NCBI GenBank assembly: GCA_964540825.1
Contig: CAZINT010000002.1
Location: forward strand, 128,993-192,992
Direction: 5' to 3'
Origin: an uncultured Gammaproteobacteria bacterium
GTDB taxonomy: Bacteria; Patescibacteriota; Patescibacteriia; Magasanikbacterales; GWA2-37-8
Length of the DNA: 64,000 nucleotides
This document shows positions 1-64,000 of this stretch, in pieces. Both the position numbers and the translations under genes were made by a program. How positions within the stretch are numbered: the first letter of the stretch is position 1; each line of letters opens with the position of its first letter. Under the pieces are notes generated by a model. That model was not told where the DNA came from. It was given only the letters and a program-made list of their open reading frames with translations, and searched no databases.

Positions 1-1279
1 CTTCACCGCGTACTGGAGACTGGAAGGCCAGCATTTTATCTTTTTCGATAACTTCTGCGACGCGCGCTTCGAGGTGATCATAGTTTGCCAAGCGTTTTAC
101 CTTTTTGTTTGGGTTGCCGGTCGTAATATCGCTTTTACCTAAAATAAGCAAATCATTAATTTCTTGCCCAGCATTAAAAATAAGGCGTCGCACTGCCGAA
201 TCAGTTACGCCTTCGTCCATCAGGGCTATTGGCTGCATATGCCAACGGACTAATTTTGCCAGGTAATTTGTATGTTCAGTCGACAAACGAAGACGTTTCG
301 CAAAAGCATAGACCATTTTGCGCCCGACATGTTCATGGGCATGAAACGTCCAGCCAATGCGCGGTATAAATCGTTTGGTAGCCGGCTTACCGATATCATG
401 AAGTAACCCCGCGAGGCGGAGCCAAACATTGTTCGAACGCAAGGCAATATTATCCACCACCTTGAAAGTATGATACAAATTATTTTTATGACTGTGACCA
501 TAGACATCCTCTACTCCATCGAGCGCCGCTATCTCCGGTAAAATAACATCCATTAATTTAGTCTGGAATAACAACAGAAAACCAATTGAAGGCTCGGGCG
601 TTGTGAGGAGTTTAAGCAGTTCTTCCTGAATGCGCTCGCCGGAAACTATTTTAATCCGTTCGCGGTTGCGATGAATTGCTTCAAGGGTAGCAGGCTCAAT
701 GCTAAACCGAAGCTGCGCCGCAAAACGAATAGCCCGGAGCATACGAAGCGGATCTTCGCTAAACGTAATGTCCGGGTCAAGTGGGGTACGCAAAATTTTA
801 TCTGCCAGATCTACTTTGCCGTTAAAAGGATCGATGACACCGGCAAAAAGCGCCTCAGCGGTCGGCACAACCTTTTTACCCCAAAGCGTAATAGGAATGG
901 CCATGGCGTTTACTGTAAAATCACGGCGTTCCAAGTCTTGCTCAAGTGTTGTTGCGGTAACTACGGGCTTGCGTGAATCAGCAGTATATTTTTCACTGCG
1001 CGCTCCAGCAAACTCAAGCTCGACGGCTTCACCACCTTCACCCAAGATATACCGCGCTGTATCAAAATCTGGAAACTCAATCAGACTTCCCTTTTGTTTA
1101 TACGCTTCATCAACAAGTTTGGCGAAAGCGAGACCGCTTCCTTCTACGACAAAATCATAATCTTTCTTTTCCACTCCGGTTAAAAAAAGATCACGAACAA
1201 AACCGCCGACCACAGAGACCGGCAGTTTACTTTTTTTTGAAATAGCGGCAATTTTCTTAAAGACTTTCTCGTATTCCAT
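1..1279 (-). CDS. cca: CCA-adding tRNA nucleotidyltransferase / poly(A) polymerase family enzyme with HD domain. It is 5'-complete at its 3' side and runs off the window start.
   Basis: The minus-strand translation begins MEYEKVFKKIAAISKKSKLPVSVVGGFVRD at the ATG at 1279..1277, giving the GG nucleotidyltransferase motif. Further downstream it reads ...LLHDIGKPAT...HAHEHVG..., an HD-domain signature. It is absent from the ORF track only because it runs off the window edge. Confidence 0.65.
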   Translation of the reverse strand, partial: MEYEKVFKKIAAISKKSKLPVSVVGGFVRDLFLTGVEKKDYDFVVEGSGLAFAKLVDEAYKQKGSLIEFPDFDTARYILGEGGEAVELEFAGARSEKYTADSRKPVVTATTLEQDLERRDFTVNAMAIPITLWGKKVVPTAEALFAGVIDPFNGKVDLADKILRTPLDPDITFSEDPLRMLRAIRFAAQLRFSIEPATLEAIHRNRERIKIVSGERIQEELLKLLTTPEPSIGFLLLFQTKLMDVILPEIAALDGVEDVYGHSHKNNLYHTFKVVDNIALRSNNVWLRLAGLLHDIGKPATKRFIPRIGWTFHAHEHVGRKMVYAFAKRLRLSTEHTNYLAKLVRWHMQPIALMDEGVTDSAVRRLIFNAGQEINDLLILGKSDITTGNPNKKVKRLANYDHLEARVAEVIEKDKMLAFQSPVRGE

Positions 1280-1285
1280 ACACTC

Positions 1286-2320
1286 TTAAATTTTCTTGTT
1301 CATCCCCATTCTATTTTGAGCAACTTCTTCATCTACCCAGCCGCCTTTAACAAGCGCCTTGAGTGAATTTTCCATGGAAACCATGTTATCTCTTGAACCT
1401 GTCTGAATGACCGATTTTAATTGAGCAATATTGTTTTCACGCACCAGGTTGGCAACAGCCGGAGTATTAATCAGTATTTCGCGGGCAGGAACACGGCCAC
1501 TGTCTTTTGACGGAACAAGTTGCTGCGCCACAACCACACGCAGCACGGCTGCCAATTGGATAAGAATTTGTTTTTGTTTAGGACCGTCAAACACGTCCAC
1601 AATGCGTTCGATTGCTTCAGCTGCGCTGGAAGTATGTAGGGTAGAAAAAACCAAATGCCCTGTTTCTGCAGCGGTCAGTACTGTAGCGATCGTTTCGGGG
1701 TCGCGCATTTCACCGACCACAATAACGTTCGGATCTTGGCGAAGGACATATTTAAGCGCAGCAGCAAACGATTCAGTATCTGTTCCGACTTCGCGCTGCT
1801 CAATAAGACTTTGCTTATTTTCAAAAACAAATTCAATTGGATCTTCAACTGTAATGATATGCGCTTTGCGGGCTTTGTTGATTTCTTCAACCAAAGAAGC
1901 AATCGTTGTTGATTTACCCGACCCAGTCGGACCAGTCACCAAAACTAAACCATCCAGCATTTTGGGAATTTCGAGGAGCGCCGGCTCAAAATTAAGATCT
2001 TCTGCCGAAGGAACAGTCGCGGGGATAAGCCGGGCAGCCAATCCAATCTGCTCTTCCTGACTATGCAGGTTGACGCGGAAGCGTGTGCCATCGAGCGCAT
2101 ACCCAAAGTCCAATTCTTTGTGCTCCAGATATGCATCTTTTTGCTCCTTGGTGAGTAACCCAAAAATTGCCGTTTCAAGTTCTTTGCCCGGCAAATTTTC
2201 ATCTCCAATTTCTTTAAGCTCGCCTTCAATACGGATCATGGGTTTCTCGCCCGCAACCAAATGAAGGTCGGAAGCATCTTGTTTAATCGCTTCTTTAAAG
2301 AAATTTTTAATGGTAAGCAT
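1286..2320 (-). CDS. pilT: Type IV pilus retraction ATPase PilT (twitching motility)
   Basis: The 344-aa product carries the Walker A motif GPTGSGKSTT, the VVGEMRD Asp box and the TLHTSSAAEAIERI His box, and has the typical PilT/PilU length. Confidence 0.85.
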   Translation of the reverse strand: MLTIKNFFKEAIKQDASDLHLVAGEKPMIRIEGELKEIGDENLPGKELETAIFGLLTKEQKDAYLEHKELDFGYALDGTRFRVNLHSQEEQIGLAARLIPATVPSAEDLNFEPALLEIPKMLDGLVLVTGPTGSGKSTTIASLVEEINKARKAHIITVEDPIEFVFENKQSLIEQREVGTDTESFAAALKYVLRQDPNVIVVGEMRDPETIATVLTAAETGHLVFSTLHTSSAAEAIERIVDVFDGPKQKQILIQLAAVLRVVVAQQLVPSKDSGRVPAREILINTPAVANLVRENNIAQLKSVIQTGSRDNMVSMENSLKALVKGGWVDEEVAQNRMGMNKKI

Positions 2321-2419
2321 ACCGAGGAAAGGCTAAAAGTACCTCACCATACTACCACACCCTTTAGTGCTTGAAAAGAAGAAAATCGTATGGTAGGATT
2401 GACCTACAAGGAGGCTGTA

Positions 2420-2656
2420 ATGAGCAGCTCAGAACCAAAACCGTCTAGCGGTAAGGCCGCGCGTGAACAGGTCAAGTTTTGCTGCCGCCTGTGTGGCCAT
2501 CACAGCTACACCGAAGTTCGCGCTCCCCGTCCTGTATGCCTCGGCGGACCTCGTAGCGCTTCACCCGAAGTGCTCCATTGCGTCTGCGACGGCTGCAGCG
2601 CAGTCTTCGTTGATCCAAAAAAATTCTCGGGATATATTCGCCCCGACCTTCCATAG
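2420..2656 (+). CDS. Small hypothetical zinc-ribbon protein with CxxC and CxCxxC motifs
   Basis: An AGGAGG sequence at 2408–2413 precedes the ATG at 2420. The product is Cys-rich (CCRLCGHH ... CVCDGC). Its GC is visibly higher than the flanking sequence. A 10-bp perfect inverted-repeat hairpin lies just downstream. Confidence 0.35.
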   Translation: MSSSEPKPSSGKAAREQVKFCCRLCGHHSYTEVRAPRPVCLGGPRSASPEVLHCVCDGCSAVFVDPKKFSGYIRPDLP

Positions 2657-2677
2657 TCAGAGCACATCCCTCTCCCC

Positions 2678-2713
2678 GGTCAAGGTGCCGAGGCCCCCAC
2701 CTTGACCTTGTTC
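2678..2713 (+). terminator. Hairpin GGTCAAGGTG–(10 nt)–CACCTTGACC followed by TTGTTC; a candidate terminator after the Zn-ribbon ORF
   Basis: A perfect 10-bp inverted repeat was read directly from the sequence. The 3' U-tract is weak. Confidence 0.35.
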
Positions 2714-2808
2714 AGACTCAAAATTTAAAACAATGGGGTTGTACTAAAGCACAACCCTCAACGTTCAGTACTACGCAAGCCCATCTTGCTTAGTACACTC
2801 ACTTACTT

Positions 2809-2882
2809 CGGGTTGTAGCTCAGTTGGCTAGAGCGCTTGCATGGGGTGCAAGAGGTCGCAGGTTCAAGTCCTGTCAGCCCGA
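2809..2882 (+). tRNA. tRNA-Pro (anticodon GGG)
   Basis: The cloverleaf was folded by hand: acceptor CGGGTTG/CAGCCCG, D-stem GCTC/GAGC, anticodon stem CTTGC/GCAAG with loop ATGGGGT (U33, GGG, G37), T-arm GCAGG-TTCAAGT-CCTGT, discriminator A. It is 74 nt long and no CCA is encoded. Confidence 0.9.
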
Positions 2883-3062
2883 CACACACAAAACTTCAAA
2901 GATTTAAAAAAATGGCCATATTGCCGCTTTTTTAATACCACGTTTACTAGATGGCACCAAACAAAAAACCGGAGCCACACTCTACTTCCAAAATTTTAGA
3001 AATAAAGTGTAGAGACTCCGGTCTCTAGTACATCGCGCTACTGAGCGTATGGTGTAGGTAAA

Positions 3063-3095
3063 AAATGAACGGCACTTCAGAACTTAGTCTGAAGT
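3063..3095 (-). terminator. Hairpin ACTTCAGA–ACTTAG–TCTGAAGT with a T-run on the minus strand a few nt downstream; a weak terminator candidate for the minus-strand lipoprotein gene
   Basis: An 8-bp perfect stem is followed on the minus strand by TTTTTT after an 8-nt spacer. Confidence 0.3.
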
Positions 3096-3114
3096 GGATA
3101 GTTGGCAGGGCGGC

Positions 3115-3564
3115 CTAGCCGAGGGTGAAGTCGACCAGCTGAACACCCTTTGACGGATCGTAGGTGATCGTGGCGGGCTGCGCGAACACCGCGCTCTTCA
3201 CCACATCACCCTCCGCCTGGAGGGTCAGCGACTGTACCACCACTTCCCCCATCTGCGTCAGGCAGGGCGAGTAGTTCAGGATGGTGACATCGCCGATGCC
3301 GCCGAACGCGAAGGTGACGACGCGCTTCACAGGCGTACCACCGCGAGGGGTCTCGGTCACCGTGAGGACAGCGCTGTACACGCTGCCGGCCTTGTAGGTC
3401 GCCGCCGAACCGTCGTGGTTCTTTCCCCGGAACACTACAGACGGGTGCGTATCGGACAGGGGGGTCTGATCCGAGCACAACGCGACGGCGCTGCTCCCGG
3501 GAACTACCTCCAGGCAGCCAGCAAAAAGGAAACCACTCAGAGCCAACAGCATCGACTTCATCAT
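3115..3564 (-). CDS. Secreted lipoprotein of high-GC codon usage, function unknown
   Basis: The track ORF is 3115..3648. The likely true start is the MMKSMLLALSGFLFAGC... at 3564, with GGAG 9 nt upstream. The signal peptide carries the lipobox LFAGC. Third codon positions are strongly G/C, unlike the host locus. Confidence 0.6.
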   Translation of the reverse strand: MMKSMLLALSGFLFAGCLEVVPGSSAVALCSDQTPLSDTHPSVVFRGKNHDGSAATYKAGSVYSAVLTVTETPRGGTPVKRVVTFAFGGIGDVTILNYSPCLTQMGEVVVQSLTLQAEGDVVKSAVFAQPATITYDPSKGVQLVDFTLG

Positions 3565-3601
3565 CTTAGTAACTCCGATCAACACGAGACGGGATTGCCT
3601 C

Positions 3602-3641
3602 GGTACCATGGTTACAGAGTAAGTTCTGTAACCATGGTACC
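3602..3641. promoter_or_regulatory. Perfect 17-bp inverted repeat GGTACCATGGTTACAGA–GTAAGT–TCTGTAACCATGGTACC (nested ACCATGGT palindromes), a candidate operator lying in the divergent lipoprotein intergenic region
   Basis: Read directly from the sequence. It lies about 40 bp upstream of the minus-strand lipoprotein start codon and in the shared 5' region with the plus-strand lipoprotein gene. Confidence 0.5.
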
Positions 3642-3916
3642 CGGCCATTCCACTGTAACTGAAGGTGAATTTACTTTCGATTACGACAAATAGGCATATT
3701 ATAAAATCGGCTTTTTGTCAATATAACAGCTAAAAATAGCCTGACCGTATTTTCAAACTTTGGCACTAAAAAATAAAAATACAAAGCTTCTTCGTTTATT
3801 TTTTTGCTTAAATTAACAACTTTTACTTACTACCCTTGACAACGAGGGCGTTTTAAGGTAGCGTTTTTCCGCGTGGTAAAAGTGCCACGCTGCACACCCC
3901 TTGGAGGTACCTGTCC

Positions 3917-4567
3917 ATGAACCTGTTCACGAGAAGCTCTGGAACCACCGCCTTCGGCCTGATCCTCGGCCTCAGCACCCTCGGGTGCGGCGCGCCGCCC
4001 GTGGCCCCGCAGCCCGTCGACACGATCGTCAACACGCAGCCCGAGGACCTCCCGCCCGCCGACTCGAGCGGCCTGCACCGCGACGGGAACTGCCTCTGGA
4101 CGTGGGGCGACGGCAAGCAGATCTACACCAAGGTGGATGCGACCACCCTCAAGCCCTCGCCGGAAGCGACGGTCTTCGAGGGGTCGGGCGAGACCATCCA
4201 GCTCGCCCACCACTTCTTCCCCGACGGCGCCGTCGGCGGCACGCCCGCCTGGGACTTCAGCCTGCCCGCTGTCAGCCACGTCGAGCGCAAGTTCGGCTCG
4301 ACGCCCGCGACCCTCCTCCCGGCGCAGAACGGCAACCTGAGCTGGGTGGGGATGCAGGTGAACGCGACGCCCGACTTCGAGGGCGTCACCATGGCCTACC
4401 GGCTCTTCACCAGCGCCGGCGCAACCCCGGCCAAGGGCGTGAACGCCACCCCCAAGGAGCTGGAGGCGCCCTACACCGCGTGGTACGTCTTCTGCAAGGA
4501 GGCCATCGAGCCCACGAAGATCGAGGCCCTGAAGACCAAGGCCCCCTACGGCCGCACCCGCCGCTAG
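3917..4567 (+). CDS. Secreted lipoprotein with extreme-GC codon usage, function unknown
   Basis: GGAGG lies 9 nt upstream of the ATG. The N-terminus MNLFTRSSGTTAFGLILGLSTLGCG carries a lipobox. Nearly every third codon position is G/C (ctg, ttc, acg, ggc, ctc ...). Long antisense ORFs on both strands are artefacts of the stop-codon-poor GC-rich sequence. Confidence 0.65.
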   Translation: MNLFTRSSGTTAFGLILGLSTLGCGAPPVAPQPVDTIVNTQPEDLPPADSSGLHRDGNCLWTWGDGKQIYTKVDATTLKPSPEATVFEGSGETIQLAHHFFPDGAVGGTPAWDFSLPAVSHVERKFGSTPATLLPAQNGNLSWVGMQVNATPDFEGVTMAYRLFTSAGATPAKGVNATPKELEAPYTAWYVFCKEAIEPTKIEALKTKAPYGRTRR

Positions 4568-4627
4568 CGGGCGCACTACGACCAAAGTTCCGCTCATAGC
4601 CTCATAAACTAAGAGGTGGCGCGAACT

Positions 4628-4683
4628 GATTCCGCCCCCTCTACCACTACCTATTGTATGTAGCTAGTGGTAGGGGCGGAATC
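4628..4683. other. Long imperfect hairpin GATTCCGCCCCCTCTACCACTA ... TAGTGGTAGGGGCGGAATC, about 19 bp with a 3-nt bulge; a structured element at the right boundary of the GC-rich island
   Basis: The inverted repeat was read from the sequence. No adjacent U-tract on either strand. Confidence 0.4.
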
Positions 4684-4694
4684 TTTAAAAAAAT

Positions 4695-4723
4695 AACCTC
4701 GATTTAATCGAGGTTATTTTTTT
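4695..4723. terminator. Bidirectional rho-independent terminator: A7 – AACCTCGAT–TTA–ATCGAGGTT – T7
   Basis: A perfect 9-bp stem is flanked by an A-run upstream and a T-run downstream. Confidence 0.6.
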
Positions 4724-4768
4724 ACTTGCTAAGTGAAAAACGCTATGTTATTATTTTATTCGCCTACT

Positions 4769-4842
4769 CGGGCTATAGCGCAGTTGGCTAGCGCGCATCG
4801 TTCGGGACGATGAGGTCGTGGGTTCAAGTCCCACTAGCCCGA
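4769..4842 (+). tRNA. tRNA-Pro (anticodon CGG)
   Basis: The hand-folded cloverleaf has acceptor CGGGCTA/TAGCCCG, D-stem GCGC/GCGC, anticodon stem CATCG/CGATG with loop TTCGGGA (U33, CGG, G37) and T-arm GTGGG-TTCAAGT-CCCAC. It is 74 nt long. Confidence 0.9.
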
Positions 4843-4854
4843 CAATAACAAAAA

Positions 4855-4883
4855 AACATTCTCACAGCTAGAGGATGTTTTTT
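4855..4883 (+). terminator. Rho-independent terminator after tRNA-Pro(CGG): AACATTCTC–ACAGCTA–GAGGATGTT followed by TTTTTT
   Basis: A 9-bp stem with one G·U pair is followed by a T6 run. Confidence 0.55.
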
Positions 4884-4972
4884 AATTATGCAAATATTTT
4901 TACGCTAAAGCTTATTTTACTTTTTAAGCAAAATAACATACATTGTGTCTAGACAAGTACCAGGAGGTAACC

Positions 4973-5326
4973 GTGTTTAATCATGAAGATTTTGCATGCA
5001 ACTTCACGCTTCATGGACTTGAGCTCAAAGCCGTCGGTTTTCTAAAGCCTGATGAGGAATTTTGTCCCGGCGAAGAGATGCTGCGCCGCGCCACGAGCGA
5101 TACTTGGCAACCAGTCGAGGCTGCGGAAGGAAAAATAATTTTGGACCACGCGCAAGAACTTCCCTTCGACTTATGTGACAAGCGGCTTGTGCTTGGATGG
5201 TTAAACGAAACTACCCGCACACTTGTTTGCTTCGGTTGGGAAGCTGGGCGTTGGTATTATTTTGGAGATTACATACGGCTCGGCTTCAATGATACGTATG
5301 TTGTCCTTTGTTCACGCCGACAATAA
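4973..5326 (+). CDS. Hypothetical protein
   Basis: AGGAGG at 4962–4967 precedes a GTG at 4973 (the track gives an upstream alternative start at 4943). No recognisable motifs. The 10-bp palindrome TGTCTAGACA at 4946–4955 lies just upstream. Confidence 0.4.
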   Translation: MFNHEDFACNFTLHGLELKAVGFLKPDEEFCPGEEMLRRATSDTWQPVEAAEGKIILDHAQELPFDLCDKRLVLGWLNETTRTLVCFGWEAGRWYYFGDYIRLGFNDTYVVLCSRRQ

Positions 5327-5330
5327 AAAG

Positions 5331-5360
5331 AAGCGCACCGGATTCGTCCGGCGCGCTTCT
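5331..5360 (-). terminator. Hairpin GAAGCGCACCGGA–TTCG–TCCGGCGCGCTTC with a T-run on the minus strand; a terminator for membrane-protein gene 5416..6621 and possibly bidirectional
   Basis: A 13-bp stem with one mismatch and a TTCG tetraloop. On the minus strand it is followed by TTTTTATTG. Confidence 0.5.
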
Positions 5361-5415
5361 CCCCACCTATCTGTCAAAAATTTATTTTTTAATGCTTGCA
5401 ATAATCCTTAAAAGA

Positions 5416-6621
5416 TTATTGTATTTTTTTAAGCAACTTTTTCCTAAACTTCCATTCATTAATCCGATTAGCCAAAATTACAGTAAGGCCAGCCACAATA
5501 GATTCAGTAGAACCTACAGCCGCAAGGACAAAACCATTATGCATTACCCCCGAAAGCGCAGCGATCATACCCATAATAGGAGCCATACAGGCACCGATCA
5601 AAAGACCTAAGCGTGCCGGGTTGGTAAAGTCCTGACGCAGTGCAATATGATACAAACGTTCGTGATGAACCTCGGTAAGTTTATTTTCCAGCTGCAGCTT
5701 ATGGGCACTGTGTTGATACAAAAATAAAGACTGTATTGCCGTGGTCAGCGACAAAGCAACTGCTGAAAGCCCAAAGACAATACCTGCTAAAGCAACATGG
5801 CCGGTCTCAAGCAGGTGCTCTACTTGAAAGGCCCCATAGGTGGCAGCACCAAACACTGGCACAAGAATGATTGAACGGCGCGCCAGGACCTTCCAACCAA
5901 ATCCCGAACCGCGCAGCGCAGTCATTTCAGCCGCTTCGCCCAACAGATCATCGGCTGAGGCGGCGAAGACTTTACCGATGCCCGAAGCATACTTTTCAAG
6001 TACATGGGCAATCGGACCAACAATAAATAAAATTTTAATGATTGACTGAGCAATTTCCGTGCGTTCGTGCGCGTTATCATTGATAATTCTAAAGACCGAA
6101 TAATCTACTGATAGTGGATACAAAATTTCTGTCAGCTCGGTCATTAATTTTTGTTCTTCAGGTTTTATGCCGACGTTTTCTTCATCGATTAAAACTAAAC
6201 GTTTAAACCGCAAACGGTCACGCAACAGTATTTCAACAGCTTCGTCTAAATTTTCTTTGTGCTCGCGCGCTTTTTGGCGATCAGCTTCAGTGATACGGGG
6301 TAAATGCTTACTTTTCAGCAGTTCTGGCAGCCAAGTAATAATGTAATTTTCTTGGGAATATACACTAATTGTATGAACGGCTTTCAAAATAATTTCCGGA
6401 CTTTTGAGAACTGTGCGCACACCGATAGCTTTGCCGTCAACAAGAATTTGACGAATTTTTTCTTTGTACTCGGGATATTTTTTAAGAATGTACCTCAGTT
6501 CAATAGGTAAATATTCTTCAAATTCCAATTCTTTTTCAAGTGATATAACATCAATGCGGTACGTTCCGATCAGCGATTCTTCTGGCGGTTTTTTCATTAT
6601 ACGTGATAAAAATTTGGGCAT
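5416..6621 (-). CDS. Integral membrane protein with an N-terminal soluble domain of about 200 aa and C-terminal TM helices; function unknown
   Basis: 401 aa. The C-terminal half is hydrophobic with Gly/Ala-rich helices (GPIAHVLEKYASGIGKVF..., AAVGSTESIVAGLTVILA). No confident family motif was recognised. Confidence 0.55.
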   Translation of the reverse strand: MPKFLSRIMKKPPEESLIGTYRIDVISLEKELEFEEYLPIELRYILKKYPEYKEKIRQILVDGKAIGVRTVLKSPEIILKAVHTISVYSQENYIITWLPELLKSKHLPRITEADRQKAREHKENLDEAVEILLRDRLRFKRLVLIDEENVGIKPEEQKLMTELTEILYPLSVDYSVFRIINDNAHERTEIAQSIIKILFIVGPIAHVLEKYASGIGKVFAASADDLLGEAAEMTALRGSGFGWKVLARRSIILVPVFGAATYGAFQVEHLLETGHVALAGIVFGLSAVALSLTTAIQSLFLYQHSAHKLQLENKLTEVHHERLYHIALRQDFTNPARLGLLIGACMAPIMGMIAALSGVMHNGFVLAAVGSTESIVAGLTVILANRINEWKFRKKLLKKIQ

Positions 6622-6633
6622 ATACTCAAAATA

Positions 6634-7719
6634 TTATAATTCAACAAATGTTTGATCCCCAATAATAAGGCGGTGAGGACTGTTTTCTGGGTGTGCGAGC
6701 ACCTTTGCTTCTTTACCAATAATACTTTCCGTAATAGACACATCAGCCTCAAGGCGGCAGTCATTAAAGACAATAGAATTTTCAATCGTCATACTTTTCA
6801 CGATCGAATTTGAGCCGATGGTTGTATAGGCTCCAAGTGTGCAGTTTTCAAGATAGCAATTATCACCGACCAGTACCGGGCCATTAATAATTACATTTTT
6901 ACCAATAACCGTGTTTTTACCGAGCCCGATTTTCCCAGCATACTTTGTGTCCGCAAGGCACGCACACTCAAGTTTAAAATCTTTATCTGGCATTTCTTCA
7001 AACAGCAGTCTGTTAGCAGCGATAAGATCATTGGGTTTACCGGTATCTTTCCACCAGCCGGTGATTTCACGATACCCAACTTTATAGTTATTTTTTAGAA
7101 AGTAGGAATGAATGCTTGAAATTTCATACTCCCCGCGATCGGATTTAGCAATGTAATCAAAGGCCTTAAAGAAATTACGATTGTATAAATAAATACCCGT
7201 AACCGCAAAATCGCTCGCCGGTTTTTTTGGCTTTTCGATAATGTCTATAAGCGTTCCCTGACTATTAAATTCAGGAACTCCAAAACGCTCAGGGTCAGGA
7301 ACTTTTGACAAAGCCAACATGCAGTCCAAATTTTCTGTATCAAATGTTTCAAACAGCGGCACTAAACTGCCGAGCACAATATTATCGGAGAGGTAAAACA
7401 TAAACGGGTCGTCCCCAATAAATTTTTCGGCGCACTTCACCACATGAGCAATTCCTTGCGGCCCTCCGGTCTGTTCAAAGCACGTTACACGTATCCCCCA
7501 GCGACTGCCACCACCAACCGCTTCCTGAATCTGGGTTTCACCAGGATTAGTATTGATAAAAATTTCTTCTACGCCGGCCTCGACTGCTTTTTCAATTGCA
7601 TGAAAAATCATTGGCTTACCAACCAAGGGAATAAGGTGTTTATTAATAGTCGTGGTAATTGGGCGCAGGCGCGTTGCGCGCCCACCGCCTGTCAAAATTG
7701 CTTTTTTAATGCGTGCCAT
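6634..7719 (-). CDS. rmlA: Glucose-1-phosphate thymidylyltransferase-like sugar nucleotidyltransferase, long form with a C-terminal left-handed beta-helix
   Basis: The N-terminus KKAILTGGGRATRLRPIT carries the G-x-G-T-R-L pyrophosphorylase motif. The protein is 361 aa with a C-terminal hexapeptide-repeat-like region. RmlB and RmlD lie downstream. Confidence 0.7.
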   Translation of the reverse strand: MARIKKAILTGGGRATRLRPITTTINKHLIPLVGKPMIFHAIEKAVEAGVEEIFINTNPGETQIQEAVGGGSRWGIRVTCFEQTGGPQGIAHVVKCAEKFIGDDPFMFYLSDNIVLGSLVPLFETFDTENLDCMLALSKVPDPERFGVPEFNSQGTLIDIIEKPKKPASDFAVTGIYLYNRNFFKAFDYIAKSDRGEYEISSIHSYFLKNNYKVGYREITGWWKDTGKPNDLIAANRLLFEEMPDKDFKLECACLADTKYAGKIGLGKNTVIGKNVIINGPVLVGDNCYLENCTLGAYTTIGSNSIVKSMTIENSIVFNDCRLEADVSITESIIGKEAKVLAHPENSPHRLIIGDQTFVEL

Positions 7720-7723
7720 AGAT

Positions 7724-8830
7724 TTACCAAAAGAGAATTTTTTTTATTATGCGCCAGTAAAGCGATAACACAGGATTACCGATTGAATTCAAAAGAAAAT
7801 TATTAACCGCCGGATCATCAAAAACAATCTTCCCTACGGTTGTTTTTAAGAGCGTGCGATCTGAAACCATACGAAACTCTTGCATATGCCGCCTTTTTCT
7901 AAGCCAAAATATCCAATTTCCAGGGTGCAGCCAATACCAGTATACCCGGATTTTTTCCTTTAGCCAACCTTTTTTGGCCGCAACTACCAAGAGTCCAAGT
8001 TCGGTCAAAAAGCCTGCCGGAAGTGTAAGCAATATCGTTCGCCAGCGATAATACATAAGAATAACCGCGTAGCGATTGCGTTCCATTAAATACATTTTTT
8101 CGGAATTACGGCTAAAGGCATATTCATGATAAAAAAGTGAAGTAGTGGCTACCCCCACTTTTAAACCAGCCAGTTTGAGACGCAGCGAAAACTCTAAATC
8201 TTCGTGATACAAAAATAAGTCTTCATCAAGCAAGCCGTATGTTTTAACAAGGTCTTTACCAATCAGTAGAGCCGCCCCGCTGGCATAGCCAATTTCTGTT
8301 ATTTTTTCCGGCGTATCACGGAGCTGATCTTGGAGCGGCAGTTTATATTTATCGCAATAACCAAAGCCTAAAAAATGTAAGTTATTGCCCATGCTATTAA
8401 TTTTTTCAGGAGCGTGATGCAGCAAAATTACTGATTGGAGCGCGCCAAAACTTTTATCAGATTCAGCTGCAGCCACAATTTCAGCAAGCGCGTTTTTTTC
8501 TAAATACCCATCTTGATTATGTAAAAAAATGTAGTCACACCCAAGTTCAAGCGCTCGGGCAATACCGACATTATTGCCGCCAGCAAAGCCCAAATTTTTT
8601 GTTTGCGGTAAAATGATTATTTCCGGTAATTCTTTTGTGGACAAAGGCTCCAACAGCGCTCTCAGGTACTGCTCGGCGGATCCAAAATCGGGGTGCGGAT
8701 TATCTACTACAATAAAAACTAACCTATCCTTAGGATAGGTAGTTTTTGCCAAGGCCTCAATCGCTCGGGGTAAAAACGGTTCAGGGTGATAGGCCAGATA
8801 GACGATGCCCAGCTTAGGATATTGGTCCAT
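7724..8830 (-). CDS. Glycosyltransferase family 2
   Basis: The N-terminal GT-A region reads VFIVVDNPHPD and a DxD-like motif reads HNQDGY. Confidence 0.8.
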   Translation of the reverse strand: MDQYPKLGIVYLAYHPEPFLPRAIEALAKTTYPKDRLVFIVVDNPHPDFGSAEQYLRALLEPLSTKELPEIIILPQTKNLGFAGGNNVGIARALELGCDYIFLHNQDGYLEKNALAEIVAAAESDKSFGALQSVILLHHAPEKINSMGNNLHFLGFGYCDKYKLPLQDQLRDTPEKITEIGYASGAALLIGKDLVKTYGLLDEDLFLYHEDLEFSLRLKLAGLKVGVATTSLFYHEYAFSRNSEKMYLMERNRYAVILMYYRWRTILLTLPAGFLTELGLLVVAAKKGWLKEKIRVYWYWLHPGNWIFWLRKRRHMQEFRMVSDRTLLKTTVGKIVFDDPAVNNFLLNSIGNPVLSLYWRIIKKILFW

Positions 8831-9680
8831 AGTATTTATGCGTACCGCGCCATTTCCACATGTACTTAAGCCAGCTTAACAGGTGCAAACGGGCTAAACG
8901 ATTTTTAAAAAGAGCACGCCATACTCCCGGGATTTTCGCAGATTCGCGCTCATGGCGGTGTTTAATAACAATATCGTGCACAAAATAAACCGGCCATCCT
9001 TTCTCCCACATCGACCGGCACCAATCACAATCTTCCATATAAATAAAATACCGTTCATCAAACCAGCCCACCTCCATCGCGACTTCATGGCGCACGACCA
9101 TGGCTGCGCCCAAGACCCAATCCACCGGGCGCGTCGAATTACGGTCAAAATCGGCCATGAGCAGTCGATCCGTATACTTTTTCACCCACGCGTATTTCTT
9201 GTCCCAGTTAATTTGTTTGAATGGTTTGATCAAAATAGAGCTCAAGTCAAACCGAAAGCATGCTTGCTGCACACTGTCATCCATGCCGATCAGCTTCGGC
9301 CCAATACATCCAATTTTAGGATGAACATCCATAAAGGTAATTAAGCGGTCAATCGTCTTGTTGCCCTCGGGAATAATCGTGTCTCGATTGAGGGCAAAAT
9401 AATAACGAGCGGGTACGGCTTTGAAGCCAGCTGCATTGCCTTTACCGAAACCAACGTTATCTTTCAAATTAATATATTTAACGCTGGGAAATTTTTGATA
9501 CAGGTCTTTGCCAATACTATCTTGATTATTTGAATTATCAACGACCGTAATATGAATAGCATAAGACGACCCGGCAATGTCTTTCATAACCGAATCGATC
9601 GCGCGCAAGATATCATCCTTGCAAAAGTAATTGAGAAATACGATGTTAAGATCTTTCATTTGTATAATTAAGTCCACCAT
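8814..9680 (-). CDS. Glycosyltransferase family 2
   Basis: GT-A fold motifs (VVDNSNNQD, DxD region). The 3' end overlaps the downstream gene by 17 bp, consistent with translational coupling. Confidence 0.8.
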   Translation of the reverse strand: MVDLIIQMKDLNIVFLNYFCKDDILRAIDSVMKDIAGSSYAIHITVVDNSNNQDSIGKDLYQKFPSVKYINLKDNVGFGKGNAAGFKAVPARYYFALNRDTIIPEGNKTIDRLITFMDVHPKIGCIGPKLIGMDDSVQQACFRFDLSSILIKPFKQINWDKKYAWVKKYTDRLLMADFDRNSTRPVDWVLGAAMVVRHEVAMEVGWFDERYFIYMEDCDWCRSMWEKGWPVYFVHDIVIKHRHERESAKIPGVWRALFKNRLARLHLLSWLKYMWKWRGTHKYYGPIS

Positions 9681-10702
9681 TTTCGAAGTTCCAGCGCAGT
9701 TATCTTTTTGTATGCTTGGATAACTTTTTGTGCTTGCTTAAAATCTTGGCGGTGCTTCCACAGCTCGAGCAGCCCCTTTAAAATACTTGGCTTAAAGAAT
9801 AAAAAATACCCAAACTTCTTTATTTCATACCATAAAAGGGCCAAAAAATCAAGGGTAGAACCCTCCCATGCTGCGTTTTTATAAAGCGTAGCCAAATGAT
9901 TTTTATAGCTGTGATACGCAACAAAATCAGACTGCAAACGTTTACCCCGTACTGCTGCAGCATCACCGAGTTTAGCGCCGTGGGCCGCTGTTCGATCGTG
10001 ATACGCTACTGCATTCATGACGCTGTAGGCCTCAAACCCAGCTAGGCGAAGGCGGAAAGCCAAATCGACATCTTCTTTATACATAGTGTATAAACCGTCA
10101 AAAACTGTACCGGCCGGAAGAAGCACTGCTTCAAGACAGCTTCGTCTGAAGAGCGGCAATGCACCGGAAACGCCAAATACTTCAACGGTGCCAGACTTCT
10201 GATGAGGCCCCCAAGTCTCCCCCGCCCCCCACTCAACAACGCGCCGATTTTTGAGGACACGCAAGCCCAAAGAATCAATTGTTGTTGTAAAGCCGTGCTC
10301 CGCGCCTGCTGTGGCTGACCGGACAAAATCCCAGCGCATAAGGCGCGGTGTACAGACGGCTGCCTGTGGACGTTCTTTAAGCGCGGCTAGTAATTTTTCA
10401 AAACAGTCAGCTGCGAGATACAGATCTTGATTAAGAAGTACCACAAACCGACTAGCACTTTTCGTAAAGGCAAGATTATGCCCACCCGCAAAACCCTGAT
10501 TGGTCGTACTTATAATCAGTTCTGACTTTTGTACCAGTGATTGCAGCTCATTTTCTAAGATATGCACGGTTTCGTCGGTGGAATTATTATCAACAACAAT
10601 AATATCCCAATCAGTAAAGGTCTGATGCTTAAGCGAAGCAAAAAGAAACGGCAAATATTTAGCGCCGTTCCAGGTGACTAGTTGTACTGTCAGCTGAGAC
10701 AT
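9668..10702 (-). CDS. Glycosyltransferase family 2
   Basis: TVQLVTWNGAKYL...IIVVDNNSTDET is a typical GT2 N-terminus. Confidence 0.8.
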   Translation of the reverse strand: MSQLTVQLVTWNGAKYLPFLFASLKHQTFTDWDIIVVDNNSTDETVHILENELQSLVQKSELIISTTNQGFAGGHNLAFTKSASRFVVLLNQDLYLAADCFEKLLAALKERPQAAVCTPRLMRWDFVRSATAGAEHGFTTTIDSLGLRVLKNRRVVEWGAGETWGPHQKSGTVEVFGVSGALPLFRRSCLEAVLLPAGTVFDGLYTMYKEDVDLAFRLRLAGFEAYSVMNAVAYHDRTAAHGAKLGDAAAVRGKRLQSDFVAYHSYKNHLATLYKNAAWEGSTLDFLALLWYEIKKFGYFLFFKPSILKGLLELWKHRQDFKQAQKVIQAYKKITALELRKWWT

Positions 10703-10704
10703 AT

Positions 10705-11592
10705 CTAACGCTCAATGGCATTTCTGAATTTAAAAATTTTTTCAGCGCTTAGTAAGCTATACAGCCAAACTACCAAAATGCTTAGTGGACTCAAAATTTG
10801 CAGCACAAATGCTTGGTAGGGCTTATGCCATTTCTTAAAATAAATGACTGCGCTTTTGAGAAACTGCTTTTGTCGCCTCACATGATTAACTTGTTTGAAA
10901 GACTGCCCCATATAATCCACGCACGATACGTGACTCAAATAATACACCTCCCAGCCTAAACGCTTGGCTTCTTTGCAAATATCGACATCTTCAAACCAAA
11001 TAAAATACCGCGGATCAAAAGCAAAACCTAGCTGCTTAACTAGTGTTCGGCGCATCAGAAAGCACGACCCTCGAACAGTATCGACACGCGCCGGCTCGCT
11101 ATCAGGCGGAAGCATATAACACCATCTTCCTAGTAATTTTGGGTAAAAAACCGGCAGCTTAAAAATAATGGCCATGAGCTGACTGAACGAAGGAAAAAGT
11201 GATGGCCTAAGAACCAGGCGGTTTTCACCCTGCTCGTTTACCAATCGGCACCCGACAATTGCTGTTTGAGCATTGGCGTCTAAAAATTTTTTCATTTCAA
11301 GCACGCTAGCACCAGACACTTCCATGTCGGGATTGAGAAATAAAAAATAATTTCCTTGCGCCCCTTTAAGTGCTTGATTGTTAGCTGCCGCAAAACCAAC
11401 ATTTTTGGTATTTTGTATTAAGGTAACCTCGGAAAATTGCTGGGAAATAATAGCGGCAGTGTTGTCGCTCGAACCATTGTCAACTACAACATGTTCGTAC
11501 GATAACCCACGCAGTGCCCGCCTGACAGAATCAAGCTGCCGGGCAATATGTCCGGCAGAATTCCAGGTGACTGTAATAACGGAAATATCCAT
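10705..11592 (-). CDS. Glycosyltransferase family 2
   Basis: The sequences ISVITVTWNSAGHI and VVDNGSSDNT match the GT2 fold. Confidence 0.8.
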   Translation of the reverse strand: MDISVITVTWNSAGHIARQLDSVRRALRGLSYEHVVVDNGSSDNTAAIISQQFSEVTLIQNTKNVGFAAANNQALKGAQGNYFLFLNPDMEVSGASVLEMKKFLDANAQTAIVGCRLVNEQGENRLVLRPSLFPSFSQLMAIIFKLPVFYPKLLGRWCYMLPPDSEPARVDTVRGSCFLMRRTLVKQLGFAFDPRYFIWFEDVDICKEAKRLGWEVYYLSHVSCVDYMGQSFKQVNHVRRQKQFLKSAVIYFKKWHKPYQAFVLQILSPLSILVVWLYSLLSAEKIFKFRNAIER

Positions 11593-11594
11593 AA

Positions 11595-12668
11595 TTATTT
11601 TTTGAGTGCTGCTTTGAAAAAATCGACAACTGGAATAGCCGTTGGATCAATGCCTTCGAGGAGCGCTGAATAGTAACTGGCATAACTGGTAAGGAGCAGC
11701 ACTTCAAAAACTTGGGCCAAAGCATTTTTTTCTTGAGCCACATACGAAACAACAGGAATTTTGCGTTTATCTAAAATCTGTTTGCCGACTTCATATCGTT
11801 TTTGGATACGTTTATCGTAAAGACGTGACTCAACAAAAACAAACAATAGATTCTGAGCGTTAGTTTTAGGATACAATAGCCCTTCCATGAGGTGGTGATT
11901 GAGTTCTGGCACCAAAAAGTACCCCGCAAATCGTTTGGCATTTTCGTTCATCTGGTTGGCGCCGATATGCACATTCCCGGCCAAATGCTCACTGGCAGCA
12001 TACCACACCGTTTTACCGACCGTGCCCCAAGCGAGCGCTTTGGCAAAATTATTACCGCTTTCTGCAGCAACACCGAATAAAGCGCCGTATTTGGCAATAG
12101 CTGAAAGAATTATTTTTATTTCTTTGTCGCCAAACGTAATGAGGCCGGCTGCAGCAAAAATAAGCAGCTGTCCGACTATCGAATACCCCAACCCCATGCG
12201 CGGCGAACCGCACGGATTATTTTCGGTTGTAAATAAAAAGCTGGGTAGTTTGTTTTTTTCAGCCCATGTTTTGAGTGTTCCGCCCGAAGAAATAGTAACC
12301 ACTTTCGCTTTTTTAGCGAGCGCTTCTTTGCCAGCAGCGACCGGCTCTTCGGTTGTTCCTGAATAACTGGAAACAATTACCAGCGTATCTTTTGATGCCG
12401 AAGCTGGCACATGGTACCCATTAATAATGTCTACGGGAACCTGAAGCGAGTTTGCGTAAAGCGCTTTTATAACATGCGAACCGAGCGTTGAGCCGCCCAT
12501 ACCAAGCACAATCACATTCTTAATGTTTGCATATGCTTTAGGAAGCGTAAAACGCTTACCGGAAGTAATTTGCTCAACCTGCTTACCCAAGAGCTCTAAA
12601 CTTCCGAGCATGTTTTGCGTATCTAATTTTTTTATTTTTTCACGCGAGTTGAGAATTGCCTGATGCAT
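11595..12668 (-). CDS. Bifunctional phosphoglucose/phosphomannose isomerase (archaeal-type SIS-domain PGI/PMI)
   Basis: 357 aa with SIS-domain features (VIVLGMGGSTLGSH ... VIVSSYSGTTEE). Its length and architecture match the PGI/PMI family that supplies Man-6-P and Fru-6-P. Confidence 0.65.
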   Translation of the reverse strand: MHQAILNSREKIKKLDTQNMLGSLELLGKQVEQITSGKRFTLPKAYANIKNVIVLGMGGSTLGSHVIKALYANSLQVPVDIINGYHVPASASKDTLVIVSSYSGTTEEPVAAGKEALAKKAKVVTISSGGTLKTWAEKNKLPSFLFTTENNPCGSPRMGLGYSIVGQLLIFAAAGLITFGDKEIKIILSAIAKYGALFGVAAESGNNFAKALAWGTVGKTVWYAASEHLAGNVHIGANQMNENAKRFAGYFLVPELNHHLMEGLLYPKTNAQNLLFVFVESRLYDKRIQKRYEVGKQILDKRKIPVVSYVAQEKNALAQVFEVLLLTSYASYYSALLEGIDPTAIPVVDFFKAALKK

Positions 12669-12694
12669 AAAAAGAAAATTAAAGATAAATCTCT

Positions 12695-13540
12695 CTAGGT
12701 ACTACTCTTTTTACTGACCGCATATTTCATCATCGTGGCCTGCACCGCTTCTTTAATCGGCCTCATCGTGATGCCAAAGTTGCCTAAATTTTCTGACTGC
12801 AAAATTGTATTAGAGCGTTTTTTATCAGCCAACCCTTGTTCAACTAATTCTTCGGCAGTGATCCATTCGTTGGTATGCGTAGGATCGATAAGCTCCCTGT
12901 ACATCTCGAGAATTTCTCGATGACGAATACTGCCCGGATTGGTAACATGAAAAATTCCTGAGGCCCGCGCGCCGAGGAGTTTATAGAATACCTCAATCAT
13001 ATCTTCGACAACCGTCGCACTATTTACCACGTCAACCACCTTGGGATAATGAGCCAACTTGTCAATTAAATTTTGCGGCACTGAAACGCTATCAATTGGC
13101 ATACGAATTCGAGCAATACCAACATTCGGTAGGGTCGAAAGCGTTAAGTCTGCGGCATATTTTGCTTTGGTATATACTGCCAAAGGATTGGCTGGATCGC
13201 TTTCCTTGTAGCCATTCGGATCAGCTGCGTAGCCATAATAAATACAGCCCGTACCCATATGCAGCAAATACACCGATCGCTCCTGACAAGCGTGCGCAAT
13301 TTTAAGCGGCAAAATAGTGTTGCCTGCTATAGTTTCTAACTGGTGCGTTTCGCACCAATCAACGTTTGGTTTTCCGACCACACCTGCCGCATTGAGTACA
13401 ACGTCGGGATGGTGAACATCAAGCAGCGCTCGCACATCAGCGACCGTTTCTATCCTTCCCTCGGCTACAATCGCCTCATCCTTCCACGCCTCAGCACACC
13501 TGAGCCCTAAGTACCCTCGACCGATAATAAGTATTTTCAT
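12695..13540 (-). CDS. rmlD: dTDP-4-dehydrorhamnose reductase-like SDR
   Basis: The N-terminal Rossmann motif is MKILIIGRGYLG, YTKAK matches YxxxK, the length is 281 aa, and the gene is adjacent to rmlB. Confidence 0.65.
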   Translation of the reverse strand: MKILIIGRGYLGLRCAEAWKDEAIVAEGRIETVADVRALLDVHHPDVVLNAAGVVGKPNVDWCETHQLETIAGNTILPLKIAHACQERSVYLLHMGTGCIYYGYAADPNGYKESDPANPLAVYTKAKYAADLTLSTLPNVGIARIRMPIDSVSVPQNLIDKLAHYPKVVDVVNSATVVEDMIEVFYKLLGARASGIFHVTNPGSIRHREILEMYRELIDPTHTNEWITAEELVEQGLADKKRSNTILQSENLGNFGITMRPIKEAVQATMMKYAVSKKSST

Positions 13541-13549
13541 ATGTAAACA

Positions 13550-14554
13550 TTAAAAACGTTGTTGTGCTCCAGGATCGATATCGGGCCGTCCAGCTTTCAG
13601 CGGCCGCCACCAGGCTTCATGGGCCTGATACCAGGCAACCGTTTCCTGGAGCCACGTATCAAAATCATGCTCGGGCTGCCAGCCTAATTTTCTAATTTTA
13701 CTGTCGTCAAGCGCATAACGAAAATCATGTCCTAAACGATTCGGTACATACTCAATCAGCGCTTCAGACTTGCCAAGAAGCTGTAAAATTTTCTGAGTAA
13801 CTGTGTAATTAGTTTCTTCTGCACCTCCAACACAATACGTCTCCCCGAGCGTACCTTTTTCGATAACAGTTTCAATCGCTCGGCAGTGATCAACTACATA
13901 CAGCCACGAGCGGATATTTTCACCCCTGCCCATAAGTGGAACCTTTTGATTATCAAGCACATTGGTAACAAACCGTGGAATTAATTTTTCCGGATCACAC
14001 CAGGGGCCAAAGTTATTGGCGCAATTGGTGATTGTAATTGGAAGGCCGTACGTAGAAAAATAACTTTTCACCAAAAGATCAGCGGCCGCTTTCGATGCCG
14101 CATACGGCGTGCGCGGCTGGAGGGGCGTGGTTTCAGTAAAAGGCGCGTCATTGAGACCCAGATGACCAAAAACTTCGTCAGTTGAAATGTGGTGGAATCG
14201 TTTAATTTTATTTTTAAGCGCAGCGGCCAATAGCACGTGGGTGCCAAGCACATTTGTTGTGACAAAAATATTCGGATTCATAATTGACCGATCGACATGA
14301 CTTTCAGCAGCAAAGTGCACTACGAGATCCGTTTGAGCCATAAGCGTAGCGACAAGCTCCACATCTGTAATATCGCCGCGCACAAAAGTGTATCGGGGAT
14401 CATTTTCTATATCGCGCAGATTTTCGAGGTGGCCAGCATAGGTCAGGGCATCGAGATTTGTTACACTGTCTTCGGGGTGTTTATTCAGCCAATACCGAAT
14501 AAAATTTGATCCGATAAATCCGGCTCCGCCAGTGACGAGTACGCGCATATGCAA
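13550..14554 (-). CDS. rmlB: dTDP-glucose 4,6-dehydratase
   Basis: The start is probably the third M (14548): MRVLVTGGAGFIGSNF. The catalytic YxxxK (YAASKAAAD) is present, as is strong overall RmlB-like sequence. Confidence 0.85.
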   Translation of the reverse strand: MHMRVLVTGGAGFIGSNFIRYWLNKHPEDSVTNLDALTYAGHLENLRDIENDPRYTFVRGDITDVELVATLMAQTDLVVHFAAESHVDRSIMNPNIFVTTNVLGTHVLLAAALKNKIKRFHHISTDEVFGHLGLNDAPFTETTPLQPRTPYAASKAAADLLVKSYFSTYGLPITITNCANNFGPWCDPEKLIPRFVTNVLDNQKVPLMGRGENIRSWLYVVDHCRAIETVIEKGTLGETYCVGGAEETNYTVTQKILQLLGKSEALIEYVPNRLGHDFRYALDDSKIRKLGWQPEHDFDTWLQETVAWYQAHEAWWRPLKAGRPDIDPGAQQRF

Positions 14555-14558
14555 TACA

Positions 14559-15686
14559 TTAAACAGTTGTCTTAAGAGTACTTACCTTGCTTACGTTGGT
14601 CACGAGCCCCATCGCTGCCATAAGGGCCATGAGCGCCGAGCCTCCTTGGCTGATAAACGGGAGCGGCACCCCCGTTAGCGGCAACGCCCCAACCATGGCC
14701 CCAATATTCAGAAAAGATTGCCACACAAACCAAACCATAATTCCCGTTACCAAAACTTTACCCGCTTCGTCAGGTGCTCCGGCTGCAATTTTAAGACCCC
14801 GCCAACCAATAATTAAAATCAAGATTACAATCGCAGCCGAAATAACAAAACCGGTTTCTTCGCTCATAACTGCAAAAACAGAATCAGTATTTACTTCAGG
14901 CAAGTACTGAAACTTTTGGCGCGACTGCCCGAGGCCCAAACCCCACCAGCCGCCTGATCCGACAGCCAAAAAAGCCTGATTAATCTGATACCCCACTCCT
15001 TGCGGATCAAGCTCAGGGTGCAAAAATGTCGTAAGACGCTGAACACGGTACGGCGCAGCAATAACCATGATTAAAAAACCTGTAAGACCAAGTAAGCCCA
15101 GTACCGAGAGATATTTAACCGGTATTTTTAAAAGATAGAGTATGACAAAAATAATCATTCCAATAATTGAGAGCGTGCCAACATCGCCGGTCAGGAGTAT
15201 AGCCGGACTGAGGGCCAGTAAAATGGGAGCTAGTGTATTTTGCCAATCGTTCCAATCTCTTCGGCGGTCGGCTAATAAATAGGCAAGAATAAAAATTACC
15301 CCGAGCTTAACTAATTCAGACGGCTGAAAACTAAACCCAGCAATACGAAGCCAATTGCGCGAACCGTTAATAACCACGCCAATTCCTGGTACAAATCGCA
15401 GACACAAAAGTACCAGCGAAAAACCATAAAACACCCAGGCGTACTTTACGGAGCGGTGATAATTGACCTTAGAAAAAAAAAGAAAAAGTGCAATACCCGG
15501 CAAAAGACCAAGCAAAATTTGGCGCTTAACAAAAAAATAGCTATCATGAAACTTGAGATAGGCCAAAGGTGCGCTAGCAGAAGTGAGCGCAATAAGACCG
15601 CACACAATTAAAATACCGAGATACAAAAGCAGCCGATAATCTGCTCGGGCGGATTCTCCTGGCTTACGCAATGACAAACGAACCAT
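14559..15686 (-). CDS. SEDS-family peptidoglycan glycosyltransferase (FtsW/RodA/SpoVE)
   Basis: 375 aa and polytopic. It carries the conserved SEDS motifs (...GSRNWLRIAGFSFQPSE..., PEVNTDSVFAV, ...PLPFISQGGSAL). Confidence 0.8.
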   Translation of the reverse strand: MVRLSLRKPGESARADYRLLLYLGILIVCGLIALTSASAPLAYLKFHDSYFFVKRQILLGLLPGIALFLFFSKVNYHRSVKYAWVFYGFSLVLLCLRFVPGIGVVINGSRNWLRIAGFSFQPSELVKLGVIFILAYLLADRRRDWNDWQNTLAPILLALSPAILLTGDVGTLSIIGMIIFVILYLLKIPVKYLSVLGLLGLTGFLIMVIAAPYRVQRLTTFLHPELDPQGVGYQINQAFLAVGSGGWWGLGLGQSRQKFQYLPEVNTDSVFAVMSEETGFVISAAIVILILIIGWRGLKIAAGAPDEAGKVLVTGIMVWFVWQSFLNIGAMVGALPLTGVPLPFISQGGSALMALMAAMGLVTNVSKVSTLKTTV

Positions 15687-15693
15687 ACGATTA

Positions 15694-16113
15694 CTAAATA
15701 TTTAATCCGACAATGAGTACTATGGCGTAGGCTACAAAAGCAATTAATGGCACGGTTAACAGTGATGTGATGCGGGCCAAAATAGCGTTATCCCGATGTA
15801 AAAAAAATGCTGCTATATAATTAACAATCACAACTCCAGTGGCTTCACCGCCGAGATAATACATCTTTTGCCAACTTCCGGCTAAATCAATGCCAAAAAT
15901 GATATTATAATGCAAAAAAATCTGATCTCCGGTTGGGTGGATATGGCTCATAATGTACCACCAGAGCCCACCCAGAATAAGAACTGACAGTGCAAGCGGC
16001 AGCCAGATATAAATGTCTCGAAAATAAATTTTTAAAGCGTAAAACATGTAAATTGAGCTTAAAAAATGGTTTTTGGCGGTCTTGACAGGCATTACATTTG
16101 TAGAGCCTAGCAT
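15694..16113 (-). CDS. Small integral membrane protein, hypothetical
   Basis: 139 aa with about 4 predicted hydrophobic helices. There is a 7-bp gap to the downstream SEDS gene. Confidence 0.45.
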   Translation of the reverse strand: MLGSTNVMPVKTAKNHFLSSIYMFYALKIYFRDIYIWLPLALSVLILGGLWWYIMSHIHPTGDQIFLHYNIIFGIDLAGSWQKMYYLGGEATGVVIVNYIAAFFLHRDNAILARITSLLTVPLIAFVAYAIVLIVGLNI

Positions 16114-16130
16114 ACCAAATTAGCTAGATC

Positions 16131-16160
16131 TTGACAATAATTACCTCAATCAGGTATACT
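16131..16160 (+). promoter_or_regulatory. Sigma-70-like promoter for rpmA: TTGACA–18 nt–TATACT, preceded by the AGCTAGAT upstream motif
   Basis: Read from the sequence. The start codon lies about 40 nt downstream. Confidence 0.5.
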
Positions 16161-16203
16161 CTCTTTACTTATTACACATCTTTTCAGTTAGTTACTTAAC
16201 CCT

Positions 16204-16476
16204 ATGTCCCATAAGAAAGCCGGTGGTTCTACAGACCTGGGCCGCGATTCGCGAGCCCAGCGACTCGGTATTAAACTCCACCAAGGTCAAGCCGCGAAAA
16301 CTGGTATGATTATCGTTCGCCAGCGCGGTACTAAAATTCACCCTGGAAAAAACGTCAAAAAAGGCAGTGACGACACTCTGTTCGCAGCCGCTCCAGGCAA
16401 AGTTGCTTTTTCTTCTCGCAAACGCCGCCGTTTTGATGGCAGCCTTAAACTGAGCAAGTTTGTAAGTGTTGTCTAA
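16204..16476 (+). CDS. rpmA: 50S ribosomal protein L27
   Basis: [16 protein letters not shown]...[16 protein letters not shown]...DTLFA... is a canonical L27 sequence. Confidence 0.95.
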
Positions 16477-16484
16477 AGAATAAA

Positions 16485-16514
16485 TAAAAAACGACCTCAA
16501 TGGTCGTTTTTTTG
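16485..16514. terminator. Bidirectional rho-independent terminator: A-run – ACGACC–TCAAT–GGTCGT – T6
   Basis: The hairpin and flanking runs were read from the sequence. It lies between the convergent rpmA (+) and epimerase (−) genes. Confidence 0.6.
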
Positions 16515-16550
16515 TTACCCGTCGTAAGGTATGCGATCACGTACTCTGAT

Positions 16551-17465
16551 CTATAGTAAGCGGGCATCTTTTTTTAACTGCGCAACACCTTCAGCTAGCT
16601 TAATGGTTGGTTTCCAGCCAAGCAAACGCTCCGCTTTAGCGTTATCCGCATGAGTGTATGGCATTTCACCAGCCAGTGCCGGCACAAAGATGGTGTCTCC
16701 GCCAATAAGTGCAGCTAATTCATTAACTGAGTGAGGGTCACCATTACCAACATTTATTACCTCCCCTTTTCCTACCGTATCCTTGGTCATCGCCAGTATG
16801 TTAGCTCTAACGATATCACTCACATGCGTGTAGTCGCGAGACATTTCTCCGTCTCCTCTAATCGTAAGCGGCTTGCCTTCCTGACGCAATTTTATAAACC
16901 GACCAATAACAAGCGCATATGCCCCTTCGGGGTCAAAATACGGCCCATACACATTAAAATAGCACAGAGCGACAGTTTCAAGACCATACAGCTCAGAAAA
17001 AACACGACAATATTCTTCGCCAATGAGTTTATGCAGTGCGTATGGACTCAAAGGCTTTTTAATTGACCCGTCTTCTTTAAACGGCCCCGGGGGCTGAATA
17101 CCATAGGCTGCAGAAGAAGTAGCAAACACTACGCGCTTCACTCCAGTATCGCGCGCAGCGATAAGCACGTTCAATGTACCGTTAACATTAACATCATGTG
17201 TCTCAAGCGGATTTTCGACGGAAAAAACTACCCGGGGCAGAGCCGCTAAATGGAAAATACCCTCGACCCCTACACAGGCTTTTTTAAGCTGTGCCAAGTC
17301 ACGAATGTCACCGGTAATATATTCAGCACCGGGTAAAATCCGGTCGGCTTTTTTACCACCGGCATAATTATCATACACTTTGACTGTGTTTCCTGCCTCA
17401 AGCAGGGCTTTCACTAAATTTGTTCCAATAAATCCCGCACCGCCGGTTACAAGATAGGTCGACAT
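16551..17465 (-). CDS. NAD-dependent nucleotide-sugar epimerase/dehydratase (SDR; UDP-hexose 4-epimerase-like)
   Basis: The likely start is MSTYLVTGGAGFIGTNL (the track ORF extends to 17522). Catalytic YxxxK is SPYALHK. Confidence 0.8.
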   Translation of the reverse strand: MSTYLVTGGAGFIGTNLVKALLEAGNTVKVYDNYAGGKKADRILPGAEYITGDIRDLAQLKKACVGVEGIFHLAALPRVVFSVENPLETHDVNVNGTLNVLIAARDTGVKRVVFATSSAAYGIQPPGPFKEDGSIKKPLSPYALHKLIGEEYCRVFSELYGLETVALCYFNVYGPYFDPEGAYALVIGRFIKLRQEGKPLTIRGDGEMSRDYTHVSDIVRANILAMTKDTVGKGEVINVGNGDPHSVNELAALIGGDTIFVPALAGEMPYTHADNAKAERLLGWKPTIKLAEGVAQLKKDARLL

Positions 17466-17475
17466 AGTAGTTGCA

Positions 17476-18894
17476 TTATTTTTTTCCGCTAATAAAAGGT
17501 GACCCCACCATAATAAGATCAAAACCTTGTTCTTGCAAACTTTCGGCTTGGCTTACGAGCATACGCCGGCCATCCATAATTAAGTATGGTGACCGCACCG
17601 TTTCTGTAAAGACTGCTGCAAGCCCCTTAAATTGAATCCAATCCGTGCAAATAATTGCGGCATCAGTACCGGTAACAGCCTCTTTTTCCGAACCCGCGTA
17701 TGTAAGTCTAGTATAGAGCTCATTCCTGTCAGTTCTGAAGTATTTTTTGCACTCTTCCATAGCAGCCGGATCGTAGATTTTTATTTCAGCAACACCGGCA
17801 CCCAATAATTGCTGAATAATTCCGATTGCTCCGGAATTACGAATATCATTTGTGTCGTATTTAAAAGCTACACCCAAAAGAGCAACTTTTTTACCAGACC
17901 ATTCAAAATGCGCCTCGGTTTCTGCCCGGCCAAAAAAGTGGTCACGCTGAAATACGTTAGCCTCAAGCGTCGATCGAACGAGGTTAGCGTGTGTTCCCGC
18001 CTGTTCCAGTTGGTGTGCCAAGGAGCCAGCGTCTTTAATAAAGCAACTACCGCCACAATACAGACTATCATAAAGGCCCCATTTACCAATACGCGGATCA
18101 GCAACGATAATTTTCCGAACCTGTTCATAGGCAACATTTGGGAAATATTCACAAGTGCGCCCTATTACATCGTAGGTTGTAACAACCTTATTGAACAAAA
18201 TATAGTTAGCCAACAGTTTGGAACAGGCCGCTTCGTAGGGATTTACTTCAAAATAACTTATTCCGGCAGCGTCATAAAAGCGACGATACACCTGACGCAT
18301 TACTTCAAAATCTTCTTTGCTATGAGCGCCCACTACGACCCGGTCTGGGTGGATCGAATCCTGAATCGCCCTGCCTTCTACTAAAAATTCAGGATTTGAT
18401 ACAATACCAAAATTTTTCACCCCTTGATGCGTAAAAAGATCGTTAGTGTAATCAATCATTCTAATAGGCACGGTGCTCTTGTTTACCACTACTAAATGGC
18501 GGGTCTGCGCTCCTCCGTCCCGCGCAGCAAGCAAGGGACCGATCATGGACACCGCACTCTCATAATAGGATAAATCAGACTCACCCGCTGCCCCTTCTTT
18601 TTCTGGGGTTGGCAGACACATGAAGACTGCGTCAGCAGTTTCGATAAATGCCGCTAGCTGTTGAAGATCAGTTGTAAAACCAATACGCTCACGATTACGA
18701 ATAAGCAGTTCTGCTAAACCCTGTTCATGCAGTGCGGACTGAATAGTATTCGGGTCATTGCTGGATAATTTGGCAATTTTTTGTTCGTCAATATCAAAGA
18801 CCAAAACAGTATGGCCTGAGTCGGCCGATACAGCTGCGGAACAAGCGCCTACGAAACCACCACCGATATACAGAATTTTCATACCACCTAACAA
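17476..18894 (-). CDS. Nucleotide-sugar dehydrogenase (UDP-glucose 6-dehydrogenase family)
   Basis: The start is TTG in the track, and the likely true start is MKILYIGGGFVG. The catalytic-Cys motif is GGSCFIKD. The length is 472 aa. Confidence 0.85.
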   Translation of the reverse strand: MLGGMKILYIGGGFVGACSAAVSADSGHTVLVFDIDEQKIAKLSSNDPNTIQSALHEQGLAELLIRNRERIGFTTDLQQLAAFIETADAVFMCLPTPEKEGAAGESDLSYYESAVSMIGPLLAARDGGAQTRHLVVVNKSTVPIRMIDYTNDLFTHQGVKNFGIVSNPEFLVEGRAIQDSIHPDRVVVGAHSKEDFEVMRQVYRRFYDAAGISYFEVNPYEAACSKLLANYILFNKVVTTYDVIGRTCEYFPNVAYEQVRKIIVADPRIGKWGLYDSLYCGGSCFIKDAGSLAHQLEQAGTHANLVRSTLEANVFQRDHFFGRAETEAHFEWSGKKVALLGVAFKYDTNDIRNSGAIGIIQQLLGAGVAEIKIYDPAAMEECKKYFRTDRNELYTRLTYAGSEKEAVTGTDAAIICTDWIQFKGLAAVFTETVRSPYLIMDGRRMLVSQAESLQEQGFDLIMVGSPFISGKK

Positions 18895-18920
18895 ATAAGT
18901 AAGTAACCTCGAACACCGAA

Positions 18921-20714
18921 TTAAAGATTTTCTTTAATATGCAGCATTCTATAAAAATAGGATTCTTTTGCCTCAGCTAAAATTTTAGGAGAACCTTGCT
19001 CGACAATTTTTCCACCTTCGAGGACCACCACTTTATCCGCAGCCATAACGGTTGAAAGACGGTGGGCAATTGCAATGATAGTTGTTTTTCCCCGAAGTTT
19101 TTGAATGCTTTCGTCAATATAGGATTCTGACTCTGAATCGAGCGCGCTCGTTGCTTCGTCTAAGATTAAAATTTGAGGCTGCAGTAAAAATATTCTAGCG
19201 AGAACAATGCGCTGACGTTGACCCACAGATAAAAACACCCCCCTGTCCCCGATCACAGTGTCAAATTTTTCAGGCAGACCCATAATCACCTCATAAACAG
19301 ACGCTGCTTTTGCCGCCTCTTCTAACGCTTCATCGGTAATTTTTTGATTATAAAAAGTAATATTATTCCTAATTGAATCGTTTAAAAGAAATGGCTCCTG
19401 AGCAACATACCCAATATTATGTCGCCACTCTTCCAATTTTATTTGATCAATAGGCACACCGTCGAGTGCGATCTCGCCTGCTTGTGGAGTATATAATTGA
19501 AGCAATAAATCAGCAAGGGTGGTTTTTCCTCCTCCCGACGGACCTACCAGTCCAATCATTTCACCCTTTTTAATACTAAGGTCAACAGCTTTGAGCACGG
19601 TTTTTTCGGGGCGATAATTAAAACTAAGTTTTTTGAACAAGATTATTTCTTTAAAGGAAAAAGGCGCTGTTCCAGCATGAAGTTCCTGAGCTTCTGAAAC
19701 TTTTGCTCGGTATTCTTCAACAGCGACCAGATACGGAAGTGTTTCGTTGATCTGGTATATTTGTCCTTGCAAAGTCTGAATACTACCAAATACTTTGTTA
19801 ATGGCGTAGACAACTACCGCAAACGAAGCAAAATGAAAATTATTTGTCTTATAAAAAAAGGCAAAAATTCCTAAAATAAAAATAATACCTATTGGTTGCA
19901 AGACAACCGTAGTGGCGTTTTTGAACCAGGCAATACGTATACTCAAGCTACGAATGACATCAAAGTACTTATATACCCGCGTGGTAAATGCTGGCTCAAC
20001 TGCCATAGCCTTAATTGTTTTCATACCCCACATGCCTTGCCCTACCTGATGAGCAATATTTTTATAGAGCTTGTTGACTTCTCGCGCCCCTAAACGATTG
20101 CGGTAAAATAAAGGGTTGAATATTGCTAATAACCCTAATCCAAAAACAAATGTCAGGACGGCAATAATTAGAGATATATTTACGACCAATAAAGAATAGA
20201 TAAGAAGGCTTGTAAATAGCGTGGTACTATTTACTAAAAAACCAATCAACGAGGAGGCACGATTAACATCTGCAGTTAATACCTGCTCAATATGACCACC
20301 TTTCTGCTCTATTAAAAAGGGCCAAGAAGCTTTAAACGTCTTCTGGAGGATCTCGGTTCGTATCTTTTGTTCATAACTAAAGATATAGTTTGCGGAATAA
20401 TACATTACTCCCATAAGTATAAGACCCTTGATAATAAAAATACAAACAATCGCAACGAGAATGCTGGTGATTGAAAATGGTACATGAAAAAACAAAAACC
20501 ACGATTTAATGGAGCTAGAAACAACATCAGTTCCTCCATTTTGCTCATCAAGCAAAGAAAATAAAGGAATAATGGCATTGATACCAAGCCCTTCTAAGAA
20601 GCTACTAATCAGACTGAATATAAATAAGCCAAACATAGGCCATTTATAGCCAGGGAAAGCTTTTCGTAAAAAGGCTACTGTTGTAAAAAATTTCTTATTA
20701 ATAGTGTTTTGCAT
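18921..20714 (-). CDS. ABC transporter, fused permease/ATPase (MsbA-like exporter)
   Basis: The N-terminal half has 6 TM helices. Walker A is GPSGGGKTT, the signature is LSVGQRQRIVLAR, and Walker B is ILILDEATSALD. Confidence 0.85.
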   Translation of the reverse strand: MQNTINKKFFTTVAFLRKAFPGYKWPMFGLFIFSLISSFLEGLGINAIIPLFSLLDEQNGGTDVVSSSIKSWFLFFHVPFSITSILVAIVCIFIIKGLILMGVMYYSANYIFSYEQKIRTEILQKTFKASWPFLIEQKGGHIEQVLTADVNRASSLIGFLVNSTTLFTSLLIYSLLVVNISLIIAVLTFVFGLGLLAIFNPLFYRNRLGAREVNKLYKNIAHQVGQGMWGMKTIKAMAVEPAFTTRVYKYFDVIRSLSIRIAWFKNATTVVLQPIGIIFILGIFAFFYKTNNFHFASFAVVVYAINKVFGSIQTLQGQIYQINETLPYLVAVEEYRAKVSEAQELHAGTAPFSFKEIILFKKLSFNYRPEKTVLKAVDLSIKKGEMIGLVGPSGGGKTTLADLLLQLYTPQAGEIALDGVPIDQIKLEEWRHNIGYVAQEPFLLNDSIRNNITFYNQKITDEALEEAAKAASVYEVIMGLPEKFDTVIGDRGVFLSVGQRQRIVLARIFLLQPQILILDEATSALDSESESYIDESIQKLRGKTTIIAIAHRLSTVMAADKVVVLEGGKIVEQGSPKILAEAKESYFYRMLHIKENL

Positions 20715-20755
20715 TGTACTGGTAATTAAATGAAAGCGATAACAAGCGTGTTACG

Positions 20756-22270
20756 CTACTTCTCTAAACCAGCCTTTTCCGCCAGTAAATGAGTTAGCAG
20801 CGCAAGCTCTTGCGCACGGGCCGGGTCATTTAAGTTCATACCGCCTTCAACATCCCAAATCGTCGCCAAATTAACATCGACGCTGTCTTTATATATCGCA
20901 GTCAAGTACTGTAACAGCGCTTCATCATTATGAGCTGGTTTAGTTAACTGTTCGCTAACAAGCTGCGGCAAGCATGAAACAACTTCACACTTACGGACTC
21001 CGGGCAACTTATTAAAAAACACATCACCAAAAATAATCACGGGTTTTTGAAGTAAGAGTGCCTCCCAACCAACCGTGCTGGTTATAACAGTAACCAGCGC
21101 CGCTTTTGTAGTTAGATCGAAACTCATAACGTTCGGCTTAACAAGCCTGACATTAGGAATTTTTTTGAGTTCCCGGTAAAAACGGAGCGGCCGTTTACCG
21201 TACATAGCTGGATGCTCCTTAATATACAGCTTAAAATCAATAGGCAGTGAACGAGCAAATTGCTTGGCAACCCAGATTTGATCCATAAAATATGGCGCAT
21301 ACAACGAAGTCGAAATCTCTGGTTCTACCTGTAGCGGGAAAAAAGCAAAGTTGTGATTAAGATCAATATCATTATAGATGTCCCCGTACCCCACCAGCAT
21401 ACGTAGTTTTTGCTGTACCTTATCTAATAAAAAATACCACGGTTTGATGGTTGTATAATCATTCTGATAATTGCCTGTAAAATAATCATGCGTCATTTTT
21501 ACTATCCAGCGCAAGGATTTAAGAGCATTCCATGGTAACAGAAACTTTAATTGGCGATTGCGGGTAACCGGTCGATTTTTTGGCGAAACAGTTGAAGTAT
21601 ACGGTGCTGGATGACGTCTAAATTCATCTAAAAACGCTTCGGCCAAACTACGCTCCTTGGGAAAAGAGAGTTCGCCTTTCTTGATTTTTTCGTACAGCGC
21701 ATCAATCGAGGTAAGTGTTCTAAAATCTTCAGAAATAGAATAGCGATTCTTTACACGCGTTAAATTGATGATATGTATTTTAATACCCTTGGCCTTGGCT
21801 ATGGTGTTAAGCAGATAACTCGCCAAACCTCCGACGACTGAAAAAACAATACCGTCGGGCCGCTCTGTTTCCAAAAAAGACAAAACCTCTTTGGCAGTCA
21901 CTTGGAGTATGCGCAACATTTCTTCATGCGTATACTTTGGCGTGTCATACGGATAGTCTCGAACAAGCTGGTTATAACGGATCACTCGATCAAGTTCGAT
22001 GTGCTGCCACAGATATGGCACACCATACTCTTGTTCCAATTGCTTTAAAAATACTAGATCTAGTGGTTCGTTTTTATAACGACTATTAACTTCTTCTTCT
22101 AGAACAAGCTTGGTATAAGAAACTTCAGTTTGCCGCAACAAATAATCATAGCCTGTTCGAAGTTCTACAAAACCACAAAATTCTACATTTTTGTATGCAT
22201 TTTGAAGCTGTTTCGCCATGGTGTGACCAATGTAGGCAAAACGACGTTGAAGATAGAAACAAAGTTTCAT
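20756..22270 (-). CDS. Capsule polysaccharide biosynthesis protein, KpsC/KpsS (beta-Kdo transferase) family-like
   Basis: 504 aa. The C-terminal region FFPLQVEPEIS ... YIKEHPAMYGKRP resembles the Capsule_synth family K-x-HP motif. The assignment comes from motif memory only. Confidence 0.5.
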   Translation of the reverse strand: MKLCFYLQRRFAYIGHTMAKQLQNAYKNVEFCGFVELRTGYDYLLRQTEVSYTKLVLEEEVNSRYKNEPLDLVFLKQLEQEYGVPYLWQHIELDRVIRYNQLVRDYPYDTPKYTHEEMLRILQVTAKEVLSFLETERPDGIVFSVVGGLASYLLNTIAKAKGIKIHIINLTRVKNRYSISEDFRTLTSIDALYEKIKKGELSFPKERSLAEAFLDEFRRHPAPYTSTVSPKNRPVTRNRQLKFLLPWNALKSLRWIVKMTHDYFTGNYQNDYTTIKPWYFLLDKVQQKLRMLVGYGDIYNDIDLNHNFAFFPLQVEPEISTSLYAPYFMDQIWVAKQFARSLPIDFKLYIKEHPAMYGKRPLRFYRELKKIPNVRLVKPNVMSFDLTTKAALVTVITSTVGWEALLLQKPVIIFGDVFFNKLPGVRKCEVVSCLPQLVSEQLTKPAHNDEALLQYLTAIYKDSVDVNLATIWDVEGGMNLNDPARAQELALLTHLLAEKAGLEK

Positions 22271-22361
22271 AAGGACTTAAGGATTTTCAACAAAACACCT
22301 TGTTTAAAAGTCTTAGTATAAGCCAAATTACCAGGTTTAGCCTCCCTTCTAAATCTCTCAA

Positions 22362-22390
22362 AGTATACTTGAATAAGCTAAAAAACTCAA
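22362..22390 (-). promoter_or_regulatory. Candidate promoter (minus strand) TTGAGT–17 nt–TATACT upstream of the KpsS-like/ABC/dehydrogenase operon
   Basis: Read on the reverse complement of the 186-bp intergenic region 22271–22456. Confidence 0.3.
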
Positions 22391-22456
22391 GTTTTGGGCC
22401 CTTGATTGAGAAAGTCCGCTTTCAAATTAGAATTATTTTTTAATTGTATTATTTCT

Positions 22457-23632
22457 TTAGGACTCCCACGCGTCCTCTAAATCCAAAAATTGTTTTTGTA
22501 ACTTAGTGCTCCAAAAACGCTTGTCGGAGATAATTTCAAAAAACTTCTCAGCGCTATCCCCTTCTCCAAAATAACTTACTGTGGGCACTCTTCTCTTTTT
22601 TACTTTTTGTATCGCAGCGAGTATTTCTTTTTTATTTACGTCAACATGCAAAATGCTTTTATTTTTACTGCGATTTTTCTGTCGAGTACCGATATTTACC
22701 GTTGGAATACCATAGACTTCGGCCTCACGAATTCCACTGCTTGAATTACCAATAACGTAGGTCGCGTGTTTGAGCAATGTCAAAAAGTGCTCAAAACGAA
22801 CTGAAGGGAAAATTTTAAACTTTTTATGACCTTCAAGTTTTTTATACTCCATCAAAATTATATCACTCCCCAGGTCATTATTCGGAAAAATAACTACATA
22901 ATTATGACCAGATTCTTTAAGCGCTGTCACCACTTCCTTTATCTGATGCGCCAAGCTATCCACTTCTGTTACAACTGGATGAAAAATAAAAATAGCGTGT
23001 TCATCAAATGGAATGTTATAACGTTTTTTACTCTCAGCGAGCGAAGGAAGTGTGTCCGACTTCATAATATCAATATCCGGCGAACCAATCGTAAAGATAT
23101 CATTGCTTGATTCGCCCATTTGAACCAAACGACGTTTTGCCTCACTATTTGCGACAAAATGAAGGTGCGCAAGCTTGGAAATAGCATGACGAATAACTTC
23201 ATCTACCGTGCCTGAAAGCTCTCCCCCTTCAATATGGGCGACTAAAATATTATTTAGCGTGCCCACAATCGCTCCCGCTAAAGGTTCGACGCGGTCGCCG
23301 TGCACCACAATCATATCTGGTTTAATTTTTTTGACGTAGGTACTAAACTTTTTAATTGTCGTTGCCAAAATGAGGTCCATATCAGCTGCCCCCTCAATCT
23401 GATTAGCTGTCTTGTAAACATTTTTATACCCTTGGAGCAAAACCTCATTATACGTAGAGCCATACTTTTCAAGCATATGCATGCCTGTCACAAATACAAA
23501 GCACTCAAAATCACTTGATTCGTCAACAATTTTAATAAGTCGCTTTATTTTTCCAAAATCAGCTCTTGTTCCGGTTAAAAAAACTATTTTTTTCTTAGTC
23601 TGCATAGAGTAATTAATGAACCACTGAACCAA
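22457..23632 (-). CDS. neuC: UDP-N-acetylglucosamine 2-epimerase (hydrolysing), NeuC-like
   Basis: The likely start is MQTKKKIVFLTGTRADFGK at 23605. The motifs HGDRVE and HIEGGE are typical of hydrolysing 2-epimerases. Confidence 0.75.
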   Translation of the reverse strand: MVQWFINYSMQTKKKIVFLTGTRADFGKIKRLIKIVDESSDFECFVFVTGMHMLEKYGSTYNEVLLQGYKNVYKTANQIEGAADMDLILATTIKKFSTYVKKIKPDMIVVHGDRVEPLAGAIVGTLNNILVAHIEGGELSGTVDEVIRHAISKLAHLHFVANSEAKRRLVQMGESSNDIFTIGSPDIDIMKSDTLPSLAESKKRYNIPFDEHAIFIFHPVVTEVDSLAHQIKEVVTALKESGHNYVVIFPNNDLGSDIILMEYKKLEGHKKFKIFPSVRFEHFLTLLKHATYVIGNSSSGIREAEVYGIPTVNIGTRQKNRSKNKSILHVDVNKKEILAAIQKVKKRRVPTVSYFGEGDSAEKFFEIISDKRFWSTKLQKQFLDLEDAWES

Positions 23633-24311
23633 AAAGCTGCTCGGCTAATGTAAAATCGGCCAAAGTATCAATATCGATCGCTTCTTTGAAATCAGTTACG
23701 ACAAAAGGGTACATTTTTTTGCCAAACCCTTTTCCTTTTTGAAGCAAATTTGTCTTGACCAAAAAAACCGTTCCACACTCCCGATAGAGGTCCTTCATAT
23801 CCTGGCGTCTGGTAGCACCAACTACATACTTCGGTTCGTATATCCCCTTACGGATTGTTCCCATTTTTCCTTCTACTCGAAAAAGTGGTACGAGCGAATC
23901 GTAAGAATCAAAATTTTTGCGAAAAGCAGCAACCGCCCGATCAATTGTGGCAACCGTACGAAGCGGCGACGTTGCTTGTAAAATTAAAATTGCGTCAGGC
24001 ACTTTGTCTTCTGTTTTAAGCTGCTCAACAGCGTGTTTAAGAGCATCCATTACCGACGAGCTATCTCCGGCCAACGATTTTGGCCTGGTAACAACCGTTG
24101 CTCCATATTTTTTAGCAACAGCGCTAATTTCTTTGTCTTCTGTTGAAACCACCACCCAATCGATTCGCTGAGCTGCTTTAGCCTGCTCGATCGTCCAGGC
24201 AATCAGCGGTTTACCCGCAAAATCTTTTACATTCTTACGCGGTAAACCTTTAGAACCACCCCGTGCGGGTATAAAAGCCAAAATTTTCTTATGATCCATT
24301 TTTTGTGCCAT
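23613..24311 (-). CDS. neuA: Acylneuraminate (nonulosonate) cytidylyltransferase, CMP-NulO synthetase
   Basis: KILAFIPARGGSKGLPRKN is the CMP-sugar synthetase P-loop-like motif. The length is 232 aa. Confidence 0.8.
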   Translation of the reverse strand: MAQKMDHKKILAFIPARGGSKGLPRKNVKDFAGKPLIAWTIEQAKAAQRIDWVVVSTEDKEISAVAKKYGATVVTRPKSLAGDSSSVMDALKHAVEQLKTEDKVPDAILILQATSPLRTVATIDRAVAAFRKNFDSYDSLVPLFRVEGKMGTIRKGIYEPKYVVGATRRQDMKDLYRECGTVFLVKTNLLQKGKGFGKKMYPFVVTDFKEAIDIDTLADFTLAEQLFGSVVH

Positions 24312-24474
24312 ACAAAGATTTTACAGTAATTTTGGCTAAAATAAGAGCTAAAATTACTTCAGGATTAGTATAATACATTTTTTGGGGCTCAACAAGGGCA
24401 AAAACCCTTGCACGAGAACCATATTTAATTTGATTTTAACAGGCCAAAGATCCAGCGCTATCAAAACATATCGG

Positions 24475-24502
24475 TTGCTTTTATTAAAAAAGATGCTATA
24501 CT
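24475..24502 (+). promoter_or_regulatory. Candidate promoter TTGCTT–16 nt–TGcTATACT (extended −10) for the plus-strand kinase–HAD–neuB arm
   Basis: Read from the 225-bp divergent intergenic region. A further TAGTATAAT lies at 24366–24374. Confidence 0.4.
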
Positions 24503-24535
24503 AAGGCAATAAAACTCCTGGTTACTATCCTAATT

Positions 24536-25426
24536 TTGGTTTGTATGTCTTCGTCCAAGATCGACATCTGTGCTGGTTTCAACCTGTTTCTTGAACACAT
24601 TTTGCCCTATACCGCCACAGTCGAAAAAGGACGCATGCCTTCAGCGCCGCTACTCAACTTGGGTGGCGGAGCTTGGAATATCCTTAAATCACTCAGTGAG
24701 ATCGATCCGGCGCTCAAGCTTCACCTCCTGGCGTTCTCCGCTCAAAACGATGTCCGTGAAGGAACTTTAAAAAAACTTCTTCAAAAACATGCGATCCCGG
24801 TAACACTCCTTTCTTGCAAGCCACGACTCATGAGCTCGTATTACCTTGCACCCGTCGCAGGTCCTCTATGGTCCTTTGGCGATAACGGAGGCACTATCAA
24901 TAACCTGGATGCTTTGGAGCCGAAAATTAACGCTTTTGCAAAAAGGACTGCGATTCGTATTGTGGCCGAAATAAGCTCAGAAGCAAAAGAGGTGCGGGCG
25001 GCTAAGGCACTATTTAAAAAAGAAAATGCTGAGCAAATTAATGTCCTTATCCCCTCTTTAGATTTGCTTAAAAATAAAAAACTAGGCGGTTTACATCCCG
25101 ATATCCTCGTGGTTAACCAAGCGGAAGCTCAAGCGCTATTTCAAAAAGAACCCACCCAGCAAGACGTGCTCGTTTTTTCAGTTCCGACGATCCTTGTTAC
25201 GCGCGGCAGTGGTCCAGCCTGGTTAAAGCATGCGGGTCATATATATACCTTGCAGCCTAAAGCGAGCAAAGCTCCCTACACTAACGGGGCTGGCGATGCT
25301 GCGACCGCCGGCTTACTCTACGCTCTAGTCTATAAAGAAAAAAAACCGCAAGAAGCGCTGGCTTTTGCTCTTGAAATAGCCCGAAAAACCTTACTTATTC
25401 CTACTCCGTATTATGTCAAACGGTAA
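24536..25426 (+). CDS. PfkB/ribokinase-family carbohydrate kinase
   Basis: The track start is TTG and the first ATG is at 24545 (MSSSKIDI). The C-terminal PfkB signature is NGAGDAATAGLLYAL. The 3' end overlaps the next gene by 14 nt. Confidence 0.75.
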   Translation: MVCMSSSKIDICAGFNLFLEHILPYTATVEKGRMPSAPLLNLGGGAWNILKSLSEIDPALKLHLLAFSAQNDVREGTLKKLLQKHAIPVTLLSCKPRLMSSYYLAPVAGPLWSFGDNGGTINNLDALEPKINAFAKRTAIRIVAEISSEAKEVRAAKALFKKENAEQINVLIPSLDLLKNKKLGGLHPDILVVNQAEAQALFQKEPTQQDVLVFSVPTILVTRGSGPAWLKHAGHIYTLQPKASKAPYTNGAGDAATAGLLYALVYKEKKPQEALAFALEIARKTLLIPTPYYVKR

Positions 25427-26108
25427 AACACTCGCTGTTGTTGATTTTGATAATACGCTTTTTAAAACCAAAGAATTTTGGCGGGAGTGTTTATTTCCAG
25501 CATATGAAAAACTGGGAATGTCACGCGAAACCCTGGAAGAAGCTTTTAAGGAAGCCACCGCGCTCAAGGCGGATTATTTTGTAATTGATAATTTTATCGA
25601 TTCTCTGGCCGACCGTGTCAGCATGCCCCAAGAAAAATTACTTGTTGTCTTTAAAGAAACTGTTTTTTCAGAAAAAGTAAAAGATTTTTTTTATCCGAGC
25701 AGTACAGAACTACTCGCAGCAATTAAAAAAGCTTATGATACTATGCTTTTGGTAAGCTATGGAGACAAGGCTTTTAAAGAGGAATTTTTTAAGTGCTGCG
25801 ATCTCGAAACATATTTTGACCCTCAAGAAATGATTATTACCAACGAGCCAAAGGTTCGCTTATTGCCTCGCTTCGCAGCATACACCCACATCACGTACAT
25901 TAACGATGTCTTCAAAGAAACCGAGGATCTGCTGCGCGAAACTAAAGCGATGGGCATTGTTACAGACGCCTACCTCGTTGACCATAAAAATAGTCTAGGT
26001 GAAGTAAATACTTCTGAGATCAAAAAATATCGGACGCTCAATGACTTAGCCTATGATGTAAGACTAAAGATAGAATCCACAGAACACACACCTGAAAATA
26101 AAATGTGA
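25413..26108 (+). CDS. HAD-superfamily phosphatase
   Basis: VVDFDNTLF is the DxDxT motif I. The length is 231 aa, consistent with a cap domain. Confidence 0.7.
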   Translation: MSNGKTLAVVDFDNTLFKTKEFWRECLFPAYEKLGMSRETLEEAFKEATALKADYFVIDNFIDSLADRVSMPQEKLLVVFKETVFSEKVKDFFYPSSTELLAAIKKAYDTMLLVSYGDKAFKEEFFKCCDLETYFDPQEMIITNEPKVRLLPRFAAYTHITYINDVFKETEDLLRETKAMGIVTDAYLVDHKNSLGEVNTSEIKKYRTLNDLAYDVRLKIESTEHTPENKM

Positions 26109-26155
26109 AGATCTAAAAATACGATAGTGCATACTTACTACTAAATAATTCGGTT

Positions 26156-35611: not shown

Positions 35612-36175
35612 CTAGCGCGAGAGCTTGTACCCGAGATGAGGAAGGGAGCGGGTGGTCGCCGCGACCGAGAAGGTCTCGGTGGTCTCGCCGCCGAGGACGC
35701 GACCCAGCCAGTCTTCGAGCGGTATGCTGACGACCTCGATCTCGACCTCCTCGCTGTCGGGGGTGGGCTCACCCTCGAGCACGCACTCAAGTGCGAGGTA
35801 GAGCTGGACCCGTCCGCTCGAGTGTCGCGGGATGATGTCGACGTGTCCGAGGTCGATGAGCTGCCCCGCACGGTGGCCGGTCTCCTCCCTGACCTCGCGC
35901 CGCGCCGCCTCGTTGAGCGACTCTCCATCGTTGCAGTAGCCGCCCACGAGGCCGATCTGGATGCGGTCTGCACCCTGCTTGTACTCGCGTACGGCGAGCA
36001 CATTTAGATCGACAGTCACCGGCAGGACAACTACCGAATCCTGCAAGGTGTAGAGATAGAAATCATGCACCTTTCCGAACGGGTCCTCGAAGTCCTGGTG
36101 CACGATCTGCTTGCCATAGTGGCGCGGGCCTATGGGAACTGCTTCACCTACTTTTTTCCACCGTCGTACTGCCAT
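35612..36175 (-). CDS. NUDIX hydrolase with high-GC codon usage
   Basis: The Nudix box reads GGYCNDGESLNEAARREVREETG. The length is 187 aa. The GC content and GC3 are markedly higher than in neighbouring genes. Long antisense ORFs here are GC artefacts. Confidence 0.8.
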   Translation of the reverse strand: MAVRRWKKVGEAVPIGPRHYGKQIVHQDFEDPFGKVHDFYLYTLQDSVVVLPVTVDLNVLAVREYKQGADRIQIGLVGGYCNDGESLNEAARREVREETGHRAGQLIDLGHVDIIPRHSSGRVQLYLALECVLEGEPTPDSEEVEIEVVSIPLEDWLGRVLGGETTETFSVAATTRSLPHLGYKLSR

Positions 36176-36222
36176 AACGATCCTCCATACAATTCGTTTA
36201 GGGGGAAACAGCTGAGCATATC

Positions 36223-36250
36223 AAAAAACCTGCTTTTTGTCAAGCAGGTT
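36223..36250 (-). terminator. Rho-independent terminator for SDR gene 36282..37274: ACCTGCTT–TTTGTC–AAGCAGGT, with T6 on the minus strand
   Basis: An 8-bp perfect stem. An A-run lies on the plus strand upstream, which is a T-run on the minus strand downstream. Confidence 0.55.
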
Positions 36251-36281
36251 AGCTGAATATATGGACTTTAAAATTCAAAAA

Positions 36282-37274
36282 TTATTTTTTTGGATGAGCC
36301 AGATACCATTCATACGTACGCCGCAAACCCTCTTCCAGAGATACTTCAGGCTTCCAGCCTACAAGCGACTGCAATTTACTTACGTCAGCCAAACGGCGTT
36401 TTACACTACCCTCAGGCGAATTTTCAATAACAATTTTTTCTGGCCGCCAGCCAATAATATCAAATAACCGGTCAGCCAGATCGCGAATTTTTATTTCATC
36501 AAAAGCACCAATATGCACCGTCTCAACCGGTAACGTATCTGTCTTTGGTGAATCCATCAAAACCTGCATAGCCCGAACCACATCATCGATATAACAGAAC
36601 GTTCGTGTATCATCGGCGCCAAAAATGGTAAACGGATCAGTCTTGGCCGCAGCTCTGAGACAAAACTCTGGAATAACGTGTTCGTAGCCTGCCCGTGGAC
36701 CATAAAAATTATGAGGGCGAACAATCACTGCGCGAAATTTATACTGAGCAGCATAATGAATTACAAACGGCTCCCCTACCAGCTTGCTAGCGTCATACGA
36801 AGCACGGGGGTTATAGGGGTCAGCAATGACGAGCGGTACTTTTTCCGGGGTTGGAATGGGCAGCACTCCAAAGGCTTCTAGCGCGCCTGCATACACTTCA
36901 CTCGAAGAAGTGAAGCAAAATTTGCCATCTGCACTTTCTTGCCTAAACCATTCGAGCATGTAAATCAGCGTCAGCGTGTTAATACGCAACGTCTCGTGGG
37001 GCATGGTATAAAAAAACTTGGTACCGTTCACTGCCGCTAAATGATAAACGTGATCATACCCACCACCAAATTCTTTATATGAAACAGGATTTGTTAAATC
37101 GAGATTTAAAAAGCGCACCCGCGGATCTTTGAGTACGGCCGACAAATCATCATCCATTACCCCTCGCTGCAAATTATCTGCTAAAACCAATTCTACCGCA
37201 GGATCTTGCAATAAATGCTTTGCCAAATGATGTCCGATAAAGCCAGCTCCGCCGGTAATAAGAACTTTTTTCAT
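36282..37274 (-). CDS. NAD-dependent nucleotide-sugar epimerase/dehydratase (SDR)
   Basis: MKKVLITGGAGFIGHHL. YxxxK reads YDASK. The length is 330 aa. Confidence 0.8.
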   Translation of the reverse strand: MKKVLITGGAGFIGHHLAKHLLQDPAVELVLADNLQRGVMDDDLSAVLKDPRVRFLNLDLTNPVSYKEFGGGYDHVYHLAAVNGTKFFYTMPHETLRINTLTLIYMLEWFRQESADGKFCFTSSSEVYAGALEAFGVLPIPTPEKVPLVIADPYNPRASYDASKLVGEPFVIHYAAQYKFRAVIVRPHNFYGPRAGYEHVIPEFCLRAAAKTDPFTIFGADDTRTFCYIDDVVRAMQVLMDSPKTDTLPVETVHIGAFDEIKIRDLADRLFDIIGWRPEKIVIENSPEGSVKRRLADVSKLQSLVGWKPEVSLEEGLRRTYEWYLAHPKK

Positions 37275-37285
37275 ACATTACTTAA

Positions 37286-38926
37286 TTAAGGCTTTTGTAA
37301 CCACAACCACAAATCTTTCGTATTTTCAACTTTGGAACTAACTACTCGAAGACCGGCATTTTGAGCAAGTTCTCGAGCTTGCTCGGGTGTTACTGAAACA
37401 CCATAAAACCAGCGTCGTTTATATATTTCCGGCCCGGTTCGCAGGTGAATTTTAGCATACCCCCCAGATACAAGGACGCGAGCGATCTCTTTTAAGTAGT
37501 CGCTGATAAGAATAGTGCTTGGCAAATATTTAAATACTTGATAGGCAAAAACAGCATCTACCGAAGCACTGGTAACGGACAAACTCTGTCCGTCTGTGGG
37601 CAACCACGTAACATTAGTGAGATTGTGAAGACGTTTTTGAGCAATCGCCAACATCCTCTCAGAGATATCAACAGCGAACACCTGAGCAAAATGTCGAGCG
37701 AGATTTTCAGTAAGGCGCCCAACACCCGAACCAATCTCAACTATTTTTTTATCTGAAAAAGCACCCGTTCTTTTAAGAATTTCGTCTTCACCAATTAATC
37801 GCGCGTAATCAGCTTCACCCGTTTCTTTTGCTTCGAACTCATCTGCCTTGCGGCCGCTTCTGGTATCCGGATTACTATAATAATACGGCTGATGCAGTGC
37901 AAAATCATTCCATCTATTCTTCACATCCTGGAGCGTACTATCACTGGTTATATACCTATCCACAAGGCGCCGGGCCGGGCGAAGCTTCGAGCGAACAAAG
38001 CGAATTGGCGGCAACAGATTAAATCGCTGCCACGACTGCAAAAGGTGCGTAGAAATTTGTTTAGGCGCATTCGAATAGTCCCACGTCGAAAACCATTGAG
38101 GTAATGTCTGATATTTTTGACTAAGCTCTTCGTGAAAAGTGTTCGATTCATAGGCTCCTTTGAGGAGGGGTATACGGCGGCCTTCACTTTCGGCCATACG
38201 CCTAAAGGCGCGCATATCTTTTGGTAAGCAGTGGCCGCCAAAACCGGTCCCATACCGCAAGTAACTCTTCTTTTCTAAAATAAAGTTTATTACTTCTTCA
38301 ATTTTCTCACGACTTTCCGCAGTATCCGGATTCATCATGCTATCCCCAAATTCATTCACAAAAGCGATGCGAACAGCGTTCCAGATATTAGACAAGTATT
38401 TAATATATGCTGCTTGCTCCGGAGTTCCTTCAAAAACTTTATAGGCCCGCGCTTTCCACTCCTCTAAAAAACCAGGTATTCCTTCAGGGACGCGACTACC
38501 GATAACAAAATAATACGGGTTAAGACATTCTTCTACCGCCCGAATTTCGTGTAAAAATTCTGGCACGTAATAATGAAACGGAAGCTTGGCGAGTGAAGTC
38601 GGTAAAATAGTGGAGCGCAAAATAACTTTTCCTTGCGCACTCGTGAGTTGTTCAAGCGCCTTTTCAATAAAGGTAATATCTTGCGTGCCATCCTCAGCAA
38701 CACGGTCCCCTACGCAAACAATATAATGAGTAGTGGGCGCATCGAATTCTAGGAGTGATTTAAGTACCGTTATTTTTTCGTACAGCTCGTAATACTTGTC
38801 TGAGTAATGGAATTTGGGCGTAATTACGTCATAAAAACCAACCTCATACCCCATTCGCGCCAGCGAGAGAGCATTTGCCTGTCCAACCCACCCAAAACCG
38901 ACGACAACGATTTTATTATTAGCCAT
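37286..38926 (-). CDS. Fusion protein: N-terminal UDP-glucose/GDP-mannose dehydrogenase-like domains (NAD-binding plus catalytic central domain) fused to a C-terminal class I SAM methyltransferase
   Basis: The N-terminal Rossmann motif is KIVVVGFGWVGQANA. The dehydrogenase central-domain motifs are IKYLSNIWNAVRIAFVNEF and GTGFGGHCLPKD (catalytic Cys). The C-terminal MTase motif I is IVEIGSGVGRLT and motif II is VDAVFAYQVF. The canonical UDP-binding C-terminal domain of the dehydrogenase family is absent. Confidence 0.7.
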   Translation of the reverse strand: MANNKIVVVGFGWVGQANALSLARMGYEVGFYDVITPKFHYSDKYYELYEKITVLKSLLEFDAPTTHYIVCVGDRVAEDGTQDITFIEKALEQLTSAQGKVILRSTILPTSLAKLPFHYYVPEFLHEIRAVEECLNPYYFVIGSRVPEGIPGFLEEWKARAYKVFEGTPEQAAYIKYLSNIWNAVRIAFVNEFGDSMMNPDTAESREKIEEVINFILEKKSYLRYGTGFGGHCLPKDMRAFRRMAESEGRRIPLLKGAYESNTFHEELSQKYQTLPQWFSTWDYSNAPKQISTHLLQSWQRFNLLPPIRFVRSKLRPARRLVDRYITSDSTLQDVKNRWNDFALHQPYYYSNPDTRSGRKADEFEAKETGEADYARLIGEDEILKRTGAFSDKKIVEIGSGVGRLTENLARHFAQVFAVDISERMLAIAQKRLHNLTNVTWLPTDGQSLSVTSASVDAVFAYQVFKYLPSTILISDYLKEIARVLVSGGYAKIHLRTGPEIYKRRWFYGVSVTPEQARELAQNAGLRVVSSKVENTKDLWLWLQKP

Positions 38927-39023
38927 ACTGCTAGCTATCCCTTAAAACTGAATAAAGCACTGATAATCCTTTATAACTACCATAATGTACCATGTTCTCC
39001 CGCGCCTGACTAGGCCAAGCAGC

Positions 39024-40001
39024 TTAGCGAGTGACGCTAAAATCCTTTTGAAGCCGACGAGCTAAATCTTGGCTAAGCTTAGAGCTTCCTGAACTATTTA
39101 AATGGGCCGAATCATAAAAATCCGTATCGTTAAAAACTGGATAATCCGGTCCTGAAAGCGTGTAGTCAAAATACTCCAACCCCGCTTTTTCAGCCACTTT
39201 TTTTACATAGGCATGAATATCAGGGTAATTCGTAATTGTGTCCAAACGATCACGTCTCGTAGGCGAGGTAACCAAAACAACTTTGATATTTTGGGCTTTA
39301 GCCAATTGTATAACATCGCTTAGATACCTTAATTGCCGCGGATCACTGTCGGTTTCTAGGTGAACCGTGGTTGTTGCAATACGCTCACCATAGACCGGAA
39401 CCAGCGTTCCTTCGTTTTCGCGGTACCCTTTGTAAACAGTTATTCTTTTAAAATCATTAGTTGCAATTTTTGGAATGGCAAACAGGCCATCTTGCCAAGG
39501 TTTTATTGGTAACAAAAAGGGAGCCTGCTGATATTCTTTGGCAGCCATTAAAAAACTAATCTTATTTGTGCTTAGTTTCATATACGGAAAAGCGGCAAAA
39601 AAACTTTCGGTTAAATTTTGGTCTTCCCACGTCAACCAGTATGTCTCGAGCACGAGTACTTTCGGATGCTGTGTTTTAAGCGCCTCCCGCAAAGCAAAAT
39701 AGGTAACTAAGGGCGGTTGAAACTGACTTCCCAGGTTATAAGCTCTGATACCAAGCATATCTTCAAAAACTTTAGGGTTGAAAGCGTTATATGAGCGTGA
39801 TGAGCCAAAAAAAAGTAGGTCAACAGACTGAGCAGGCTGATGATAAAAATCTTCCCAATCTGGCACTCTCCCCTGCCCTACCGTACGCAAATGCTGACGT
39901 GGAATTGACAGAATAAAAGTAACTCCAAAACCAACCACGATCAAACCGACGCAGAAGAGCAGAAAATCAAAAATAAATTTTTTAGGTGGCGTCACATTCA
40001 A
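39024..40001 (-). CDS. DltD/AlgJ-like membrane-anchored protein, partner of MBOAT (SGNH-like fold), putative polysaccharide O-acyltransferase subunit
   Basis: An N-terminal TM anchor is followed by an extracytoplasmic domain of about 290 aa. The gene lies immediately downstream of an MBOAT gene with a 2-bp gap, as in the dltBD and algIJ operons. Confidence 0.5.
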   Translation of the reverse strand: MNVTPPKKFIFDFLLFCVGLIVVGFGVTFILSIPRQHLRTVGQGRVPDWEDFYHQPAQSVDLLFFGSSRSYNAFNPKVFEDMLGIRAYNLGSQFQPPLVTYFALREALKTQHPKVLVLETYWLTWEDQNLTESFFAAFPYMKLSTNKISFLMAAKEYQQAPFLLPIKPWQDGLFAIPKIATNDFKRITVYKGYRENEGTLVPVYGERIATTTVHLETDSDPRQLRYLSDVIQLAKAQNIKVVLVTSPTRRDRLDTITNYPDIHAYVKKVAEKAGLEYFDYTLSGPDYPVFNDTDFYDSAHLNSSGSSKLSQDLARRLQKDFSVTR

Positions 40002-40003
40002 TT

Positions 40004-41506
40004 TTAAAATTGGAAATAAATAAAACTACTCGTAGTAACAAATACCCCAAGAGCTCCCAAAGCGATCAAGAGGCCGTAGTACAAAGCCCACCGCCTCAGA
40101 CGAGACCATGTAGGTGCTACATACACCGTTTGATCAGCGGTCAAACGGTACGTTGATTCAAGAACCGGCAGTAAAAAAACAAGCAACACAATGACCATAA
40201 ATTTCGTCCGATCAACACCCAAAAAATATCCCAGAAACGTACCTGAGAACATAGATCTACCTCCTGATTCAATTACCTGTCTAAACAGCAGCGCGCTTCC
40301 GGTGAACAGATGGGTAACAATAAAAAGAGCTTCTTTCAAGGAAGCGGCCCGAAAAAAAATAAATGCCACTGAAACCAAAATAAGAGTATACATTCGTGCG
40401 AAGGCTGTATGCCAACCAGTAAAACGATGAGTTTTAAAAAGGGCAGATAGTTTGGCACGTAGTGTAATCGAGTATTCACTCGTTACACGATACAGACCAT
40501 GCAGCGCCCCCCAGACAATGAACGTCCAGGCAGCACCGTGCCACAAACCACTGAGCAAAAAAACCACAAGAATATTAAGACATTTACGCAGTCGTCCATA
40601 CCGATTTCCGCCGAGTGGAATATAGACATAGTCCCTAAACCAACTCGACAACGAAATATGCCAACGCTGCCAAAATTCAGCCATATTCTTGGCCAGATAA
40701 GGTCGGTTAAAATTAGTCATGAGTTTAAAACCCATCACCCGGGCTGCGCCAACGGCAATTTCTGAATAACCAGAGAAGTCACAATAAATTTGCACCGTAA
40801 AAAATATACTAGCAATCAAAAGCGGAATACCGGTATATGCCGCCGGATCAGCAAAGACACGATTCACAACTATTGCCAGCTGGTCAGCAATGACTATTTT
40901 TTTAAACAGCCCGGTCAACATGAGCCCAAGACCGCTGGCAACTTGTTGACGATCAAAAATATGTCGCTCGTGAAATTGGTGCAACATATTTTGCGGGCGT
41001 TCTATCGGACCAGCTACAAGCTGCGGGTAAAACATCACGTACAACGCATAAATACCAAGATGCCGCTCTGCTTTTTGTTTGCCCCGATATACCTCGATAG
41101 TATAACTCATTGCTTGAAAGGTGTGAAAAGAGAGTCCGATAGGCAGAAGGATATTGAGCGCGGGGAGCGAATAATTCCAATGTAAAAGCTCGGCTAAGCC
41201 GTTTATATTGGCCCCTAAAAAAGCATAGTATTTAAAAAACACTAGCACCCCGAGGTTAGAAATAATACTAAGAAGTAAATAGATTTTTCTTGTTCGCAGG
41301 CTCGGAGCTCCTTCAATAAGTATTCCGGCAATGTAATCGACGACAATCGTGCCCAGTAAAATAAAAATATACTTTGGCACGAAAAACATGTAAAAAAAGC
41401 AGCTCACTGTCAGAAGCAATACCCAGCGGTAGCGGTGCGGCAACAGAAAGTAAGCGACCGTGACGATCGGAAAGAAAATAAAAAATTGCACCGAACTGAA
41501 GGACAT
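40004..41506 (-). CDS. MBOAT-family membrane-bound O-acyltransferase (DltB/AlgI-like)
   Basis: 500 aa and polytopic. The conserved His region reads WQRWHISLSSWFRDYVYIPLGGNR. Confidence 0.85.
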   Translation of the reverse strand: MSFSSVQFFIFFPIVTVAYFLLPHRYRWVLLLTVSCFFYMFFVPKYIFILLGTIVVDYIAGILIEGAPSLRTRKIYLLLSIISNLGVLVFFKYYAFLGANINGLAELLHWNYSLPALNILLPIGLSFHTFQAMSYTIEVYRGKQKAERHLGIYALYVMFYPQLVAGPIERPQNMLHQFHERHIFDRQQVASGLGLMLTGLFKKIVIADQLAIVVNRVFADPAAYTGIPLLIASIFFTVQIYCDFSGYSEIAVGAARVMGFKLMTNFNRPYLAKNMAEFWQRWHISLSSWFRDYVYIPLGGNRYGRLRKCLNILVVFLLSGLWHGAAWTFIVWGALHGLYRVTSEYSITLRAKLSALFKTHRFTGWHTAFARMYTLILVSVAFIFFRAASLKEALFIVTHLFTGSALLFRQVIESGGRSMFSGTFLGYFLGVDRTKFMVIVLLVFLLPVLESTYRLTADQTVYVAPTWSRLRRWALYYGLLIALGALGVFVTTSSFIYFQF

Positions 41507-41538
41507 AACTGATTTTAACTATATACATTCCAAGGATC

Positions 41539-43320
41539 TTATTCCTCTACCTGATAAATAGCCAATTGACCATCGTCAAAAACCTTGTGCTTAAAAAAAC
41601 GGTCGAGCTGCCACTGTGGATCCAATTTTTTATCCCATACCGCATAGGTTATGCGGTATTTTTTTAAGTTTGTAAGTAAAGGGGCTTCTACAAACTCTTG
41701 ATACTCATTGATAAAGGTCTGATCCAATTCTGGCGGATAGCACTCGTAACAACCATTTTTAGCACGATAATAATTTCCAAAAATAAAACGACTGACATTC
41801 CTCCGATTAAGAGGATCAGAAAAATAATTCTTTGCCTCGCTGCTCGGAATGCCGTCTAGATACATATAGGTATAGAATGCTTCTCGAAGTCGCTCAGCTG
41901 CTACCAGATTTTCGCCGGCATACCCATTATAGTAAGCGTTTGCGGGCGTATATACCACCACAAGGGATGAAAAAACATCCGAAGAAAATACCGCATCATC
42001 CTTATTGGTATTTTGGCCGAGCCACTCGATAGCCCCGGCATAGCGCTGCCAGGCAACAAATTGGTCCTTTTGAACGCTGTACGACCAACGCTGGAATACT
42101 ATAGCGACAACTAAAAACAAAATACAGGCAAGGGCGGTGGCTACGGACAACCAACGCTCCGAAATTTTTTTAGATACCTGAGTAAAAAGTATGTACGTAA
42201 AAAGTAAACCCGCTAGTGGCGCCATATAATACCAATGGTAATGCGCTGGAATCGGCAAGGTTCGACCGGTAATGATTTGTTGATTAGAGACTATAAAAAT
42301 AGCTCCTAAAAAAGTCGTCATGAAAATACCAAACGTGTCAAAACGTCGGTATGCCAGCAGGAAGAGCACAAGTGCACCGCACCACACCAAGCTAATTACC
42401 GGGTCGTGGGTCACGACCTGCCCCGCCCTGACTACCAATTCAGGATAATAGGGCGAAGCGATTAATTTGAACGTATTAATAAAATAAGGAATGCCTATGA
42501 TAAGTCCACCTATGGTAATTAACGTAATGATCTTCAATTCTTTAAATCTGCGGCGCACTAAAAAATAAACCCATACCGCACCATTCATGACGAACAGAAG
42601 CGTGAAGGAAAAAACGTATGTATAAAAAGTTAGTCCTAAAAAAAGTGCAGCCAGGGCTCCGATACCCCATTTTTTTCGGGACTCCCAGGTTTCGAAGCGG
42701 GTAAGAACTGTAAAGAGCGCTACGAGATAGGCAAAAAAAACAAGATTACTTACTTGAGGGTTAATAGGTCGACCATACAATAAAAACTCTGCATCATTAG
42801 CTACAAAAACGCCGTGTCTTAGGAGGGGCAGCCAGGTATGCGGGTTGAGGAGCGCAGTGGTCGCCGGTGATAATAAAACAAAACAGGCTCCAATGAGCGA
42901 GACATCCTTACGCTTGGTCAGGAGAAGACCAAGGGCGTACACTAAAAAAAAGATGGTAAAGGGAAAAACAAATTTTGCCGCCAAATTAACATCTGGGACT
43001 GATAAACCCAGCAGCTTGCCTAGTCCCGCAGTAATAACAGCGGGGAGTGGTTGTTTGAGGTATGGCTGATCCTTGCCCTCATACATGTATACGTTGCCAA
43101 AAGAAAAATCCCCATTATACACCGCATGGATCTGCGCCAGATAGCTTGCCTCTCCATCAGTTCCCAGAAAGTCTATCCCTTTAAACGACGGATCAAACCT
43201 GAAAATAACACTAGGCACAGCGATGATAAACGCGCACAAAAACGCAAGCACAATAGCAAAGACATGCGCTTTGACCAGTACTCGGCACCTGAGCACACCC
43301 TCTTTAAGAGATACTGCCAT
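41539..43320 (-). CDS. Large polytopic membrane protein, hypothetical (possible GT-C-like polymerase or transferase)
   Basis: 593 aa with about 12 hydrophobic helices and a C-terminal soluble domain of about 150 aa. No confident motif was found. It lies adjacent to a polyprenol-P GT2. Confidence 0.4.
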   Translation of the reverse strand: MAVSLKEGVLRCRVLVKAHVFAIVLAFLCAFIIAVPSVIFRFDPSFKGIDFLGTDGEASYLAQIHAVYNGDFSFGNVYMYEGKDQPYLKQPLPAVITAGLGKLLGLSVPDVNLAAKFVFPFTIFFLVYALGLLLTKRKDVSLIGACFVLLSPATTALLNPHTWLPLLRHGVFVANDAEFLLYGRPINPQVSNLVFFAYLVALFTVLTRFETWESRKKWGIGALAALFLGLTFYTYVFSFTLLFVMNGAVWVYFLVRRRFKELKIITLITIGGLIIGIPYFINTFKLIASPYYPELVVRAGQVVTHDPVISLVWCGALVLFLLAYRRFDTFGIFMTTFLGAIFIVSNQQIITGRTLPIPAHYHWYYMAPLAGLLFTYILFTQVSKKISERWLSVATALACILFLVVAIVFQRWSYSVQKDQFVAWQRYAGAIEWLGQNTNKDDAVFSSDVFSSLVVVYTPANAYYNGYAGENLVAAERLREAFYTYMYLDGIPSSEAKNYFSDPLNRRNVSRFIFGNYYRAKNGCYECYPPELDQTFINEYQEFVEAPLLTNLKKYRITYAVWDKKLDPQWQLDRFFKHKVFDDGQLAIYQVEE

Positions 43321-43328
43321 AGTAAAAG

Positions 43329-44267
43329 CTACTCATTAAAATTAATTTTTTCCTCAATAAGGTATGGCGGACGGCGTTTAACTTCGTCAAACATGGCTCC
43401 AATATATTCTGCGACTATTCCAAGCGCCACAAACTGCAGTGCAAATAAAAAGGTTACCACTATTCCCAAAATACCTAATCCACTTATTTTCCATGTACCA
43501 ACTAAAGTAACAATCAACACTGCGAGCGCGCACACTCCATCGGCCAAGGCTAACAGTACGCCAAAAGAAAAAATGATACGCAGCGGTTTGCGGCTAAACG
43601 AAACAATACCGGAAACACCTAAATTAATCAGACGTCTTAGAGAATACTTAGTTGCCCCTCCGGGGCGCGGTGCCGCCACAAAACGAATGCTTGTTTGCTT
43701 ATATCCCATCCAAGGAATAATGCCGCGTAAGAAAAAATTACGCTCTCTAATTTGAGTGCCGATAACGTGAGCGACACGTCCAGAAATTAAACGAAAATCC
43801 GGGGCGTTTTGACCCATAGGTATTTCCGATATCGAATTCATGAAAGCATAAAAAATTTTTGAACTGATATTTTTAAAAAAACCAATCGAGTCAGTCCGGT
43901 CGCGAACGGCATTTACTACTTCAAACCCCTTTTCATATTCAGCGATAAGTTTGGGAATGATTTCTGGCGGGTGCTGGAGATCGGAATCCATCATGATAAC
44001 CACATCTGCCCGAGCATGCTCAATACCTGCAAGGAGCGACATTTGGTGCCCAAAACGAGTTGACATACCAAGTATCTGCACTTTTTTATCCACCCGGGCA
44101 ATGTCTTTTAAAATCTCAAGCGTGTTGTCCTGGCCCTTATCGACCACAAACACTATCGACCAGGTATAGGCGTTTACTACATCCAGCTGCTTCTTAACCG
44201 CTTCATAAAAATCGCGAATAATAGCTGCTTCCTGAAATACCGGGCTAATCACTGTCAACGTTTTCAT
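43329..44267 (-). CDS. Polyprenol-phosphate glycosyltransferase (GT2; DPM1/GtrB/ArnC-like) with C-terminal TM helices
   Basis: TVISPVFQE ... IVFVVDKGQDNT ... MDSDLQHPPE. The two C-terminal TM helices are typical of GtrB and ArnC. Confidence 0.8.
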   Translation of the reverse strand: MKTLTVISPVFQEAAIIRDFYEAVKKQLDVVNAYTWSIVFVVDKGQDNTLEILKDIARVDKKVQILGMSTRFGHQMSLLAGIEHARADVVIMMDSDLQHPPEIIPKLIAEYEKGFEVVNAVRDRTDSIGFFKNISSKIFYAFMNSISEIPMGQNAPDFRLISGRVAHVIGTQIRERNFFLRGIIPWMGYKQTSIRFVAAPRPGGATKYSLRRLINLGVSGIVSFSRKPLRIIFSFGVLLALADGVCALAVLIVTLVGTWKISGLGILGIVVTFLFALQFVALGIVAEYIGAMFDEVKRRPPYLIEEKINFNE

Positions 44268-44270
44268 ACG

Positions 44271-44993
44271 TTATGCGTTAAGCAAAGACTCAGCGAGCAT
44301 AGCTTTAATACTCTCATAATTTTCTACGACATGACGGTAATCCTCCGGGCGCCCAATATCATACCAATACCCGTTGAAATCATAAATCCAGATTGGCAGC
44401 TGCTTTTTAAGACTATCCCACATTAACGTATCAAATCCATACCATTCTTTTTTAGGCAATTGATCGATGACAGAACGATTGAAACAATTGATACCAAGCG
44501 CTACATAGGAGTAATGGCTTGGTTTTTCCTGAAAATCGACTAAATGATTGTTTTGATCAAAGGTCAGTACTCCAAAATCAATTTTAACCTCCCGCTTTTT
44601 AGCTGCTACAGATATTACATTCTGTCGCTTAACGTGCTCGTTAAAAAATTCCCGATAATTTAAATCAGTAATAGTGTCGCCATTAACTACTAAAAAATTG
44701 TCGGGCAAATCAGGGATAGCAGTAAGTGCGCCGATAGTATGAAGCGGCTTTTCTTCAAAAGAATAATCAATCTTTACATTCCACTTTGAACCGTCACCAA
44801 AGTAACTGATAATTAAATTACTAAAATGACTGACAGTAATAGTGATATGATCAAAACCATATTTAGCCAATTGCCCAATAACAACTTCCAAAATGACCTG
44901 ATTGTCACCCAGCGGCACAAGGGGCTTCGGAATAGCCATGGTGTATGGATAGAGCCGCGTCCCCTTTCCTCCGGCCAGAATAATCGCGCGCAT
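44271..44993 (-). CDS. Sugar-1-phosphate nucleotidyltransferase, short form (glucose-1-P cytidylyl/thymidylyl-transferase-like)
   Basis: MRAIILAGGKGTRLYPYT is the G-x-G-T-R-L motif. The length is 240 aa. It is adjacent to a 4,6-dehydratase. Confidence 0.8.
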   Translation of the reverse strand: MRAIILAGGKGTRLYPYTMAIPKPLVPLGDNQVILEVVIGQLAKYGFDHITITVSHFSNLIISYFGDGSKWNVKIDYSFEEKPLHTIGALTAIPDLPDNFLVVNGDTITDLNYREFFNEHVKRQNVISVAAKKREVKIDFGVLTFDQNNHLVDFQEKPSHYSYVALGINCFNRSVIDQLPKKEWYGFDTLMWDSLKKQLPIWIYDFNGYWYDIGRPEDYRHVVENYESIKAMLAESLLNA

Positions 44994-45002
44994 GTAAAAA
45001 AA

Positions 45003-46001
45003 TTAAATAGTATACAAATGAGGTTTGTACTGGGCCAAATTTTTTGGCTCTTTAAACCAAGTGACCGTTTCTACCAAAGCGCTTCTTAAATCATACTCAG
45101 GCTCCCAACCAGTCAGATTTTTAATCTTTTCGTTTGATCCAATCAGCCGCTCAACTTCGGATTTTTCCGGACGAATGCGTTCGTTATCAGTAATAACTGT
45201 AATTCTTTGACCGGTAATATCCTGAACATGATTAATAACTTCATCGATGGTAACTCCCGCGCCAGTCGCAATATTTATTTCTTCACCAATCACTTTTTCT
45301 GCCTTTGCAATAGCAACAAATCCACCAACCACATCTTTGACATAGTTAAAATCCCGAATGGTATCCGTGCGTCCTAATTTAATTTCTGTTTTCCCGGCGA
45401 GGATCTGAGTTATAATAGTCGGTATCACTGCCCGGGCAGATTGACGAGGCCCAAAAGTATTAAAAGGACGGACCAGTACAACCGGCACATTAAACGATCG
45501 ATAAAAGGATTCTGCAAGGTGATCAGCCCCAATCTTCGTGGCACTGTATGGTGATTGACCTTGTAGAGGATGTTTTTCATCTATAGGCACATAGAGAGCG
45601 GTCCCATAGACTTCGGAGGTTGAGGTAACGAGTAATTTTTGAACTCCTGCCTGACGAGCAGCCTGCAGCATATTCAACGTACCTGTAATATTTGTTTCAA
45701 CAAAAGTACGGGGTGAATGGTAAGAAAAAGGAATTGGAATAAGGGCAGCCAAGTGAAAAACAATCTCACAGCCTTCGGTGGCCTGACTTACTCTATCGCT
45801 ATCCCGAATGTCTCCACTCAACACTTCAATTTGAGCTAAAATATCTGGTGCAAGAGAGTCGAGCCAGCCCCAGGTGTTAAATGAATTATACAAAACAAAT
45901 GCCCTGACCGAGGCTCCAAGCTGAACCAGTAACTCAACCAGATGACTACCAATAAATCCGTCCGCCCCTGTCACTAATACTTTTTTACCTCGCAAGTCCA
46001 T
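45003..46001 (-). CDS. NDP-hexose 4,6-dehydratase-like SDR (CDP-glucose 4,6-dehydratase-like)
   Basis: KKVLVTGADGFIGSHL. YxxxK reads YSATKIGAD. The length is 332 aa. It is paired with the upstream nucleotidyltransferase. Confidence 0.7.
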   Translation of the reverse strand: MDLRGKKVLVTGADGFIGSHLVELLVQLGASVRAFVLYNSFNTWGWLDSLAPDILAQIEVLSGDIRDSDRVSQATEGCEIVFHLAALIPIPFSYHSPRTFVETNITGTLNMLQAARQAGVQKLLVTSTSEVYGTALYVPIDEKHPLQGQSPYSATKIGADHLAESFYRSFNVPVVLVRPFNTFGPRQSARAVIPTIITQILAGKTEIKLGRTDTIRDFNYVKDVVGGFVAIAKAEKVIGEEINIATGAGVTIDEVINHVQDITGQRITVITDNERIRPEKSEVERLIGSNEKIKNLTGWEPEYDLRSALVETVTWFKEPKNLAQYKPHLYTI

Positions 46002-46075
46002 ATGGATTTATCCCTTTAATTAAGCTCAAATTCGCCTAAATAGCCCATCTATTATCTAATATTTTGCCCCTAGTG

Positions 46076-47518
46076 TCAAGCAATTTTTTCGAGGGGTTTT
46101 TGGTTTTTTAGTTCGTTATTACTACTTTTTTTCTGGCAACATATGTATCCTTCGCATACTACGAGCAGCACTAAACCATTGACCGGGAAACGAAAACGGG
46201 CGTTAATACTCAATCCATTACTAATAGTTGTTAGAGAAAAATAAGCAATAATTAAAATAAACAACACCCTTGTAACAGATAATCGGCGGCGAATAAGACA
46301 GTGGAGCGTGGTAACCACAAATAGTACTCCCACCACAGTCCACACACACCGATCCAGAACGAGGGCTATCATGGCGGGCTGAAAAAGGGTGGCGAGCAAA
46401 GCATTCCTCGCTTCGGGGGTAAGGTGAAAGAACCGAACGATCTCTGAAGCAGCTATTTCCGGACGCTGTATGTCCCAAAGCGATAGCAAATCCAGAAGTC
46501 CGTCATGCGTAAAGAAAGTGGTTACGCTAATTGCAGCAACAATTATAAATTCCCGGGGATACTGCTTAATAGTTTCGATGGCTCGCTGCCGAAACCAAGG
46601 GGCCTTATCAACACTGAGCGAGGGAGTACCCGTTATCCCATCGGCCGCCAGATACTCTTGCTGAGCCACAGTAAAAGGTTGATGATTTTTGATGACTAAT
46701 AAAGATGGCGCCAAAGTTTCGTAGAGCACTTGCTCTTTAATCGCTGAATACGAAAATGTTTTAAACTCAACATAGTTACGAATCATCCAAGGGAAGACGG
46801 GTAGCACAGAGCATACTAAAAATAGCCCCATATACAACGTAAAAGCAGTTTGTTTTCGAATAAGACGATACCCAAGCCAAGCAATTGCCAACAAGGTACT
46901 TAAATACATGGTTGAAGGACGAAAAAGCGTTGCACACCCCAGCAGCACACCGGCAAAGTAAAGCGATCTGAACGAAGGCGTACTCCTAAAATTTTGTTCG
47001 CTACTTTGGATAAACCTCACCAGCTGAATAACAGCCGAGAGTAGGAGTAGGGTAAAAAATATTTCAGTAAAAAATCTGATTGATAAGCTTATGCTAAATG
47101 GATCGATCGCTAAAAAAATCATTGCCCCATATCTTAGGCGATCAGGTAGCGTTAACATGTGAGCGAGCTTCCCTACCAGAATAGGTAAATAACTGGCAAT
47201 TAGAATTTGCACCCCAAGCACAAACCAAATACTGTGTGTAAGGAACAGGCTCGCAACGATCAACGCCGGGTAACCGGGAGTACGCGTCGAATCAGGGATT
47301 AAAGTGGTTTGGTCTTGAGAGAAGACGTGGTGCTCATACAGATTGGAGGCAATTTCATAGTATCCATCAGCTTTTACTCTATGTATAAATTGGTTCGTGT
47401 CAAAGTTAGTATGCGCGAAGGTAATACAGCCAACTGCTAGGCGCAAAAATAAACCTAACAAAAAAATATAGAAAGCAGCATGAGTCGCCATTTTTTTACC
47501 CACCGCTTGCAGTATCAT
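46076..47518 (-). CDS. GT-C family membrane glycosyltransferase (ArnT/PMT-like)
   Basis: 480 aa and polytopic. A charged motif lies in the first extracytoplasmic loop (RVKADGYYEIASNLYEH). It is adjacent to a polyprenol-P GT2. Confidence 0.55.
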   Translation of the reverse strand: MILQAVGKKMATHAAFYIFLLGLFLRLAVGCITFAHTNFDTNQFIHRVKADGYYEIASNLYEHHVFSQDQTTLIPDSTRTPGYPALIVASLFLTHSIWFVLGVQILIASYLPILVGKLAHMLTLPDRLRYGAMIFLAIDPFSISLSIRFFTEIFFTLLLLSAVIQLVRFIQSSEQNFRSTPSFRSLYFAGVLLGCATLFRPSTMYLSTLLAIAWLGYRLIRKQTAFTLYMGLFLVCSVLPVFPWMIRNYVEFKTFSYSAIKEQVLYETLAPSLLVIKNHQPFTVAQQEYLAADGITGTPSLSVDKAPWFRQRAIETIKQYPREFIIVAAISVTTFFTHDGLLDLLSLWDIQRPEIAASEIVRFFHLTPEARNALLATLFQPAMIALVLDRCVWTVVGVLFVVTTLHCLIRRRLSVTRVLFILIIAYFSLTTISNGLSINARFRFPVNGLVLLVVCEGYICCQKKSSNNELKNQKPLEKIA

Positions 47519-48654
47519 ACAGAGTGTTTATTATATAACAAAGAAATAATAATTTTTGCCCGATTCGGCCAGCTGTAGAGACGCGCCTTGACCGGCAACT
47601 GCTGAGCTTTTAACGCATAAGCAGGCAAATTACTCAGCATCTTGGTAATTGCTGCGGTCAGCGACTCCACGCTATCGGGAGTAAAAAAAATTACTTCTTC
47701 AGCTGTAACCACTTCTTTTAAAGAAGGAAGGTCGGCAACTACCATAGGAATACCTGCGGCCAAATATTCAAATAACTTCATGGGTGAAGTGAAGTGTGAA
47801 GAAATCTTTTCCTGAGCGCTATTGGGAAGCACGGCAATATCGGCAGCTTTGAGCCAGAGCGGTATACGACTGCGCTCTTGCCACCCAACAATATGCAAAC
47901 CGGTATGCTGGTATTTCTTTTGAAAGTCCGCGACATCTTGAGACGTACCGCCAACAATATACACATGCGCTGCACTGGGCAAAAATACCGTTGATTGCGC
48001 CAATAAATCCGCTCCTTTCCAAGCGTATAAATGGCCGGTATAGATAATAACCGTTTGATCCAAAGGAACTCCAAGTACTGTCCGGCATTGGGCACGTGAC
48101 AGGGGTGGATTAAAATTTTCAACATCCACCCCTTCGCGGGCAATAACAATTTTCTCAGCCCGAGTCCCCTGCTCTACGAGCACAGTCTTTATTCCCTGGC
48201 TGATAACTACCACCCCGGAAGAACGTTTCCAAACCTGTTTATGCCAGAACAATCCTGTTTGAGGAATAGTATGTGCTTCATAAAATACTCGTTTGGAAAA
48301 CAAACTTAAAATCCAAGCAACACTTGCATCGCGGGTATAATACGCTGCATACTTATTCCGCAACACGAACCACAGAACGCTCAGGTTAAACGTAAAAGTT
48401 TCCAGCCAAAAAGCAGCTTTTTTAAAACGGCTCGTCGCTAAAAAATCCAAACACCATACTCGTATAATAGTAAAGGGGTTCGGAAGCTCATAAAAGGTAA
48501 AAACATCTTCGCTCAAATAGTTATGTCTCTTGGCTATAAGCAAATCAACTCTCTGACCTTCCATTTGCAGCGATTCAACAGTTTTTACAATCTGCCAACC
48601 ATGAGCTTTTTCAGTTGGCAGTCGTATGTTGGCGATATACAGCACATCCTTCAT
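47515..48654 (-). CDS. Glycosyltransferase family 4
   Basis: The C-terminal EX7E-like region reads KLFEYLAAGIPMVVADLPSL. There is a 4-bp overlap with the downstream gene. Confidence 0.8.
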   Translation of the reverse strand: MKDVLYIANIRLPTEKAHGWQIVKTVESLQMEGQRVDLLIAKRHNYLSEDVFTFYELPNPFTIIRVWCLDFLATSRFKKAAFWLETFTFNLSVLWFVLRNKYAAYYTRDASVAWILSLFSKRVFYEAHTIPQTGLFWHKQVWKRSSGVVVISQGIKTVLVEQGTRAEKIVIAREGVDVENFNPPLSRAQCRTVLGVPLDQTVIIYTGHLYAWKGADLLAQSTVFLPSAAHVYIVGGTSQDVADFQKKYQHTGLHIVGWQERSRIPLWLKAADIAVLPNSAQEKISSHFTSPMKLFEYLAAGIPMVVADLPSLKEVVTAEEVIFFTPDSVESLTAAITKMLSNLPAYALKAQQLPVKARLYSWPNRAKIIISLLYNKHSV

Positions 48655-48657
48655 ACG

Positions 48658-49323
48658 CTAATTATTTACGGCCGTAAAAAAATGACCGAGCGGAAACTTG
48701 GCCGCATTCATCCGCGGACGGAACTTACCAATAATTATGTCTAACCAGCGAGCCAAAGGAATTGCTCCAATTTTAATAAGGCGCGGCATGACCGGTTCAA
48801 GTTGCGACCAGGCGGCTGTAAACGGGCCTTTGCCAAAGGGCCGAATAATAACTTCTTTAAAACCAATATTGGTAAAAATAGTAAAGAGCGTTTCACTGGT
48901 ATAGCGCCAATAATCATGCGGGTCAGGATGGTATGCAACAAGGAATGGCACTGCGCCCAGTATAGTTCCACCAGGCTTTAGAATGCGGCGAACTTCCTTA
49001 AGGACCCATTCATAATTATAAATATGCTCAAGCACGTTGAACATAAGTACTGTATCACAACTCGCGTCAGCATAGGGAAGCGGATCTTTTTCAAGATTAA
49101 TTTCTTTACCTCCTTGCACTCCCCCCTCAAAACCAAGGTCAAGGCATTCTACTGTTACTACAACATCTTTTTTTAAATACCGATGATAGCTCGCGAGCTT
49201 TACGCCACTACCAATATCAATTGTTTTTCCACGAATAGTGTAATGAGAACTTTCAATATTCATAAGGAGTCGGTATACATCTTTACCGCGCCAGATCTCA
49301 TGTGTGTCTTTGAATATGTGCAT
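48658..49323 (-). CDS. Class I SAM-dependent methyltransferase
   Basis: Motif I is TIDIGSGVK, and an ...ILKPGG... motif follows. The length is 221 aa. Confidence 0.65.
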   Translation of the reverse strand: MHIFKDTHEIWRGKDVYRLLMNIESSHYTIRGKTIDIGSGVKLASYHRYLKKDVVVTVECLDLGFEGGVQGGKEINLEKDPLPYADASCDTVLMFNVLEHIYNYEWVLKEVRRILKPGGTILGAVPFLVAYHPDPHDYWRYTSETLFTIFTNIGFKEVIIRPFGKGPFTAAWSQLEPVMPRLIKIGAIPLARWLDIIIGKFRPRMNAAKFPLGHFFTAVNN

Positions 49324-49326
49324 ATT

Positions 49327-51183
49327 TTATTTTTTAAAAAATTCAGTATACCAGACTTGCCACATGACAACCGCCCAAATGCTATTTAAATTATAACGCT
49401 TACCAGAGCAATGATCCTGCCACATTTTTTGAACACCCGCTCTATCAAACAAAGCCTCGTCAAGATTGCTCGGAGCAATAATCTCTGAAACCACATCTTT
49501 TAAATCACCCCGCAACCACTTGGCCATTGGTGTAAACCACCCACGTTTTTTTTGATTGAGTACGTGTGCCGGCAGGTAGGGCATGATGGCTTCTCGCCAA
49601 ATTGTTTTACCTTGAAAGTTGCGCGGAGTACTTTGCAGTATATTAATTTTCCAAGCAGTAGGAATACGGTACGCCAGCTCTACAAGACGCCTGTCGAGTA
49701 TGGGAACACGTTCTTCCAGGCCAAATGCCATAGTCATAGTATCGGTACGCTGCAGGGACTCATCAACCAGCCAACTTTGGCGATCGATATTCATAAATTG
49801 CTTCTCAAAATCCACATTTTTGTTTTCTTTAAAATAACGTTTGTTGAAATGTTCCGCGACGAGCGCAGAATCTCTATAGTGAGGTTTAAGAAATTGCGCT
49901 ACCCCTCGAGCGTCTTGAGCTAAAAAAGCAACGACACGTTCAGCGTCAGGTGACAGATTACTCTTAGCTGCTAAGGCAGTATGCCCAGTGGTTTGTAAGA
50001 GTGCCGCAAAAACCCTTCGCAGTGACTGAGGAAGCAGTTGGTATTTACTTAACAAACGACTGTAATAATAACGCGGATAGCCTCCGAAGAGCTCGTCAGC
50101 ACCATCGCCTCCCAAAACTACGGCTACTTGTTTTTTAGCTGCTTGTGCAAGCAAAAAAATTGCACCGGCAGTTGGGTTGAAATTGGGCTGATCCAAATGC
50201 CAGGCAATTTGAGAAAGATTATTTTTAATGTCTTTGGCTGAAACCACCAGTTCGTGATGATCGGTCGCGTAATAGGCTGCCGTCTTTCGAGCCAAAACAA
50301 AATCAGCGTTAAATTTATTACTGTCTTCCGGTATATCAAAACCAACTGAAAATGTTTTTACCGGGCCAGTACTATATTTTTTTGTTACCCCAACTATGGC
50401 GGTAGAGTCTAATCCCCCACTTAAAAAAACACCCACAGGACGATCAGAAATTAATTGACCTCGCACCGCATCATCAAATACGGCAGCAATTTGCTGAGCA
50501 GCTTCTCGGCGATTTTTTAAATTAGTGAAATTAGTGACTTGCCAATACCGCGTTACCTGCAATTTTCCTTGTTTCCACACAGCATAATGAGCCGCAGGCA
50601 ATTTAGAAATTCCTTCAAAAAGGGTCTGGGGTTCTGGAATGTACAGCAAATTAAAAAAGAAGGTCGTCGCTTCTTTGTTAATACTTTTCGGAACACCGGC
50701 GGCGAGCAAGCTCTTAATTTCAGAAGAAAAAAATAGTTTTCCCTGGTTAATTGTATAATATAAGGGTTTAATACCCATCTGATCGCGGGCTAAAAAAAGT
50801 TCGGATGTCGCAGTATCCCAAATAGCTAAAGCAAAGATACCGTTGAATTTGTCAAGACATGCCGGTCCATATTCCCGATAGGCATACAAAATTACTTCAG
50901 TATCACTCTCGGAAACAAACGTATATTTTTTTTGTAGTTCCGCCTTCAATTCCGCGAAATTATAAATCTCTCCATTAAAAATAATAATAAAACGACCTTC
51001 AGCGTCGCGCATAGGCTGACGTCCGCGCTCAGACAAATCAATAATAGAAAGCCTGTCATGACCAAAAGAGACTCCATCAGCGCACCAAAAATCAGTCTGA
51101 TCAGGACCGCGATGCTTGATGCATGCATTCATTTTTTGAATGAGTGCCTCGTCTTTAAAACTGAAACCATTAATACCGCACAT
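49327..51183 (-). CDS. asnB: Asparagine synthetase (glutamine-hydrolysing) family amidotransferase
   Basis: The N-terminus MCGINGF carries the catalytic Cys2. The PP-loop is SGGLDS. The length is 618 aa. Its context in a glycan locus suggests a WbpS-like sugar amidotransferase rather than housekeeping AsnB. Confidence 0.8.
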   Translation of the reverse strand: MCGINGFSFKDEALIQKMNACIKHRGPDQTDFWCADGVSFGHDRLSIIDLSERGRQPMRDAEGRFIIIFNGEIYNFAELKAELQKKYTFVSESDTEVILYAYREYGPACLDKFNGIFALAIWDTATSELFLARDQMGIKPLYYTINQGKLFFSSEIKSLLAAGVPKSINKEATTFFFNLLYIPEPQTLFEGISKLPAAHYAVWKQGKLQVTRYWQVTNFTNLKNRREAAQQIAAVFDDAVRGQLISDRPVGVFLSGGLDSTAIVGVTKKYSTGPVKTFSVGFDIPEDSNKFNADFVLARKTAAYYATDHHELVVSAKDIKNNLSQIAWHLDQPNFNPTAGAIFLLAQAAKKQVAVVLGGDGADELFGGYPRYYYSRLLSKYQLLPQSLRRVFAALLQTTGHTALAAKSNLSPDAERVVAFLAQDARGVAQFLKPHYRDSALVAEHFNKRYFKENKNVDFEKQFMNIDRQSWLVDESLQRTDTMTMAFGLEERVPILDRRLVELAYRIPTAWKINILQSTPRNFQGKTIWREAIMPYLPAHVLNQKKRGWFTPMAKWLRGDLKDVVSEIIAPSNLDEALFDRAGVQKMWQDHCSGKRYNLNSIWAVVMWQVWYTEFFKK

Positions 51184-51198
51184 ACCTTTTAAGAAAAC

Positions 51199-52554
51199 CT
51201 AAAATATTTTTAAATGCGTCACAATTTGTCCAAACGACACAATCACGTCAACGGAACTGAGCAAGCCTAAAATTATTACCGTCCAGAGTAACGTTTTTTT
51301 AACTACCAGCGGCTGTACTTTTAACCAGTACACGCTATAGGCAAATCCAACCACCAAAAAAGGATAAATTTGAAAACGGTACCGTGATTCGACAACTGTG
51401 GGCAAAAGTAACAACGGACAACTCAGCGCGAGAAAAATTACCAATAACCATCCTTCCCGGCGCTTGATGCTCGCTGCCGCAAGCCCAGCGTACCCACCAA
51501 CAAAGGTTACAGCAATCCAAACTGCGGAACTGGCTACAAATACTGCCTGTTTGATTCCATGCTGATAAAACCAAAAACCCATTGGTCTAATCAAACTAAA
51601 GTAGCGAATAAACCGCAAAAAGCACAGCTTGATAAATACGACCGGATAATGAGTCAAAAACAATAGAAATTCTTGTTTAGTTTTTTGAGGTAAGTCATAA
51701 AAACCATACACGCTGGTATAATCTGTTAACTGATTTACCCCACCTGCAATTTGCCCCCCATTACTTTCAAGACGGTTGCCGATCCAAAGATTGTACTGTC
51801 CTATCATAGTGGTAAGAACAAACTGATCATAGATCAAAAAATTTCGGTATACCCACGGAAGCAATGCTGCAGTCAATCCTAAAATAAAAAGAATTAAAGT
51901 ACGATATTGTTTTTTAATTAAAAAATAAACACTAAAAATAACAACAAAAAGAACTACTGGTGGACGAGTTAAAATAGTGACGCCGGTTACGAGCCCCAAA
52001 ACTAGAGCAGTGGTTTTTTGGTATCGGCTGCTCGCCAAATAGATAAAAAACCACCAGGTCAGAATAACCAAAAAAAGATAGAGTGTCTCAGTTAACAACA
52101 TGGCGGAAATTTCTACCAAATCCGGAGATAGCGCAAACCACAACGCTGCAAAAGCGCCAACAAATAGTCCTTCATTCTCTGCCAGCAATCTTCGAACAAT
52201 AGCATAGAGGAGTCCGGCTGAAAAAGCATGCAAAAGCGCCTGAAACACCCAGACCGCTTCGTAATGATGCCCAAACACACCATAGATAGCTGCTAAAAAA
52301 AATTCGTAGCCCGGTCCTGCCCGAATAATAGCGGTATCAAACTGATAGCTCGTTGTGCATATTTCTTTAAAACCGCAACCATTAAGCAAATTAACCGCGA
52401 TAGCATCATACGCCGCAGCATCTACAGCCGGCGTAATCCGATAAGCAAAACTATAGACACAAGAAACAATAAAAGCGATCCCAACAATTAGCAGAATCAT
52501 TTTTTTAGACTCTTTCTGGCACCACAGGCTTAGGCGACCAAATTTCATAGACAC
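51199..52554 (-). CDS. GT-C family membrane glycosyltransferase (ArnT/PMT-like)
   Basis: 451 aa. The first-loop motif ITPAVDAAAYDAIAVNLLNG resembles the GT39/83 D-x-x-x-Y...G motif. The neighbouring polyprenol-P GT2 (52588..53286) is on the opposite side. Confidence 0.6.
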   Translation of the reverse strand: MSMKFGRLSLWCQKESKKMILLIVGIAFIVSCVYSFAYRITPAVDAAAYDAIAVNLLNGCGFKEICTTSYQFDTAIIRAGPGYEFFLAAIYGVFGHHYEAVWVFQALLHAFSAGLLYAIVRRLLAENEGLFVGAFAALWFALSPDLVEISAMLLTETLYLFLVILTWWFFIYLASSRYQKTTALVLGLVTGVTILTRPPVVLFVVIFSVYFLIKKQYRTLILFILGLTAALLPWVYRNFLIYDQFVLTTMIGQYNLWIGNRLESNGGQIAGGVNQLTDYTSVYGFYDLPQKTKQEFLLFLTHYPVVFIKLCFLRFIRYFSLIRPMGFWFYQHGIKQAVFVASSAVWIAVTFVGGYAGLAAASIKRREGWLLVIFLALSCPLLLLPTVVESRYRFQIYPFLVVGFAYSVYWLKVQPLVVKKTLLWTVIILGLLSSVDVIVSFGQIVTHLKIF

Positions 52555-52587
52555 TCCTTAAAACACTACTTTTAACAGTATTTGTAC

Positions 52588-53286
52588 CTACACAAACAAG
52601 TTAAACTTAATAATTGACCAAATAGCGCTAAAACCATCTTTCCAGTTTATCTTTTTACCTTCAGCGTAGGTTCGTCCATAGTAAGAAATACCTACTTCAT
52701 AAAGCCGCAGCTTGGCCTGGGCAACTCGAGCGGTAATTTCCGGCTCGATGTTAAAACGATTAGCGGTTAGACGAGGCAAAATCTTGGCCAACGCCTCTTT
52801 ACTAAACATTTTATAACACGTTTCCATATCAGTGAGATTGAGGTCCGTAAAAATATTTGAAAAAAAGGTTAAAAATTTATTGCCAATCGAATGAAAGAAA
52901 AATAAAATCCGGTGTGGATTACCTCCCATAAAACGCGATCCGTAGACCACGTCAGCATGGCCACTTGTGAGCGGCGCCAAAAGCAAACGGTACTCACCCG
53001 GATCATACTCGAGGTCAGCATCCTGAATAATAATGAAGTCCCCCGTTGCGATGGCAAGTCCCTGGCGAATTGCCGCTCCTTTACCTTGGTTAACCGGCTG
53101 AAAATGGATTTTGTAATCCGGGCGCTGCATGGTTGCCAAAAGATCACGCGTGCCATCTTTGGAACCATCATCAACGATGATAATTTCTTTCTCAAAATCA
53201 GGAAGAACTACCTTGTCAATAGCCCCCAGAATCAAATGAATAGTTTCAACTTCATTATAGACCGGGATTACAATGGAAAGCTTCAT
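52588..53286 (-). CDS. Polyprenol-phosphate glycosyltransferase (GT2, DPM1-like, soluble short form)
   Basis: [10 protein letters not shown] ... [12 protein letters not shown] ... QDADLEYDP. The length is 232 aa. Confidence 0.8.
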
Positions 53287-54338
53287 ACGGTGGTAGCAGC
53301 AATAAAATAAGAAACGATATTGTTAATTAAGCGACTTAAATTGTGGTTTTTAACCACGTATTCACGAGCCTTTTCATTGGGTTTTAGTATACCAGACTGA
53401 TATATTTTTTCAATATTTTTAGCCAAATCAACAGCGTCTCCTTGTTTAAAAGAAGTAACCACACCCTTTTCAGACAAATCGCTGAAGGCTTCACTGGAAG
53501 TAATTACTGAAAGACCGACAGCCAAGGGTTCAAGCACAGCCTTATCTACACTCCCTGTTTGGCTGGCATGCAAAAAAACCGATTGCTCTTGAAGAAATGA
53601 TGGTACATCCGTATACGTTAGCGCGCCTCTAAACGTAATTATTTTTTCAGCCTCAAGCTCAACTACAAGAGCCCCAAGCTCAGCAAAGTATACCTGATCA
53701 TCTGGCAAGATAGGCGCCCCAACAATGGTAAAATAACACTCTCCGGCTGGTATGCGTTTAGCTGCCTCTGCAGCCCCTTTTATAAGCGTTACCAGGTCTT
53801 TAGAGCGGGCAATGCGTCCTACGGTCACTAGTTTGAAGGGGTGCCGCGAGATGTATGGAGCAGGCAAAAAAGCTTCAGTATTAATACCATGACCAACATA
53901 CGCGACTTTTGAGCTTGGCAAACGAAAACTTTCCGGAGATGTTGTAAAAATTTGATTCACAAATTTTTCAGCCACACGAAGTTGCCAGGTAACTGAGCGG
54001 TGGACATACCAAAGCAAAATTGGCTTTTTCCAAAGTTTCCACAAAAAAGCACCTAAAATAACATAGATTTGGTTCATATGAACCCACACACCATCGTACT
54101 CGCCGCGCCGCGAAATAATGTACCGATAAAAATTAACCAGATACTTCAGGCGCGATTCACCCGCCTCTTTTCCTAACGTCAAAATTTCAACATTAGCCGG
54201 TAAATCGTAAGAGCCTTTTTGTAAACAAATAACTGTTAACTTTTCTACCTGCAAAGCTAACCGGCGGAGCCATTCGTGAAACGATCCGAGGTTGCTGTCA
54301 GTTTGATCTACCTTTTGGGTGATGACGAGGAGTTTCAT
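53283..54338 (-). CDS. Glycosyltransferase family 4
   Basis: A GT-B C-terminal domain. The gene has 4-bp overlaps with genes on both sides. Confidence 0.7.
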
Positions 54339-55336
54339 ATACGCAGCATAGCATTTTTAAAACCTTCGCCGTCGTTAACGGGGAGGATAGTTACTTTAGG
54401 CCCAGGCTTGAGTTCAAAGCCCGCAACTCCAACATCAGACATGATAACCGGCGTACCAACCGCCGACGCTTCCATAACGACACGACCGTAACTTTCACTG
54501 CGACTTGGGAATAATACGGCGCTCGCTGCCAAATAATAACTATAAGGATCAGTCGTCCAGGGCACAAAAAAAACTTTTTTTTCGAGTAGACCTAGTTTTT
54601 TGGCAAGCGCCGTTAAACGCTCTTTCTCTTCACCCTCTCCAACTATAATTAAAGCGGCACTACCACCTTCTTCAACATATGCTTTAAAAACACCTAGTAA
54701 CCAGGCAATATTTTTTACCGGATCGAGTCGCCCTATAACAATAAAAAATTTTTCATATCCTGGATACGCTGCACGCAGATCGCGAGGCTGGTGAACCATT
54801 TCTCGCCAAAGGATATCCCGCTTACTGACAGCCGGTCGTACGATAATCAGGTCATGGGAGAAACCCAAATTTAAAAGATTCTCTTGTACGCGCTGACTAA
54901 CCACACGCAACCTGTCTGCTCTTTTTAAGGTCCACAAGCCAAACTTTCTTCGCCACCACGGATATTCATAGGTACCATCTGACAATTGGTTAAAAAAATC
55001 ACCATGGAGCTGAATTTCAAGGGCAACATTAAATCTTTTTTTTAATAAAACACCAATAAGTCCAGTAAAAAATGGGTCCTGACAAGTAATGGTGTCGATT
55101 TTATTTTTTTTAAAGCACTCTTTGCCGATCCGGTAGAGATTAAAGAACTGCAGCACCTTAGATCCGCCGCCTGATCCAATGGCTATAATCGAGGTGCCGA
55201 ATTTTTTTATTACACGCTCACTACACGGAACAATAATGCTCAATTCGTTTTCATATTCATAATCAATCATCCGCTGGGCTACGGCGGATGTTTCGTCAAA
55301 TACCTTTTTGTCAAGACTAATCATTAACTGGCGCAT
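54335..55336 (-). CDS. Glycosyltransferase family 4
   Basis: The sequence ESYGRVVMEASAVGTPVI. The gene contains three A8/T8 homopolymer tracts within the coding sequence. Confidence 0.75.
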   Translation of the reverse strand: MRQLMISLDKKVFDETSAVAQRMIDYEYENELSIIVPCSERVIKKFGTSIIAIGSGGGSKVLQFFNLYRIGKECFKKNKIDTITCQDPFFTGLIGVLLKKRFNVALEIQLHGDFFNQLSDGTYEYPWWRRKFGLWTLKRADRLRVVSQRVQENLLNLGFSHDLIIVRPAVSKRDILWREMVHQPRDLRAAYPGYEKFFIVIGRLDPVKNIAWLLGVFKAYVEEGGSAALIIVGEGEEKERLTALAKKLGLLEKKVFFVPWTTDPYSYYLAASAVLFPSRSESYGRVVMEASAVGTPVIMSDVGVAGFELKPGPKVTILPVNDGEGFKNAMLRI

Positions 55337-56496
55337 ATATGTTCCAACAAATCTTTAGTTTCTCCTATCATTGTACCAACAGTAAACTTTTTTAGCGAAA
55401 TACCAGTGTCTGAATACTTCAAAGTCTCAACTGGAGTTATGCGCACCGGATTTTCATCAAGCAGCTCTTTAATCTTATTTTTAATTTCATCAGCGTTATT
55501 ATAGGTAAAAAGCCGATCAGACGCTACCAATTCGGGGTTACCGCCTTTTTTGCTTGCCAGTACGGGTATACCGAGGGCTTGCGCTTCAAGAATAGCGTGC
55601 GACATACCTTCGTAACTACTATTCAAAACAAAAAGATCTGCGCCTGCTATATACTCAAGTGCTTCTGTTCGCCGTTTATTACCTAATAATTCTACAAAGT
55701 TTTCAGCTTTTAAAGTTGCAACTTTATTCTTGAGCGCACCCATCTCTGGTCCATCACCAATAATTTTCAACTTAAGATTGGCATAGTGCGAATCTTTGAC
55801 GAGCATGCTTACAGCCTCGACGAGCGCTTCCATCCCTTTCCAGGGCAATAAACGCGCCACACTCACTACCCACCGTTCACCTGAGTGCATTTTTGGTTCT
55901 GCTTTTTTAAATTCAACAGCATTATAGACTACTGTTACTTTGTCATTTATTGCACCCCAGCCAAGCACCATTTTTCTTAAATAATTACAGGGCGTAATAA
56001 CATGGTCAGCGCGGCGAACAACAGACGACTCAATCCGCCGCAATACTCCTACTTTATTGAAACTTTTTTTCTCATATTGAAAGTCATCTATGAGCGCGGT
56101 TATCCCATACTGCGCGACCCCTTGCTCCCAAGCATAGTCTCCCACGACTTTAACTACAAATTTCTTACCAAGTTTACGAGCAGCACGAAGCGCCGGGTAG
56201 CCGGCATTCACCGGTCCCATTGCATAGATTATGTCTGCACTCTTGCCTTTTGCGAGCAGGAGCTTGTAATACTGCCGATAACGGAGCGGTTTGAAGCGGC
56301 TCGCTACTGCTACCAATTCCACTTTGTCATCAAGCACTTTTTTATCTGAATGTGGATTTAAAGAAACAATCGTAACCTCGACCCCTTGCTTAACGAGCTC
56401 ATTGGCTAGCGTCACTGAATAGGTCGCGGGACCACCGGACTCAGGCGGAAATATATCGGCTGCAATTATAAGTTTCATACATTTAGAGCGATTCAA
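55324..56496 (-). CDS. Glycosyltransferase family 4
   Basis: The sequence EGMSHAILEAQALGIPVLAS. 13-bp overlap with the downstream GT4 (54335..55336). Confidence 0.8.
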   Translation of the reverse strand: MNRSKCMKLIIAADIFPPESGGPATYSVTLANELVKQGVEVTIVSLNPHSDKKVLDDKVELVAVASRFKPLRYRQYYKLLLAKGKSADIIYAMGPVNAGYPALRAARKLGKKFVVKVVGDYAWEQGVAQYGITALIDDFQYEKKSFNKVGVLRRIESSVVRRADHVITPCNYLRKMVLGWGAINDKVTVVYNAVEFKKAEPKMHSGERWVVSVARLLPWKGMEALVEAVSMLVKDSHYANLKLKIIGDGPEMGALKNKVATLKAENFVELLGNKRRTEALEYIAGADLFVLNSSYEGMSHAILEAQALGIPVLASKKGGNPELVASDRLFTYNNADEIKNKIKELLDENPVRITPVETLKYSDTGISLKKFTVGTMIGETKDLLEHICAS

Positions 56497-57685
56497 ACAA
56501 GGACTTCATCTGCTGGGCAAGTATTTTCCACGTATACTTTTCAGCAATTAATTTTTGGGCGTTCGTTACCACGCGATTAACGTCTGATTTATTTTCTTCA
56601 TTTATAATATAGAGCACCTTTTCGGCAATGCTCTTGGGGTTTTTTACTTTACAAAACCAACCAGTAACTCCGTCAGTCAAAAATTCAGGAATGCCTCCAA
56701 CAGGCGTAGCGATTACTGGAGTTGCGGCGGCCATCGCTTCAAGAAAAGAAATTCCGAGACCTTCAGAAAGACTTGGCCTGCAAAAAATGTCGCTCCCCCA
56801 TAAATAGGCCGGCAATTCGGCATTTGGTTTAGAACCCAAAAAATGAGTTCGTTCGCTGACATGAAGGGTTTCTGCCAGTTGGCGAAGGGAGGTTTCGAGT
56901 TCTCCGCCACCGAATATAACGAGATGAACTGAAAAAGGTAAAAAGGACAAGCTTCTGATTAAATCAGCTACAGCATTTTTAGGTACAAGACGTGATGAGG
57001 TAAAAAGTATTTTTGTGTCAAATGGAATACCGATTTTTGCCCGCAGATCACTCGCAGCTTTTTGACGGATATCTGACGTTCCTGGATCGAATACCTCTAG
57101 TTTTACACCGTTTGGTATAACACTAATCAAACTTTTTGAACCCATTTTGATAGCCCAATTTTTTAAATACGTACTGATAGCCTGAATACGATCTGCCCGC
57201 TGAAAAATTTGTTTAAAGTACGGCCAACACCACCAGACATGTTTATAAATATGCCACTTACTATCCCCCTCTTGCAAATTAAGCAAAAAAGGAACCGTTG
57301 GATTTTGGTTCTTGTACCTAAGGGCTGCAAAGCCGGCATAGCTTGCCATGATACCCCACACAGCATCAAACTTCCCCAGGGTTGCGGCTTTTTTGGGCCC
57401 CTGCCAGATAAGGCGATATTTATCAAACGATGTTCCCCTTCCAAGGCGATGCACCTGAATGACGCCAATTTTTTCTTGCTCCGGAAGTTTGGGATCAAGC
57501 CGGGGAGTAACCATGACAAATTCAAAATCATCTGCCAGTCGATCAGTAATTTCTTTAACTGCAACTTCAGCTCCCCCAATAAAGGGCAGATACGCTGTGG
57601 AAAAGATAAGAATACGTTTTGACATAGTATAATTATTTTTGAGGAGCCTCAGCAACGTAATACACTTTAAAAGCCAGCACTCCAT
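56483..57685 (-). CDS. Glycosyltransferase family 4
   Basis: The sequence EGLGISFLEAMAAATPVIAT. The likely start is MSKRILIFST at about 57628. The track ORF begins earlier. Confidence 0.8.
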   Translation of the reverse strand: MECWLLKCITLLRLLKNNYTMSKRILIFSTAYLPFIGGAEVAVKEITDRLADDFEFVMVTPRLDPKLPEQEKIGVIQVHRLGRGTSFDKYRLIWQGPKKAATLGKFDAVWGIMASYAGFAALRYKNQNPTVPFLLNLQEGDSKWHIYKHVWWCWPYFKQIFQRADRIQAISTYLKNWAIKMGSKSLISVIPNGVKLEVFDPGTSDIRQKAASDLRAKIGIPFDTKILFTSSRLVPKNAVADLIRSLSFLPFSVHLVIFGGGELETSLRQLAETLHVSERTHFLGSKPNAELPAYLWGSDIFCRPSLSEGLGISFLEAMAAATPVIATPVGGIPEFLTDGVTGWFCKVKNPKSIAEKVLYIINEENKSDVNRVVTNAQKLIAEKYTWKILAQQMKSLFESL

Positions 57686-59327
57686 CGTCGCGATAAATCA
57701 AATCCGGTACAATGCCGAGCTTGTCTAATTTTTCTTCCATTTCTGGTGCTAATCTGGATTTCTTCGTTATAGAGTCCAAGGGCGCTCCTGCCTCGGCTTT
57801 AATAAAATAAAAACTATTGAGGGTTAATTGTTTAAGCAGGTTATTCTCGGCTATCGAAATATACGGCAAATTTTGATAAAACCGGCGTCGTTCAAAAAGC
57901 CATACGCGGCTAAACCAACTAATCCGGTCATCAAATATAATAATATTGCTATGCGCTAAACTTTCGGCTAACTTTTGCTGGTTTGTTTTTAATAAATAGG
58001 GCACAGTCCTGTCATCCTTCACCTTTATTTCACCATACAGATCAAGGGGTGTAAGATTTTTGTCACGTGCAGCGAGAGCATCAAGATAGGCGTCGAGCTG
58101 AGCAACACCATAATTTTGCGAGGATGCTTCGCTATAGGTCCAGCCGATTCGCCCATAATGGACTGCTAAAACATGACTATTAATAACAAAAAAAGCAAGG
58201 TAGACCAGCAGTATCACTTTCCCAACCTGCAGGCTAATTTCGGCTTTTTTACCATAGACAGCGCCTAAACGTTTCGCAAGATCGACTGACGCCAGCGCAA
58301 TGAGCGGGGCGGCAAAAATTGCATACAGCGAAAGAATATACCCGTATTGGCCAATAAAAAATTGTTGGACGGTAAAAAGAAGAACAAGGCTCAGCAGAAA
58401 GGTAAGACGGCGTTTCCACCAAAGTGTATAGCCGAGAGCCAGTACGAAAAGTGCGAGATAAGGCCAGGAAATAAGATGTCCGAGCTCTAAAAACAGATCT
58501 CCAAACCTTGCCAGCGTGGGCGCGGAAACAGCTGAAAGATGCCAAGGACTGGACTGATGGAATAAACGGACAAACTGCAACGAAAAATGTCCGGTCGCTT
58601 GGTACATGGAAAGATTGTAGATAATAAGTGGTAGTTGCAGCGAAAATGCAATCCCCAAAGCCCCGTAGAACTTCACGCTTCTAAACCAGCTCCGATGGTT
58701 GAGGGCGATAAAAAGAAGAAGAGCAGGAAAAAGGAAAAGCGTCGTAAATTTAAGCGCGAGCGCCACACCAAAAGCAAGCCCGAATTTCCACCACTGTCTA
58801 TTATTTTCTTCATAACGAATAAAATAATAAACAGCGAGGAGTACGCCAAACATGACACCGCTTTCAAGGTACGCAACGCGGCCCGTCCAAATAAAATGGG
58901 CATTAAGCACTAAAAGCAGACAGGCCAAGACTGCTGCTCGCCGATCGAGACGACGAACAAAAAAATACATGAGGACCAGGCTACCGAGCGCAAAAAGGGC
59001 GGAGGGCAATTTAGCAAAAAAACCAGTTTGATGCATTGCCAAAAACAGATGCTGAACTAAAAACAGCGGCTTGGGGTGGTCGTGGAATGAAAGCGCTGAC
59101 CACCATGGCGTATGATCAAACCATTGTACGGGGGTTGATTGCGCATTTACTTCGCCAAACATAAAATCAATCGGCGCAACTGCTCGAGCGCTGTAATGAG
59201 CATCATCGCCTGTCATATCCACATGAGAAATACGAAAAAAGAGAAGAAAGGCCGTAACAAGAAAAACTGCCACCAAGGGACGCGGCAGGCGTGCCGACAA
59301 CGAAGAAGTGGTAGGTTGTTTGGCCAT
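57633..59327 (-). CDS. GT-C family membrane glycosyltransferase (PMT/ArnT-like, GT39-like)
   Basis: 564 aa. The first-loop motif is HVDMTGDDAHYSARAV (DD.HY). It is polytopic with a C-terminal soluble domain. Confidence 0.65.
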   Translation of the reverse strand: MAKQPTTSSLSARLPRPLVAVFLVTAFLLFFRISHVDMTGDDAHYSARAVAPIDFMFGEVNAQSTPVQWFDHTPWWSALSFHDHPKPLFLVQHLFLAMHQTGFFAKLPSALFALGSLVLMYFFVRRLDRRAAVLACLLLVLNAHFIWTGRVAYLESGVMFGVLLAVYYFIRYEENNRQWWKFGLAFGVALALKFTTLFLFPALLLFIALNHRSWFRSVKFYGALGIAFSLQLPLIIYNLSMYQATGHFSLQFVRLFHQSSPWHLSAVSAPTLARFGDLFLELGHLISWPYLALFVLALGYTLWWKRRLTFLLSLVLLFTVQQFFIGQYGYILSLYAIFAAPLIALASVDLAKRLGAVYGKKAEISLQVGKVILLVYLAFFVINSHVLAVHYGRIGWTYSEASSQNYGVAQLDAYLDALAARDKNLTPLDLYGEIKVKDDRTVPYLLKTNQQKLAESLAHSNIIIFDDRISWFSRVWLFERRRFYQNLPYISIAENNLLKQLTLNSFYFIKAEAGAPLDSITKKSRLAPEMEEKLDKLGIVPDLIYRDDGVLAFKVYYVAEAPQK

Positions 59328-59335
59328 ATCAAAAA

Positions 59336-60292
59336 TTAAGCCGCGTCCTCTGCGACGAGACGTAATTTAAAGTCTTCAATAGTTTTAGCAAGACCAGTAT
59401 CAAGATTAATGGCCGGCTCCCAACCAAGTAGTGTTTTCGCCAACTGTATATCCGGGCAGCGCTGCATGGGATCATCTTCACGGAACTTTCCGGAAAATAC
59501 AAAACCAGCAGTATTTCCAATAAGCTTGGAAATTTTTTCAGCGAGCTCTCTAATGGTAAATTCAACCGGGTTACCAACATTAATCGGCCCTCGCACTTCT
59601 GTGGGCGTATTCATAAGCATCATCATACCCCGAACCAAATCGTCGACATAACAAAAGCTGCGTGTCTGCGACCCATCACCATCGATGGTTAGTTGTTTAC
59701 CTTTGAGCGCCTGATAAATAAAGTTAGAAATTACCCGTCCATCATTAAAAGCCATTCGCGGACCATACGTATTAAAAATACGTATGATCTTGATTTCTAA
59801 ACCATGCATGCGGTAATAATCTAAAAAGAGTGTCTCTGCGCAGCGTTTGCCCTCGTCATAACACGCGCGCGGGCCAAGCGTATTTACATTCCCGCGGTAT
59901 GTCTCCGGTTGAGGGTGCACCTCAGGATCGCCATATACTTCTGAGGTTGAAGCTTGAAGAATACGAGCAGCGTGTTTCCGGGCCAACCCCAGCATGTTAA
60001 TGACCCCGACGGTACAGGCTTTTGTAGTATGTACCGGATTATGCTGATAATGTACTGGAGAAGCCGGACAAGCCAGGTTATATATCTGGTCAATCTTTTC
60101 GTCGAAAAAAAACGGTTCGACAATATCGTGTTTGATAAAAGTAAAACGCGGATTATCAAGCAAATGCTGAATGTTAGCAGTCGAACCGGTAAAGAGATTA
60201 TCGAGACAAATAACCGAATGCCCCGCTTCAAGCAGCTGCTCGGAAAGATGAGAACCAATAAAACCACCACCTCCCGTTACTAAAATACGCAT
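59336..60292 (-). CDS. uxs: UDP-glucuronate decarboxylase (UDP-xylose synthase)
   Basis: [16 protein letters not shown] ... [16 protein letters not shown] ... [14 protein letters not shown] shows near-canonical UXS motifs, including YxxxK. Confidence 0.85.
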
Positions 60293-60428
60293 AGAAATAA
60301 GCTAGGTCTACAGCCGAATAGTTTAAGAAGTGGCAGCCATAGTAACACCGCACTTTTTTACACTTAAACCCCGAATTTAGACATTTTTTAGTACTTATAG
60401 TATGCTGTATTTAGCCTAAAAAGTCAAT

Positions 60429-61613
60429 ATGGATGCAAAAATAAAAATTCTCTACGTCATCACCCAAGGAGCATGGGGCGGAGCTCAGCGATACATTTTT
60501 GATCTCGCCACAAACTTGTCGGACACTTTTGAAATCTCGGTCGCAATCGGTGAATTACCCACTACTAATGACCTCCAAAAAAAATTGGAAGAATGGCAAA
60601 CCGAACATCCAAGCGTCCAACTCACCATCATACAACTTAAGCACCTCCATCGTTCCATTCGTCCTGCCGAAGATATACGGGGCGTTATTGAACTAGCCGG
60701 ACTTTACCACCGCCTCAAGCCCGACATTATCCATCTCAACAGCACTAAAGCAGGTATCATTGGATCTTTTGCAAAGCTGGGAACTGCTTTAAGAACAACG
60801 AAGTACATTTATACTGTTCACGGATGGGTATTTAACGAATCACTTAGCCCCAAAATCCGCTCTCTCTATGTTTGGCTCGAAAAATTAACCGCTCGAGTCA
60901 AAGACAAAATAATTGTTTTATCCGAACAAGACCGCACTTCTGGGGAACGTGTTTTAGGGATTTCCAAAAATAATTTTTGCCTTATTCCACTCGGGATTGC
61001 CCTGCCACGTCCAACCTGGAGCAAAACCAAAGCGCGGGAGATATTGACTGCCTACCTTGGCGACGCTGCTACTAACGATAAGCGCTGGATCGGTACGGTC
61101 GCTAATTTCTACCCTACCAAGGGGCTCGATATTCTCATCGAAGCTATTAGAATTATTAAAGAAAAATTGCCCCCCGTTGTATTTGTTCTTATTGGTGAAG
61201 GACCCGAACAAACTGCTATCGAGGCACATATTAAAAAGTACAAATTAACTGATATAGTGCACTTGACTGGCGCCTTAGATAATGCCGCAGCTCTTATGCC
61301 AGCCTTTGACCTCTTTGTTGTACCGTCGCGCAAGGAAGGTCTTCCCTATGTTATACTTGAAGCCTCAGGAAGCGGTGTTCCGGTTATTGCAACTGCTGTA
61401 GGCGGCATCCCAACGCTTATCCAAAATAATAAAACCGGCGTACTCGTAGAACAACCTTCGGCCGGTTTATTAAGTGAAAAAATTCTATTCGCACTGGCGA
61501 ATCCTGATATAATGCTTCGCTATGCTCTAGCTGCAAAAAACAATCAAGATACTTCATCACTCGCTGCTATGCTAGATGCGACCGAAGCTATTTACCGCTC
61601 TTTGCTGGAGTAG
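60429..61613 (+). CDS. Glycosyltransferase family 4
   Basis: The sequence EGLPYVILEASGSGVPVIATAVGG. Its 3' end overlaps the convergent gene by 26 bp. Confidence 0.8.
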   Translation: MDAKIKILYVITQGAWGGAQRYIFDLATNLSDTFEISVAIGELPTTNDLQKKLEEWQTEHPSVQLTIIQLKHLHRSIRPAEDIRGVIELAGLYHRLKPDIIHLNSTKAGIIGSFAKLGTALRTTKYIYTVHGWVFNESLSPKIRSLYVWLEKLTARVKDKIIVLSEQDRTSGERVLGISKNNFCLIPLGIALPRPTWSKTKAREILTAYLGDAATNDKRWIGTVANFYPTKGLDILIEAIRIIKEKLPPVVFVLIGEGPEQTAIEAHIKKYKLTDIVHLTGALDNAAALMPAFDLFVVPSRKEGLPYVILEASGSGVPVIATAVGGIPTLIQNNKTGVLVEQPSAGLLSEKILFALANPDIMLRYALAAKNNQDTSSLAAMLDATEAIYRSLLE

Positions 61614-63645
61614 ACGAGGCAACAATTTGTTCAACTTGCAAAGCTTGATCGGTAAACGTCAAACCTCGTTCGTGGGCAAGTTTTAAAATATCACGTGCCT
61701 TGGCATTTTGGCCCATGAGCTGGTAGAGATATGCAAAACGCCAATATGTTTCAATAATCTTTGGATCATCGTCAAGTGCTTGCTGCATTAAAGCAACCGC
61801 TTCATCGTTTTTTCCAAGCTGCAGTTTAAAATTAGCCAGCGTATACAAAAACTGCTGCCGGCGCGGCGAAAACGTAAGTCCTGTGCTTATGTAGCTTTCG
61901 GCTTCAGCAATAAATTTAGGATCTTTTGTAAAAGTATAGCCAAGCTGCCCAAGCTGCGATAAAAGAAGATATGCTCGGATATCAGCAGGATGTAACTTAA
62001 GATTTTCTTGAAGCGCTCCATAGGCAGTATTTAACAACTCTGTATTAGTTGCCTTGTCCATTTTTTGATAGTTGGACGATAAAACATCTGCTATAGTGCG
62101 AGAAATGTCACTGCGAATATCATCGATATGAGGCGAGTTAAAAGCAATGGCTTCTTTAGCCGCTGAAAGACCCAGAACAGGATTGCGTGACAGTTCCTGA
62201 AGGGCTGTTAAGGTTTTTTGGTTAGCACGCGCCGGTTGAATGTTAAAAATAAAGATAAGCACACCCACAGCTATAAGCGAACCGATGCCAAGGCCGGTTC
62301 CCAGCGGCCGATCGGCAGCAATTGTTTTAGCTCCAGTTTCTGTAGCAGCCAATTCTTGTGAAGACGGTACAGCAGCCAAACGATTAACCATCGCCAGCCA
62401 AAAAATAAAGTAAAGGTATGAGGTGGGATTTTCAAAAACAGTAATATTTTGAATTAAATGCGCTACCAAGAAACCAGAACACCACAAAACCAGATGCAGC
62501 TTATTCTGTCGGTTATCCCGGGTTTGCCAGAGGGTCATGAGTGTTACCACAAAGATACCCAAATACGTAAGCACACCAAAGATACCCTGAACTGTTAGTG
62601 TGTTAACCAGAATATTATGCGCATTATCAAACCACGTTTCTCCATAGCCGTATTCGAGCGAACGAGGATTATAGTACTTGTTAAAAGCGTAGAAAAAATT
62701 ATTTGGCCCCCACCCAAAAATAGGATATTCTTTCCAACTTTCAAAACCGATTTTCCAAGCTATCAAACGCGTATCGCTCGTTCCTCCGCTTAAATTAGTT
62801 GTGACTAAACGCCCAAGCGCTGGAATTTTTTGAACAAAAGGGTTGGCACGGAGGGCAAATAAAACTGCCAAAACAACAACTCCAACCCCAATACTGCCCA
62901 GCAGTGAATTGCGAACCTTAGTATTACCATTTAAAAGAAAAATGTAGCCAAGCATAACTACAGCTAAACCTGCAAATAAGCCAAGCACTGAACCGCGCGT
63001 ACCACTGAAAAATATTCCAAGAAGCGCTAAAAAGGCGAATAAACCATAGATTATTTTTTTACTAAGAACTTTTTCTTTAACTAAAAGAAGCATGGCAACG
63101 AACAACAAAAATAGTCCGTAACCTCCAACATAAATTGCGTTTCCGAGCGTGCTTGCCACACGGTCACTCCCCTGATTTAAGAGCAGGTCGGGATTAAACT
63201 TTTGTAAAACACCAATAAACATGACAACTGAGCCTGCCCCTAAAAAAATTTGTAATGCAAGCTTCCAATCTGACCATTTTTTAAATACAGCAGTACAAAC
63301 AAAATAATAAATAACGTAATGAACAATAGTAAACAGCCCGAGCATACGCTCGTGATTATCCCAAAAACTGTGGTAGGCATCAAAACCAACAAATGTAGAT
63401 ATGGCAAAGCTCAATAAAAACCCAGCCAAAGCTAAACTTGTTGGGCTGATACGGGGTCGATATTCTTCATAATTAATATAAAGAAGTGTGATATAGCCAC
63501 CAAGCATCGCAATGACGAGGGAGCGAAAAAGAAGGACTTTCGGTACTACAAAAGGAAAGATAAACGAACTGGGCGCCAAAACAAGTGGAACAAAAAAAGT
63601 AGCGTAAATAAGGAGCTTAACTACCTGTTCAATAGTTCGTTTCAT
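61588..63645 (-). CDS. O-antigen ligase/polymerase-like (Wzy_C) membrane protein with C-terminal TPR repeats
   Basis: 685 aa with about 12 TM helices. A Wzy_C-like region reads FSGTRGSVLGLFAGL. The C-terminal soluble domain of about 200 aa has TPR-like repeats (AYLLLSQLGQL...YWRFAYLYQLMGQNAKA). Confidence 0.65.
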   Translation of the reverse strand: MKRTIEQVVKLLIYATFFVPLVLAPSSFIFPFVVPKVLLFRSLVIAMLGGYITLLYINYEEYRPRISPTSLALAGFLLSFAISTFVGFDAYHSFWDNHERMLGLFTIVHYVIYYFVCTAVFKKWSDWKLALQIFLGAGSVVMFIGVLQKFNPDLLLNQGSDRVASTLGNAIYVGGYGLFLLFVAMLLLVKEKVLSKKIIYGLFAFLALLGIFFSGTRGSVLGLFAGLAVVMLGYIFLLNGNTKVRNSLLGSIGVGVVVLAVLFALRANPFVQKIPALGRLVTTNLSGGTSDTRLIAWKIGFESWKEYPIFGWGPNNFFYAFNKYYNPRSLEYGYGETWFDNAHNILVNTLTVQGIFGVLTYLGIFVVTLMTLWQTRDNRQNKLHLVLWCSGFLVAHLIQNITVFENPTSYLYFIFWLAMVNRLAAVPSSQELAATETGAKTIAADRPLGTGLGIGSLIAVGVLIFIFNIQPARANQKTLTALQELSRNPVLGLSAAKEAIAFNSPHIDDIRSDISRTIADVLSSNYQKMDKATNTELLNTAYGALQENLKLHPADIRAYLLLSQLGQLGYTFTKDPKFIAEAESYISTGLTFSPRRQQFLYTLANFKLQLGKNDEAVALMQQALDDDPKIIETYWRFAYLYQLMGQNAKARDILKLAHERGLTFTDQALQVEQIVASSTPAKSGK

Positions 63646-63731
63646 AGCTAAAGCAATATAAATATAGAATAAGTATAAGCCCGCTTTACCTAAAAGTCAA
63701 AAATACCTTTATACAGGCCCGTTTAAAGGCA

Positions 63732-64000
63732 TTATTCTGCCAAACGACGCAATTTTTTACTCTGCGAAGTACGTTGTTTACTCTCCCGACGCATTATTTT
63801 TGAAGCTAGCGTGGGACGTGTCGGACGGCGTATTTTTTTTATTTTAAGTGCCTTACTTACCATATCACGAAGTCCTTCTATTGCTGCCAGACGATTTTGA
63901 AATTGCGATCTGGTTCGCTCTGAAACTACAACCAACTCATCACTACCAGTGATACGGCCATGCAACTTTTCGCGCAATCTCGCTTTCTGCTCCGCGGAAT
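63732..64000 (-). CDS. arfB: Alternative ribosome-rescue factor ArfB-like peptidyl-tRNA hydrolase. Only the C-terminal part lies in the window, and the gene runs off the right edge.
   Basis: The C-terminal tail RSQFQNRLAAIEGLRDMV...KKIRRPTRPTLASKIMRRESKQRTSQSKKLR matches the basic ArfB/YaeJ C-terminus. The GGQ domain would be beyond position 64000. Confidence 0.65.
   Translation of the reverse strand, partial: SAEQKARLREKLHGRITGSDELVVVSERTRSQFQNRLAAIEGLRDMVSKALKIKKIRRPTRPTLASKIMRRESKQRTSQSKKLRRLAE

What the first reader, a model, noticed from the sequence alone, without database searches (positions are those of the whole stretch)
18921..24311. KpsC/KpsS-like capsule protein with MsbA-like ABC exporter adjacent to CMP-nonulosonate synthesis; a candidate nonulosonate/Kdo-type transferase and ABC-dependent export
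A Capsule_synth-like protein (20756–22270) lies between the NeuC–NeuA genes and a fused ABC exporter (18921–20714). In Gram-negative capsule systems this family comprises retaining beta-Kdo transferases that use CMP-beta-Kdo, which is chemically close to CMP-nonulosonates. Here it may transfer the NeuA product onto a lipid or glycan acceptor that the adjacent ABC transporter then exports. This arrangement would be notable in a presumably monoderm, CPR-like organism.
Basis: partly seen in the sequence, partly recalled or inferred. Interest (0 to 1): 0.55.

Follow-up and report, generated by a model that had tools for sequence, protein, structure and literature searches.

The report
Candidate nonulosonic-acid transferase with ABC exporter
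A gene in an ultra-small (CPR/Patescibacteria) bacterium most likely encodes a distant relative of the Acinetobacter pseudaminic-acid transferase KpsS1, which would attach a sialic-acid-like sugar to a surface glycan that a neighbouring ABC pump moves across the membrane; the enzyme type is known, but it has not been described in these organisms.

Summary
On the minus strand, neuA, neuC, a 504-aa PF05159 protein, an ABCB-type exporter, a sugar dehydrogenase and an epimerase form one tight array.

The closest characterised relative is not KpsC/KpsS (beta-Kdo transferases, GT107). It is the A. baumannii KpsS1-type pseudaminyltransferase (GT118): hhalign probability 99.4% over 338 columns, against 78-96 columns for KpsC/KpsS.

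- **Catalytic motif:** the family lacks the QXXXD motif that defines beta-Kdo transferases. It has P-L-[H/Q]-x-x-P-E plus K-[E/D]-H, as the KpsS1-type protein does.
- **Link to sugar synthesis:** 33 of 38 fully flanked relatives have neuA, neuB or neuC within 10 kb. So do an archaeal and a large-genome bacterial relative, and the Acinetobacter, Klebsiella and Mariluticola homologues.
- **Link to export:** orthologues of the exporter lie in nonulosonate loci in 7 of 8 cases. In other loci a Wzx flippase takes the exporter's place, and the two never occur together.

Most likely, the enzyme caps a lipid-linked glycan with a nonulosonate and the ABC protein flips it. This is a new, distant member of a known enzyme kind, widespread in Patescibacteria. 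It lacks the general base proposed for KpsS1 and is probably paired with a Neu/Leg-type donor. No activity was tested.

The parts
20756..22270 (-). 504-aa soluble GT-B-like protein, a distant GT118 (KpsS1-type) relative and the candidate CMP-nonulosonate transferase. Motifs: P312-L-Q314-V-E-P317-E318, K351-E-H353-P, R360, Y365, E403, K409-P410, D94-R95, E79.
18921..20714 (-). ABCB-type half-transporter (transmembrane domain plus nucleotide-binding domain). Candidate flippase or exporter of the nonulosonate-bearing lipid-linked glycan.
   Evidence: Pfam and NCBIfam hits. About 5-6 hydrophobic segments. ATPase motifs intact. Orthologues lie in nonulosonate loci in 7 of 8 look-ups and next to PF05159 genes in 5 of 8. 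Never found together with Wzx in 80 related loci.
22457..23605 (-). NeuC-type hydrolysing UDP-GlcNAc (or diacetamido-sugar) 2-epimerase.
   Evidence: TIGR03568 417.7 bits, above the 235.9 cut-off. Equally similar to the human GNE epimerase domain and to A. baumannii LegG-type enzymes.
23613..24311 (-). CMP-nonulosonate synthetase (NeuA/LegF/PseF-like cytidylyltransferase).
   Evidence: CTP_transf_3 E 2.8e-28. PseF model 147.8 bits, below its cut-off; KdsB models much weaker.
26156..27160 (+). NeuB-family nonulosonate synthase, divergently transcribed.
   Evidence: PF03102 E 1.1e-65. NeuB_NnaB model 298.5 bits against PseI 230.1, both below cut-off. Closest solved structure is N. meningitidis NeuB at 198.7 bits, against PseI at 142.8.
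24536..26108 (+). PfkB-family sugar kinase (24536-25426) and HAD_2 phosphatase (25413-26108), immediately upstream of neuB.
   Evidence: Pfam hits. No PDB relatives. Among 81 loci, found only in the copy of this same genome.
17476..18882 (-). Nucleotide-sugar 6-dehydrogenase, co-directional and downstream of the ABC gene.
   Evidence: UDPG_MGDP_dh domains and TIGR03026 264.6 bits. Same order in the syntenic locus L083.
16551..17465 (-). SDR epimerase (TviC/GalE-like), the last gene of the array.
   Evidence: Pfam Epimerase E 2.2e-58; TviC model 178.5 bits, below cut-off.
16486..16512 (-). Terminator-like hairpin (11 pairs plus a T run), just after the epimerase gene.
   Evidence: The overall count of such sites is not above the shuffled expectation, so only its position is suggestive.
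31832..37274 (.). Conserved partner module: GT4 glycosyltransferase (31832-33028, -), C-methyltransferase (33109-34362, +), DegT aminotransferase (34295-35497, +) and SDR (36282-37274, -).
   Evidence: Homologues at 34-61% identity occur in 53-92% of fully flanked related loci.
41539..43320 (-). 593-aa membrane protein with about 10 hydrophobic segments and no Pfam match. Possible polymerase or GT-C-like partner.
   Evidence: The homologous cluster is present in 27 of 38 fully flanked loci.
61588..63645 (-). Wzy_C (O-antigen-ligase/PglL-like) membrane protein with C-terminal TPR repeats. Candidate enzyme that transfers the flipped glycan to its final acceptor.
   Evidence: PF04932 E 8.2e-20 plus TPR. 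Homologous Wzy_C-TPR genes lie 1-4 genes downstream of ABC-PF05159 in L084 and L086.

Best explanation
The 504-aa protein is a cytoplasmic CMP-nonulosonate-dependent glycosyltransferase of the KpsS1 (GT118)-like branch of the PF05159 superfamily.

Proposed pathway:
1. NeuC, NeuB and NeuA make a CMP-activated nine-carbon acid. It is probably of the Neu5Ac or legionaminic type, because a NeuC-type 2-epimerase is used.
2. The transferase binds the CMP-sugar in its C-terminal Rossmann domain. H353 of the K-E-H-P motif acts on the CMP phosphate. E318 of the [H/Q]xxPE motif sits where the beta-Kdo enzymes have their Asp nucleophile.
3. The transferase adds the sugar to a lipid-linked oligosaccharide. 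That oligosaccharide is built at the inner face of the membrane by the many GT2/GT4 enzymes of the surrounding 55-kb island.
4. The adjacent ABCB-type half-transporter flips or exports the finished lipid-linked glycan, as PglK does. Related loci use a Wzx flippase instead.
5. A Wzy_C/TPR ligase-like protein or a GT-C enzyme then attaches the glycan to a surface acceptor.

What is shown: homology, motifs, fold and gene association. What is inferred: the donor, the acceptor, the stereochemistry (retaining double displacement by analogy with KpsS1/KpsC) and the transported substrate.
For: - **Shared signature:** P-E, K-x-H, Y, N, E and K-P-G are invariant across CPR type-1 and type-2, Micrarchaeota, Acinetobacter, Klebsiella and Mariluticola proteins.
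- **Topology:** E318 aligns with the KpsC nucleophile Asp, and H353 with the HP histidine. The E318-H353 spacing is 35 residues, against 34 in KpsC-N.
- **Association with sugar synthesis:** 33 of 38 fully flanked CPR loci have neuA/B/C within 10 kb, at a median distance of 3.2 kb. The same holds for an archaeal and a 5.9-Mb-genome relative and for the Acinetobacter, Klebsiella and Mariluticola loci.
- **Export:** ABC orthologues lie in nonulosonate loci in 7 of 8 look-ups and next to PF05159 genes in 5 of 8. Among the 80 related loci plus this genome's own copy, ABC occurs in 15 and Wzx in 16, and the two never coincide. Each sits directly beside the transferase gene in most of those loci.
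- **Precedent:** KpsS1 is a proven retaining pseudaminyltransferase, and PF05159 genes next to nonulosonate modules were already assigned this role (PMC12887879; PMC4487303).
Against: - No biochemical data exist for any member of the CPR branch.
- The Glu proposed as general base in KpsS1 (Glu132, YE motif) aligns with Ser144 here, so the catalytic constellation is not identical.
- The donor sugars differ. KpsS1 uses CMP-alpha-Pse, whereas this locus has a NeuC/NeuB route. PMC12887879 argues that retaining Kdo-like enzymes may not easily accept sugars with an equatorial C5 substituent.
- The gene is just as consistently linked to a GT4/C-methyltransferase/DegT/SDR module, so association alone does not single out the nonulosonate as the donor.
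- Five of 38 fully flanked loci show no neuA/B/C within 10 kb.
- The ABC protein matches no curated flippase model above its cut-off.
Confidence: 0.6

Rival explanations
1. The protein builds a nonulosonate oligomer or polymer, or a nonulosonate-lipid anchor. This would be analogous to KpsS/KpsC making the poly-Kdo glycolipid terminus. The ABC transporter would then export a complete polymer by an ABC-transporter-dependent route, not a capped repeat unit.
For: - The fold is closest to KpsC.
- Some relatives have two paralogues flanking or following the ABC gene, reminiscent of the KpsS plus KpsC pair.
- The gene is directly adjacent and co-directional with an ABC exporter.
Against: - Wzx flippases, which handle short lipid-linked units, replace the ABC gene at the same position in 16 loci.
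- The window has only one paralogue.
- The island encodes more than 12 other glycosyltransferases and a Wzy_C ligase-like protein, which fits a heteroglycan.
- The closest characterised relative, KpsS1, adds a single side-branch residue.
Confidence: 0.17
2. The protein is a nonulosonate transferase but works by inversion. E318 or E316 would act as general base on the acceptor, giving alpha-linked Neu/Leg glycosides from CMP-beta donors. There would be no covalent glutamyl intermediate.
For: - The locus has a NeuC/NeuB route, whose products are normally alpha-linked by inversion (established knowledge).
- The Asp nucleophile of QXXXD is replaced by Glu, and the Gln is often His.
- The proposed KpsS1 base is absent.
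- PMC12887879 doubts that retaining Kdo-like enzymes can adapt to sialic-acid-type donors.
Against: - The KpsS1-type protein has the same HxxPE motif, and KpsS1 is reported to be retaining.
- Invariant acidic residues also exist in the N-terminal domain: E79, and [D/E]94 followed by R95. A two-step mechanism would need such residues.
Confidence: 0.15
3. The protein is a true beta-Kdo transferase (GT107/GT99-like), or it uses a non-CMP donor or is a UDP-sugar 2-epimerase-like enzyme. In that case its position next to neuA/neuC and the ABC gene is only a by-product of glycan genes clustering together.
For: - PF05159 was defined on KpsC/KpsS.
- Foldseek ranked UDP-GlcNAc 2-epimerases first by E-value.
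- Three homologues carry a precomputed Epimerase_2 hit.
- There are weak tblastn hits to Bacillus proteins annotated as CDP-glycerol glycerophosphotransferases.
Against: - The QXXXD motif is absent in 183 of 184 and 125 of 126 family members.
- No KdsA- or KdsB-type genes were found; the cytidylyltransferase scores far better on PseF than on KdsB models.
- There is no PF04464 or PF02350 hit for this protein.
- The Bacillus protein itself sits near a NeuB-family gene.
- The association with nonulosonate genes holds across CPR, archaea and Proteobacteria.
Confidence: 0.06

Closest known systems
KpsS1 of Acinetobacter baumannii (GT118), a retaining Pse5Ac7Ac pseudaminyltransferase, together with KpsS2-5 and Gtr59-type PF05159 proteins of Gram-negative K and O loci
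   Same: - Homology is significant over most of the protein: hhalign 99.4% over 338 columns, and blastp 37% identity over residues 308-425.
- The catalytic-domain signature is the same: P-[LI]-H/Q-x-x-P-E, K-[DE]-H, Y, N, E and K-P-G.
- The size is similar (465-504 aa).
- The gene lies beside a CMP-nonulosonate synthesis module and a flippase. Compare wzx-kpsS-wzy in Acinetobacter with Wzx or ABC next to the gene in CPR.
   Different: - Identity is only about 22-27% outside the CMP-binding half.
- The YE motif (Glu132, the proposed general base of KpsS1) is replaced by Ser, Thr or Pro.
- The host is a Patescibacteria lineage, presumed monoderm.
- The local sugar pathway is of the NeuC/NeuB type, not PseB/C/H/G/I.
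- Here the gene is coupled to an ABCB-type exporter.
- The identity of the A. baumannii ORF as KpsS1 itself was inferred from locus structure and the Glu132/YE numbering. It was not checked against the published sequence.
KpsC and KpsS (GT107) and WbbB (GT99), the retaining beta-Kdo transferases of group 2 capsules and O-antigen termination
   Same: - PF05159 hit.
- An HP-type histidine after the second strand of the C-terminal Rossmann domain, and an acidic residue at the nucleophile position after the first strand.
- A CMP-activated 2-keto-3-deoxy acid as the presumed donor.
- An ABC exporter in the same pathway.
   Different: - The invariant QXXXD motif is replaced by [H/Q]xxPE.
- Sequence similarity is limited to 78-96 columns.
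- There are about 180 extra residues.
- No Kdo synthesis genes are present.
- The exporter is a fused ABCB-type half-transporter, not KpsM/KpsT.
Tannerella forsythia Tanf_01245 / BFO_1060 family Pse/Leg-derivative transferases, and PglK-type ABC flippases of lipid-linked oligosaccharides
   Same: - A weak NCBIfam hit to the BFO_1060 family over the HP region (27.3 bits).
- Genetic evidence that such HP-motif GT-B proteins add the terminal nonulosonate to a protein-linked glycan (PMC5420450).
- The ABC protein gives a partial match to PglK (232.4 bits).
   Different: - Both hits fall far below the curated cut-offs (200 and 1000 bits).
- The Tannerella enzymes are TagB-like.
- No flippase assay or specific signature links this ABC protein to PglK.

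Membership tests
Retaining beta-Kdo transferases (GT107 KpsC/KpsS; GT99 WbbB) | Invariant QXXXD motif (Asp nucleophile, Gln binding the carboxylate) | tested here: not met
   The window protein has Q314-V-E-P-E318. Across the family, position 314 is H more often than Q, and position 318 is Glu in 183/184 and 125/126 sequences. E. coli KpsC-N, KpsC-C and KpsS have QTFND, QVEDD and QVYND. Motif definition from PMC10148158 and PMC12887879.
Retaining beta-Kdo transferases (GT107 KpsC/KpsS; GT99 WbbB) | HP motif (His acting on the CMP phosphate) | tested here: met
   K351-E-H353-P354 aligns with KpsC V-K-V-H-P. His is present in 180/184 and 123/126 sequences.
Retaining beta-Kdo transferases (GT107 KpsC/KpsS; GT99 WbbB) | Modified GT-B fold shared by KpsC and WbbB | tested here: met
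Retaining beta-Kdo transferases (GT107 KpsC/KpsS; GT99 WbbB) | CMP-Kdo as donor (a KdsA/KdsB supply) | tested here: not met
   The neighbouring genes are NeuB-, NeuC- and NeuA/PseF-like. KdsB models score 72 bits or less against cut-offs above 155.
GT118 (KpsS1-type nonulosonate transferases) | Significant sequence similarity to KpsS1 over the catalytic module | tested here: met
   hhalign A1 against the A. baumannii KL2-like ORF: 99.4%, E 2.9e-21, 338 columns. Against the Klebsiella homologue: 99.8%, E 1.8e-28. blastp E 2e-21 and 6e-26. Caveat: the ORF was identified as KpsS1-type by locus order (psaA-F, wzx, ORF, wzy) and by YE at 131-132, not by comparison with the deposited KpsS1 sequence.
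GT118 (KpsS1-type nonulosonate transferases) | Glu132 of the YE motif, proposed as general base | tested here: not met
   It aligns with Ser144 of the window protein. The position is S, T or P in CPR and differs again in the archaeal, Mariluticola and type-2 proteins.
GT118 (KpsS1-type nonulosonate transferases) | Gene adjacent to a CMP-nonulosonate synthesis module | tested here: met
   In the window, neuC and neuA lie directly upstream and neuB lies 4 kb away. Among relatives, 33 of 38 fully flanked loci meet this.
GT118 (KpsS1-type nonulosonate transferases) | Retaining transfer of pseudaminic acid from CMP-alpha-Pse | not testable with these tools
   This needs an enzyme assay and NMR. The local pathway lacks PseB/C/G/H and has a NeuC-type epimerase, so the donor is probably not Pse.
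PglK / MsbA / HepA-type ABC exporters | Score above the curated equivalog cut-off | tested here: not met
   HepA 344.6 bits (cut-off 725), MsbA 293.2 (602), PglK 232.4 (1000). The protein is a generic ABCB-type half-transporter.
CDP-glycerol glycerophosphotransferases (TagB/TagF, PF04464) | Pfam PF04464 match | tested here: not met

The most novel reading that the evidence does not exclude
A GT118-like enzyme family has been adapted to Neu5Ac/legionaminic-type (D-glycero-D-galacto) CMP-sugars. It would use a glutamyl (E318) nucleophile, or have switched to inversion, with a general base different from that of KpsS1. On this reading, nonulosonate-capped glycans exported by a dedicated ABCB-type flippase are a general surface feature of ultra-small episymbionts (Patescibacteria and DPANN archaea), and may mediate host recognition or evasion.
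Probability: 0.25. Interest if true: 0.65.

Novelty: new member of a known kind. Interest (0 to 1): 0.4.

Why it matters
Only one enzyme of this kind, KpsS1, has been characterised.

- **Scale:** this work points to a large uncharacterised branch. There are 415 clusters (at 50% identity) with E below 1e-30 and 8034 with E up to 0.001. The branch shares KpsS1's catalytic signature but not its proposed base.
- **Pathway diversity:** the branch is paired with several different nonulosonate pathways.
- **A mechanistic test case:** these proteins could show whether the Kdo-transferase-like double-displacement mechanism can handle sialic-acid-type sugars.
- **CPR biology:** most Paceibacteria-type genomes sampled here carry the genes to decorate their surface with sialic-acid-like sugars. 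I found no paper in the searchable library that links these organisms with nonulosonates. Such glycans could matter for how the cells attach to or hide from hosts.

Tried and rejected
- **afdb50 fold search:** not available.
- **KpsS1 paper (Walklett 2024):** not held. KpsS1 features were taken second-hand from PMC12887879.
- **hhalign against single E. coli KpsC-N and KpsS sequences:** it aligned only the HP half, so the general base could not be mapped that way.
- **PDB sequence searches for the PfkB kinase and the HAD phosphatase:** no hits.
- **NeuB and NeuC comparisons:** they could not separate Neu5Ac from legionaminic acid.
- **Promoter and terminator scan:** counts were not above the shuffled expectation.
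- **Rfam:** only two tRNAs found.
- **Phage collection:** one marginal hit.
- **Rejected readings:** beta-Kdo transferase, glycerophosphotransferase, epimerase, and an ABC pump unrelated to the glycan. The reasons are given under the rival explanations.


Full report
**1. Observation**

- **20756-22270 (504 aa).** It matches Pfam PF05159 (Capsule_synth) at E 4.5e-11 and 43.2 bits, against a gathering cut-off of 20. Only residues 305-420 are matched.
- **18921-20714 (597 aa).** It is a fused permease/ATPase ABC exporter. Its best, sub-threshold NCBIfam matches are HepA, MsbA and PglK. The ATPase motifs are intact.
- **22457-23605.** It is a NeuC-type hydrolysing 2-epimerase, scoring above the curated cut-off.
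- **23613-24311.** It is a CMP-nonulosonate-synthetase-like cytidylyltransferase.
- **Downstream, same strand.** A sugar 6-dehydrogenase and a TviC-like epimerase follow. Intergenic gaps across the six genes are 7, 186, 41, 38 and 10 nt. A terminator-like hairpin lies at 16486-16512.
- **Opposite strand, divergent.** A PfkB kinase, a HAD phosphatase, NeuB and a pyruvyl transferase lie here.

**2. Organism and wider setting**

The 504-aa protein has hundreds of full-length homologues at 40-60% identity. Every one that carries a name comes from Patescibacteria (Giovannoni-, Magasanik-, Falkow-, Niyogi-, Kaiser-, Taylor-, Nomurabacteria and others), and all are annotated as hypothetical. A metagenomic contig (L083) is syntenic with the window from neuA to ftsW.

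The window from about 5.4 kb to 64 kb is one large glycan island. It holds:
- more than 12 GT2/GT4 glycosyltransferases;
- two PMT_2 membrane transferases;
- an MBOAT acyltransferase;
- an AsnB-like amidotransferase and nucleotidyltransferases;
- a Wzy_C/TPR ligase-like protein.

That CPR cells lack an outer membrane is established knowledge and was not tested here.

**3. What the protein is**

*Motifs.* Profile searches against PDB sequences find only KpsC. They align the family's P-L-Q-x-E-P-E with KpsC's P-G-Q-V-E-S-D, and its K-E-H-P with V-K-x-H-P. The literature defines the retaining beta-Kdo transferases by two features: an invariant QXXXD motif (Asp nucleophile, Gln binding the carboxylate) and the HP motif (PMC10148158; PMC12887879). 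E. coli KpsC-N, KpsC-C and KpsS show QTFND, QVEDD and QVYND.

The CPR family does not fit this definition:
- the nucleophile position is Glu in 183 of 184 sequences and always follows a Pro;
- the Gln position is His more often than Gln;
- the same pattern holds in 126 representatives of 50%-identity clusters, down to 28% identity.

The protein therefore fails a defining feature of GT107/GT99, although it shares their fold and the HP histidine.

**4. The closest characterised relative**

A tblastn search of the plasmid collection returned three Proteobacterial loci.

- **Acinetobacter baumannii.** The hit lies in a record that is really a 3.66-Mb chromosome. The gene order is gna, PseB, PseC, PseF, PseG, PseH, PseI, wzx, a 480-aa PF05159 ORF, then wzy. 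This is the arrangement of the pseudaminic-acid K loci whose PF05159 gene is called kpsS (PMC4487303; PMC9676051). The ORF has a YE motif with Glu at residue 132. That matches exactly what PMC12887879 reports for KpsS1, the founding member of GT118 and a proven retaining pseudaminyltransferase.
- **Klebsiella.** A 465-aa homologue follows pseBCFGI.
- **Mariluticola.** A 463-aa homologue follows a pse module.

| Comparison with the CPR alignment (hhalign) | Probability | Aligned columns |
|---|---|---|
| A. baumannii KpsS1-type protein | 99.4% | 338 |
| Klebsiella homologue | 99.8% | 302 |
| E. coli KpsC-N | 95.7% | 78 |
| E. coli KpsS | 89% | 96 |

These Gram-negative proteins carry the same signature: PIHFHPE or PLHYHPE, followed by VKDH. 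An alignment of CPR type-1 and type-2, Micrarchaeota, large-genome bacterial, Acinetobacter, Klebsiella and Mariluticola proteins leaves these residues invariant: P317-E318, P343, K351, H353, Y365, N373, E403, K409-P410 and G415. A [D/E]94-R95 pair in the N-terminal domain is also conserved.

There is one clear difference. The proposed general base of KpsS1 (Glu132) aligns with Ser144 here. It is not conserved outside the Acinetobacter/Klebsiella clade. E79 (123/126) and D94 (111/126) are the conserved N-domain acids that could take that role. That assignment is inference.

**5. Gene association**

I called ORFs in 80 loci from one-genome-per-species contigs and clustered them.

| Neighbour within 10 kb (38 loci with at least 8 kb on both sides) | Loci | Share |
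|---|---|---|
| neuA, neuB or neuC (any) | 33 | 87% |
| SDR epimerase/dehydratase | 35 | 92% |
| neuA | 31 | 82% |
| DegT aminotransferase | 27 | 71% |
| neuB | 24 | 63% |

The median distance to the nearest of neuA/B/C is 3.2 kb. Many of these modules look legionaminic-like. They run SDR, DegT, NeuD/PglD-type acetyltransferase, NeuC, NeuB, Gfo or PtmA-like oxidoreductase, NeuA. They are often accompanied by a WbuX/HisH/HisF acetamidino module.

Distant members keep the link. A Micrarchaeota protein (31% identity) and a protein from a 5.9-Mb bacterial contig (29% identity) both sit inside nonulosonate modules.

A caveat applies. The gene is also consistently linked to a GT4/C-methyltransferase/DegT/SDR module, which the window carries at 31832-37274. 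Association alone therefore does not prove which sugar is the donor. The CMP-type HP signature and the KpsS1 homology supply that argument.

**6. The ABC exporter**

- **Forward test.** Counting the 80 related loci and this genome's own copy, 15 carry an orthologue of the window's ABC gene, almost always directly beside a PF05159 gene. Sixteen carry a Wzx-type MOP flippase instead, 12 of them directly adjacent. No locus has both.
- **Reverse test.** Eight ABC orthologues (41-65% identity, all CPR) were looked up. Seven lie in nonulosonate loci and five directly abut one or two PF05159 genes. Two also have a Wzy_C/TPR protein a few genes downstream.
- **Second paralogue.** A subfamily of about 480 aa, 25-31% identical, with the motifs HxQPE and KEHP, lies immediately downstream of the ABC gene in six genome loci and in several metagenomic ones.

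The interchange with Wzx argues that the substrate is a lipid-linked oligosaccharide flipped across the membrane, as PglK does. It argues against an unrelated drug or peptide. No curated flippase model is matched above its cut-off, so this remains inference.

**7. Which sugar**

- NeuB is closer to N. meningitidis NeuB than to PseI.
- NeuC is equally close to the human GNE epimerase domain and to LegG-type enzymes.
- No PseB, PseC, PseG or PseH genes are present in the window.

A Neu5Ac- or legionaminic-type acid is therefore the more likely product, but the data do not decide between them. The PfkB kinase and HAD phosphatase in front of neuB might indicate a phosphorylated-intermediate route. 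They are unique to this lineage among the loci examined, and they have no solved relatives.

**8. Mechanism and rivals**

I commit to the following model (confidence 0.6). The protein is a cytoplasmic CMP-nonulosonate transferase of the KpsS1-like kind. It adds the acid to a lipid-linked glycan. The ABC protein flips that glycan, and a ligase-like enzyme transfers it to a surface acceptor. By analogy, the chemistry is a double displacement with E318 as nucleophile and H353 as acid.

The rivals are:
- a polymerase or lipid-anchor builder in a KpsS/KpsC-like, ABC-transporter-dependent pathway (0.17);
- the same transferase working by inversion (0.15). The NeuC-type pathway, and the argument in PMC12887879 about equatorial C5 substituents, make this a serious possibility;
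- a Kdo transferase, a transferase with a non-CMP donor, or an epimerase-like enzyme (0.06).

**9. Novelty**

The rule that a PF05159 gene beside a nonulosonate module encodes its transferase was published for Gram-negative K and O loci in 2014-2015. It was proven for KpsS1 in 2024 (cited). The present gene is a distant new member of that kind.

What is new:
- the family is broad. It has 415 50%-identity clusters at E 1e-30 or better and 8034 at E 0.001 or better;
- it is near-universal in the Patescibacteria glycan islands sampled here;
- it lacks the proposed KpsS1 base;
- it is probably paired with Neu/Leg-type donors;
- it has a dedicated ABCB-type exporter.

Full-text searches found no paper containing Patescibacteria together with "nonulosonic", or "candidate phyla radiation" together with "pseudaminic". 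The listed co-occurrences of Patescibacteria with "sialic acid" looked incidental. Nothing here was tested biochemically.

Noticed in passing
window 24536-26108 (+): A PfkB-family sugar kinase and a HAD_2 phosphatase sit directly upstream of neuB. This may indicate a phosphorylated-intermediate (ManNAc-6-P / nonulosonate-9-P) route like that of animals. The pair is absent from all 80 related loci and has no solved relatives.
   Followed up: partly
related loci L007, L019, L045, L053, L072, L074, L084-L086, L088: A second PF05159 paralogue (about 460-486 aa, 25-31% identical, motifs HxQPE and KEHP) lies immediately downstream of the ABC gene. The window has only the 504-aa type.
   Followed up: partly
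81 related loci: The ABC exporter (15 loci) and a Wzx-type flippase (16 loci) occupy the same position next to the transferase gene and never co-occur. This suggests they are interchangeable flipping routes.
   Followed up: yes
window 41539-43320 (-): A 593-aa protein with about 10 hydrophobic segments and no Pfam or NCBIfam match. Its homologues occur in 27 of 38 fully flanked related loci. It may be an unrecognised polymerase or GT-C enzyme.
   Followed up: partly
window 61588-63645 (-); L084 11782-14037; L086 12697-14904: A Wzy_C (O-antigen ligase/PglL-like) domain fused to TPR repeats. In two relatives it lies a few genes downstream of ABC-PF05159. It is a candidate for transferring the flipped glycan to its acceptor.
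   Followed up: partly
window 37286-38926 (-): An unusual fusion of a UDP-glucose/GDP-mannose dehydrogenase-like N-terminal part with a C-terminal SAM methyltransferase domain.
   Followed up: no
L093 8125-9567 (A. baumannii) compared with alignment: The YE/Glu132 residue proposed in the literature as KpsS1's general base is conserved only in the Acinetobacter/Klebsiella clade. A [D/E]-R pair (D94-R95 here) and E79 are conserved across the whole superfamily.
   Followed up: partly
L089 3393-4757 and 11442-12830; L095 7248-8645 (B. thuringiensis plasmid): In one CPR ABC/nonulosonate locus, two PF04464 (TagB/F-like) proteins stand where PF05159 genes usually are. A Bacillus plasmid gene annotated as a glycerophosphotransferase, weakly similar to the window protein, lies near a NeuB-family gene. 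This echoes the TagB-like nonulosonate transferases of Tannerella.
   Followed up: partly
NZ_CP077849.1 and NZ_CP104448.1 (plasmid collection): Two A. baumannii records of 3.66 and 4.09 Mb are filed as plasmids but are evidently chromosomes. Several Patescibacteria-like MAG contigs in the genome collection are titled 'uncultured Gammaproteobacteria' or 'Saccharibacteria'.
   Followed up: no
window 39024-41506 (-): An MBOAT membrane O-acyltransferase lies next to a signal-anchored protein with a weak, sub-threshold DUF1574 match. The pair is reminiscent of AlgI/AlgJ- or DltB-type glycan O-acylation systems.
   Followed up: no
window 1286-2320 (-), 2809-2883 and 4769-4843 (+): A PilB/T2SSE-type secretion ATPase and two tRNA-Pro genes (GGG and CGG anticodons) lie at the edge of the glycan island.
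   Followed up: no

What the first reader, a model, noticed from the sequence alone, without database searches (positions are those of the whole stretch)
37286..38926. Unusual fusion: a UDP-glucose-dehydrogenase-like enzyme missing its UDP-binding C-domain, fused to a SAM methyltransferase
The first 300 or so residues have the NAD-binding Rossmann motif and the catalytic-centre motif GGHCLPKD of the UDP-Glc/GDP-Man dehydrogenase family. The usual C-terminal nucleotide-sugar-binding domain is replaced by a linker and a complete class I SAM methyltransferase domain. A separate canonical dehydrogenase is present at 17476–18894. Coupling a sugar dehydrogenase to a methyltransferase suggests formation of a uronic-acid methyl ester or another oxidised and methylated sugar, or a moonlighting architecture. 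The fusion could also be an assembly or annotation frameshift artefact joining two genes. I saw no internal stop, and the track gives one 546-aa ORF.
Basis: partly seen in the sequence, partly recalled or inferred. Interest (0 to 1): 0.7.

Follow-up and report, generated by a model that had tools for sequence, protein, structure and literature searches.

The report
Truncated sugar dehydrogenase fused to methyltransferase
This is a real gene, conserved across many candidate-phyla-radiation (Patescibacteria) bacteria, that joins a sugar-oxidising enzyme lacking its usual nucleotide-gripping domain to a methyl-adding enzyme; nobody has tested what it does.

Summary
Window 37286-38926 (-) is one 546-aa ORF containing a UDP-glucose/GDP-mannose-dehydrogenase N-terminal and central domain, no C-terminal UDP-binding domain, a helical linker and a complete class I SAM methyltransferase.

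It is not an artefact. More than 120 full-length relatives (44-69% identity) share the architecture, and the identical ORF occurs in a second assembly.

The same clade contains more numerous stand-alone forms (about 300-345 aa) with neither domain, and these occupy the deepest branches, so the domain loss probably came first and the fusion is a later add-on.

All six catalytic residues of human UGDH and the NAD-specificity Asp are invariant in 25 fused and 46 short forms.

In about 85% of loci the gene sits beside an extended SDR. That SDR is usually closest to UDP-glucuronate decarboxylase and occasionally looks like a uronate 4-epimerase. A DegT aminotransferase, a sugar C-methyltransferase and glycosyltransferases often lie nearby.

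Best reading: an active NAD+-dependent sugar 6-dehydrogenase with remodelled substrate anchoring feeds the neighbouring SDR, and the fused methyltransferase modifies an intermediate of the same pathway. The methyl acceptor cannot be inferred; a uronate methyl ester is possible but unsupported.

The parts
37286..38926 (-). Whole 546-aa ORF: C-domain-less UGDH-like dehydrogenase fused to a class I SAM methyltransferase (the stop codon is 37286-37288).
   Evidence: AlphaFold model with mean pLDDT 92.8.
38477..38926 (-). NAD-binding Rossmann domain, aa 1-150: G10-x-G12-x-x-G15 followed by Q-A-N-A, D33 (the NAD-specificity Asp), and R104-S-T106.
   Evidence: Pfam PF03721. Invariant residues. Residue roles taken from hUGDH (PMC3129169).
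38132..38476 (-). Central helical (dimerisation/catalytic) domain, aa 151-265, carrying K176, N180, C233 and D237. P122-EFLHE-127 lies just upstream in the N-terminal domain.
   Evidence: Pfam PF00984, 57.7 bits. All catalytic equivalents are 100% invariant in 25 fused and 46 short forms.
38216..38239 (-). Catalytic-centre motif GGHCLPKD (aa 230-237), containing the Cys233 nucleophile.
   Evidence: Read directly from the sequence. G231, C233, L234, P235, K236 and D237 are invariant and H232 is at least 90% conserved in 120 relatives.
38012..38131 (-). C-terminal helical extension of the dehydrogenase module (aa 266-305), shared with the stand-alone short forms. It contains the clade-specific LPxWFSxW motif (S280, W282) followed by a basic amphipathic helix.
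   Evidence: Alignment of short and fused forms, conservation, amphipathicity and charge. pLDDT is only about 64 at aa 280-300.
37874..38011 (-). Linker helices found only in the fusion (aa 306-351), with conserved R312, W339, N346 and Y349.
   Evidence: Absent from short forms. Predicted helical with pLDDT 83-93. Conservation.
37289..37873 (-). Class I SAM-dependent methyltransferase domain (aa 352-546): motif I G399-x-G401-x-G403-R404 and the acidic D420 at the end of beta-2.
   Evidence: Pfam PF08241/PF13649, domain model with pLDDT 90, PDB profile and Foldseek hits, conservation.
36282..37274 (-). Conserved partner gene: a 330-aa extended SDR (called SDR330 in this report). Its start codon is 11 nt after the fusion's stop codon. 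Catalytic residues are S124, E126, Y160 and K164.
   Evidence: Best PDB hit is human UDP-glucuronate decarboxylase (E 2.5e-30). Family consensus. Adjacent in 23/25 fusion loci and 36/49 short-form loci.
36227..36250 (-). Terminator-like hairpin (9-bp stem plus a T-run) just downstream of the SDR gene, marking the likely 3' end of the transcription unit.
   Evidence: This is a consensus scan only, not evidence of function.
41539..43320 (-). Recurrent upstream neighbour: a 593-aa polytopic membrane protein (roughly 11-13 hydrophobic segments plus a soluble C-terminal domain) with no Pfam or NCBIfam match.
   Evidence: Relatives lie within 8 kb in 16/25 fusion loci and directly upstream in L001, L003 and L007.
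34421..35497 (+). DegT/DnrJ/EryC1-family sugar aminotransferase, a recurrent member of the gene block.
   Evidence: Present in 22/25 fusion loci.
33109..34362 (+). NDP-sugar C-methyltransferase (Methyltransf_13, Methyltransf_23 and Methyltransf_14 domains), a recurrent member of the gene block.
   Evidence: Present in 16/25 fusion loci.
31832..33028 (-). GT4/GT1-family glycosyltransferase, a recurrent member of the gene block.
   Evidence: Present in 13/25 fusion loci.

Best explanation
SHOWN: The gene encodes a genuine, conserved two-module protein. Module 1 (aa 1-305) belongs to a clade of the UDP-glucose/GDP-mannose dehydrogenase superfamily found almost only in Patescibacteria among the genomes sampled. 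It keeps the NAD+ site and the full catalytic set (Thr, Glu, Lys, Asn, Cys, Asp), lacks the alpha/beta domain that anchors the UMP part of the substrate in canonical enzymes, and ends instead in a Trp-rich motif and a basic helix. Module 2 (aa 352-546) is an intact class I SAM methyltransferase of a subfamily that, in the loci examined, occurs only fused to module 1.

INFERRED: Module 1 still carries out the NAD+-dependent four-electron oxidation of a sugar primary alcohol to a carboxylate, through Cys233 thiohemiacetal and thioester intermediates. The substrate is most likely an NDP-hexose, held by the conserved central-domain loop together with the new C-terminal tail. The uronate product is passed to the co-transcribed SDR, which is either a UDP-glucuronate-decarboxylase-like enzyme or, in some genomes, a uronate 4-epimerase-like enzyme. 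The resulting 4-keto or epimerised sugar is then C-methylated, transaminated and transferred by the other genes of the block. The fused methyltransferase methylates an intermediate or product of this same pathway. Its acceptor atom (O, N or carboxyl) is not determined.
For: Real and conserved: 414 hits were found, and all 120 listed are full length with the same Pfam domain set at 44-69% identity. The identical ORF is present in a second assembly.

Catalytic competence: D33, T106, E123, K176, N180, C233 and D237 are invariant in 120 relatives and in 25 fused plus 46 short forms. They correspond to hUGDH Asp36, Thr131, Glu161, Lys220, Asn224, Cys276 and Asp280 (PMC3129169).

Family assignment: every PDB sequence hit and every listed fold hit is a UGDH-family enzyme.

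The dehydrogenase module works without the methyltransferase: stand-alone forms of about 300-345 aa have the same motifs.

Pathway context: an extended SDR is the nearest neighbour in about 85% of 74 loci. SDR330's best solved relative is human UXS1, and it carries the S-x-E, Y-x-x-x-K and Arg positions that align with T118, E120, Y147, K151 and R277 of UXS1 (those residue roles are from my own knowledge). In L048 and L070 the neighbour's strongest named-by-function relatives are 6zl6/6zla (179 bits), which I believe from memory to be UDP-glucuronate 4-epimerase. The 11-nt gap and the terminator-like hairpin after the SDR gene indicate co-transcription.

Methyltransferase integrity: G399, G401, G403 and R404 are invariant and D420 is nearly so, and the domain model is confident. 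No fused-type methyltransferase occurs as a separate gene in short-form loci.
Against: In canonical enzymes the UMP moiety is anchored primarily by the C-terminal domain, so binding of a nucleotide sugar without that domain has no precedent. No activity has been measured. The TIGR03026 score (107.6) is below its cutoff (189.8). SDR330 scores only slightly better against UXS (109 bits) than against generic epimerases and 4,6-dehydratases (100-106 bits), and its best NCBIfam model is dTDP-glucose 4,6-dehydratase, far below cutoff, so its role as a uronate decarboxylase is not established. The relative orientation of the two modules is uncertain (pTM 0.68). The window also encodes a canonical UGDH, so a second uronate-forming enzyme is not obviously needed.
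Confidence: 0.55

Rival explanations
1. Uronic-acid methyl-ester synthase. The dehydrogenase makes an NDP-hexuronate and the fused methyltransferase esterifies its carboxylate. This would also protect the sugar from decarboxylation once the SDR forms a 4-keto group.
For: Fusion of two enzymes often signals consecutive steps. There is a precedent: the Haloferax volcanii N-glycan contains a hexuronic acid methyl ester made with the UGDH AglM and the SAM methyltransferase AglP (PMC3827465). The methyltransferase domain has several invariant basic residues (R404, R432, K492, R496), which is compatible with an anionic acceptor. This methyltransferase subfamily is found only fused to this dehydrogenase.
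Against: AglP acts after the sugar has been transferred to the lipid-linked glycan, and it is a separate protein. Short forms keep the same SDR, DegT and C-methyltransferase partners with no methyltransferase. The usual partner looks like a decarboxylase or dehydratase-type SDR, and a decarboxylase needs a free carboxylate. Sequence and fold neighbours of the methyltransferase are generic N-, O- and C-methyltransferases, and carboxyl methyltransferases are not preferred.
Confidence: 0.2
2. The clade has switched to a non-nucleotide substrate. It oxidises a sugar already attached to a polyprenyl phosphate or to a glycan at the membrane surface, which would explain the loss of the UMP-anchoring domain. 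The methyltransferase then acts at that same level, as AglP does.
For: The C-domain is absent in every member. 74% of members have an 18-residue stretch in the tail with hydrophobic moment >= 0.45 and net charge >= +3, against 1.1% of such stretches in the protein body. Two short forms (L041, L055) end in a TM-like segment. A polytopic membrane protein with a GT-C-like layout is a frequent direct neighbour, and a polyprenyl-phosphate sugar transferase (PgfS/ArnC-like GT2) is in the window.
Against: The most constant partners (SDR330, DegT, TcaB9-type C-methyltransferase) belong to families that act on soluble NDP-sugars. The maximum hydrophobic moment of the tail is no higher than elsewhere in the protein. 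The GT2 lies within 8 kb in only 6/25 and 4/49 loci. No UGDH-family enzyme is known to use a lipid-linked substrate (own knowledge).
Confidence: 0.15
3. Assembly, sequencing or annotation artefact: two adjacent genes were joined by a frameshift or a lost stop codon.
For: Nothing beyond the unusual architecture. Read-level data could not be examined.
Against: All 120 listed relatives at 44-69% identity keep one continuous ORF of about 532-586 aa. 24 species-level genomes carry it. The linker contains invariant residues (S280, W282, W339). The identical ORF is in a separate Logan assembly. The model is confident through the junction apart from aa 280-300.
Confidence: 0.01
4. The dehydrogenase module is a non-catalytic NAD-binding, dimerising or regulatory scaffold for the methyltransferase or the SDR (a pseudoenzyme or moonlighting role).
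For: The substrate-anchoring domain is lost, the Pfam N-domain score is weak (32 bits), and the protein scores below the NCBIfam cutoff.
Against: All six catalytic residues and the NAD-specificity Asp are strictly invariant across sequences as little as about 36-45% identical to the query, which is not what relaxed selection on an active site would give. Stand-alone forms have no methyltransferase to scaffold.
Confidence: 0.07

Closest known systems
UDP-glucose 6-dehydrogenase / GDP-mannose 6-dehydrogenase family (hUGDH 2q3e, P. islandicum 3vtf, C. jejuni Cj1441 7kws, P. aeruginosa AlgD 1mfz; Pfam PF03721 + PF00984 + PF03720)
   Same: The Rossmann NAD domain, the central helical domain, the Asp that sets NAD+ specificity and all six catalytic residues are the same. 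These are the best and only PDB sequence and fold matches (3vtf E 7.4e-17 by sequence and 4.8e-19 by Foldseek; 7kws aligns over 306 columns at 3.8 A).
   Different: There is no PF03720 UDP-binding domain. The clade has its own invariant residues (H126 in PEFLHE, H232 in GGHCLPKD, and the Q-A-N-A that follows the glycine motif), a new C-terminal LPxWFSxW motif and a basic helix. Identity to the canonical UGDH in the same window is only 22%. In a search of 1.84 billion representatives there is a clear score gap between this clade (E <= 1e-26) and canonical enzymes (E >= 1e-20).
AglM (UDP-glucose dehydrogenase) plus AglP (SAM methyltransferase) of the Haloferax volcanii N-glycosylation pathway
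   Same: A sugar 6-dehydrogenase and a SAM methyltransferase cooperate on one sugar residue, and the product is a hexuronic acid methyl ester (PMC3827465).
   Different: They are two separate proteins. AglM is a canonical three-domain enzyme, and AglP methylates only after transfer to the dolichol-phosphate-linked trisaccharide.
UGDH -> UDP-glucuronate decarboxylase pathways (UGDH with UXS for UDP-xylose; Ugd with ArnA and ArnB for UDP-Ara4N)
   Same: A 6-dehydrogenase gene sits next to an SDR of the UXS/ArnA type, often with a DegT-family 4-aminotransferase, an ArnC-like GT2, a deacetylase-family gene and a polytopic membrane protein with a GT-C-like layout. Bifunctional fusion within such a pathway also has a precedent in ArnA (own knowledge).
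   Different: The dehydrogenase lacks its C-domain. A TcaB9-type C-methyltransferase is part of the block, and the fusion partner is a methyltransferase rather than a formyltransferase. None of the partners reaches an Arn equivalog cutoff.
TviB-TviC-type pairs (NDP-sugar 6-dehydrogenase followed by a uronate 4-epimerase)
   Same: In some short-form loci (L048, L070) the dehydrogenase is followed directly by an epimerase-type SDR whose second-best PDB matches (6zl6/6zla, 179 bits) I believe to be UDP-glucuronate 4-epimerase. The window itself has a canonical pair of this kind at 16551-18894.
   Different: The dehydrogenase is the two-domain form. Most loci carry the SDR330 type, which has a Ser-x-Glu motif rather than an epimerase-type motif.

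Membership tests
UDP-glucose/GDP-mannose (nucleotide-sugar) 6-dehydrogenase family | N-terminal Rossmann NAD-binding domain with GxGxxG and an Asp that specifies NAD+ | tested here: met
   PF03721 at aa 5-145, 32.1 bits against a cutoff of 27. G10, G12, G15 and D33 are invariant. D33 corresponds to hUGDH Asp36.
UDP-glucose/GDP-mannose (nucleotide-sugar) 6-dehydrogenase family | Central all-helical dimerisation domain | tested here: met
   PF00984 at aa 171-263, 57.7 bits against a cutoff of 25.4. The model shows long helices at 169-197, 203-217 and 233-247.
UDP-glucose/GDP-mannose (nucleotide-sugar) 6-dehydrogenase family | Catalytic set Thr, Glu, Lys, Asn, Cys (nucleophile) and Asp | tested here: met
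   T106, E123, K176, N180, C233 and D237 are invariant in 120 relatives and in 71 locus-derived sequences. The reference residues come from PMC3129169.
UDP-glucose/GDP-mannose (nucleotide-sugar) 6-dehydrogenase family | C-terminal alpha/beta UDP(NDP)-binding domain (PF03720) that anchors the nucleotide | tested here: not met
   No PF03720 hit. The TIGR03026 alignment stops at profile position 296 of 413. No stand-alone C-domain ORF exists in the window. Short forms also lack it.
UDP-glucose/GDP-mannose (nucleotide-sugar) 6-dehydrogenase family | Score above the curated family cutoff (TIGR03026, 189.8 bits) | tested here: not met
   107.6 bits. The window's canonical enzyme scores 264.6 bits.
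UDP-glucose/GDP-mannose (nucleotide-sugar) 6-dehydrogenase family | NAD+-dependent two-fold oxidation of an NDP-sugar C6 alcohol to the uronate | not testable with these tools
   Requires an enzyme assay.
Class I SAM-dependent methyltransferases (Methyltransf_11/25) | Rossmann-like seven-stranded fold, with a score above the Pfam gathering cutoff | tested here: met
   PF08241 69.5 bits against 21.2, and PF13649 68.1 bits against 27. Domain model pLDDT 90 with alternating strands and helices. Foldseek hits to many SAM methyltransferases at E about 1e-13.
Class I SAM-dependent methyltransferases (Methyltransf_11/25) | Motif I (E/D-x-G-x-G-x-G) and an acidic residue at the end of beta-2 that binds the SAM ribose | tested here: met
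   The motif VEIGSGVGR is present, with G399, G401, G403 and R404 invariant and D420 at least 90% conserved.
Class I SAM-dependent methyltransferases (Methyltransf_11/25) | SAM binding and methyl transfer | not testable with these tools
   Requires biochemistry.
Hexuronate carboxyl O-methyltransferases (AglP-like) | Sequence relationship to AglP or to another characterised carboxyl methyltransferase | not tested
Hits to BioC, Tam and Mtf2 models are weak and no stronger than hits to N- and O-methyltransferases. PDB neighbours are non-specific.
Hexuronate carboxyl O-methyltransferases (AglP-like) | Methyl-ester product | not testable with these tools
   Requires analysis of the product.
UDP-glucuronate decarboxylase (UXS/ArnA-type SDR), considered for the partner gene 36282-37274 | Extended-SDR fold with Thr/Ser-x-Glu, Tyr-x-x-x-Lys and a conserved Arg | tested here: met
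   S124, E126, Y160, K164 and R294 align with hUXS1 T118, E120, Y147, K151 and R277 and are conserved in 57 orthologues. The roles of those UXS residues are from my own knowledge.
UDP-glucuronate decarboxylase (UXS/ArnA-type SDR), considered for the partner gene 36282-37274 | Specific membership: closer to UXS/ArnA than to other SDR subfamilies, or above an equivalog cutoff | tested here: inconclusive
   The best PDB hit is UXS1 at 109 bits, but epimerases and RmlB score 100-106 bits. NCBIfam PRK11908 scores 72.7 against a cutoff of 294, and dTDP-glucose 4,6-dehydratase scores 135 against 365.

The most novel reading that the evidence does not exclude
The C-domain-less clade may be the first UGDH-superfamily enzymes that do not use a nucleotide sugar. 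On this reading they oxidise a polyprenyl-phosphate-linked or glycan-bound hexose at the membrane surface, held there by the Trp-rich motif and the basic amphipathic tail. In the fused forms the attached methyltransferase would immediately convert the new carboxylate to a methyl ester at the lipid-linked stage, as the separate enzyme AglP does in Haloferax. A gentler version of the same idea is that a short basic helix and a Trp motif are enough to replace a whole nucleotide-binding domain.
Probability: 0.15. Interest if true: 0.8.

Novelty: new variant of a known kind. Interest (0 to 1): 0.55.

Why it matters
UGDH-family enzymes are textbook three-domain proteins in which the third domain holds the nucleotide of the substrate. 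Here an entire, well-conserved clade has dropped that domain and kept every catalytic residue. It comprises at least 70 species-level genomes, about 25 clusters at 50% identity and more than 400 proteins. This raises a concrete, testable question about how substrate recognition was rebuilt, or whether the substrate class changed.

The clade sits in the largest surface-glycan gene clusters of candidate-phyla-radiation bacteria, whose cell-surface chemistry is essentially unknown and probably matters for their lifestyle attached to other cells. The fusion also ties an otherwise anonymous methyltransferase subfamily to a uronic-acid step.

In practice these proteins are currently annotated only as 'methyltransferase domain-containing protein', so the dehydrogenase function is invisible in annotations.

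Tried and rejected
1. Artefact hypothesis: rejected.

2. A split gene supplying the missing C-domain: tblastn with the C-domain of the window's canonical UGDH found only that gene itself.

3. Recent duplication of the window's canonical UGDH: rejected, since identity is only 22%.

4. A split version of the methyltransferase next to the short forms: an HMM of the fused domain found no stand-alone counterpart. The best other ORF scores 58 bits against 220-300 bits for fused domains. The single 270-bit hit, in L083, lies on a contig where the match starts at the contig edge, so it is probably a truncated fusion.

5. Inferring the methyl acceptor from sequence or fold neighbours: uninformative. 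Phosphoethanolamine N-methyltransferases, TleD, NodS, AtmM and DhpI all score alike.

6. Literature searches for a UGDH-methyltransferase fusion or a C-domain-less UGDH found nothing relevant. The Cj1441 structure paper was not in the searchable library.

8. Cluster-member look-up gave no names or accessions for the window's proteins.

9. tRNA and Rfam scans gave no taxonomic marker.

10. My first pass at SDR distances mislabelled genes that overlap by a few bases as 'upstream', and its motif search failed. Both were corrected with an alignment.

11. The hydrophobic moment of the tail on its own is not exceptional, so membrane association remains only a lead.

12. I had no access to model coordinates, so I could not check whether the SAM pocket faces the dehydrogenase active site.
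Full report
OBSERVATION. Window 37286..38926 on the minus strand is a single ATG-initiated ORF of 546 aa with no internal stop. Pfam places a UDPG_MGDP_dh_N domain at aa 5-145 (32.1 bits, cutoff 27), the UDPG_MGDP_dh central domain at aa 171-263 (57.7 bits) and Methyltransf_11/25 at aa 395-491 (about 69 bits). There is no UDPG_MGDP_dh_C domain. The NCBIfam model for nucleotide-sugar dehydrogenases (TIGR03026) aligns aa 5-265 to profile positions 2-296 of 413, with E 5.9e-31 but below its cutoff, so the last third of the family profile is missing. The motif GGHCLPKD is at aa 230-237. The description is therefore correct.

NOT AN ARTEFACT, AND NOT ANOTHER FAMILY. A search of 5.8 billion proteins gave 414 hits. 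All 120 listed are 532-586 aa, cover 97-100% of the query at 44-69% identity and carry the same Pfam set. Most of those that have an organism name come from Patescibacteria (Magasanikbacteria, Peregrinibacteria, Giovannonibacteria, Paceibacterota); a few are labelled only 'bacterium'. They are annotated only as 'methyltransferase domain-containing protein'. The identical protein is encoded on an NCBI contig of 248,779 bp and on a separately assembled Logan contig from run SRR11567520, with the same neighbours. The linker itself contains invariant residues (S280, W282, W339). All 14 PDB sequence hits of aa 1-350 are UDP-Glc, GDP-Man or UDP-ManNAc dehydrogenases. The 50 best Foldseek hits of a confident model (mean pLDDT 92.8) are all UGDHs.

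THE CATALYTIC CENTRE IS INTACT. The hUGDH structure paper lists six conserved active-site residues (Thr131, Glu161, Lys220, Asn224, Cys276, Asp280), names Asp36 as the determinant of NAD+ specificity, and states that the UMP part of the substrate is anchored primarily by the C-terminal domain (PMC3129169). The equivalents here are D33, T106, E123, K176, N180, C233 and D237. They are invariant in the 120-sequence alignment and in 25 fused plus 46 short sequences taken from genomes. The clade also has its own invariant residues: Q-A-N-A after the glycine motif, H126 in PEFLHE, H232 next to the Cys, Y222, N262 and S280/W282.

THE FUSION IS THE YOUNGER FEATURE. Searching aa 1-350 against 1.84 billion cluster representatives gave about 25 clade members (E <= 1e-26). 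After a gap, canonical 400-450-aa enzymes appear from about 1e-20. Several clade members are only 270-320 aa. A scan of one genome per species returned 79 loci. Apart from a few weak hits of 26-29% identity (Halobacteriales, Dehalococcoidia, Tepidiforma) and three MAGs labelled 'uncultured Gammaproteobacteria' whose label I could not verify, all are Patescibacteria. About 24 of these loci carry the fusion and about 45 carry a stand-alone ORF of roughly 300-345 aa that matches residues 5-282 at 48-57% identity. Pfam sees only the N-terminal and central domains in these short forms. They align with the fusion up to about residue 305, including the LPxWFSxW motif and one further helix, and then stop. 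In a neighbour-joining tree the deepest branches are short forms, and the fusions fall in a few adjacent clades with a few short forms nested among them. Loss of the UDP-binding domain therefore defines the whole clade, and the methyltransferase was added later in part of it. It does not 'replace' the missing domain. An HMM of the fused methyltransferase found no stand-alone counterpart in any locus: 58 bits at best, against 220-300 bits for fused copies.

STRUCTURE. The 'linker' is predicted as helices (253-272, 292-304, 306-326, 332-351), with lower confidence only at aa 280-300. Foldseek aligns the whole fusion collinearly with three-domain UGDHs, but at about 15 A rmsd. The methyltransferase therefore occupies the sequence position, but not the spatial position, of the lost Rossmann-like domain. 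The dehydrogenase part alone superposes on Cj1441 at 3.8 A over 306 columns. The pTM of 0.68 means the orientation between the modules is uncertain. The methyltransferase domain modelled alone (pLDDT 90) resembles many small-molecule class I methyltransferases equally well, including phosphoethanolamine N-methyltransferases, TleD, NodS, AtmM and DhpI. Its acceptor therefore cannot be read from homology.

GENOMIC CONTEXT. The window is one large surface-glycan cluster. It encodes glycosyltransferases of the GT1/GT4 and GT2 families, a LegB-like dehydratase, a nucleotidyltransferase, a DegT aminotransferase, a C-methyltransferase, MBOAT, a pyruvyl transferase, an AsnB-like amidotransferase and several methyltransferases. 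The fusion's stop codon is 11 nt from the start codon of a 330-aa extended SDR, and a terminator-like hairpin follows that gene. Across loci, an orthologue of this SDR (350-550 bits) lies within 8 kb in 23/25 fusion loci and 36/49 short-form loci, usually directly adjacent. Eleven further short-form loci have a different epimerase-type SDR. A DegT aminotransferase (22/25), a TcaB9-type C-methyltransferase (16/25), a GT4 (13/25) and an unannotated polytopic membrane protein (16/25) recur with the fusion. An AsnB-like amidotransferase (20/49) is more frequent with the short form.

THE PARTNER SDR. Its best solved relatives are human UDP-glucuronate decarboxylase (E 2.5e-30), although generic epimerases and 4,6-dehydratases score only slightly lower. 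Its family consensus, FTSS[N/S]E[A/V]YAG ... Y-x-x-[T/S]-K ... RPHNFYGPR, has the Ser-x-Glu motif of decarboxylases and dehydratases, not the motif of 4-epimerases. In L048 and L070 the neighbour of the short form best matches 5u4q (236 bits, deposited as a dTDP-glucose 4,6-dehydratase) and next matches 6zl6/6zla (179 bits, deposited as 'Epimerase domain-containing protein'), which I believe from memory to be Bacillus cereus UDP-glucuronate 4-epimerase. A 6-dehydrogenase next to an enzyme that consumes uronates is the classical arrangement, as in UGDH-UXS, Ugd-ArnA and TviB-TviC. This is the main reason to think the truncated enzyme still makes a uronic acid.

MECHANISM PROPOSED. Shown: the architecture, its conservation, the intact catalytic and SAM-binding residues, and the gene pairing. 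Inferred: module 1 oxidises the C6 alcohol of an NDP-hexose to the acid through Cys233. The nucleotide would be held by the retained central-domain loop (Y222-L-R224-Y225, all conserved) together with the new Trp motif and basic helix, which could act as a lid. [quoted passage not shown] The product then goes to the SDR, and the resulting sugar is C-methylated, transaminated and transferred. Module 2 methylates some intermediate of this route.

RIVALS. The first is carboxyl methyl esterification, which has the AglM/AglP precedent (PMC3827465). It sits awkwardly with a decarboxylase-like partner and with the short forms, which have the same partners and no methyltransferase. The second is a switch to a lipid- or glycan-linked substrate at the membrane. 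Supporting it, 74% of tails contain a stretch that is both amphipathic and basic, against 1.1% of stretches in the protein body, and two short forms end in a TM-like segment. Against it, the constant partners belong to families that act on soluble NDP-sugars.

NOVELTY. I found no description of a UGDH-family clade lacking the nucleotide-binding domain, nor of this fusion. The literature library is incomplete, so this is absence of evidence only. I rate it a new variant of a known kind, of moderate interest. The chemistry is probably familiar, but the way the substrate is recognised, and perhaps the substrate class, is not.

Noticed in passing
window 41539-43320 (-): A 593-aa protein with about 11-13 hydrophobic segments and a soluble C-terminal domain of about 170 aa has no Pfam or NCBIfam match. 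Relatives lie directly upstream of the fusion in several other genomes. The layout resembles GT-C glycosyltransferases such as ArnT, but no homology was shown.
   Followed up: partly
window 39024-41506 (-): An MBOAT acyltransferase and a weakly DUF1574-like 325-aa protein sit between the 593-aa membrane protein and the fusion. In L001, L003 and L007 those two genes are directly adjacent, so this looks like an inserted O-acylation pair.
   Followed up: no
window 47515-51183 (-): A three-gene module (GT1, a small 221-aa methyltransferase and an AsnB-like glutamine amidotransferase) recurs next to the dehydrogenase in many loci (AsnB in 20/49 short-form loci). AsnB-like enzymes amidate uronic acids in some O-antigen pathways (own knowledge), so this may be another consumer of a uronate.
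   Followed up: partly
window 16551-18894 (-): A canonical three-domain UGDH is followed by a TviC-like (UDP-GlcNAcA 4-epimerase-like) SDR. This genome therefore has both a standard and a truncated dehydrogenase, each paired with an SDR.
   Followed up: partly
window 2001-6000 and 34001-36000: GC content rises to 0.51-0.53 against a background of about 0.42. The first patch contains two tRNA-Pro genes (2809-2883 and 4769-4843). The second covers the DegT and NUDIX genes and produces spurious overlapping ORFs on both strands (35362-36007).
   Followed up: no
L073 1156-3228 (+): A 690-aa ORF joins a GT4/GT1 glycosyltransferase in frame to a short-type dehydrogenase module. It could be a second kind of fusion or a read-through. 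Only one example was seen.
   Followed up: partly
L027 and L028, within 8 kb of the fusion gene: A second, short (275-285 aa) paralogue of the dehydrogenase module lies near the fused copy, so some genomes carry both forms.
   Followed up: no
L041 9992-11008 and L055 9986-11011 (+): Two short-form proteins end in a hydrophobic, TM-like segment (FLVLAAAIVVIDAILLL and LKIIVAIVIIWSALYLL) that the other members lack.
   Followed up: partly
L040, L045, L046, L050, L051, L069, L075, L078 (upstream of the short form): Two tandem SDR330-type genes followed by a C-methyltransferase are arranged divergently from the dehydrogenase. This suggests two paralogous SDR steps in those genomes, for example an oxidation/decarboxylation and a ketoreduction.
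   Followed up: no
L003 11026-11814 (-): A formyltransferase (Formyl_trans_N) gene sits next to the C-methyltransferase and DegT pair in a Peregrinibacteria locus. Together with the ArnC-like GT2 and the deacetylase-family gene in the window, this recalls the Arn (Ara4N) pathway.
   Followed up: no

What the first reader, a model, noticed from the sequence alone, without database searches (positions are those of the whole stretch)
41539..59327. Multiplicity of GT-C (ArnT/PMT-like) membrane transferases paired with polyprenol-phosphate GT2 synthases
At least three GT-C-type polytopic proteins (46076–47518, 51199–52554, 57633–59327), plus an uncharacterised 593-aa membrane protein (41539–43320), are interspersed with two DPM1/GtrB-type polyprenol-phosphate sugar synthases (43329–44267, 52588–53286). 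This pairing is the hallmark of extracytoplasmic glycosylation using lipid-phosphate sugar donors, seen in protein O-mannosylation, lipid A and teichoic acid modification, and Gtr-type glucosylation. Three or four paralogous GT-C enzymes in one locus suggests stepwise extracytoplasmic decoration of a surface polymer or glycoprotein with several different sugars.
Basis: inference. Interest (0 to 1): 0.5.

Follow-up and report, generated by a model that had tools for sequence, protein, structure and literature searches.

The report
Four lipid-sugar glycosyltransferases in one operon
A 24-kb operon from an uncultivated ultra-small (Patescibacteria/CPR-type) bacterium encodes four very different membrane enzymes that attach sugars outside the cell from lipid-phosphate-sugar donors, and two enzymes that make such donors. 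This is a known kind of cell-surface glycosylation machinery, but one of the four enzymes belongs to a large family that no curated database model covers.

Summary
All six ORFs exist at the stated coordinates.

**The membrane proteins.**
- 57633-59327 and 51199-52554 pass Pfam PMT_2 (and PMT for the first).
- 46076-47518 is sub-threshold, but its homologues carry PMT_2 and its AlphaFold model matches only GT-C enzymes.
- Its family has more than 1,100 50%-identity clusters at E≤1e-30 and no Pfam or NCBIfam model. Some members are fused to short GT2 domains homologous to the 232-aa GT2, or to GtrA flippase domains.

**The two GT2 enzymes.**
- The 312-aa GT2 is a full-length GtrB/ArnC homologue.
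- The 232-aa GT2 aligns over its full length only with polyprenol-phosphate sugar synthases.

**Context.**
- Cassette order is conserved in other Patescibacteria genomes.
- The four GT-Cs are not recent paralogues.
- No flippase gene lies in the window.
- Acceptor and sugars remain inferred.

**Verdict.** This is a real, fairly ordinary Gtr/Arn/Pgf-type system containing one new GT-C family.

The parts
57633..59327 (-). GT-C #1 (564 aa), PMT/PMT_2-type. About 9-10 TM helices plus a roughly 170-aa C-terminal soluble domain.
   Evidence: PMT_2 59.6 bits and PMT 46.4 bits, both above cut-off. In 31 homologues D41 is invariant and position 42 is acidic in 94%, directly after TM1; R48, E155, K193 and H247 are also invariant. 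Sources name the homologues 'glycosyltransferase family 39' or 'phospholipid carrier-dependent glycosyltransferase', from Patescibacteria.
51199..52554 (-). GT-C #2 (451 aa), PMT_2-type, with no large soluble domain.
   Evidence: PMT_2 46.9 bits, above cut-off; GT87 18.9 bits, sub-threshold. D45-x3-Y49-D50 follows TM1. A 45%-identical orthologue in L003 sits in the same GT2-...-GT-C-AsnB cassette.
46076..47518 (-). GT-C #3 (480 aa), a divergent PMT_2-like protein.
   Evidence: PMT_2 only 21.2 bits, below the 26.1 cut-off, but many homologues carry precomputed PF13231. AF2 model pLDDT 90.5. Foldseek top hits are all GT-C: AglB, STT3, ArnT, Pmt4, ALG9, PimE. D51 is nearly invariant and Y53 invariant after TM1.
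41539..43320 (-). GT-C #4 (593 aa). Member of a large GT-C family with no Pfam or NCBIfam model. About 11 TM helices plus a roughly 150-aa C-terminal alpha/beta domain.
43329..44267 (-). GtrB/ArnC/PgfS-type polyprenyl-phosphate glycosyltransferase (312 aa, two C-terminal TM helices). It ends 8 nt upstream of GT-C #4.
   Evidence: PgfS 239 bits and ArnC 142 bits over the full length; both are below their equivalog cut-offs. GtrB sll0501 (5ekp) 186 bits over residues 4-306; ArnC 132 bits. D94-x-D96 is present and the 'DFR' aspartate is conserved. Two C-terminal TM helices.
52588..53286 (-). TM-less DPM1/PpgS/AglJ-type GT2 (232 aa), a probable polyprenyl-phosphate sugar synthase. It ends 33 nt upstream of GT-C #2.
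   Evidence: Full-length alignments occur only with AglJ (104 bits), PpgS, the haloarchaeal Dol-P-hexose transferase and PgfS. Best solved relative is Pyrococcus DPMS 5mlz, then ArnC and GtrB. D89-x-D91 is present and there is no TM helix. A 70%-identical orthologue is found in L003. It is homologous (E 1.6e-24 to 1.8e-13) to five of the six GT2 domains fused to GT-C #4-family proteins; the sixth, P0207, gives 3.3e-6.
45003..46001 (-). LegB-type NAD-dependent NDP-HexNAc 4,6-dehydratase (332 aa).
   Evidence: TIGR04180 484.2 bits against a cut-off of 475. L006 conserves the block LegB-like (71%), NTP-transferase (73%), GtrB-like (56%), GT-C #4 (60%).
44271..44993 (-). Sugar-1-phosphate nucleotidylyltransferase (240 aa).
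   Evidence: NTP_transferase 139 bits. Best NCBIfam matches are mannose-1-P guanylyltransferase, MurU and HddC, all below cut-off.
53283..57685 (-). Four consecutive cytoplasmic GT4 (GT-B) glycosyltransferases (400, 390, 333 and 351 aa).
   Evidence: Glycos_transf_1 and Glyco_transf_4 hits.
47515..51183 (-). AsnB-type glutamine amidotransferase (618 aa), SAM methyltransferase (221 aa) and a GT4-like transferase (379 aa).
   Evidence: Asn_synthase 290.8 bits and asn_synth_AEB 463.9 bits; the XrtA/PEP-CTERM amidotransferase model is below cut-off. Orthologues are found in L003 in the same order. AsnB and/or the methyltransferase lie next to GT-C #4 homologues in eight further loci, L008, L009, L010, L012, L014, L015, L017 and L018.
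39024..41506 (-). MBOAT (DltB/AlgI-like, 500 aa) plus a single-TM protein with a sub-threshold SGNH/DUF1574 match (325 aa). Probably an extracytoplasmic O-acyltransferase pair.
   Evidence: MBOAT 109 bits; DltB model 154.6 bits, below its cut-off of 375. DUF1574 27.4 bits (cut-off 29.1) and Lipase_GDSL_2 18 bits; one N-terminal TM helix. No solved relative by sequence.
36282..38926 (-). A truncated NDP-sugar dehydrogenase fused to a methyltransferase (546 aa), then an SDR epimerase/dehydratase (330 aa). These are the last genes of the operon.
   Evidence: Orthologues at 47.5% and 72.8% identity sit directly after the GT-C #4 homologue in L011.
59336..60292 (-). SDR NDP-sugar epimerase/dehydratase (318 aa), the first gene of the operon.
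   Evidence: GDP_Man_Dehyd 187 bits and Epimerase 173 bits. All NCBIfam equivalogs are below cut-off.
36227..36250 (-). Terminator-like hairpin followed by a T-run, just after the last gene.
   Evidence: The number of such sites in the region is not above the shuffle expectation, so this is suggestive only.
61588..63645 (-). Wzy_C (O-antigen ligase/polymerase-like) protein with C-terminal TPR (685 aa). This is context and lies outside the operon.
   Evidence: Wzy_C 71.5 bits and TPR_19. Two more proteins lie beyond the window edge in L001: a 756-aa Wzy_C/TPR protein and a 1055-aa ORF cut by the locus end, not looked up.

Best explanation
The region is the core of a cell-envelope glycan operon (36282-60292, 20 genes) inside a glycan island of at least 60 kb in a Patescibacteria (CPR) genome.

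It encodes a Gtr/Arn/Pgf-type extracytoplasmic glycosylation machinery. The proposed steps are:

1. On the cytoplasmic face, two GT-A enzymes charge polyprenyl phosphate with a single sugar from a nucleotide sugar. One is a GtrB/ArnC-type enzyme with two TM helices (43329-44267). The other is a TM-less DPM1/PpgS-type enzyme (52588-53286). Neighbouring genes make and tailor the nucleotide sugars: a nucleotidylyltransferase, a LegB-like 4,6-dehydratase, SDR enzymes, an AsnB-type amidotransferase and methyltransferases.
2. The lipid-phosphate sugars are flipped by a flippase that is not encoded in the window.
3. Four mutually divergent GT-C enzymes transfer the sugars outside the membrane, each using an acidic motif in its first outer loop. 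The most likely acceptor is a surface glycopolymer whose backbone is built by the five GT4 enzymes.
4. The MBOAT plus SGNH-like pair then O-acylates the polymer.

Shown here: the fold and family of all six proteins, the conserved catalytic-loop motifs, conserved gene order, and domain fusions. Inferred: the donor sugars, the flippase, the acceptor and the order of reactions.
For: **GT-C identity.**
- Pfam PMT_2/PMT is above cut-off for two of the proteins. The third has family-level PF13231.
- hhalign links the 593-aa and 480-aa families at 91.9% probability.
- Each protein has a basic N-terminus before TM1 and an acidic motif directly after TM1. The motif is conserved family-wide: D41 100% in the 564-aa family, position 57 acidic in 96% and Y60 93% in the 593-aa family.

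**Synthases.**
- Full-length GtrB/ArnC homology with the DxD and DFR aspartates and two C-terminal TM helices.
- The 232-aa GT2 aligns over its acceptor half only with Pol-P/Dol-P sugar synthases.

**Functional coupling.**
- A GT2 ends 8 nt and 33 nt upstream of a GT-C.
- GT2 followed by a 593-family GT-C recurs in L003, L004, L005, L006 and L020. A GT2 lies within the flanks in 12 of 16 distinct loci.
- Those short GT2s also resemble only Pol-P synthases over their full length.
- 13 of the top 150 family representatives carry N-terminal fusions: 6 GT2 (five homologous to the window's 232-aa GT2 at E 1.6e-24 to 1.8e-13, the sixth at 3.3e-6), 6 GtrA_DPMS_TM and 1 GT4.
- L003 conserves the cassette GT-C#3, GT2_232, MTase, GT-C#2, AsnB, GT2, GT4 at 42-70% identity.

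**Literature precedent.** Three-component synthase/flippase/GT-C systems that modify polysaccharides, teichoic acids and proteins are described in PMC11127046, PMC7389260 and bioRxiv 10.1101/2024.05.05.592596.
Against: - No GtrA, SMR or MATE flippase gene is present anywhere in the 64-kb window.
- Only two synthases are encoded for four GT-Cs.
- No NCBIfam equivalog cut-off is reached by any GT-C or GT2, so donor sugars cannot be named.
- No priming phosphoglycosyltransferase and no Wzx were found in the window, so the backbone pathway is incomplete as seen.
- The LegB-like dehydratase and the nucleotidyltransferase could instead feed the nonulosonic-acid pathway encoded at 22457-27160.
- The 480-aa protein is below the Pfam cut-off on its own.
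- Foldseek TM-scores are only about 0.45-0.52.
- Nothing here distinguishes a polysaccharide acceptor from a protein acceptor.
Confidence: 0.75

Rival explanations
1. The acceptors are proteins rather than a polysaccharide. One or more of the GT-Cs would O-glycosylate (PMT/Pgf/PgtC2-like) or N-glycosylate (OST-like) surface proteins such as pilins or S-layer proteins.
Against: No MIR domain, no YfhO hit and no WWDYG motif were found. GT2 and GtrA fusions point to Pol-P-monosaccharide donors rather than Pol-PP-oligosaccharide donors. The operon is packed with GT4 backbone transferases, an amidotransferase and an MBOAT/SGNH-like pair, which is typical of polysaccharide loci. No candidate Ser/Thr-rich acceptor gene was found in the operon.
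Confidence: 0.3
2. The GT-Cs are extracytoplasmic chain builders rather than decorators. They would polymerise or branch a glycan from Pol-P-sugar donors outside the membrane, as Emb/Aft/Mpt enzymes do for mycobacterial arabinan and mannan.
For: AftA, AftD, AftB and PimE are among the structural neighbours. Related loci carry at least 7 GT-C genes and at least 6 short GT2 genes in 22 kb (L003), more than simple side-chain decoration needs. No Wzx or priming transferase was seen in the window. L005 has a UbiA plus phosphatase pair reminiscent of DPPR synthase.
Against: Five GT4 enzymes and neighbouring Wzy_C-TPR proteins can already account for a conventionally built backbone. No carbohydrate-binding module was detected on the GT-Cs. 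There is no direct evidence for processivity.
Confidence: 0.2
3. The 232-aa GT2 is an ordinary Leloir GT2 that adds a sugar to the lipid-linked repeat unit, not a polyprenyl-phosphate sugar synthase. Only the GtrB-like enzyme, or synthases encoded elsewhere, would then supply the GT-Cs.
For: All NCBIfam scores are far below equivalog cut-offs; the best is 104 bits against 325. N-terminal halves also match EpsD, PgaC, TuaG and others. It has no TM helix.
Against: Alignments that cover the C-terminal acceptor half occur only with Pol-P/Dol-P synthases. The best solved relatives are DPMS, ArnC and GtrB. Homologous domains are fused directly to GT-C proteins. Adjacency to a GT-C is conserved at 70% identity in L003. 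TM-less DPM1/PpgS-type synthases are known (established knowledge of human DPM1 and mycobacterial PpgS).
Confidence: 0.2
4. The LegB-like dehydratase and nucleotidyltransferase upstream of the GtrB-like gene belong to the legionaminic-acid-type nonulosonic acid pathway of the island. They would not supply the GtrB-like enzyme.
For: The LegB model is passed at 484 bits against a cut-off of 475. NeuC-like, CMP-transferase, NeuB and DegT genes lie elsewhere in the window. L005 also combines these genes.
Against: The four-gene block LegB-like, NTP-transferase, GtrB-like, GT-C#4 is contiguous and conserved in L006. In L005 a dehydratase, nucleotidyltransferase, GT2 and DegT directly precede the GT-C homologue. 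The two roles are not mutually exclusive.
Confidence: 0.4

Closest known systems
Gtr-type three-component glycosylation (GtrA flippase, GtrB Und-P-glucose synthase, GtrC/GT-C transferase) of Shigella/Salmonella O-antigens, and its Gram-positive counterparts CsbB/GtcA/YfhO for teichoic acids
   Same: A GtrB homologue with the same architecture (186 bits to sll0501, two C-terminal TM helices) sits directly upstream of a polytopic GT-C with an acidic first outer loop. Family members elsewhere are fused to GtrA. The concept is described in PMC11127046 and PMC7389260.
   Different: No GtrA gene is present in the window. The GT-Cs are not YfhO or GtrC-family by HMM. There are four GT-Cs and two synthases in one operon rather than one of each. 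The host is a CPR bacterium.
Arn pathway (ArnA/B/C/T) for lipid A modification with L-Ara4N
   Same: An ArnC-like synthase (132-142 bits, full length) is coupled to nucleotide-sugar tailoring genes and a PMT_2-type GT-C. JGI names several homologues 'ArnT-like'.
   Different: ArnC and ArnT equivalog cut-offs are not reached. No ArnA, ArnB, ArnD, ArnE or ArnF was found. Patescibacteria are generally described as monoderm, so a lipid A acceptor is unlikely (not tested here).
Streptococcal Pgf (PgfS/PgfM1/PgfE/PgfM2) and GtrB/PgtC2 protein O-glycosylation
   Same: The best NCBIfam match of the 312-aa GT2 is PgfS (239 bits). The gene set has the same outline: synthase, epimerase/dehydratase and two or more GT-Cs (PMC5856776; bioRxiv 10.1101/2024.05.05.592596).
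   Different: The PgfS cut-off (500) is not reached. PgfM1, PgfM2 and PgtC2 are YfhO-family, and there is no YfhO hit here. No adhesin or Ser/Thr-rich acceptor genes lie in the operon.
Mycobacterial Pol-P-sugar dependent envelope glycosylation (Ppm1/PMT, PpgS/Rv3779-type, Emb/Aft/Mpt, PimE)
   Same: A TM-less DPM1/PpgS-like synthase is combined with multiple divergent GT-Cs in one organism. AftA, AftD, AftB and PimE are among the structural neighbours.
   Different: There is no sequence-level membership in GT39, GT53, GT85, GT87 or GT89 models. The proteins are much smaller and lack CBM domains. The genes are clustered in a single operon.
GT136 pentofuranose three-component systems (Kelly et al. 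2024, PMC11127046)
   Same: It is a recent example of a new GT-C family founded from an O-antigen locus, with the same logic of donor synthase, flippase and GT-C.
   Different: The donor synthase there is a UbiA-type PPPRS and the flippase is a MATE protein. Here the synthases are GT2 enzymes and the flippase is unknown.

Membership tests
GT-C fold glycosyltransferase superfamily | Polytopic membrane protein (7-13 TM helices) with N-terminus in the cytoplasm and a long first extracytoplasmic loop | tested here: met
   Hydropathy and AF2 secondary structure show about 9-12 TM helices in all four proteins. Each has a basic N-terminus before TM1 and a 40-70-residue loop with short helices between TM1 and TM2. 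Topology rests on the positive-inside rule only.
GT-C fold glycosyltransferase superfamily | Conserved acidic (DxD/DD/DxE-type) motif in the first extracytoplasmic loop | tested here: met
   564 aa: D41 100%, position 42 acidic 94%. 593 aa: D55 74%, position 57 acidic 96%, Y60 93% in 137 representatives. 480 aa: D51 at least 90%, Y53 invariant. 451 aa: D45/D50 are present, but family conservation was not assessed.
GT-C fold glycosyltransferase superfamily | HMM match to a GT-C clan family above the curated cut-off | tested here: inconclusive
   Met for the 564-aa protein (PMT_2 59.6, PMT 46.4) and the 451-aa protein (PMT_2 46.9). The 480-aa protein is sub-threshold (21.2 against 26.1), though its homologues carry PF13231. 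The 593-aa protein has no hit.
GT-C fold glycosyltransferase superfamily | Three-dimensional similarity to solved GT-C enzymes | tested here: met
GT-C fold glycosyltransferase superfamily | Use of a lipid-phosphate-linked sugar donor | not testable with these tools
   Supported only indirectly, by GT2 and GtrA adjacency and fusions.
GtrB/ArnC-type polyprenyl-phosphate glycosyltransferase (GT2) | GT-A domain with DxD, a conserved catalytic Asp in the 'DFR' region, interface helices and two C-terminal TM helices; full-length homology to GtrB/ArnC | tested here: met
   312-aa protein: residues 4-306 align with 28-328 of sll0501 (186 bits) and 2-308 with ArnC (132 bits). D94-x-D96 and 'PDFRL' are conserved. 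Two TM helices lie at about 228-293.
PgfS or ArnC equivalog (specific sugar) | NCBIfam equivalog score at or above the curated cut-off | tested here: not met
   PgfS 239 against 500; ArnC 142 against 529. The donor sugar is therefore unassigned.
DPM1/PpgS/AglJ-type polyprenol-phosphate sugar synthase | GT-A domain with DxD whose acceptor half aligns with Pol-P/Dol-P synthases; functional link to a GT-C | tested here: inconclusive
   232-aa protein: D89-x-D91 is present. Full-length alignments occur only with AglJ, PpgS, DPhHxTase and PgfS, all below cut-off. Best PDB relative is DPMS at 53.6 bits, N-terminal 134 residues. GT-C adjacency is conserved and homologous domains are fused to GT-C. 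Activity was not tested.
Protein O-mannosyltransferase (GT39, PMT) | PMT N-terminal domain, luminal MIR domain and C-terminal 4TM PMT domain | tested here: not met
   Only the 564-aa protein hits PMT, and only partially (profile positions 80-235 of 245). No MIR or PMT_4TMC hit in any of the four.
Oligosaccharyltransferase (STT3/PglB/AglB) | WWDYG motif in the C-terminal globular domain; STT3 HMM match | tested here: not met
   No STT3 Pfam hit and no WWDYG in the 593-aa sequence. W562-D563 is conserved only among close relatives.
   None of the four proteins hits these models at E≤0.01. Wzy_C is found only in the separate gene 61588-63645.
YfhO family GT-C (PgfM1/PgtC2/teichoic acid glycosylation) | YfhO HMM match | tested here: not met
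   No YfhO hit at E≤0.01.
Complete Gtr-type three-component system | A dedicated small flippase (GtrA/GtcA, SMR ArnE/F, or MATE) encoded with the synthase and GT-C | tested here: not met
   No such gene was found in the window. GtrA domains are fused to members of the 593-aa family in other organisms.

The most novel reading that the evidence does not exclude
The 593-aa protein would represent an undescribed, CAZy-level GT-C family. It has more than 1,100 50%-identity clusters at E≤1e-30 and no Pfam or NCBIfam model, and in this survey it was found mainly in Patescibacteria. In this reading, arrays of 4-7 divergent GT-Cs with short GT2 synthases would mean that these ultra-small bacteria assemble much of a lineage-specific surface heteroglycan outside the membrane from polyprenyl-phosphate monosaccharides. 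That glycan might include 6-deoxy-amino or amidated sugars. This would be an assembly logic closer to mycobacterial arabinan than to classical side-chain decoration.
Probability: 0.25. Interest if true: 0.6.

Novelty: new member of a known kind. Interest (0 to 1): 0.35.

Why it matters
Patescibacteria are abundant, mostly uncultivated episymbionts, and their envelope chemistry is essentially unknown. This window is glycan genes almost end to end. The operon shows that such an organism invests heavily in lipid-phosphate-sugar dependent, outside-the-membrane glycosylation.

The practical gain is an annotation for a large 'hypothetical membrane protein' family. It can now be called a GT-C glycosyltransferase with a D-x-E-x-x-Y catalytic-loop motif, and with GT2 and GtrA fusion partners that predict its donor type. 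That gives concrete targets for biochemical reconstitution.

It does not change the concept of how such systems work.

Tried and rejected
- **PDB sequence and profile searches.** Searches with the 593-aa family, the 480-aa family, the 564-aa protein and the 325-aa protein gave no meaningful hits. Only fold comparison worked.
- **Under-counted family size.** The word-indexed homologue search found only 27 relatives of the 593-aa protein. This wrongly suggested a tiny family. The exhaustive profile search found 3124.
- **Genome scan.** The search for related loci with the divergent alignment A1 failed. A closer alignment, A3, gave 15 loci. Some of these carry implausible taxon labels (Gammaproteobacteria, Woesearchaeota), which I did not trust.
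- **AFDB fold search.** The afdb50 library was unavailable.
- **Cluster look-up.** This gave no names or accessions. The organism is inferred only from homologue names.
- **Literature.** Searches combining Patescibacteria or Parcubacteria with GT-C or PMT_2 found nothing specific. Starr et al. (PMC6031116) only mention Dol-P-mannosyltransferase genes in a Saccharibacterium.
- **Promoter and terminator scans.** Counts were not above shuffle expectation.
- **Flippase search.** I looked for a GtrA, SMR or MATE flippase, a priming phosphoglycosyltransferase and a Wzx in the window and found none.
- **Rejected readings.** I considered and rejected Wzy/ligase, OST, PMT (GT39 sensu stricto) and YfhO membership (see the membership tests).
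- **Recent paralogy.** BLASTP rejected recent paralogy among the four GT-Cs.

Full report
**1. What is in the sequence**

They belong to a run of 20 co-directional genes, 36282-60292. Intergenic distances range from -53 to +97 nt, and most are below 35 nt. The run is bounded upstream by a divergent GT4 gene (60429-61613, +). Downstream there is a terminator-like hairpin at 36250-36227. Such matches are no more frequent than in shuffled sequence, so this is only suggestive.

The gene order, from Pfam and NCBIfam scans, is:
- SDR epimerase/dehydratase (318 aa)
- GT-C #1 (564 aa)
- four GT4 transferases
- short GT2 (232 aa)
- GT-C #2 (451 aa)
- AsnB-type amidotransferase (618 aa)
- methyltransferase (221 aa)
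- GT4-like transferase (379 aa)
- GT-C #3 (480 aa)
- LegB-type 4,6-dehydratase (332 aa)
- sugar-1-P nucleotidylyltransferase (240 aa)
- GtrB/ArnC-like GT2 (312 aa)
- GT-C #4 (593 aa)
- MBOAT (500 aa)
- single-TM SGNH/DUF1574-like protein (325 aa, sub-threshold)
- truncated NDP-sugar dehydrogenase fused to a methyltransferase (546 aa)
- SDR (330 aa)

The rest of the window is also almost entirely glycan genes:
- NeuC/NeuA/NeuB-like genes
- a Capsule_synth protein
- an ABC exporter
- UDP-glucose dehydrogenase
- four more GT2s
- a pyruvyl transferase
- a deacetylase
- a C-methyltransferase
- a DegT aminotransferase
- FtsW/RodA
- a Wzy_C-TPR protein

**2. Source organism**

The same proteins are on record from a Logan assembly of SRR11567520 and from an NCBI contig of 248,779 bp, without names. 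Homologues of three of the GT-Cs come from several named groups:
- Parcubacteria, Patescibacteria and Paceibacterota
- Giovannonibacteria, Komeilibacteria and Harrisonbacteria
- Portnoybacteria and Doudnabacteria

I therefore take the window to be from a Patescibacteria (CPR) bacterium. This is inference from homologue names, not a phylogenetic placement.

**3. Are the polytopic proteins GT-C?**

GT-C #1 passes PMT_2 (59.6 bits, cut-off 26.1) and PMT (46.4, cut-off 22.7). GT-C #2 passes PMT_2 (46.9).

GT-C #3 scores only 21.2 bits on PMT_2, below the cut-off. Three further results support it:
- Many of its homologues carry precomputed PF13231.
- An AlphaFold model built on 31 homologues has pLDDT 90.5 and pTM 0.89.
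- Its best Foldseek matches in the PDB are GT-C or GT-C-like folds only: AglB, STT3, ArnT, Pmt4, Pmt1/2, ALG9, Emb and PimE.

The 593-aa protein has no Pfam or NCBIfam hit and no sequence-level PDB relative. The evidence that it is GT-C is:
- Its model is confident (pLDDT 92, pTM 0.91).
- Foldseek agrees.
- A profile-profile comparison links it to the GT-C #3 family. The probability is 91.9% and E is 7e-7 over 204 N-terminal columns. The alignment puts its D-G-E..Y segment on the D-G-Y-Y of GT-C #3.

All four proteins share two features:
- A basic N-terminus before TM1, which by the positive-inside rule places the next loop outside.
- An acidic motif directly after TM1.

The motif is conserved family-wide:
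- In the 564-aa family D41 is invariant and position 42 is acidic in 94% of 31 sequences.
- In 137 representatives of the 593-aa family D55 is conserved in 74%, position 57 is acidic in 96% and Y60 is conserved in 93%.
- In the 480-aa family D51 is at least 90% conserved and Y53 is invariant.

None of the four hits Wzy_C, Wzx-type, YfhO, STT3 or MIR models.

The four are mutually very distant. Only #2 and #3 are detectable by BLASTP, at 24% identity and E 2e-4. They are four old GT-C lineages, not recent duplicates. This fits four different specificities.

**4. Are the GT2 enzymes polyprenol-phosphate sugar synthases?**

The 312-aa protein aligns from residue 4 to 306 with the structurally characterised GtrB of Synechocystis (sll0501, 186 bits). 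It aligns from 2 to 308 with ArnC (132 bits). It keeps D94-x-D96 and the 'DFR' aspartate, and it has the two C-terminal TM helices of this family. Its best NCBIfam models are PgfS (239 bits) and ArnC (142 bits). Both are below their equivalog cut-offs, so the sugar cannot be named.

The 232-aa protein has no TM helix. Its evidence is:
- Its N-terminal half resembles many GT2s, but alignments running through the acceptor half occur only with AglJ (104 bits), PpgS, the haloarchaeal Dol-P-hexose transferase and PgfS.
- Its best solved relatives are Pyrococcus DPMS, ArnC and GtrB.

I regard the first assignment as secure and the second as probable.

**5. Is the pairing functional?**

Three lines of evidence say it is.

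(a) Spacing. The GtrB-like gene ends 8 nt before GT-C #4, and the 232-aa GT2 ends 33 nt before GT-C #2.

(b) Synteny, across several loci:
- L003 (GCA_964510885.1) has the order GT-C#3 homologue, GT2_232 orthologue (70%), MTase, GT-C#2 orthologue (45%), AsnB (56%), GT2, GT4_379 orthologue (42%), then epimerase, short GT2, GT-C#4 orthologue (57%). It carries further PMT_2 and GT2 genes: at least 7 GT-C and at least 6 short GT2 in 22 kb.
- L006 conserves the block LegB-like (71%), nucleotidyltransferase (73%), GtrB-like (56%), GT-C#4 (60%).
- L004, L005 and L020 have a short GT2 directly, or one gene, upstream of the GT-C#4 homologue.
- A GT2 is detectable within the flanks in 12 of 16 distinct loci.
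- The short GT2s next to GT-C#4 homologues again align over their full length only with Pol-P/Dol-P synthases.

(c) Domain fusions. An exhaustive profile search shows that the 593-aa family is large: 3124 representatives at E≤1e-3 and 1169 at E≤1e-30. Among the best 150, 13 carry N-terminal extensions, as follows:
- Six are GT2 domains.
- Six are GtrA_DPMS_TM domains.
- One is a GT4 domain.

Five of the six fused GT2 domains are homologous to the window's 232-aa GT2 (phmmer E 1.6e-24 to 1.8e-13); the sixth, P0207, is much weaker at 3.3e-6.

No Pfam model hits the GT-C part of any of the ten members scanned. A cytoplasmic GT2 followed by TM1 and an outside loop is the topology expected for synthase-transferase coupling. 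A GtrA fusion supplies the third component of a Gtr-type system.

**6. Mechanism proposed**

The steps are:
1. Nucleotide sugars are made and tailored in the cytoplasm by the nucleotidyltransferase, the LegB-like dehydratase, SDR enzymes, the AsnB-type amidotransferase and the methyltransferases.
2. The two GT2 enzymes transfer single sugars to polyprenyl phosphate.
3. The lipid-P-sugars are flipped.
4. The four GT-Cs transfer them to acceptors outside the membrane.
5. The MBOAT plus SGNH-like pair adds acyl groups there, by analogy with AlgI/AlgJ, PatA/PatB and DltB/DltD (established knowledge).

Steps 2 and 4 rest on family, fold, motif, synteny and fusion evidence. The remaining points are inferred:
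- the donor sugars
- the flippase
- the acceptor
- the order of reactions

I favour a glycopolymer acceptor built by the five GT4 enzymes and handled by the neighbouring Wzy_C-TPR proteins. The operon composition is typical of polysaccharide loci. Protein glycosylation is not excluded.

**7. Weak points**

- No GtrA, SMR or MATE flippase, no priming phosphoglycosyltransferase and no Wzx are encoded in the 64 kb.
- Two synthases serve four GT-Cs, so donors are shared or made elsewhere.
- The LegB-like and nucleotidyltransferase genes may belong to the nonulosonic-acid pathway of the island rather than to the GtrB-like enzyme.
- Foldseek TM-scores are moderate (0.45-0.52).
- Topology was not measured.

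**8. Comparison with known systems**

The logic is that of the widespread three-component systems:
- Gtr systems for O-antigens
- CsbB/GtcA/YfhO for teichoic acids
- ArnC/ArnEF/ArnT for lipid A
- PgfS/PgfM1 and GtrB/PgtC2 for streptococcal proteins
- Ppm1/PMT and PpgS in mycobacteria
- the recently defined GT136 pentofuranose systems

These are described in PMC11127046, PMC7389260, PMC5856776 and bioRxiv 10.1101/2024.05.05.592596.

Membership in any specific subfamily (ArnT, PMT sensu stricto, OST, YfhO, PgfS or ArnC equivalogs) was tested and not met. See the membership table.

**9. Novelty and score**

Three things are new:
- The 'uncharacterised' protein is recognised as a member of a large GT-C family that no curated model covers. 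It has a defined catalytic-loop motif and informative GT2 and GtrA fusions.
- Multi-GT-C/short-GT2 arrays recur in Patescibacteria glycan loci.
- I found no paper describing this. The library searched is incomplete.

Interest is 0.35. This is useful for annotation and for CPR envelope biology, but it is not conceptually surprising.

Noticed in passing
window 37286-38926 (-): A 546-aa fusion. It has the N-terminal and central domains of an NDP-sugar dehydrogenase but lacks the C-terminal UDP-binding domain, and it is joined to a class-I SAM methyltransferase. A 47.5%-identical orthologue sits directly after the GT-C#4 homologue in L011. L003 has a stand-alone 318-aa truncated dehydrogenase in the same neighbourhood. 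Function unknown.
   Followed up: partly
window 20756-27160 and 33109-35497: Genes of a legionaminic/pseudaminic-type nonulosonic acid pathway: a NeuC-like hydrolysing epimerase, a CMP-transferase, NeuB, a PfkB kinase and a HAD phosphatase. With them are a Capsule_synth (KpsC/S-like) protein, an NDP-hexose C-methyltransferase and a DegT aminotransferase. Similar sets accompany GT-C#4 homologues in L004 and L005.
   Followed up: partly
window 35362-36175: A GC-rich patch (about 51% against about 43% around it) holds a NUDIX hydrolase ORF (35612-36175, -) between two convergent glycan operons. Long overlapping ORFs on both strands there are typical of high-GC sequence. It may be a foreign insertion.
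   Followed up: no
window 2000-6000: A second GC-rich stretch (51-53%) contains two tRNA-Pro genes (GGG at 2809-2883, CGG at 4769-4843). It also has ORFs with no Pfam hit, including a 177-aa ORF with a lipoprotein-like signal (…LFAGC…) at 3115-3648.
   Followed up: no
L005 2847-4104 (Candidatus Giovannonibacteria, GCA_001778465.1): A UbiA-family prenyltransferase-like protein (288 aa) is followed by a small HAD-type phosphatase (133 aa), next to AsnB and methyltransferase genes. This resembles the polyprenyl-phosphoribose synthase plus phosphatase pair of mycobacterial DPA synthesis and the GT136 systems (PMC11127046).
   Followed up: no
window 46051-46079 (-): A sigma-70-like promoter match (11 of 12 positions: TTGACA, 17 nt, GATAAT) lies in the 74-nt gap between GT-C#3 and the LegB-like gene. 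It may be an internal promoter for the LegB, NTP-transferase, GtrB, GT-C#4, MBOAT sub-operon. The number of such matches in the region is not above chance.
   Followed up: no
window 61588-63645 (-) and L001 1-4309: L001 shows a 756-aa Wzy_C protein with C-terminal TPR repeats and a 1055-aa ORF of unknown family, cut by the locus end. Together with the window's 685-aa Wzy_C-TPR protein they lie in a row just upstream of the operon. Their role (polymerase, ligase or other) is open.
   Followed up: no
L007/L003, L016, L019 record titles: Some public MAG records carrying close homologues are labelled 'uncultured Gammaproteobacteria' or 'Woesearchaeota archaeon'. Their gene content and 57-70% identity to this window argue for Patescibacteria, so the taxon labels are likely wrong or placeholders.
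   Followed up: no
window 51199-52554 (-): The 451-aa translation from the GTG start is not in the protein collection, while the other five proteins are. The true start is probably one of the downstream ATG codons (codon 3 or codon 19).
   Followed up: no
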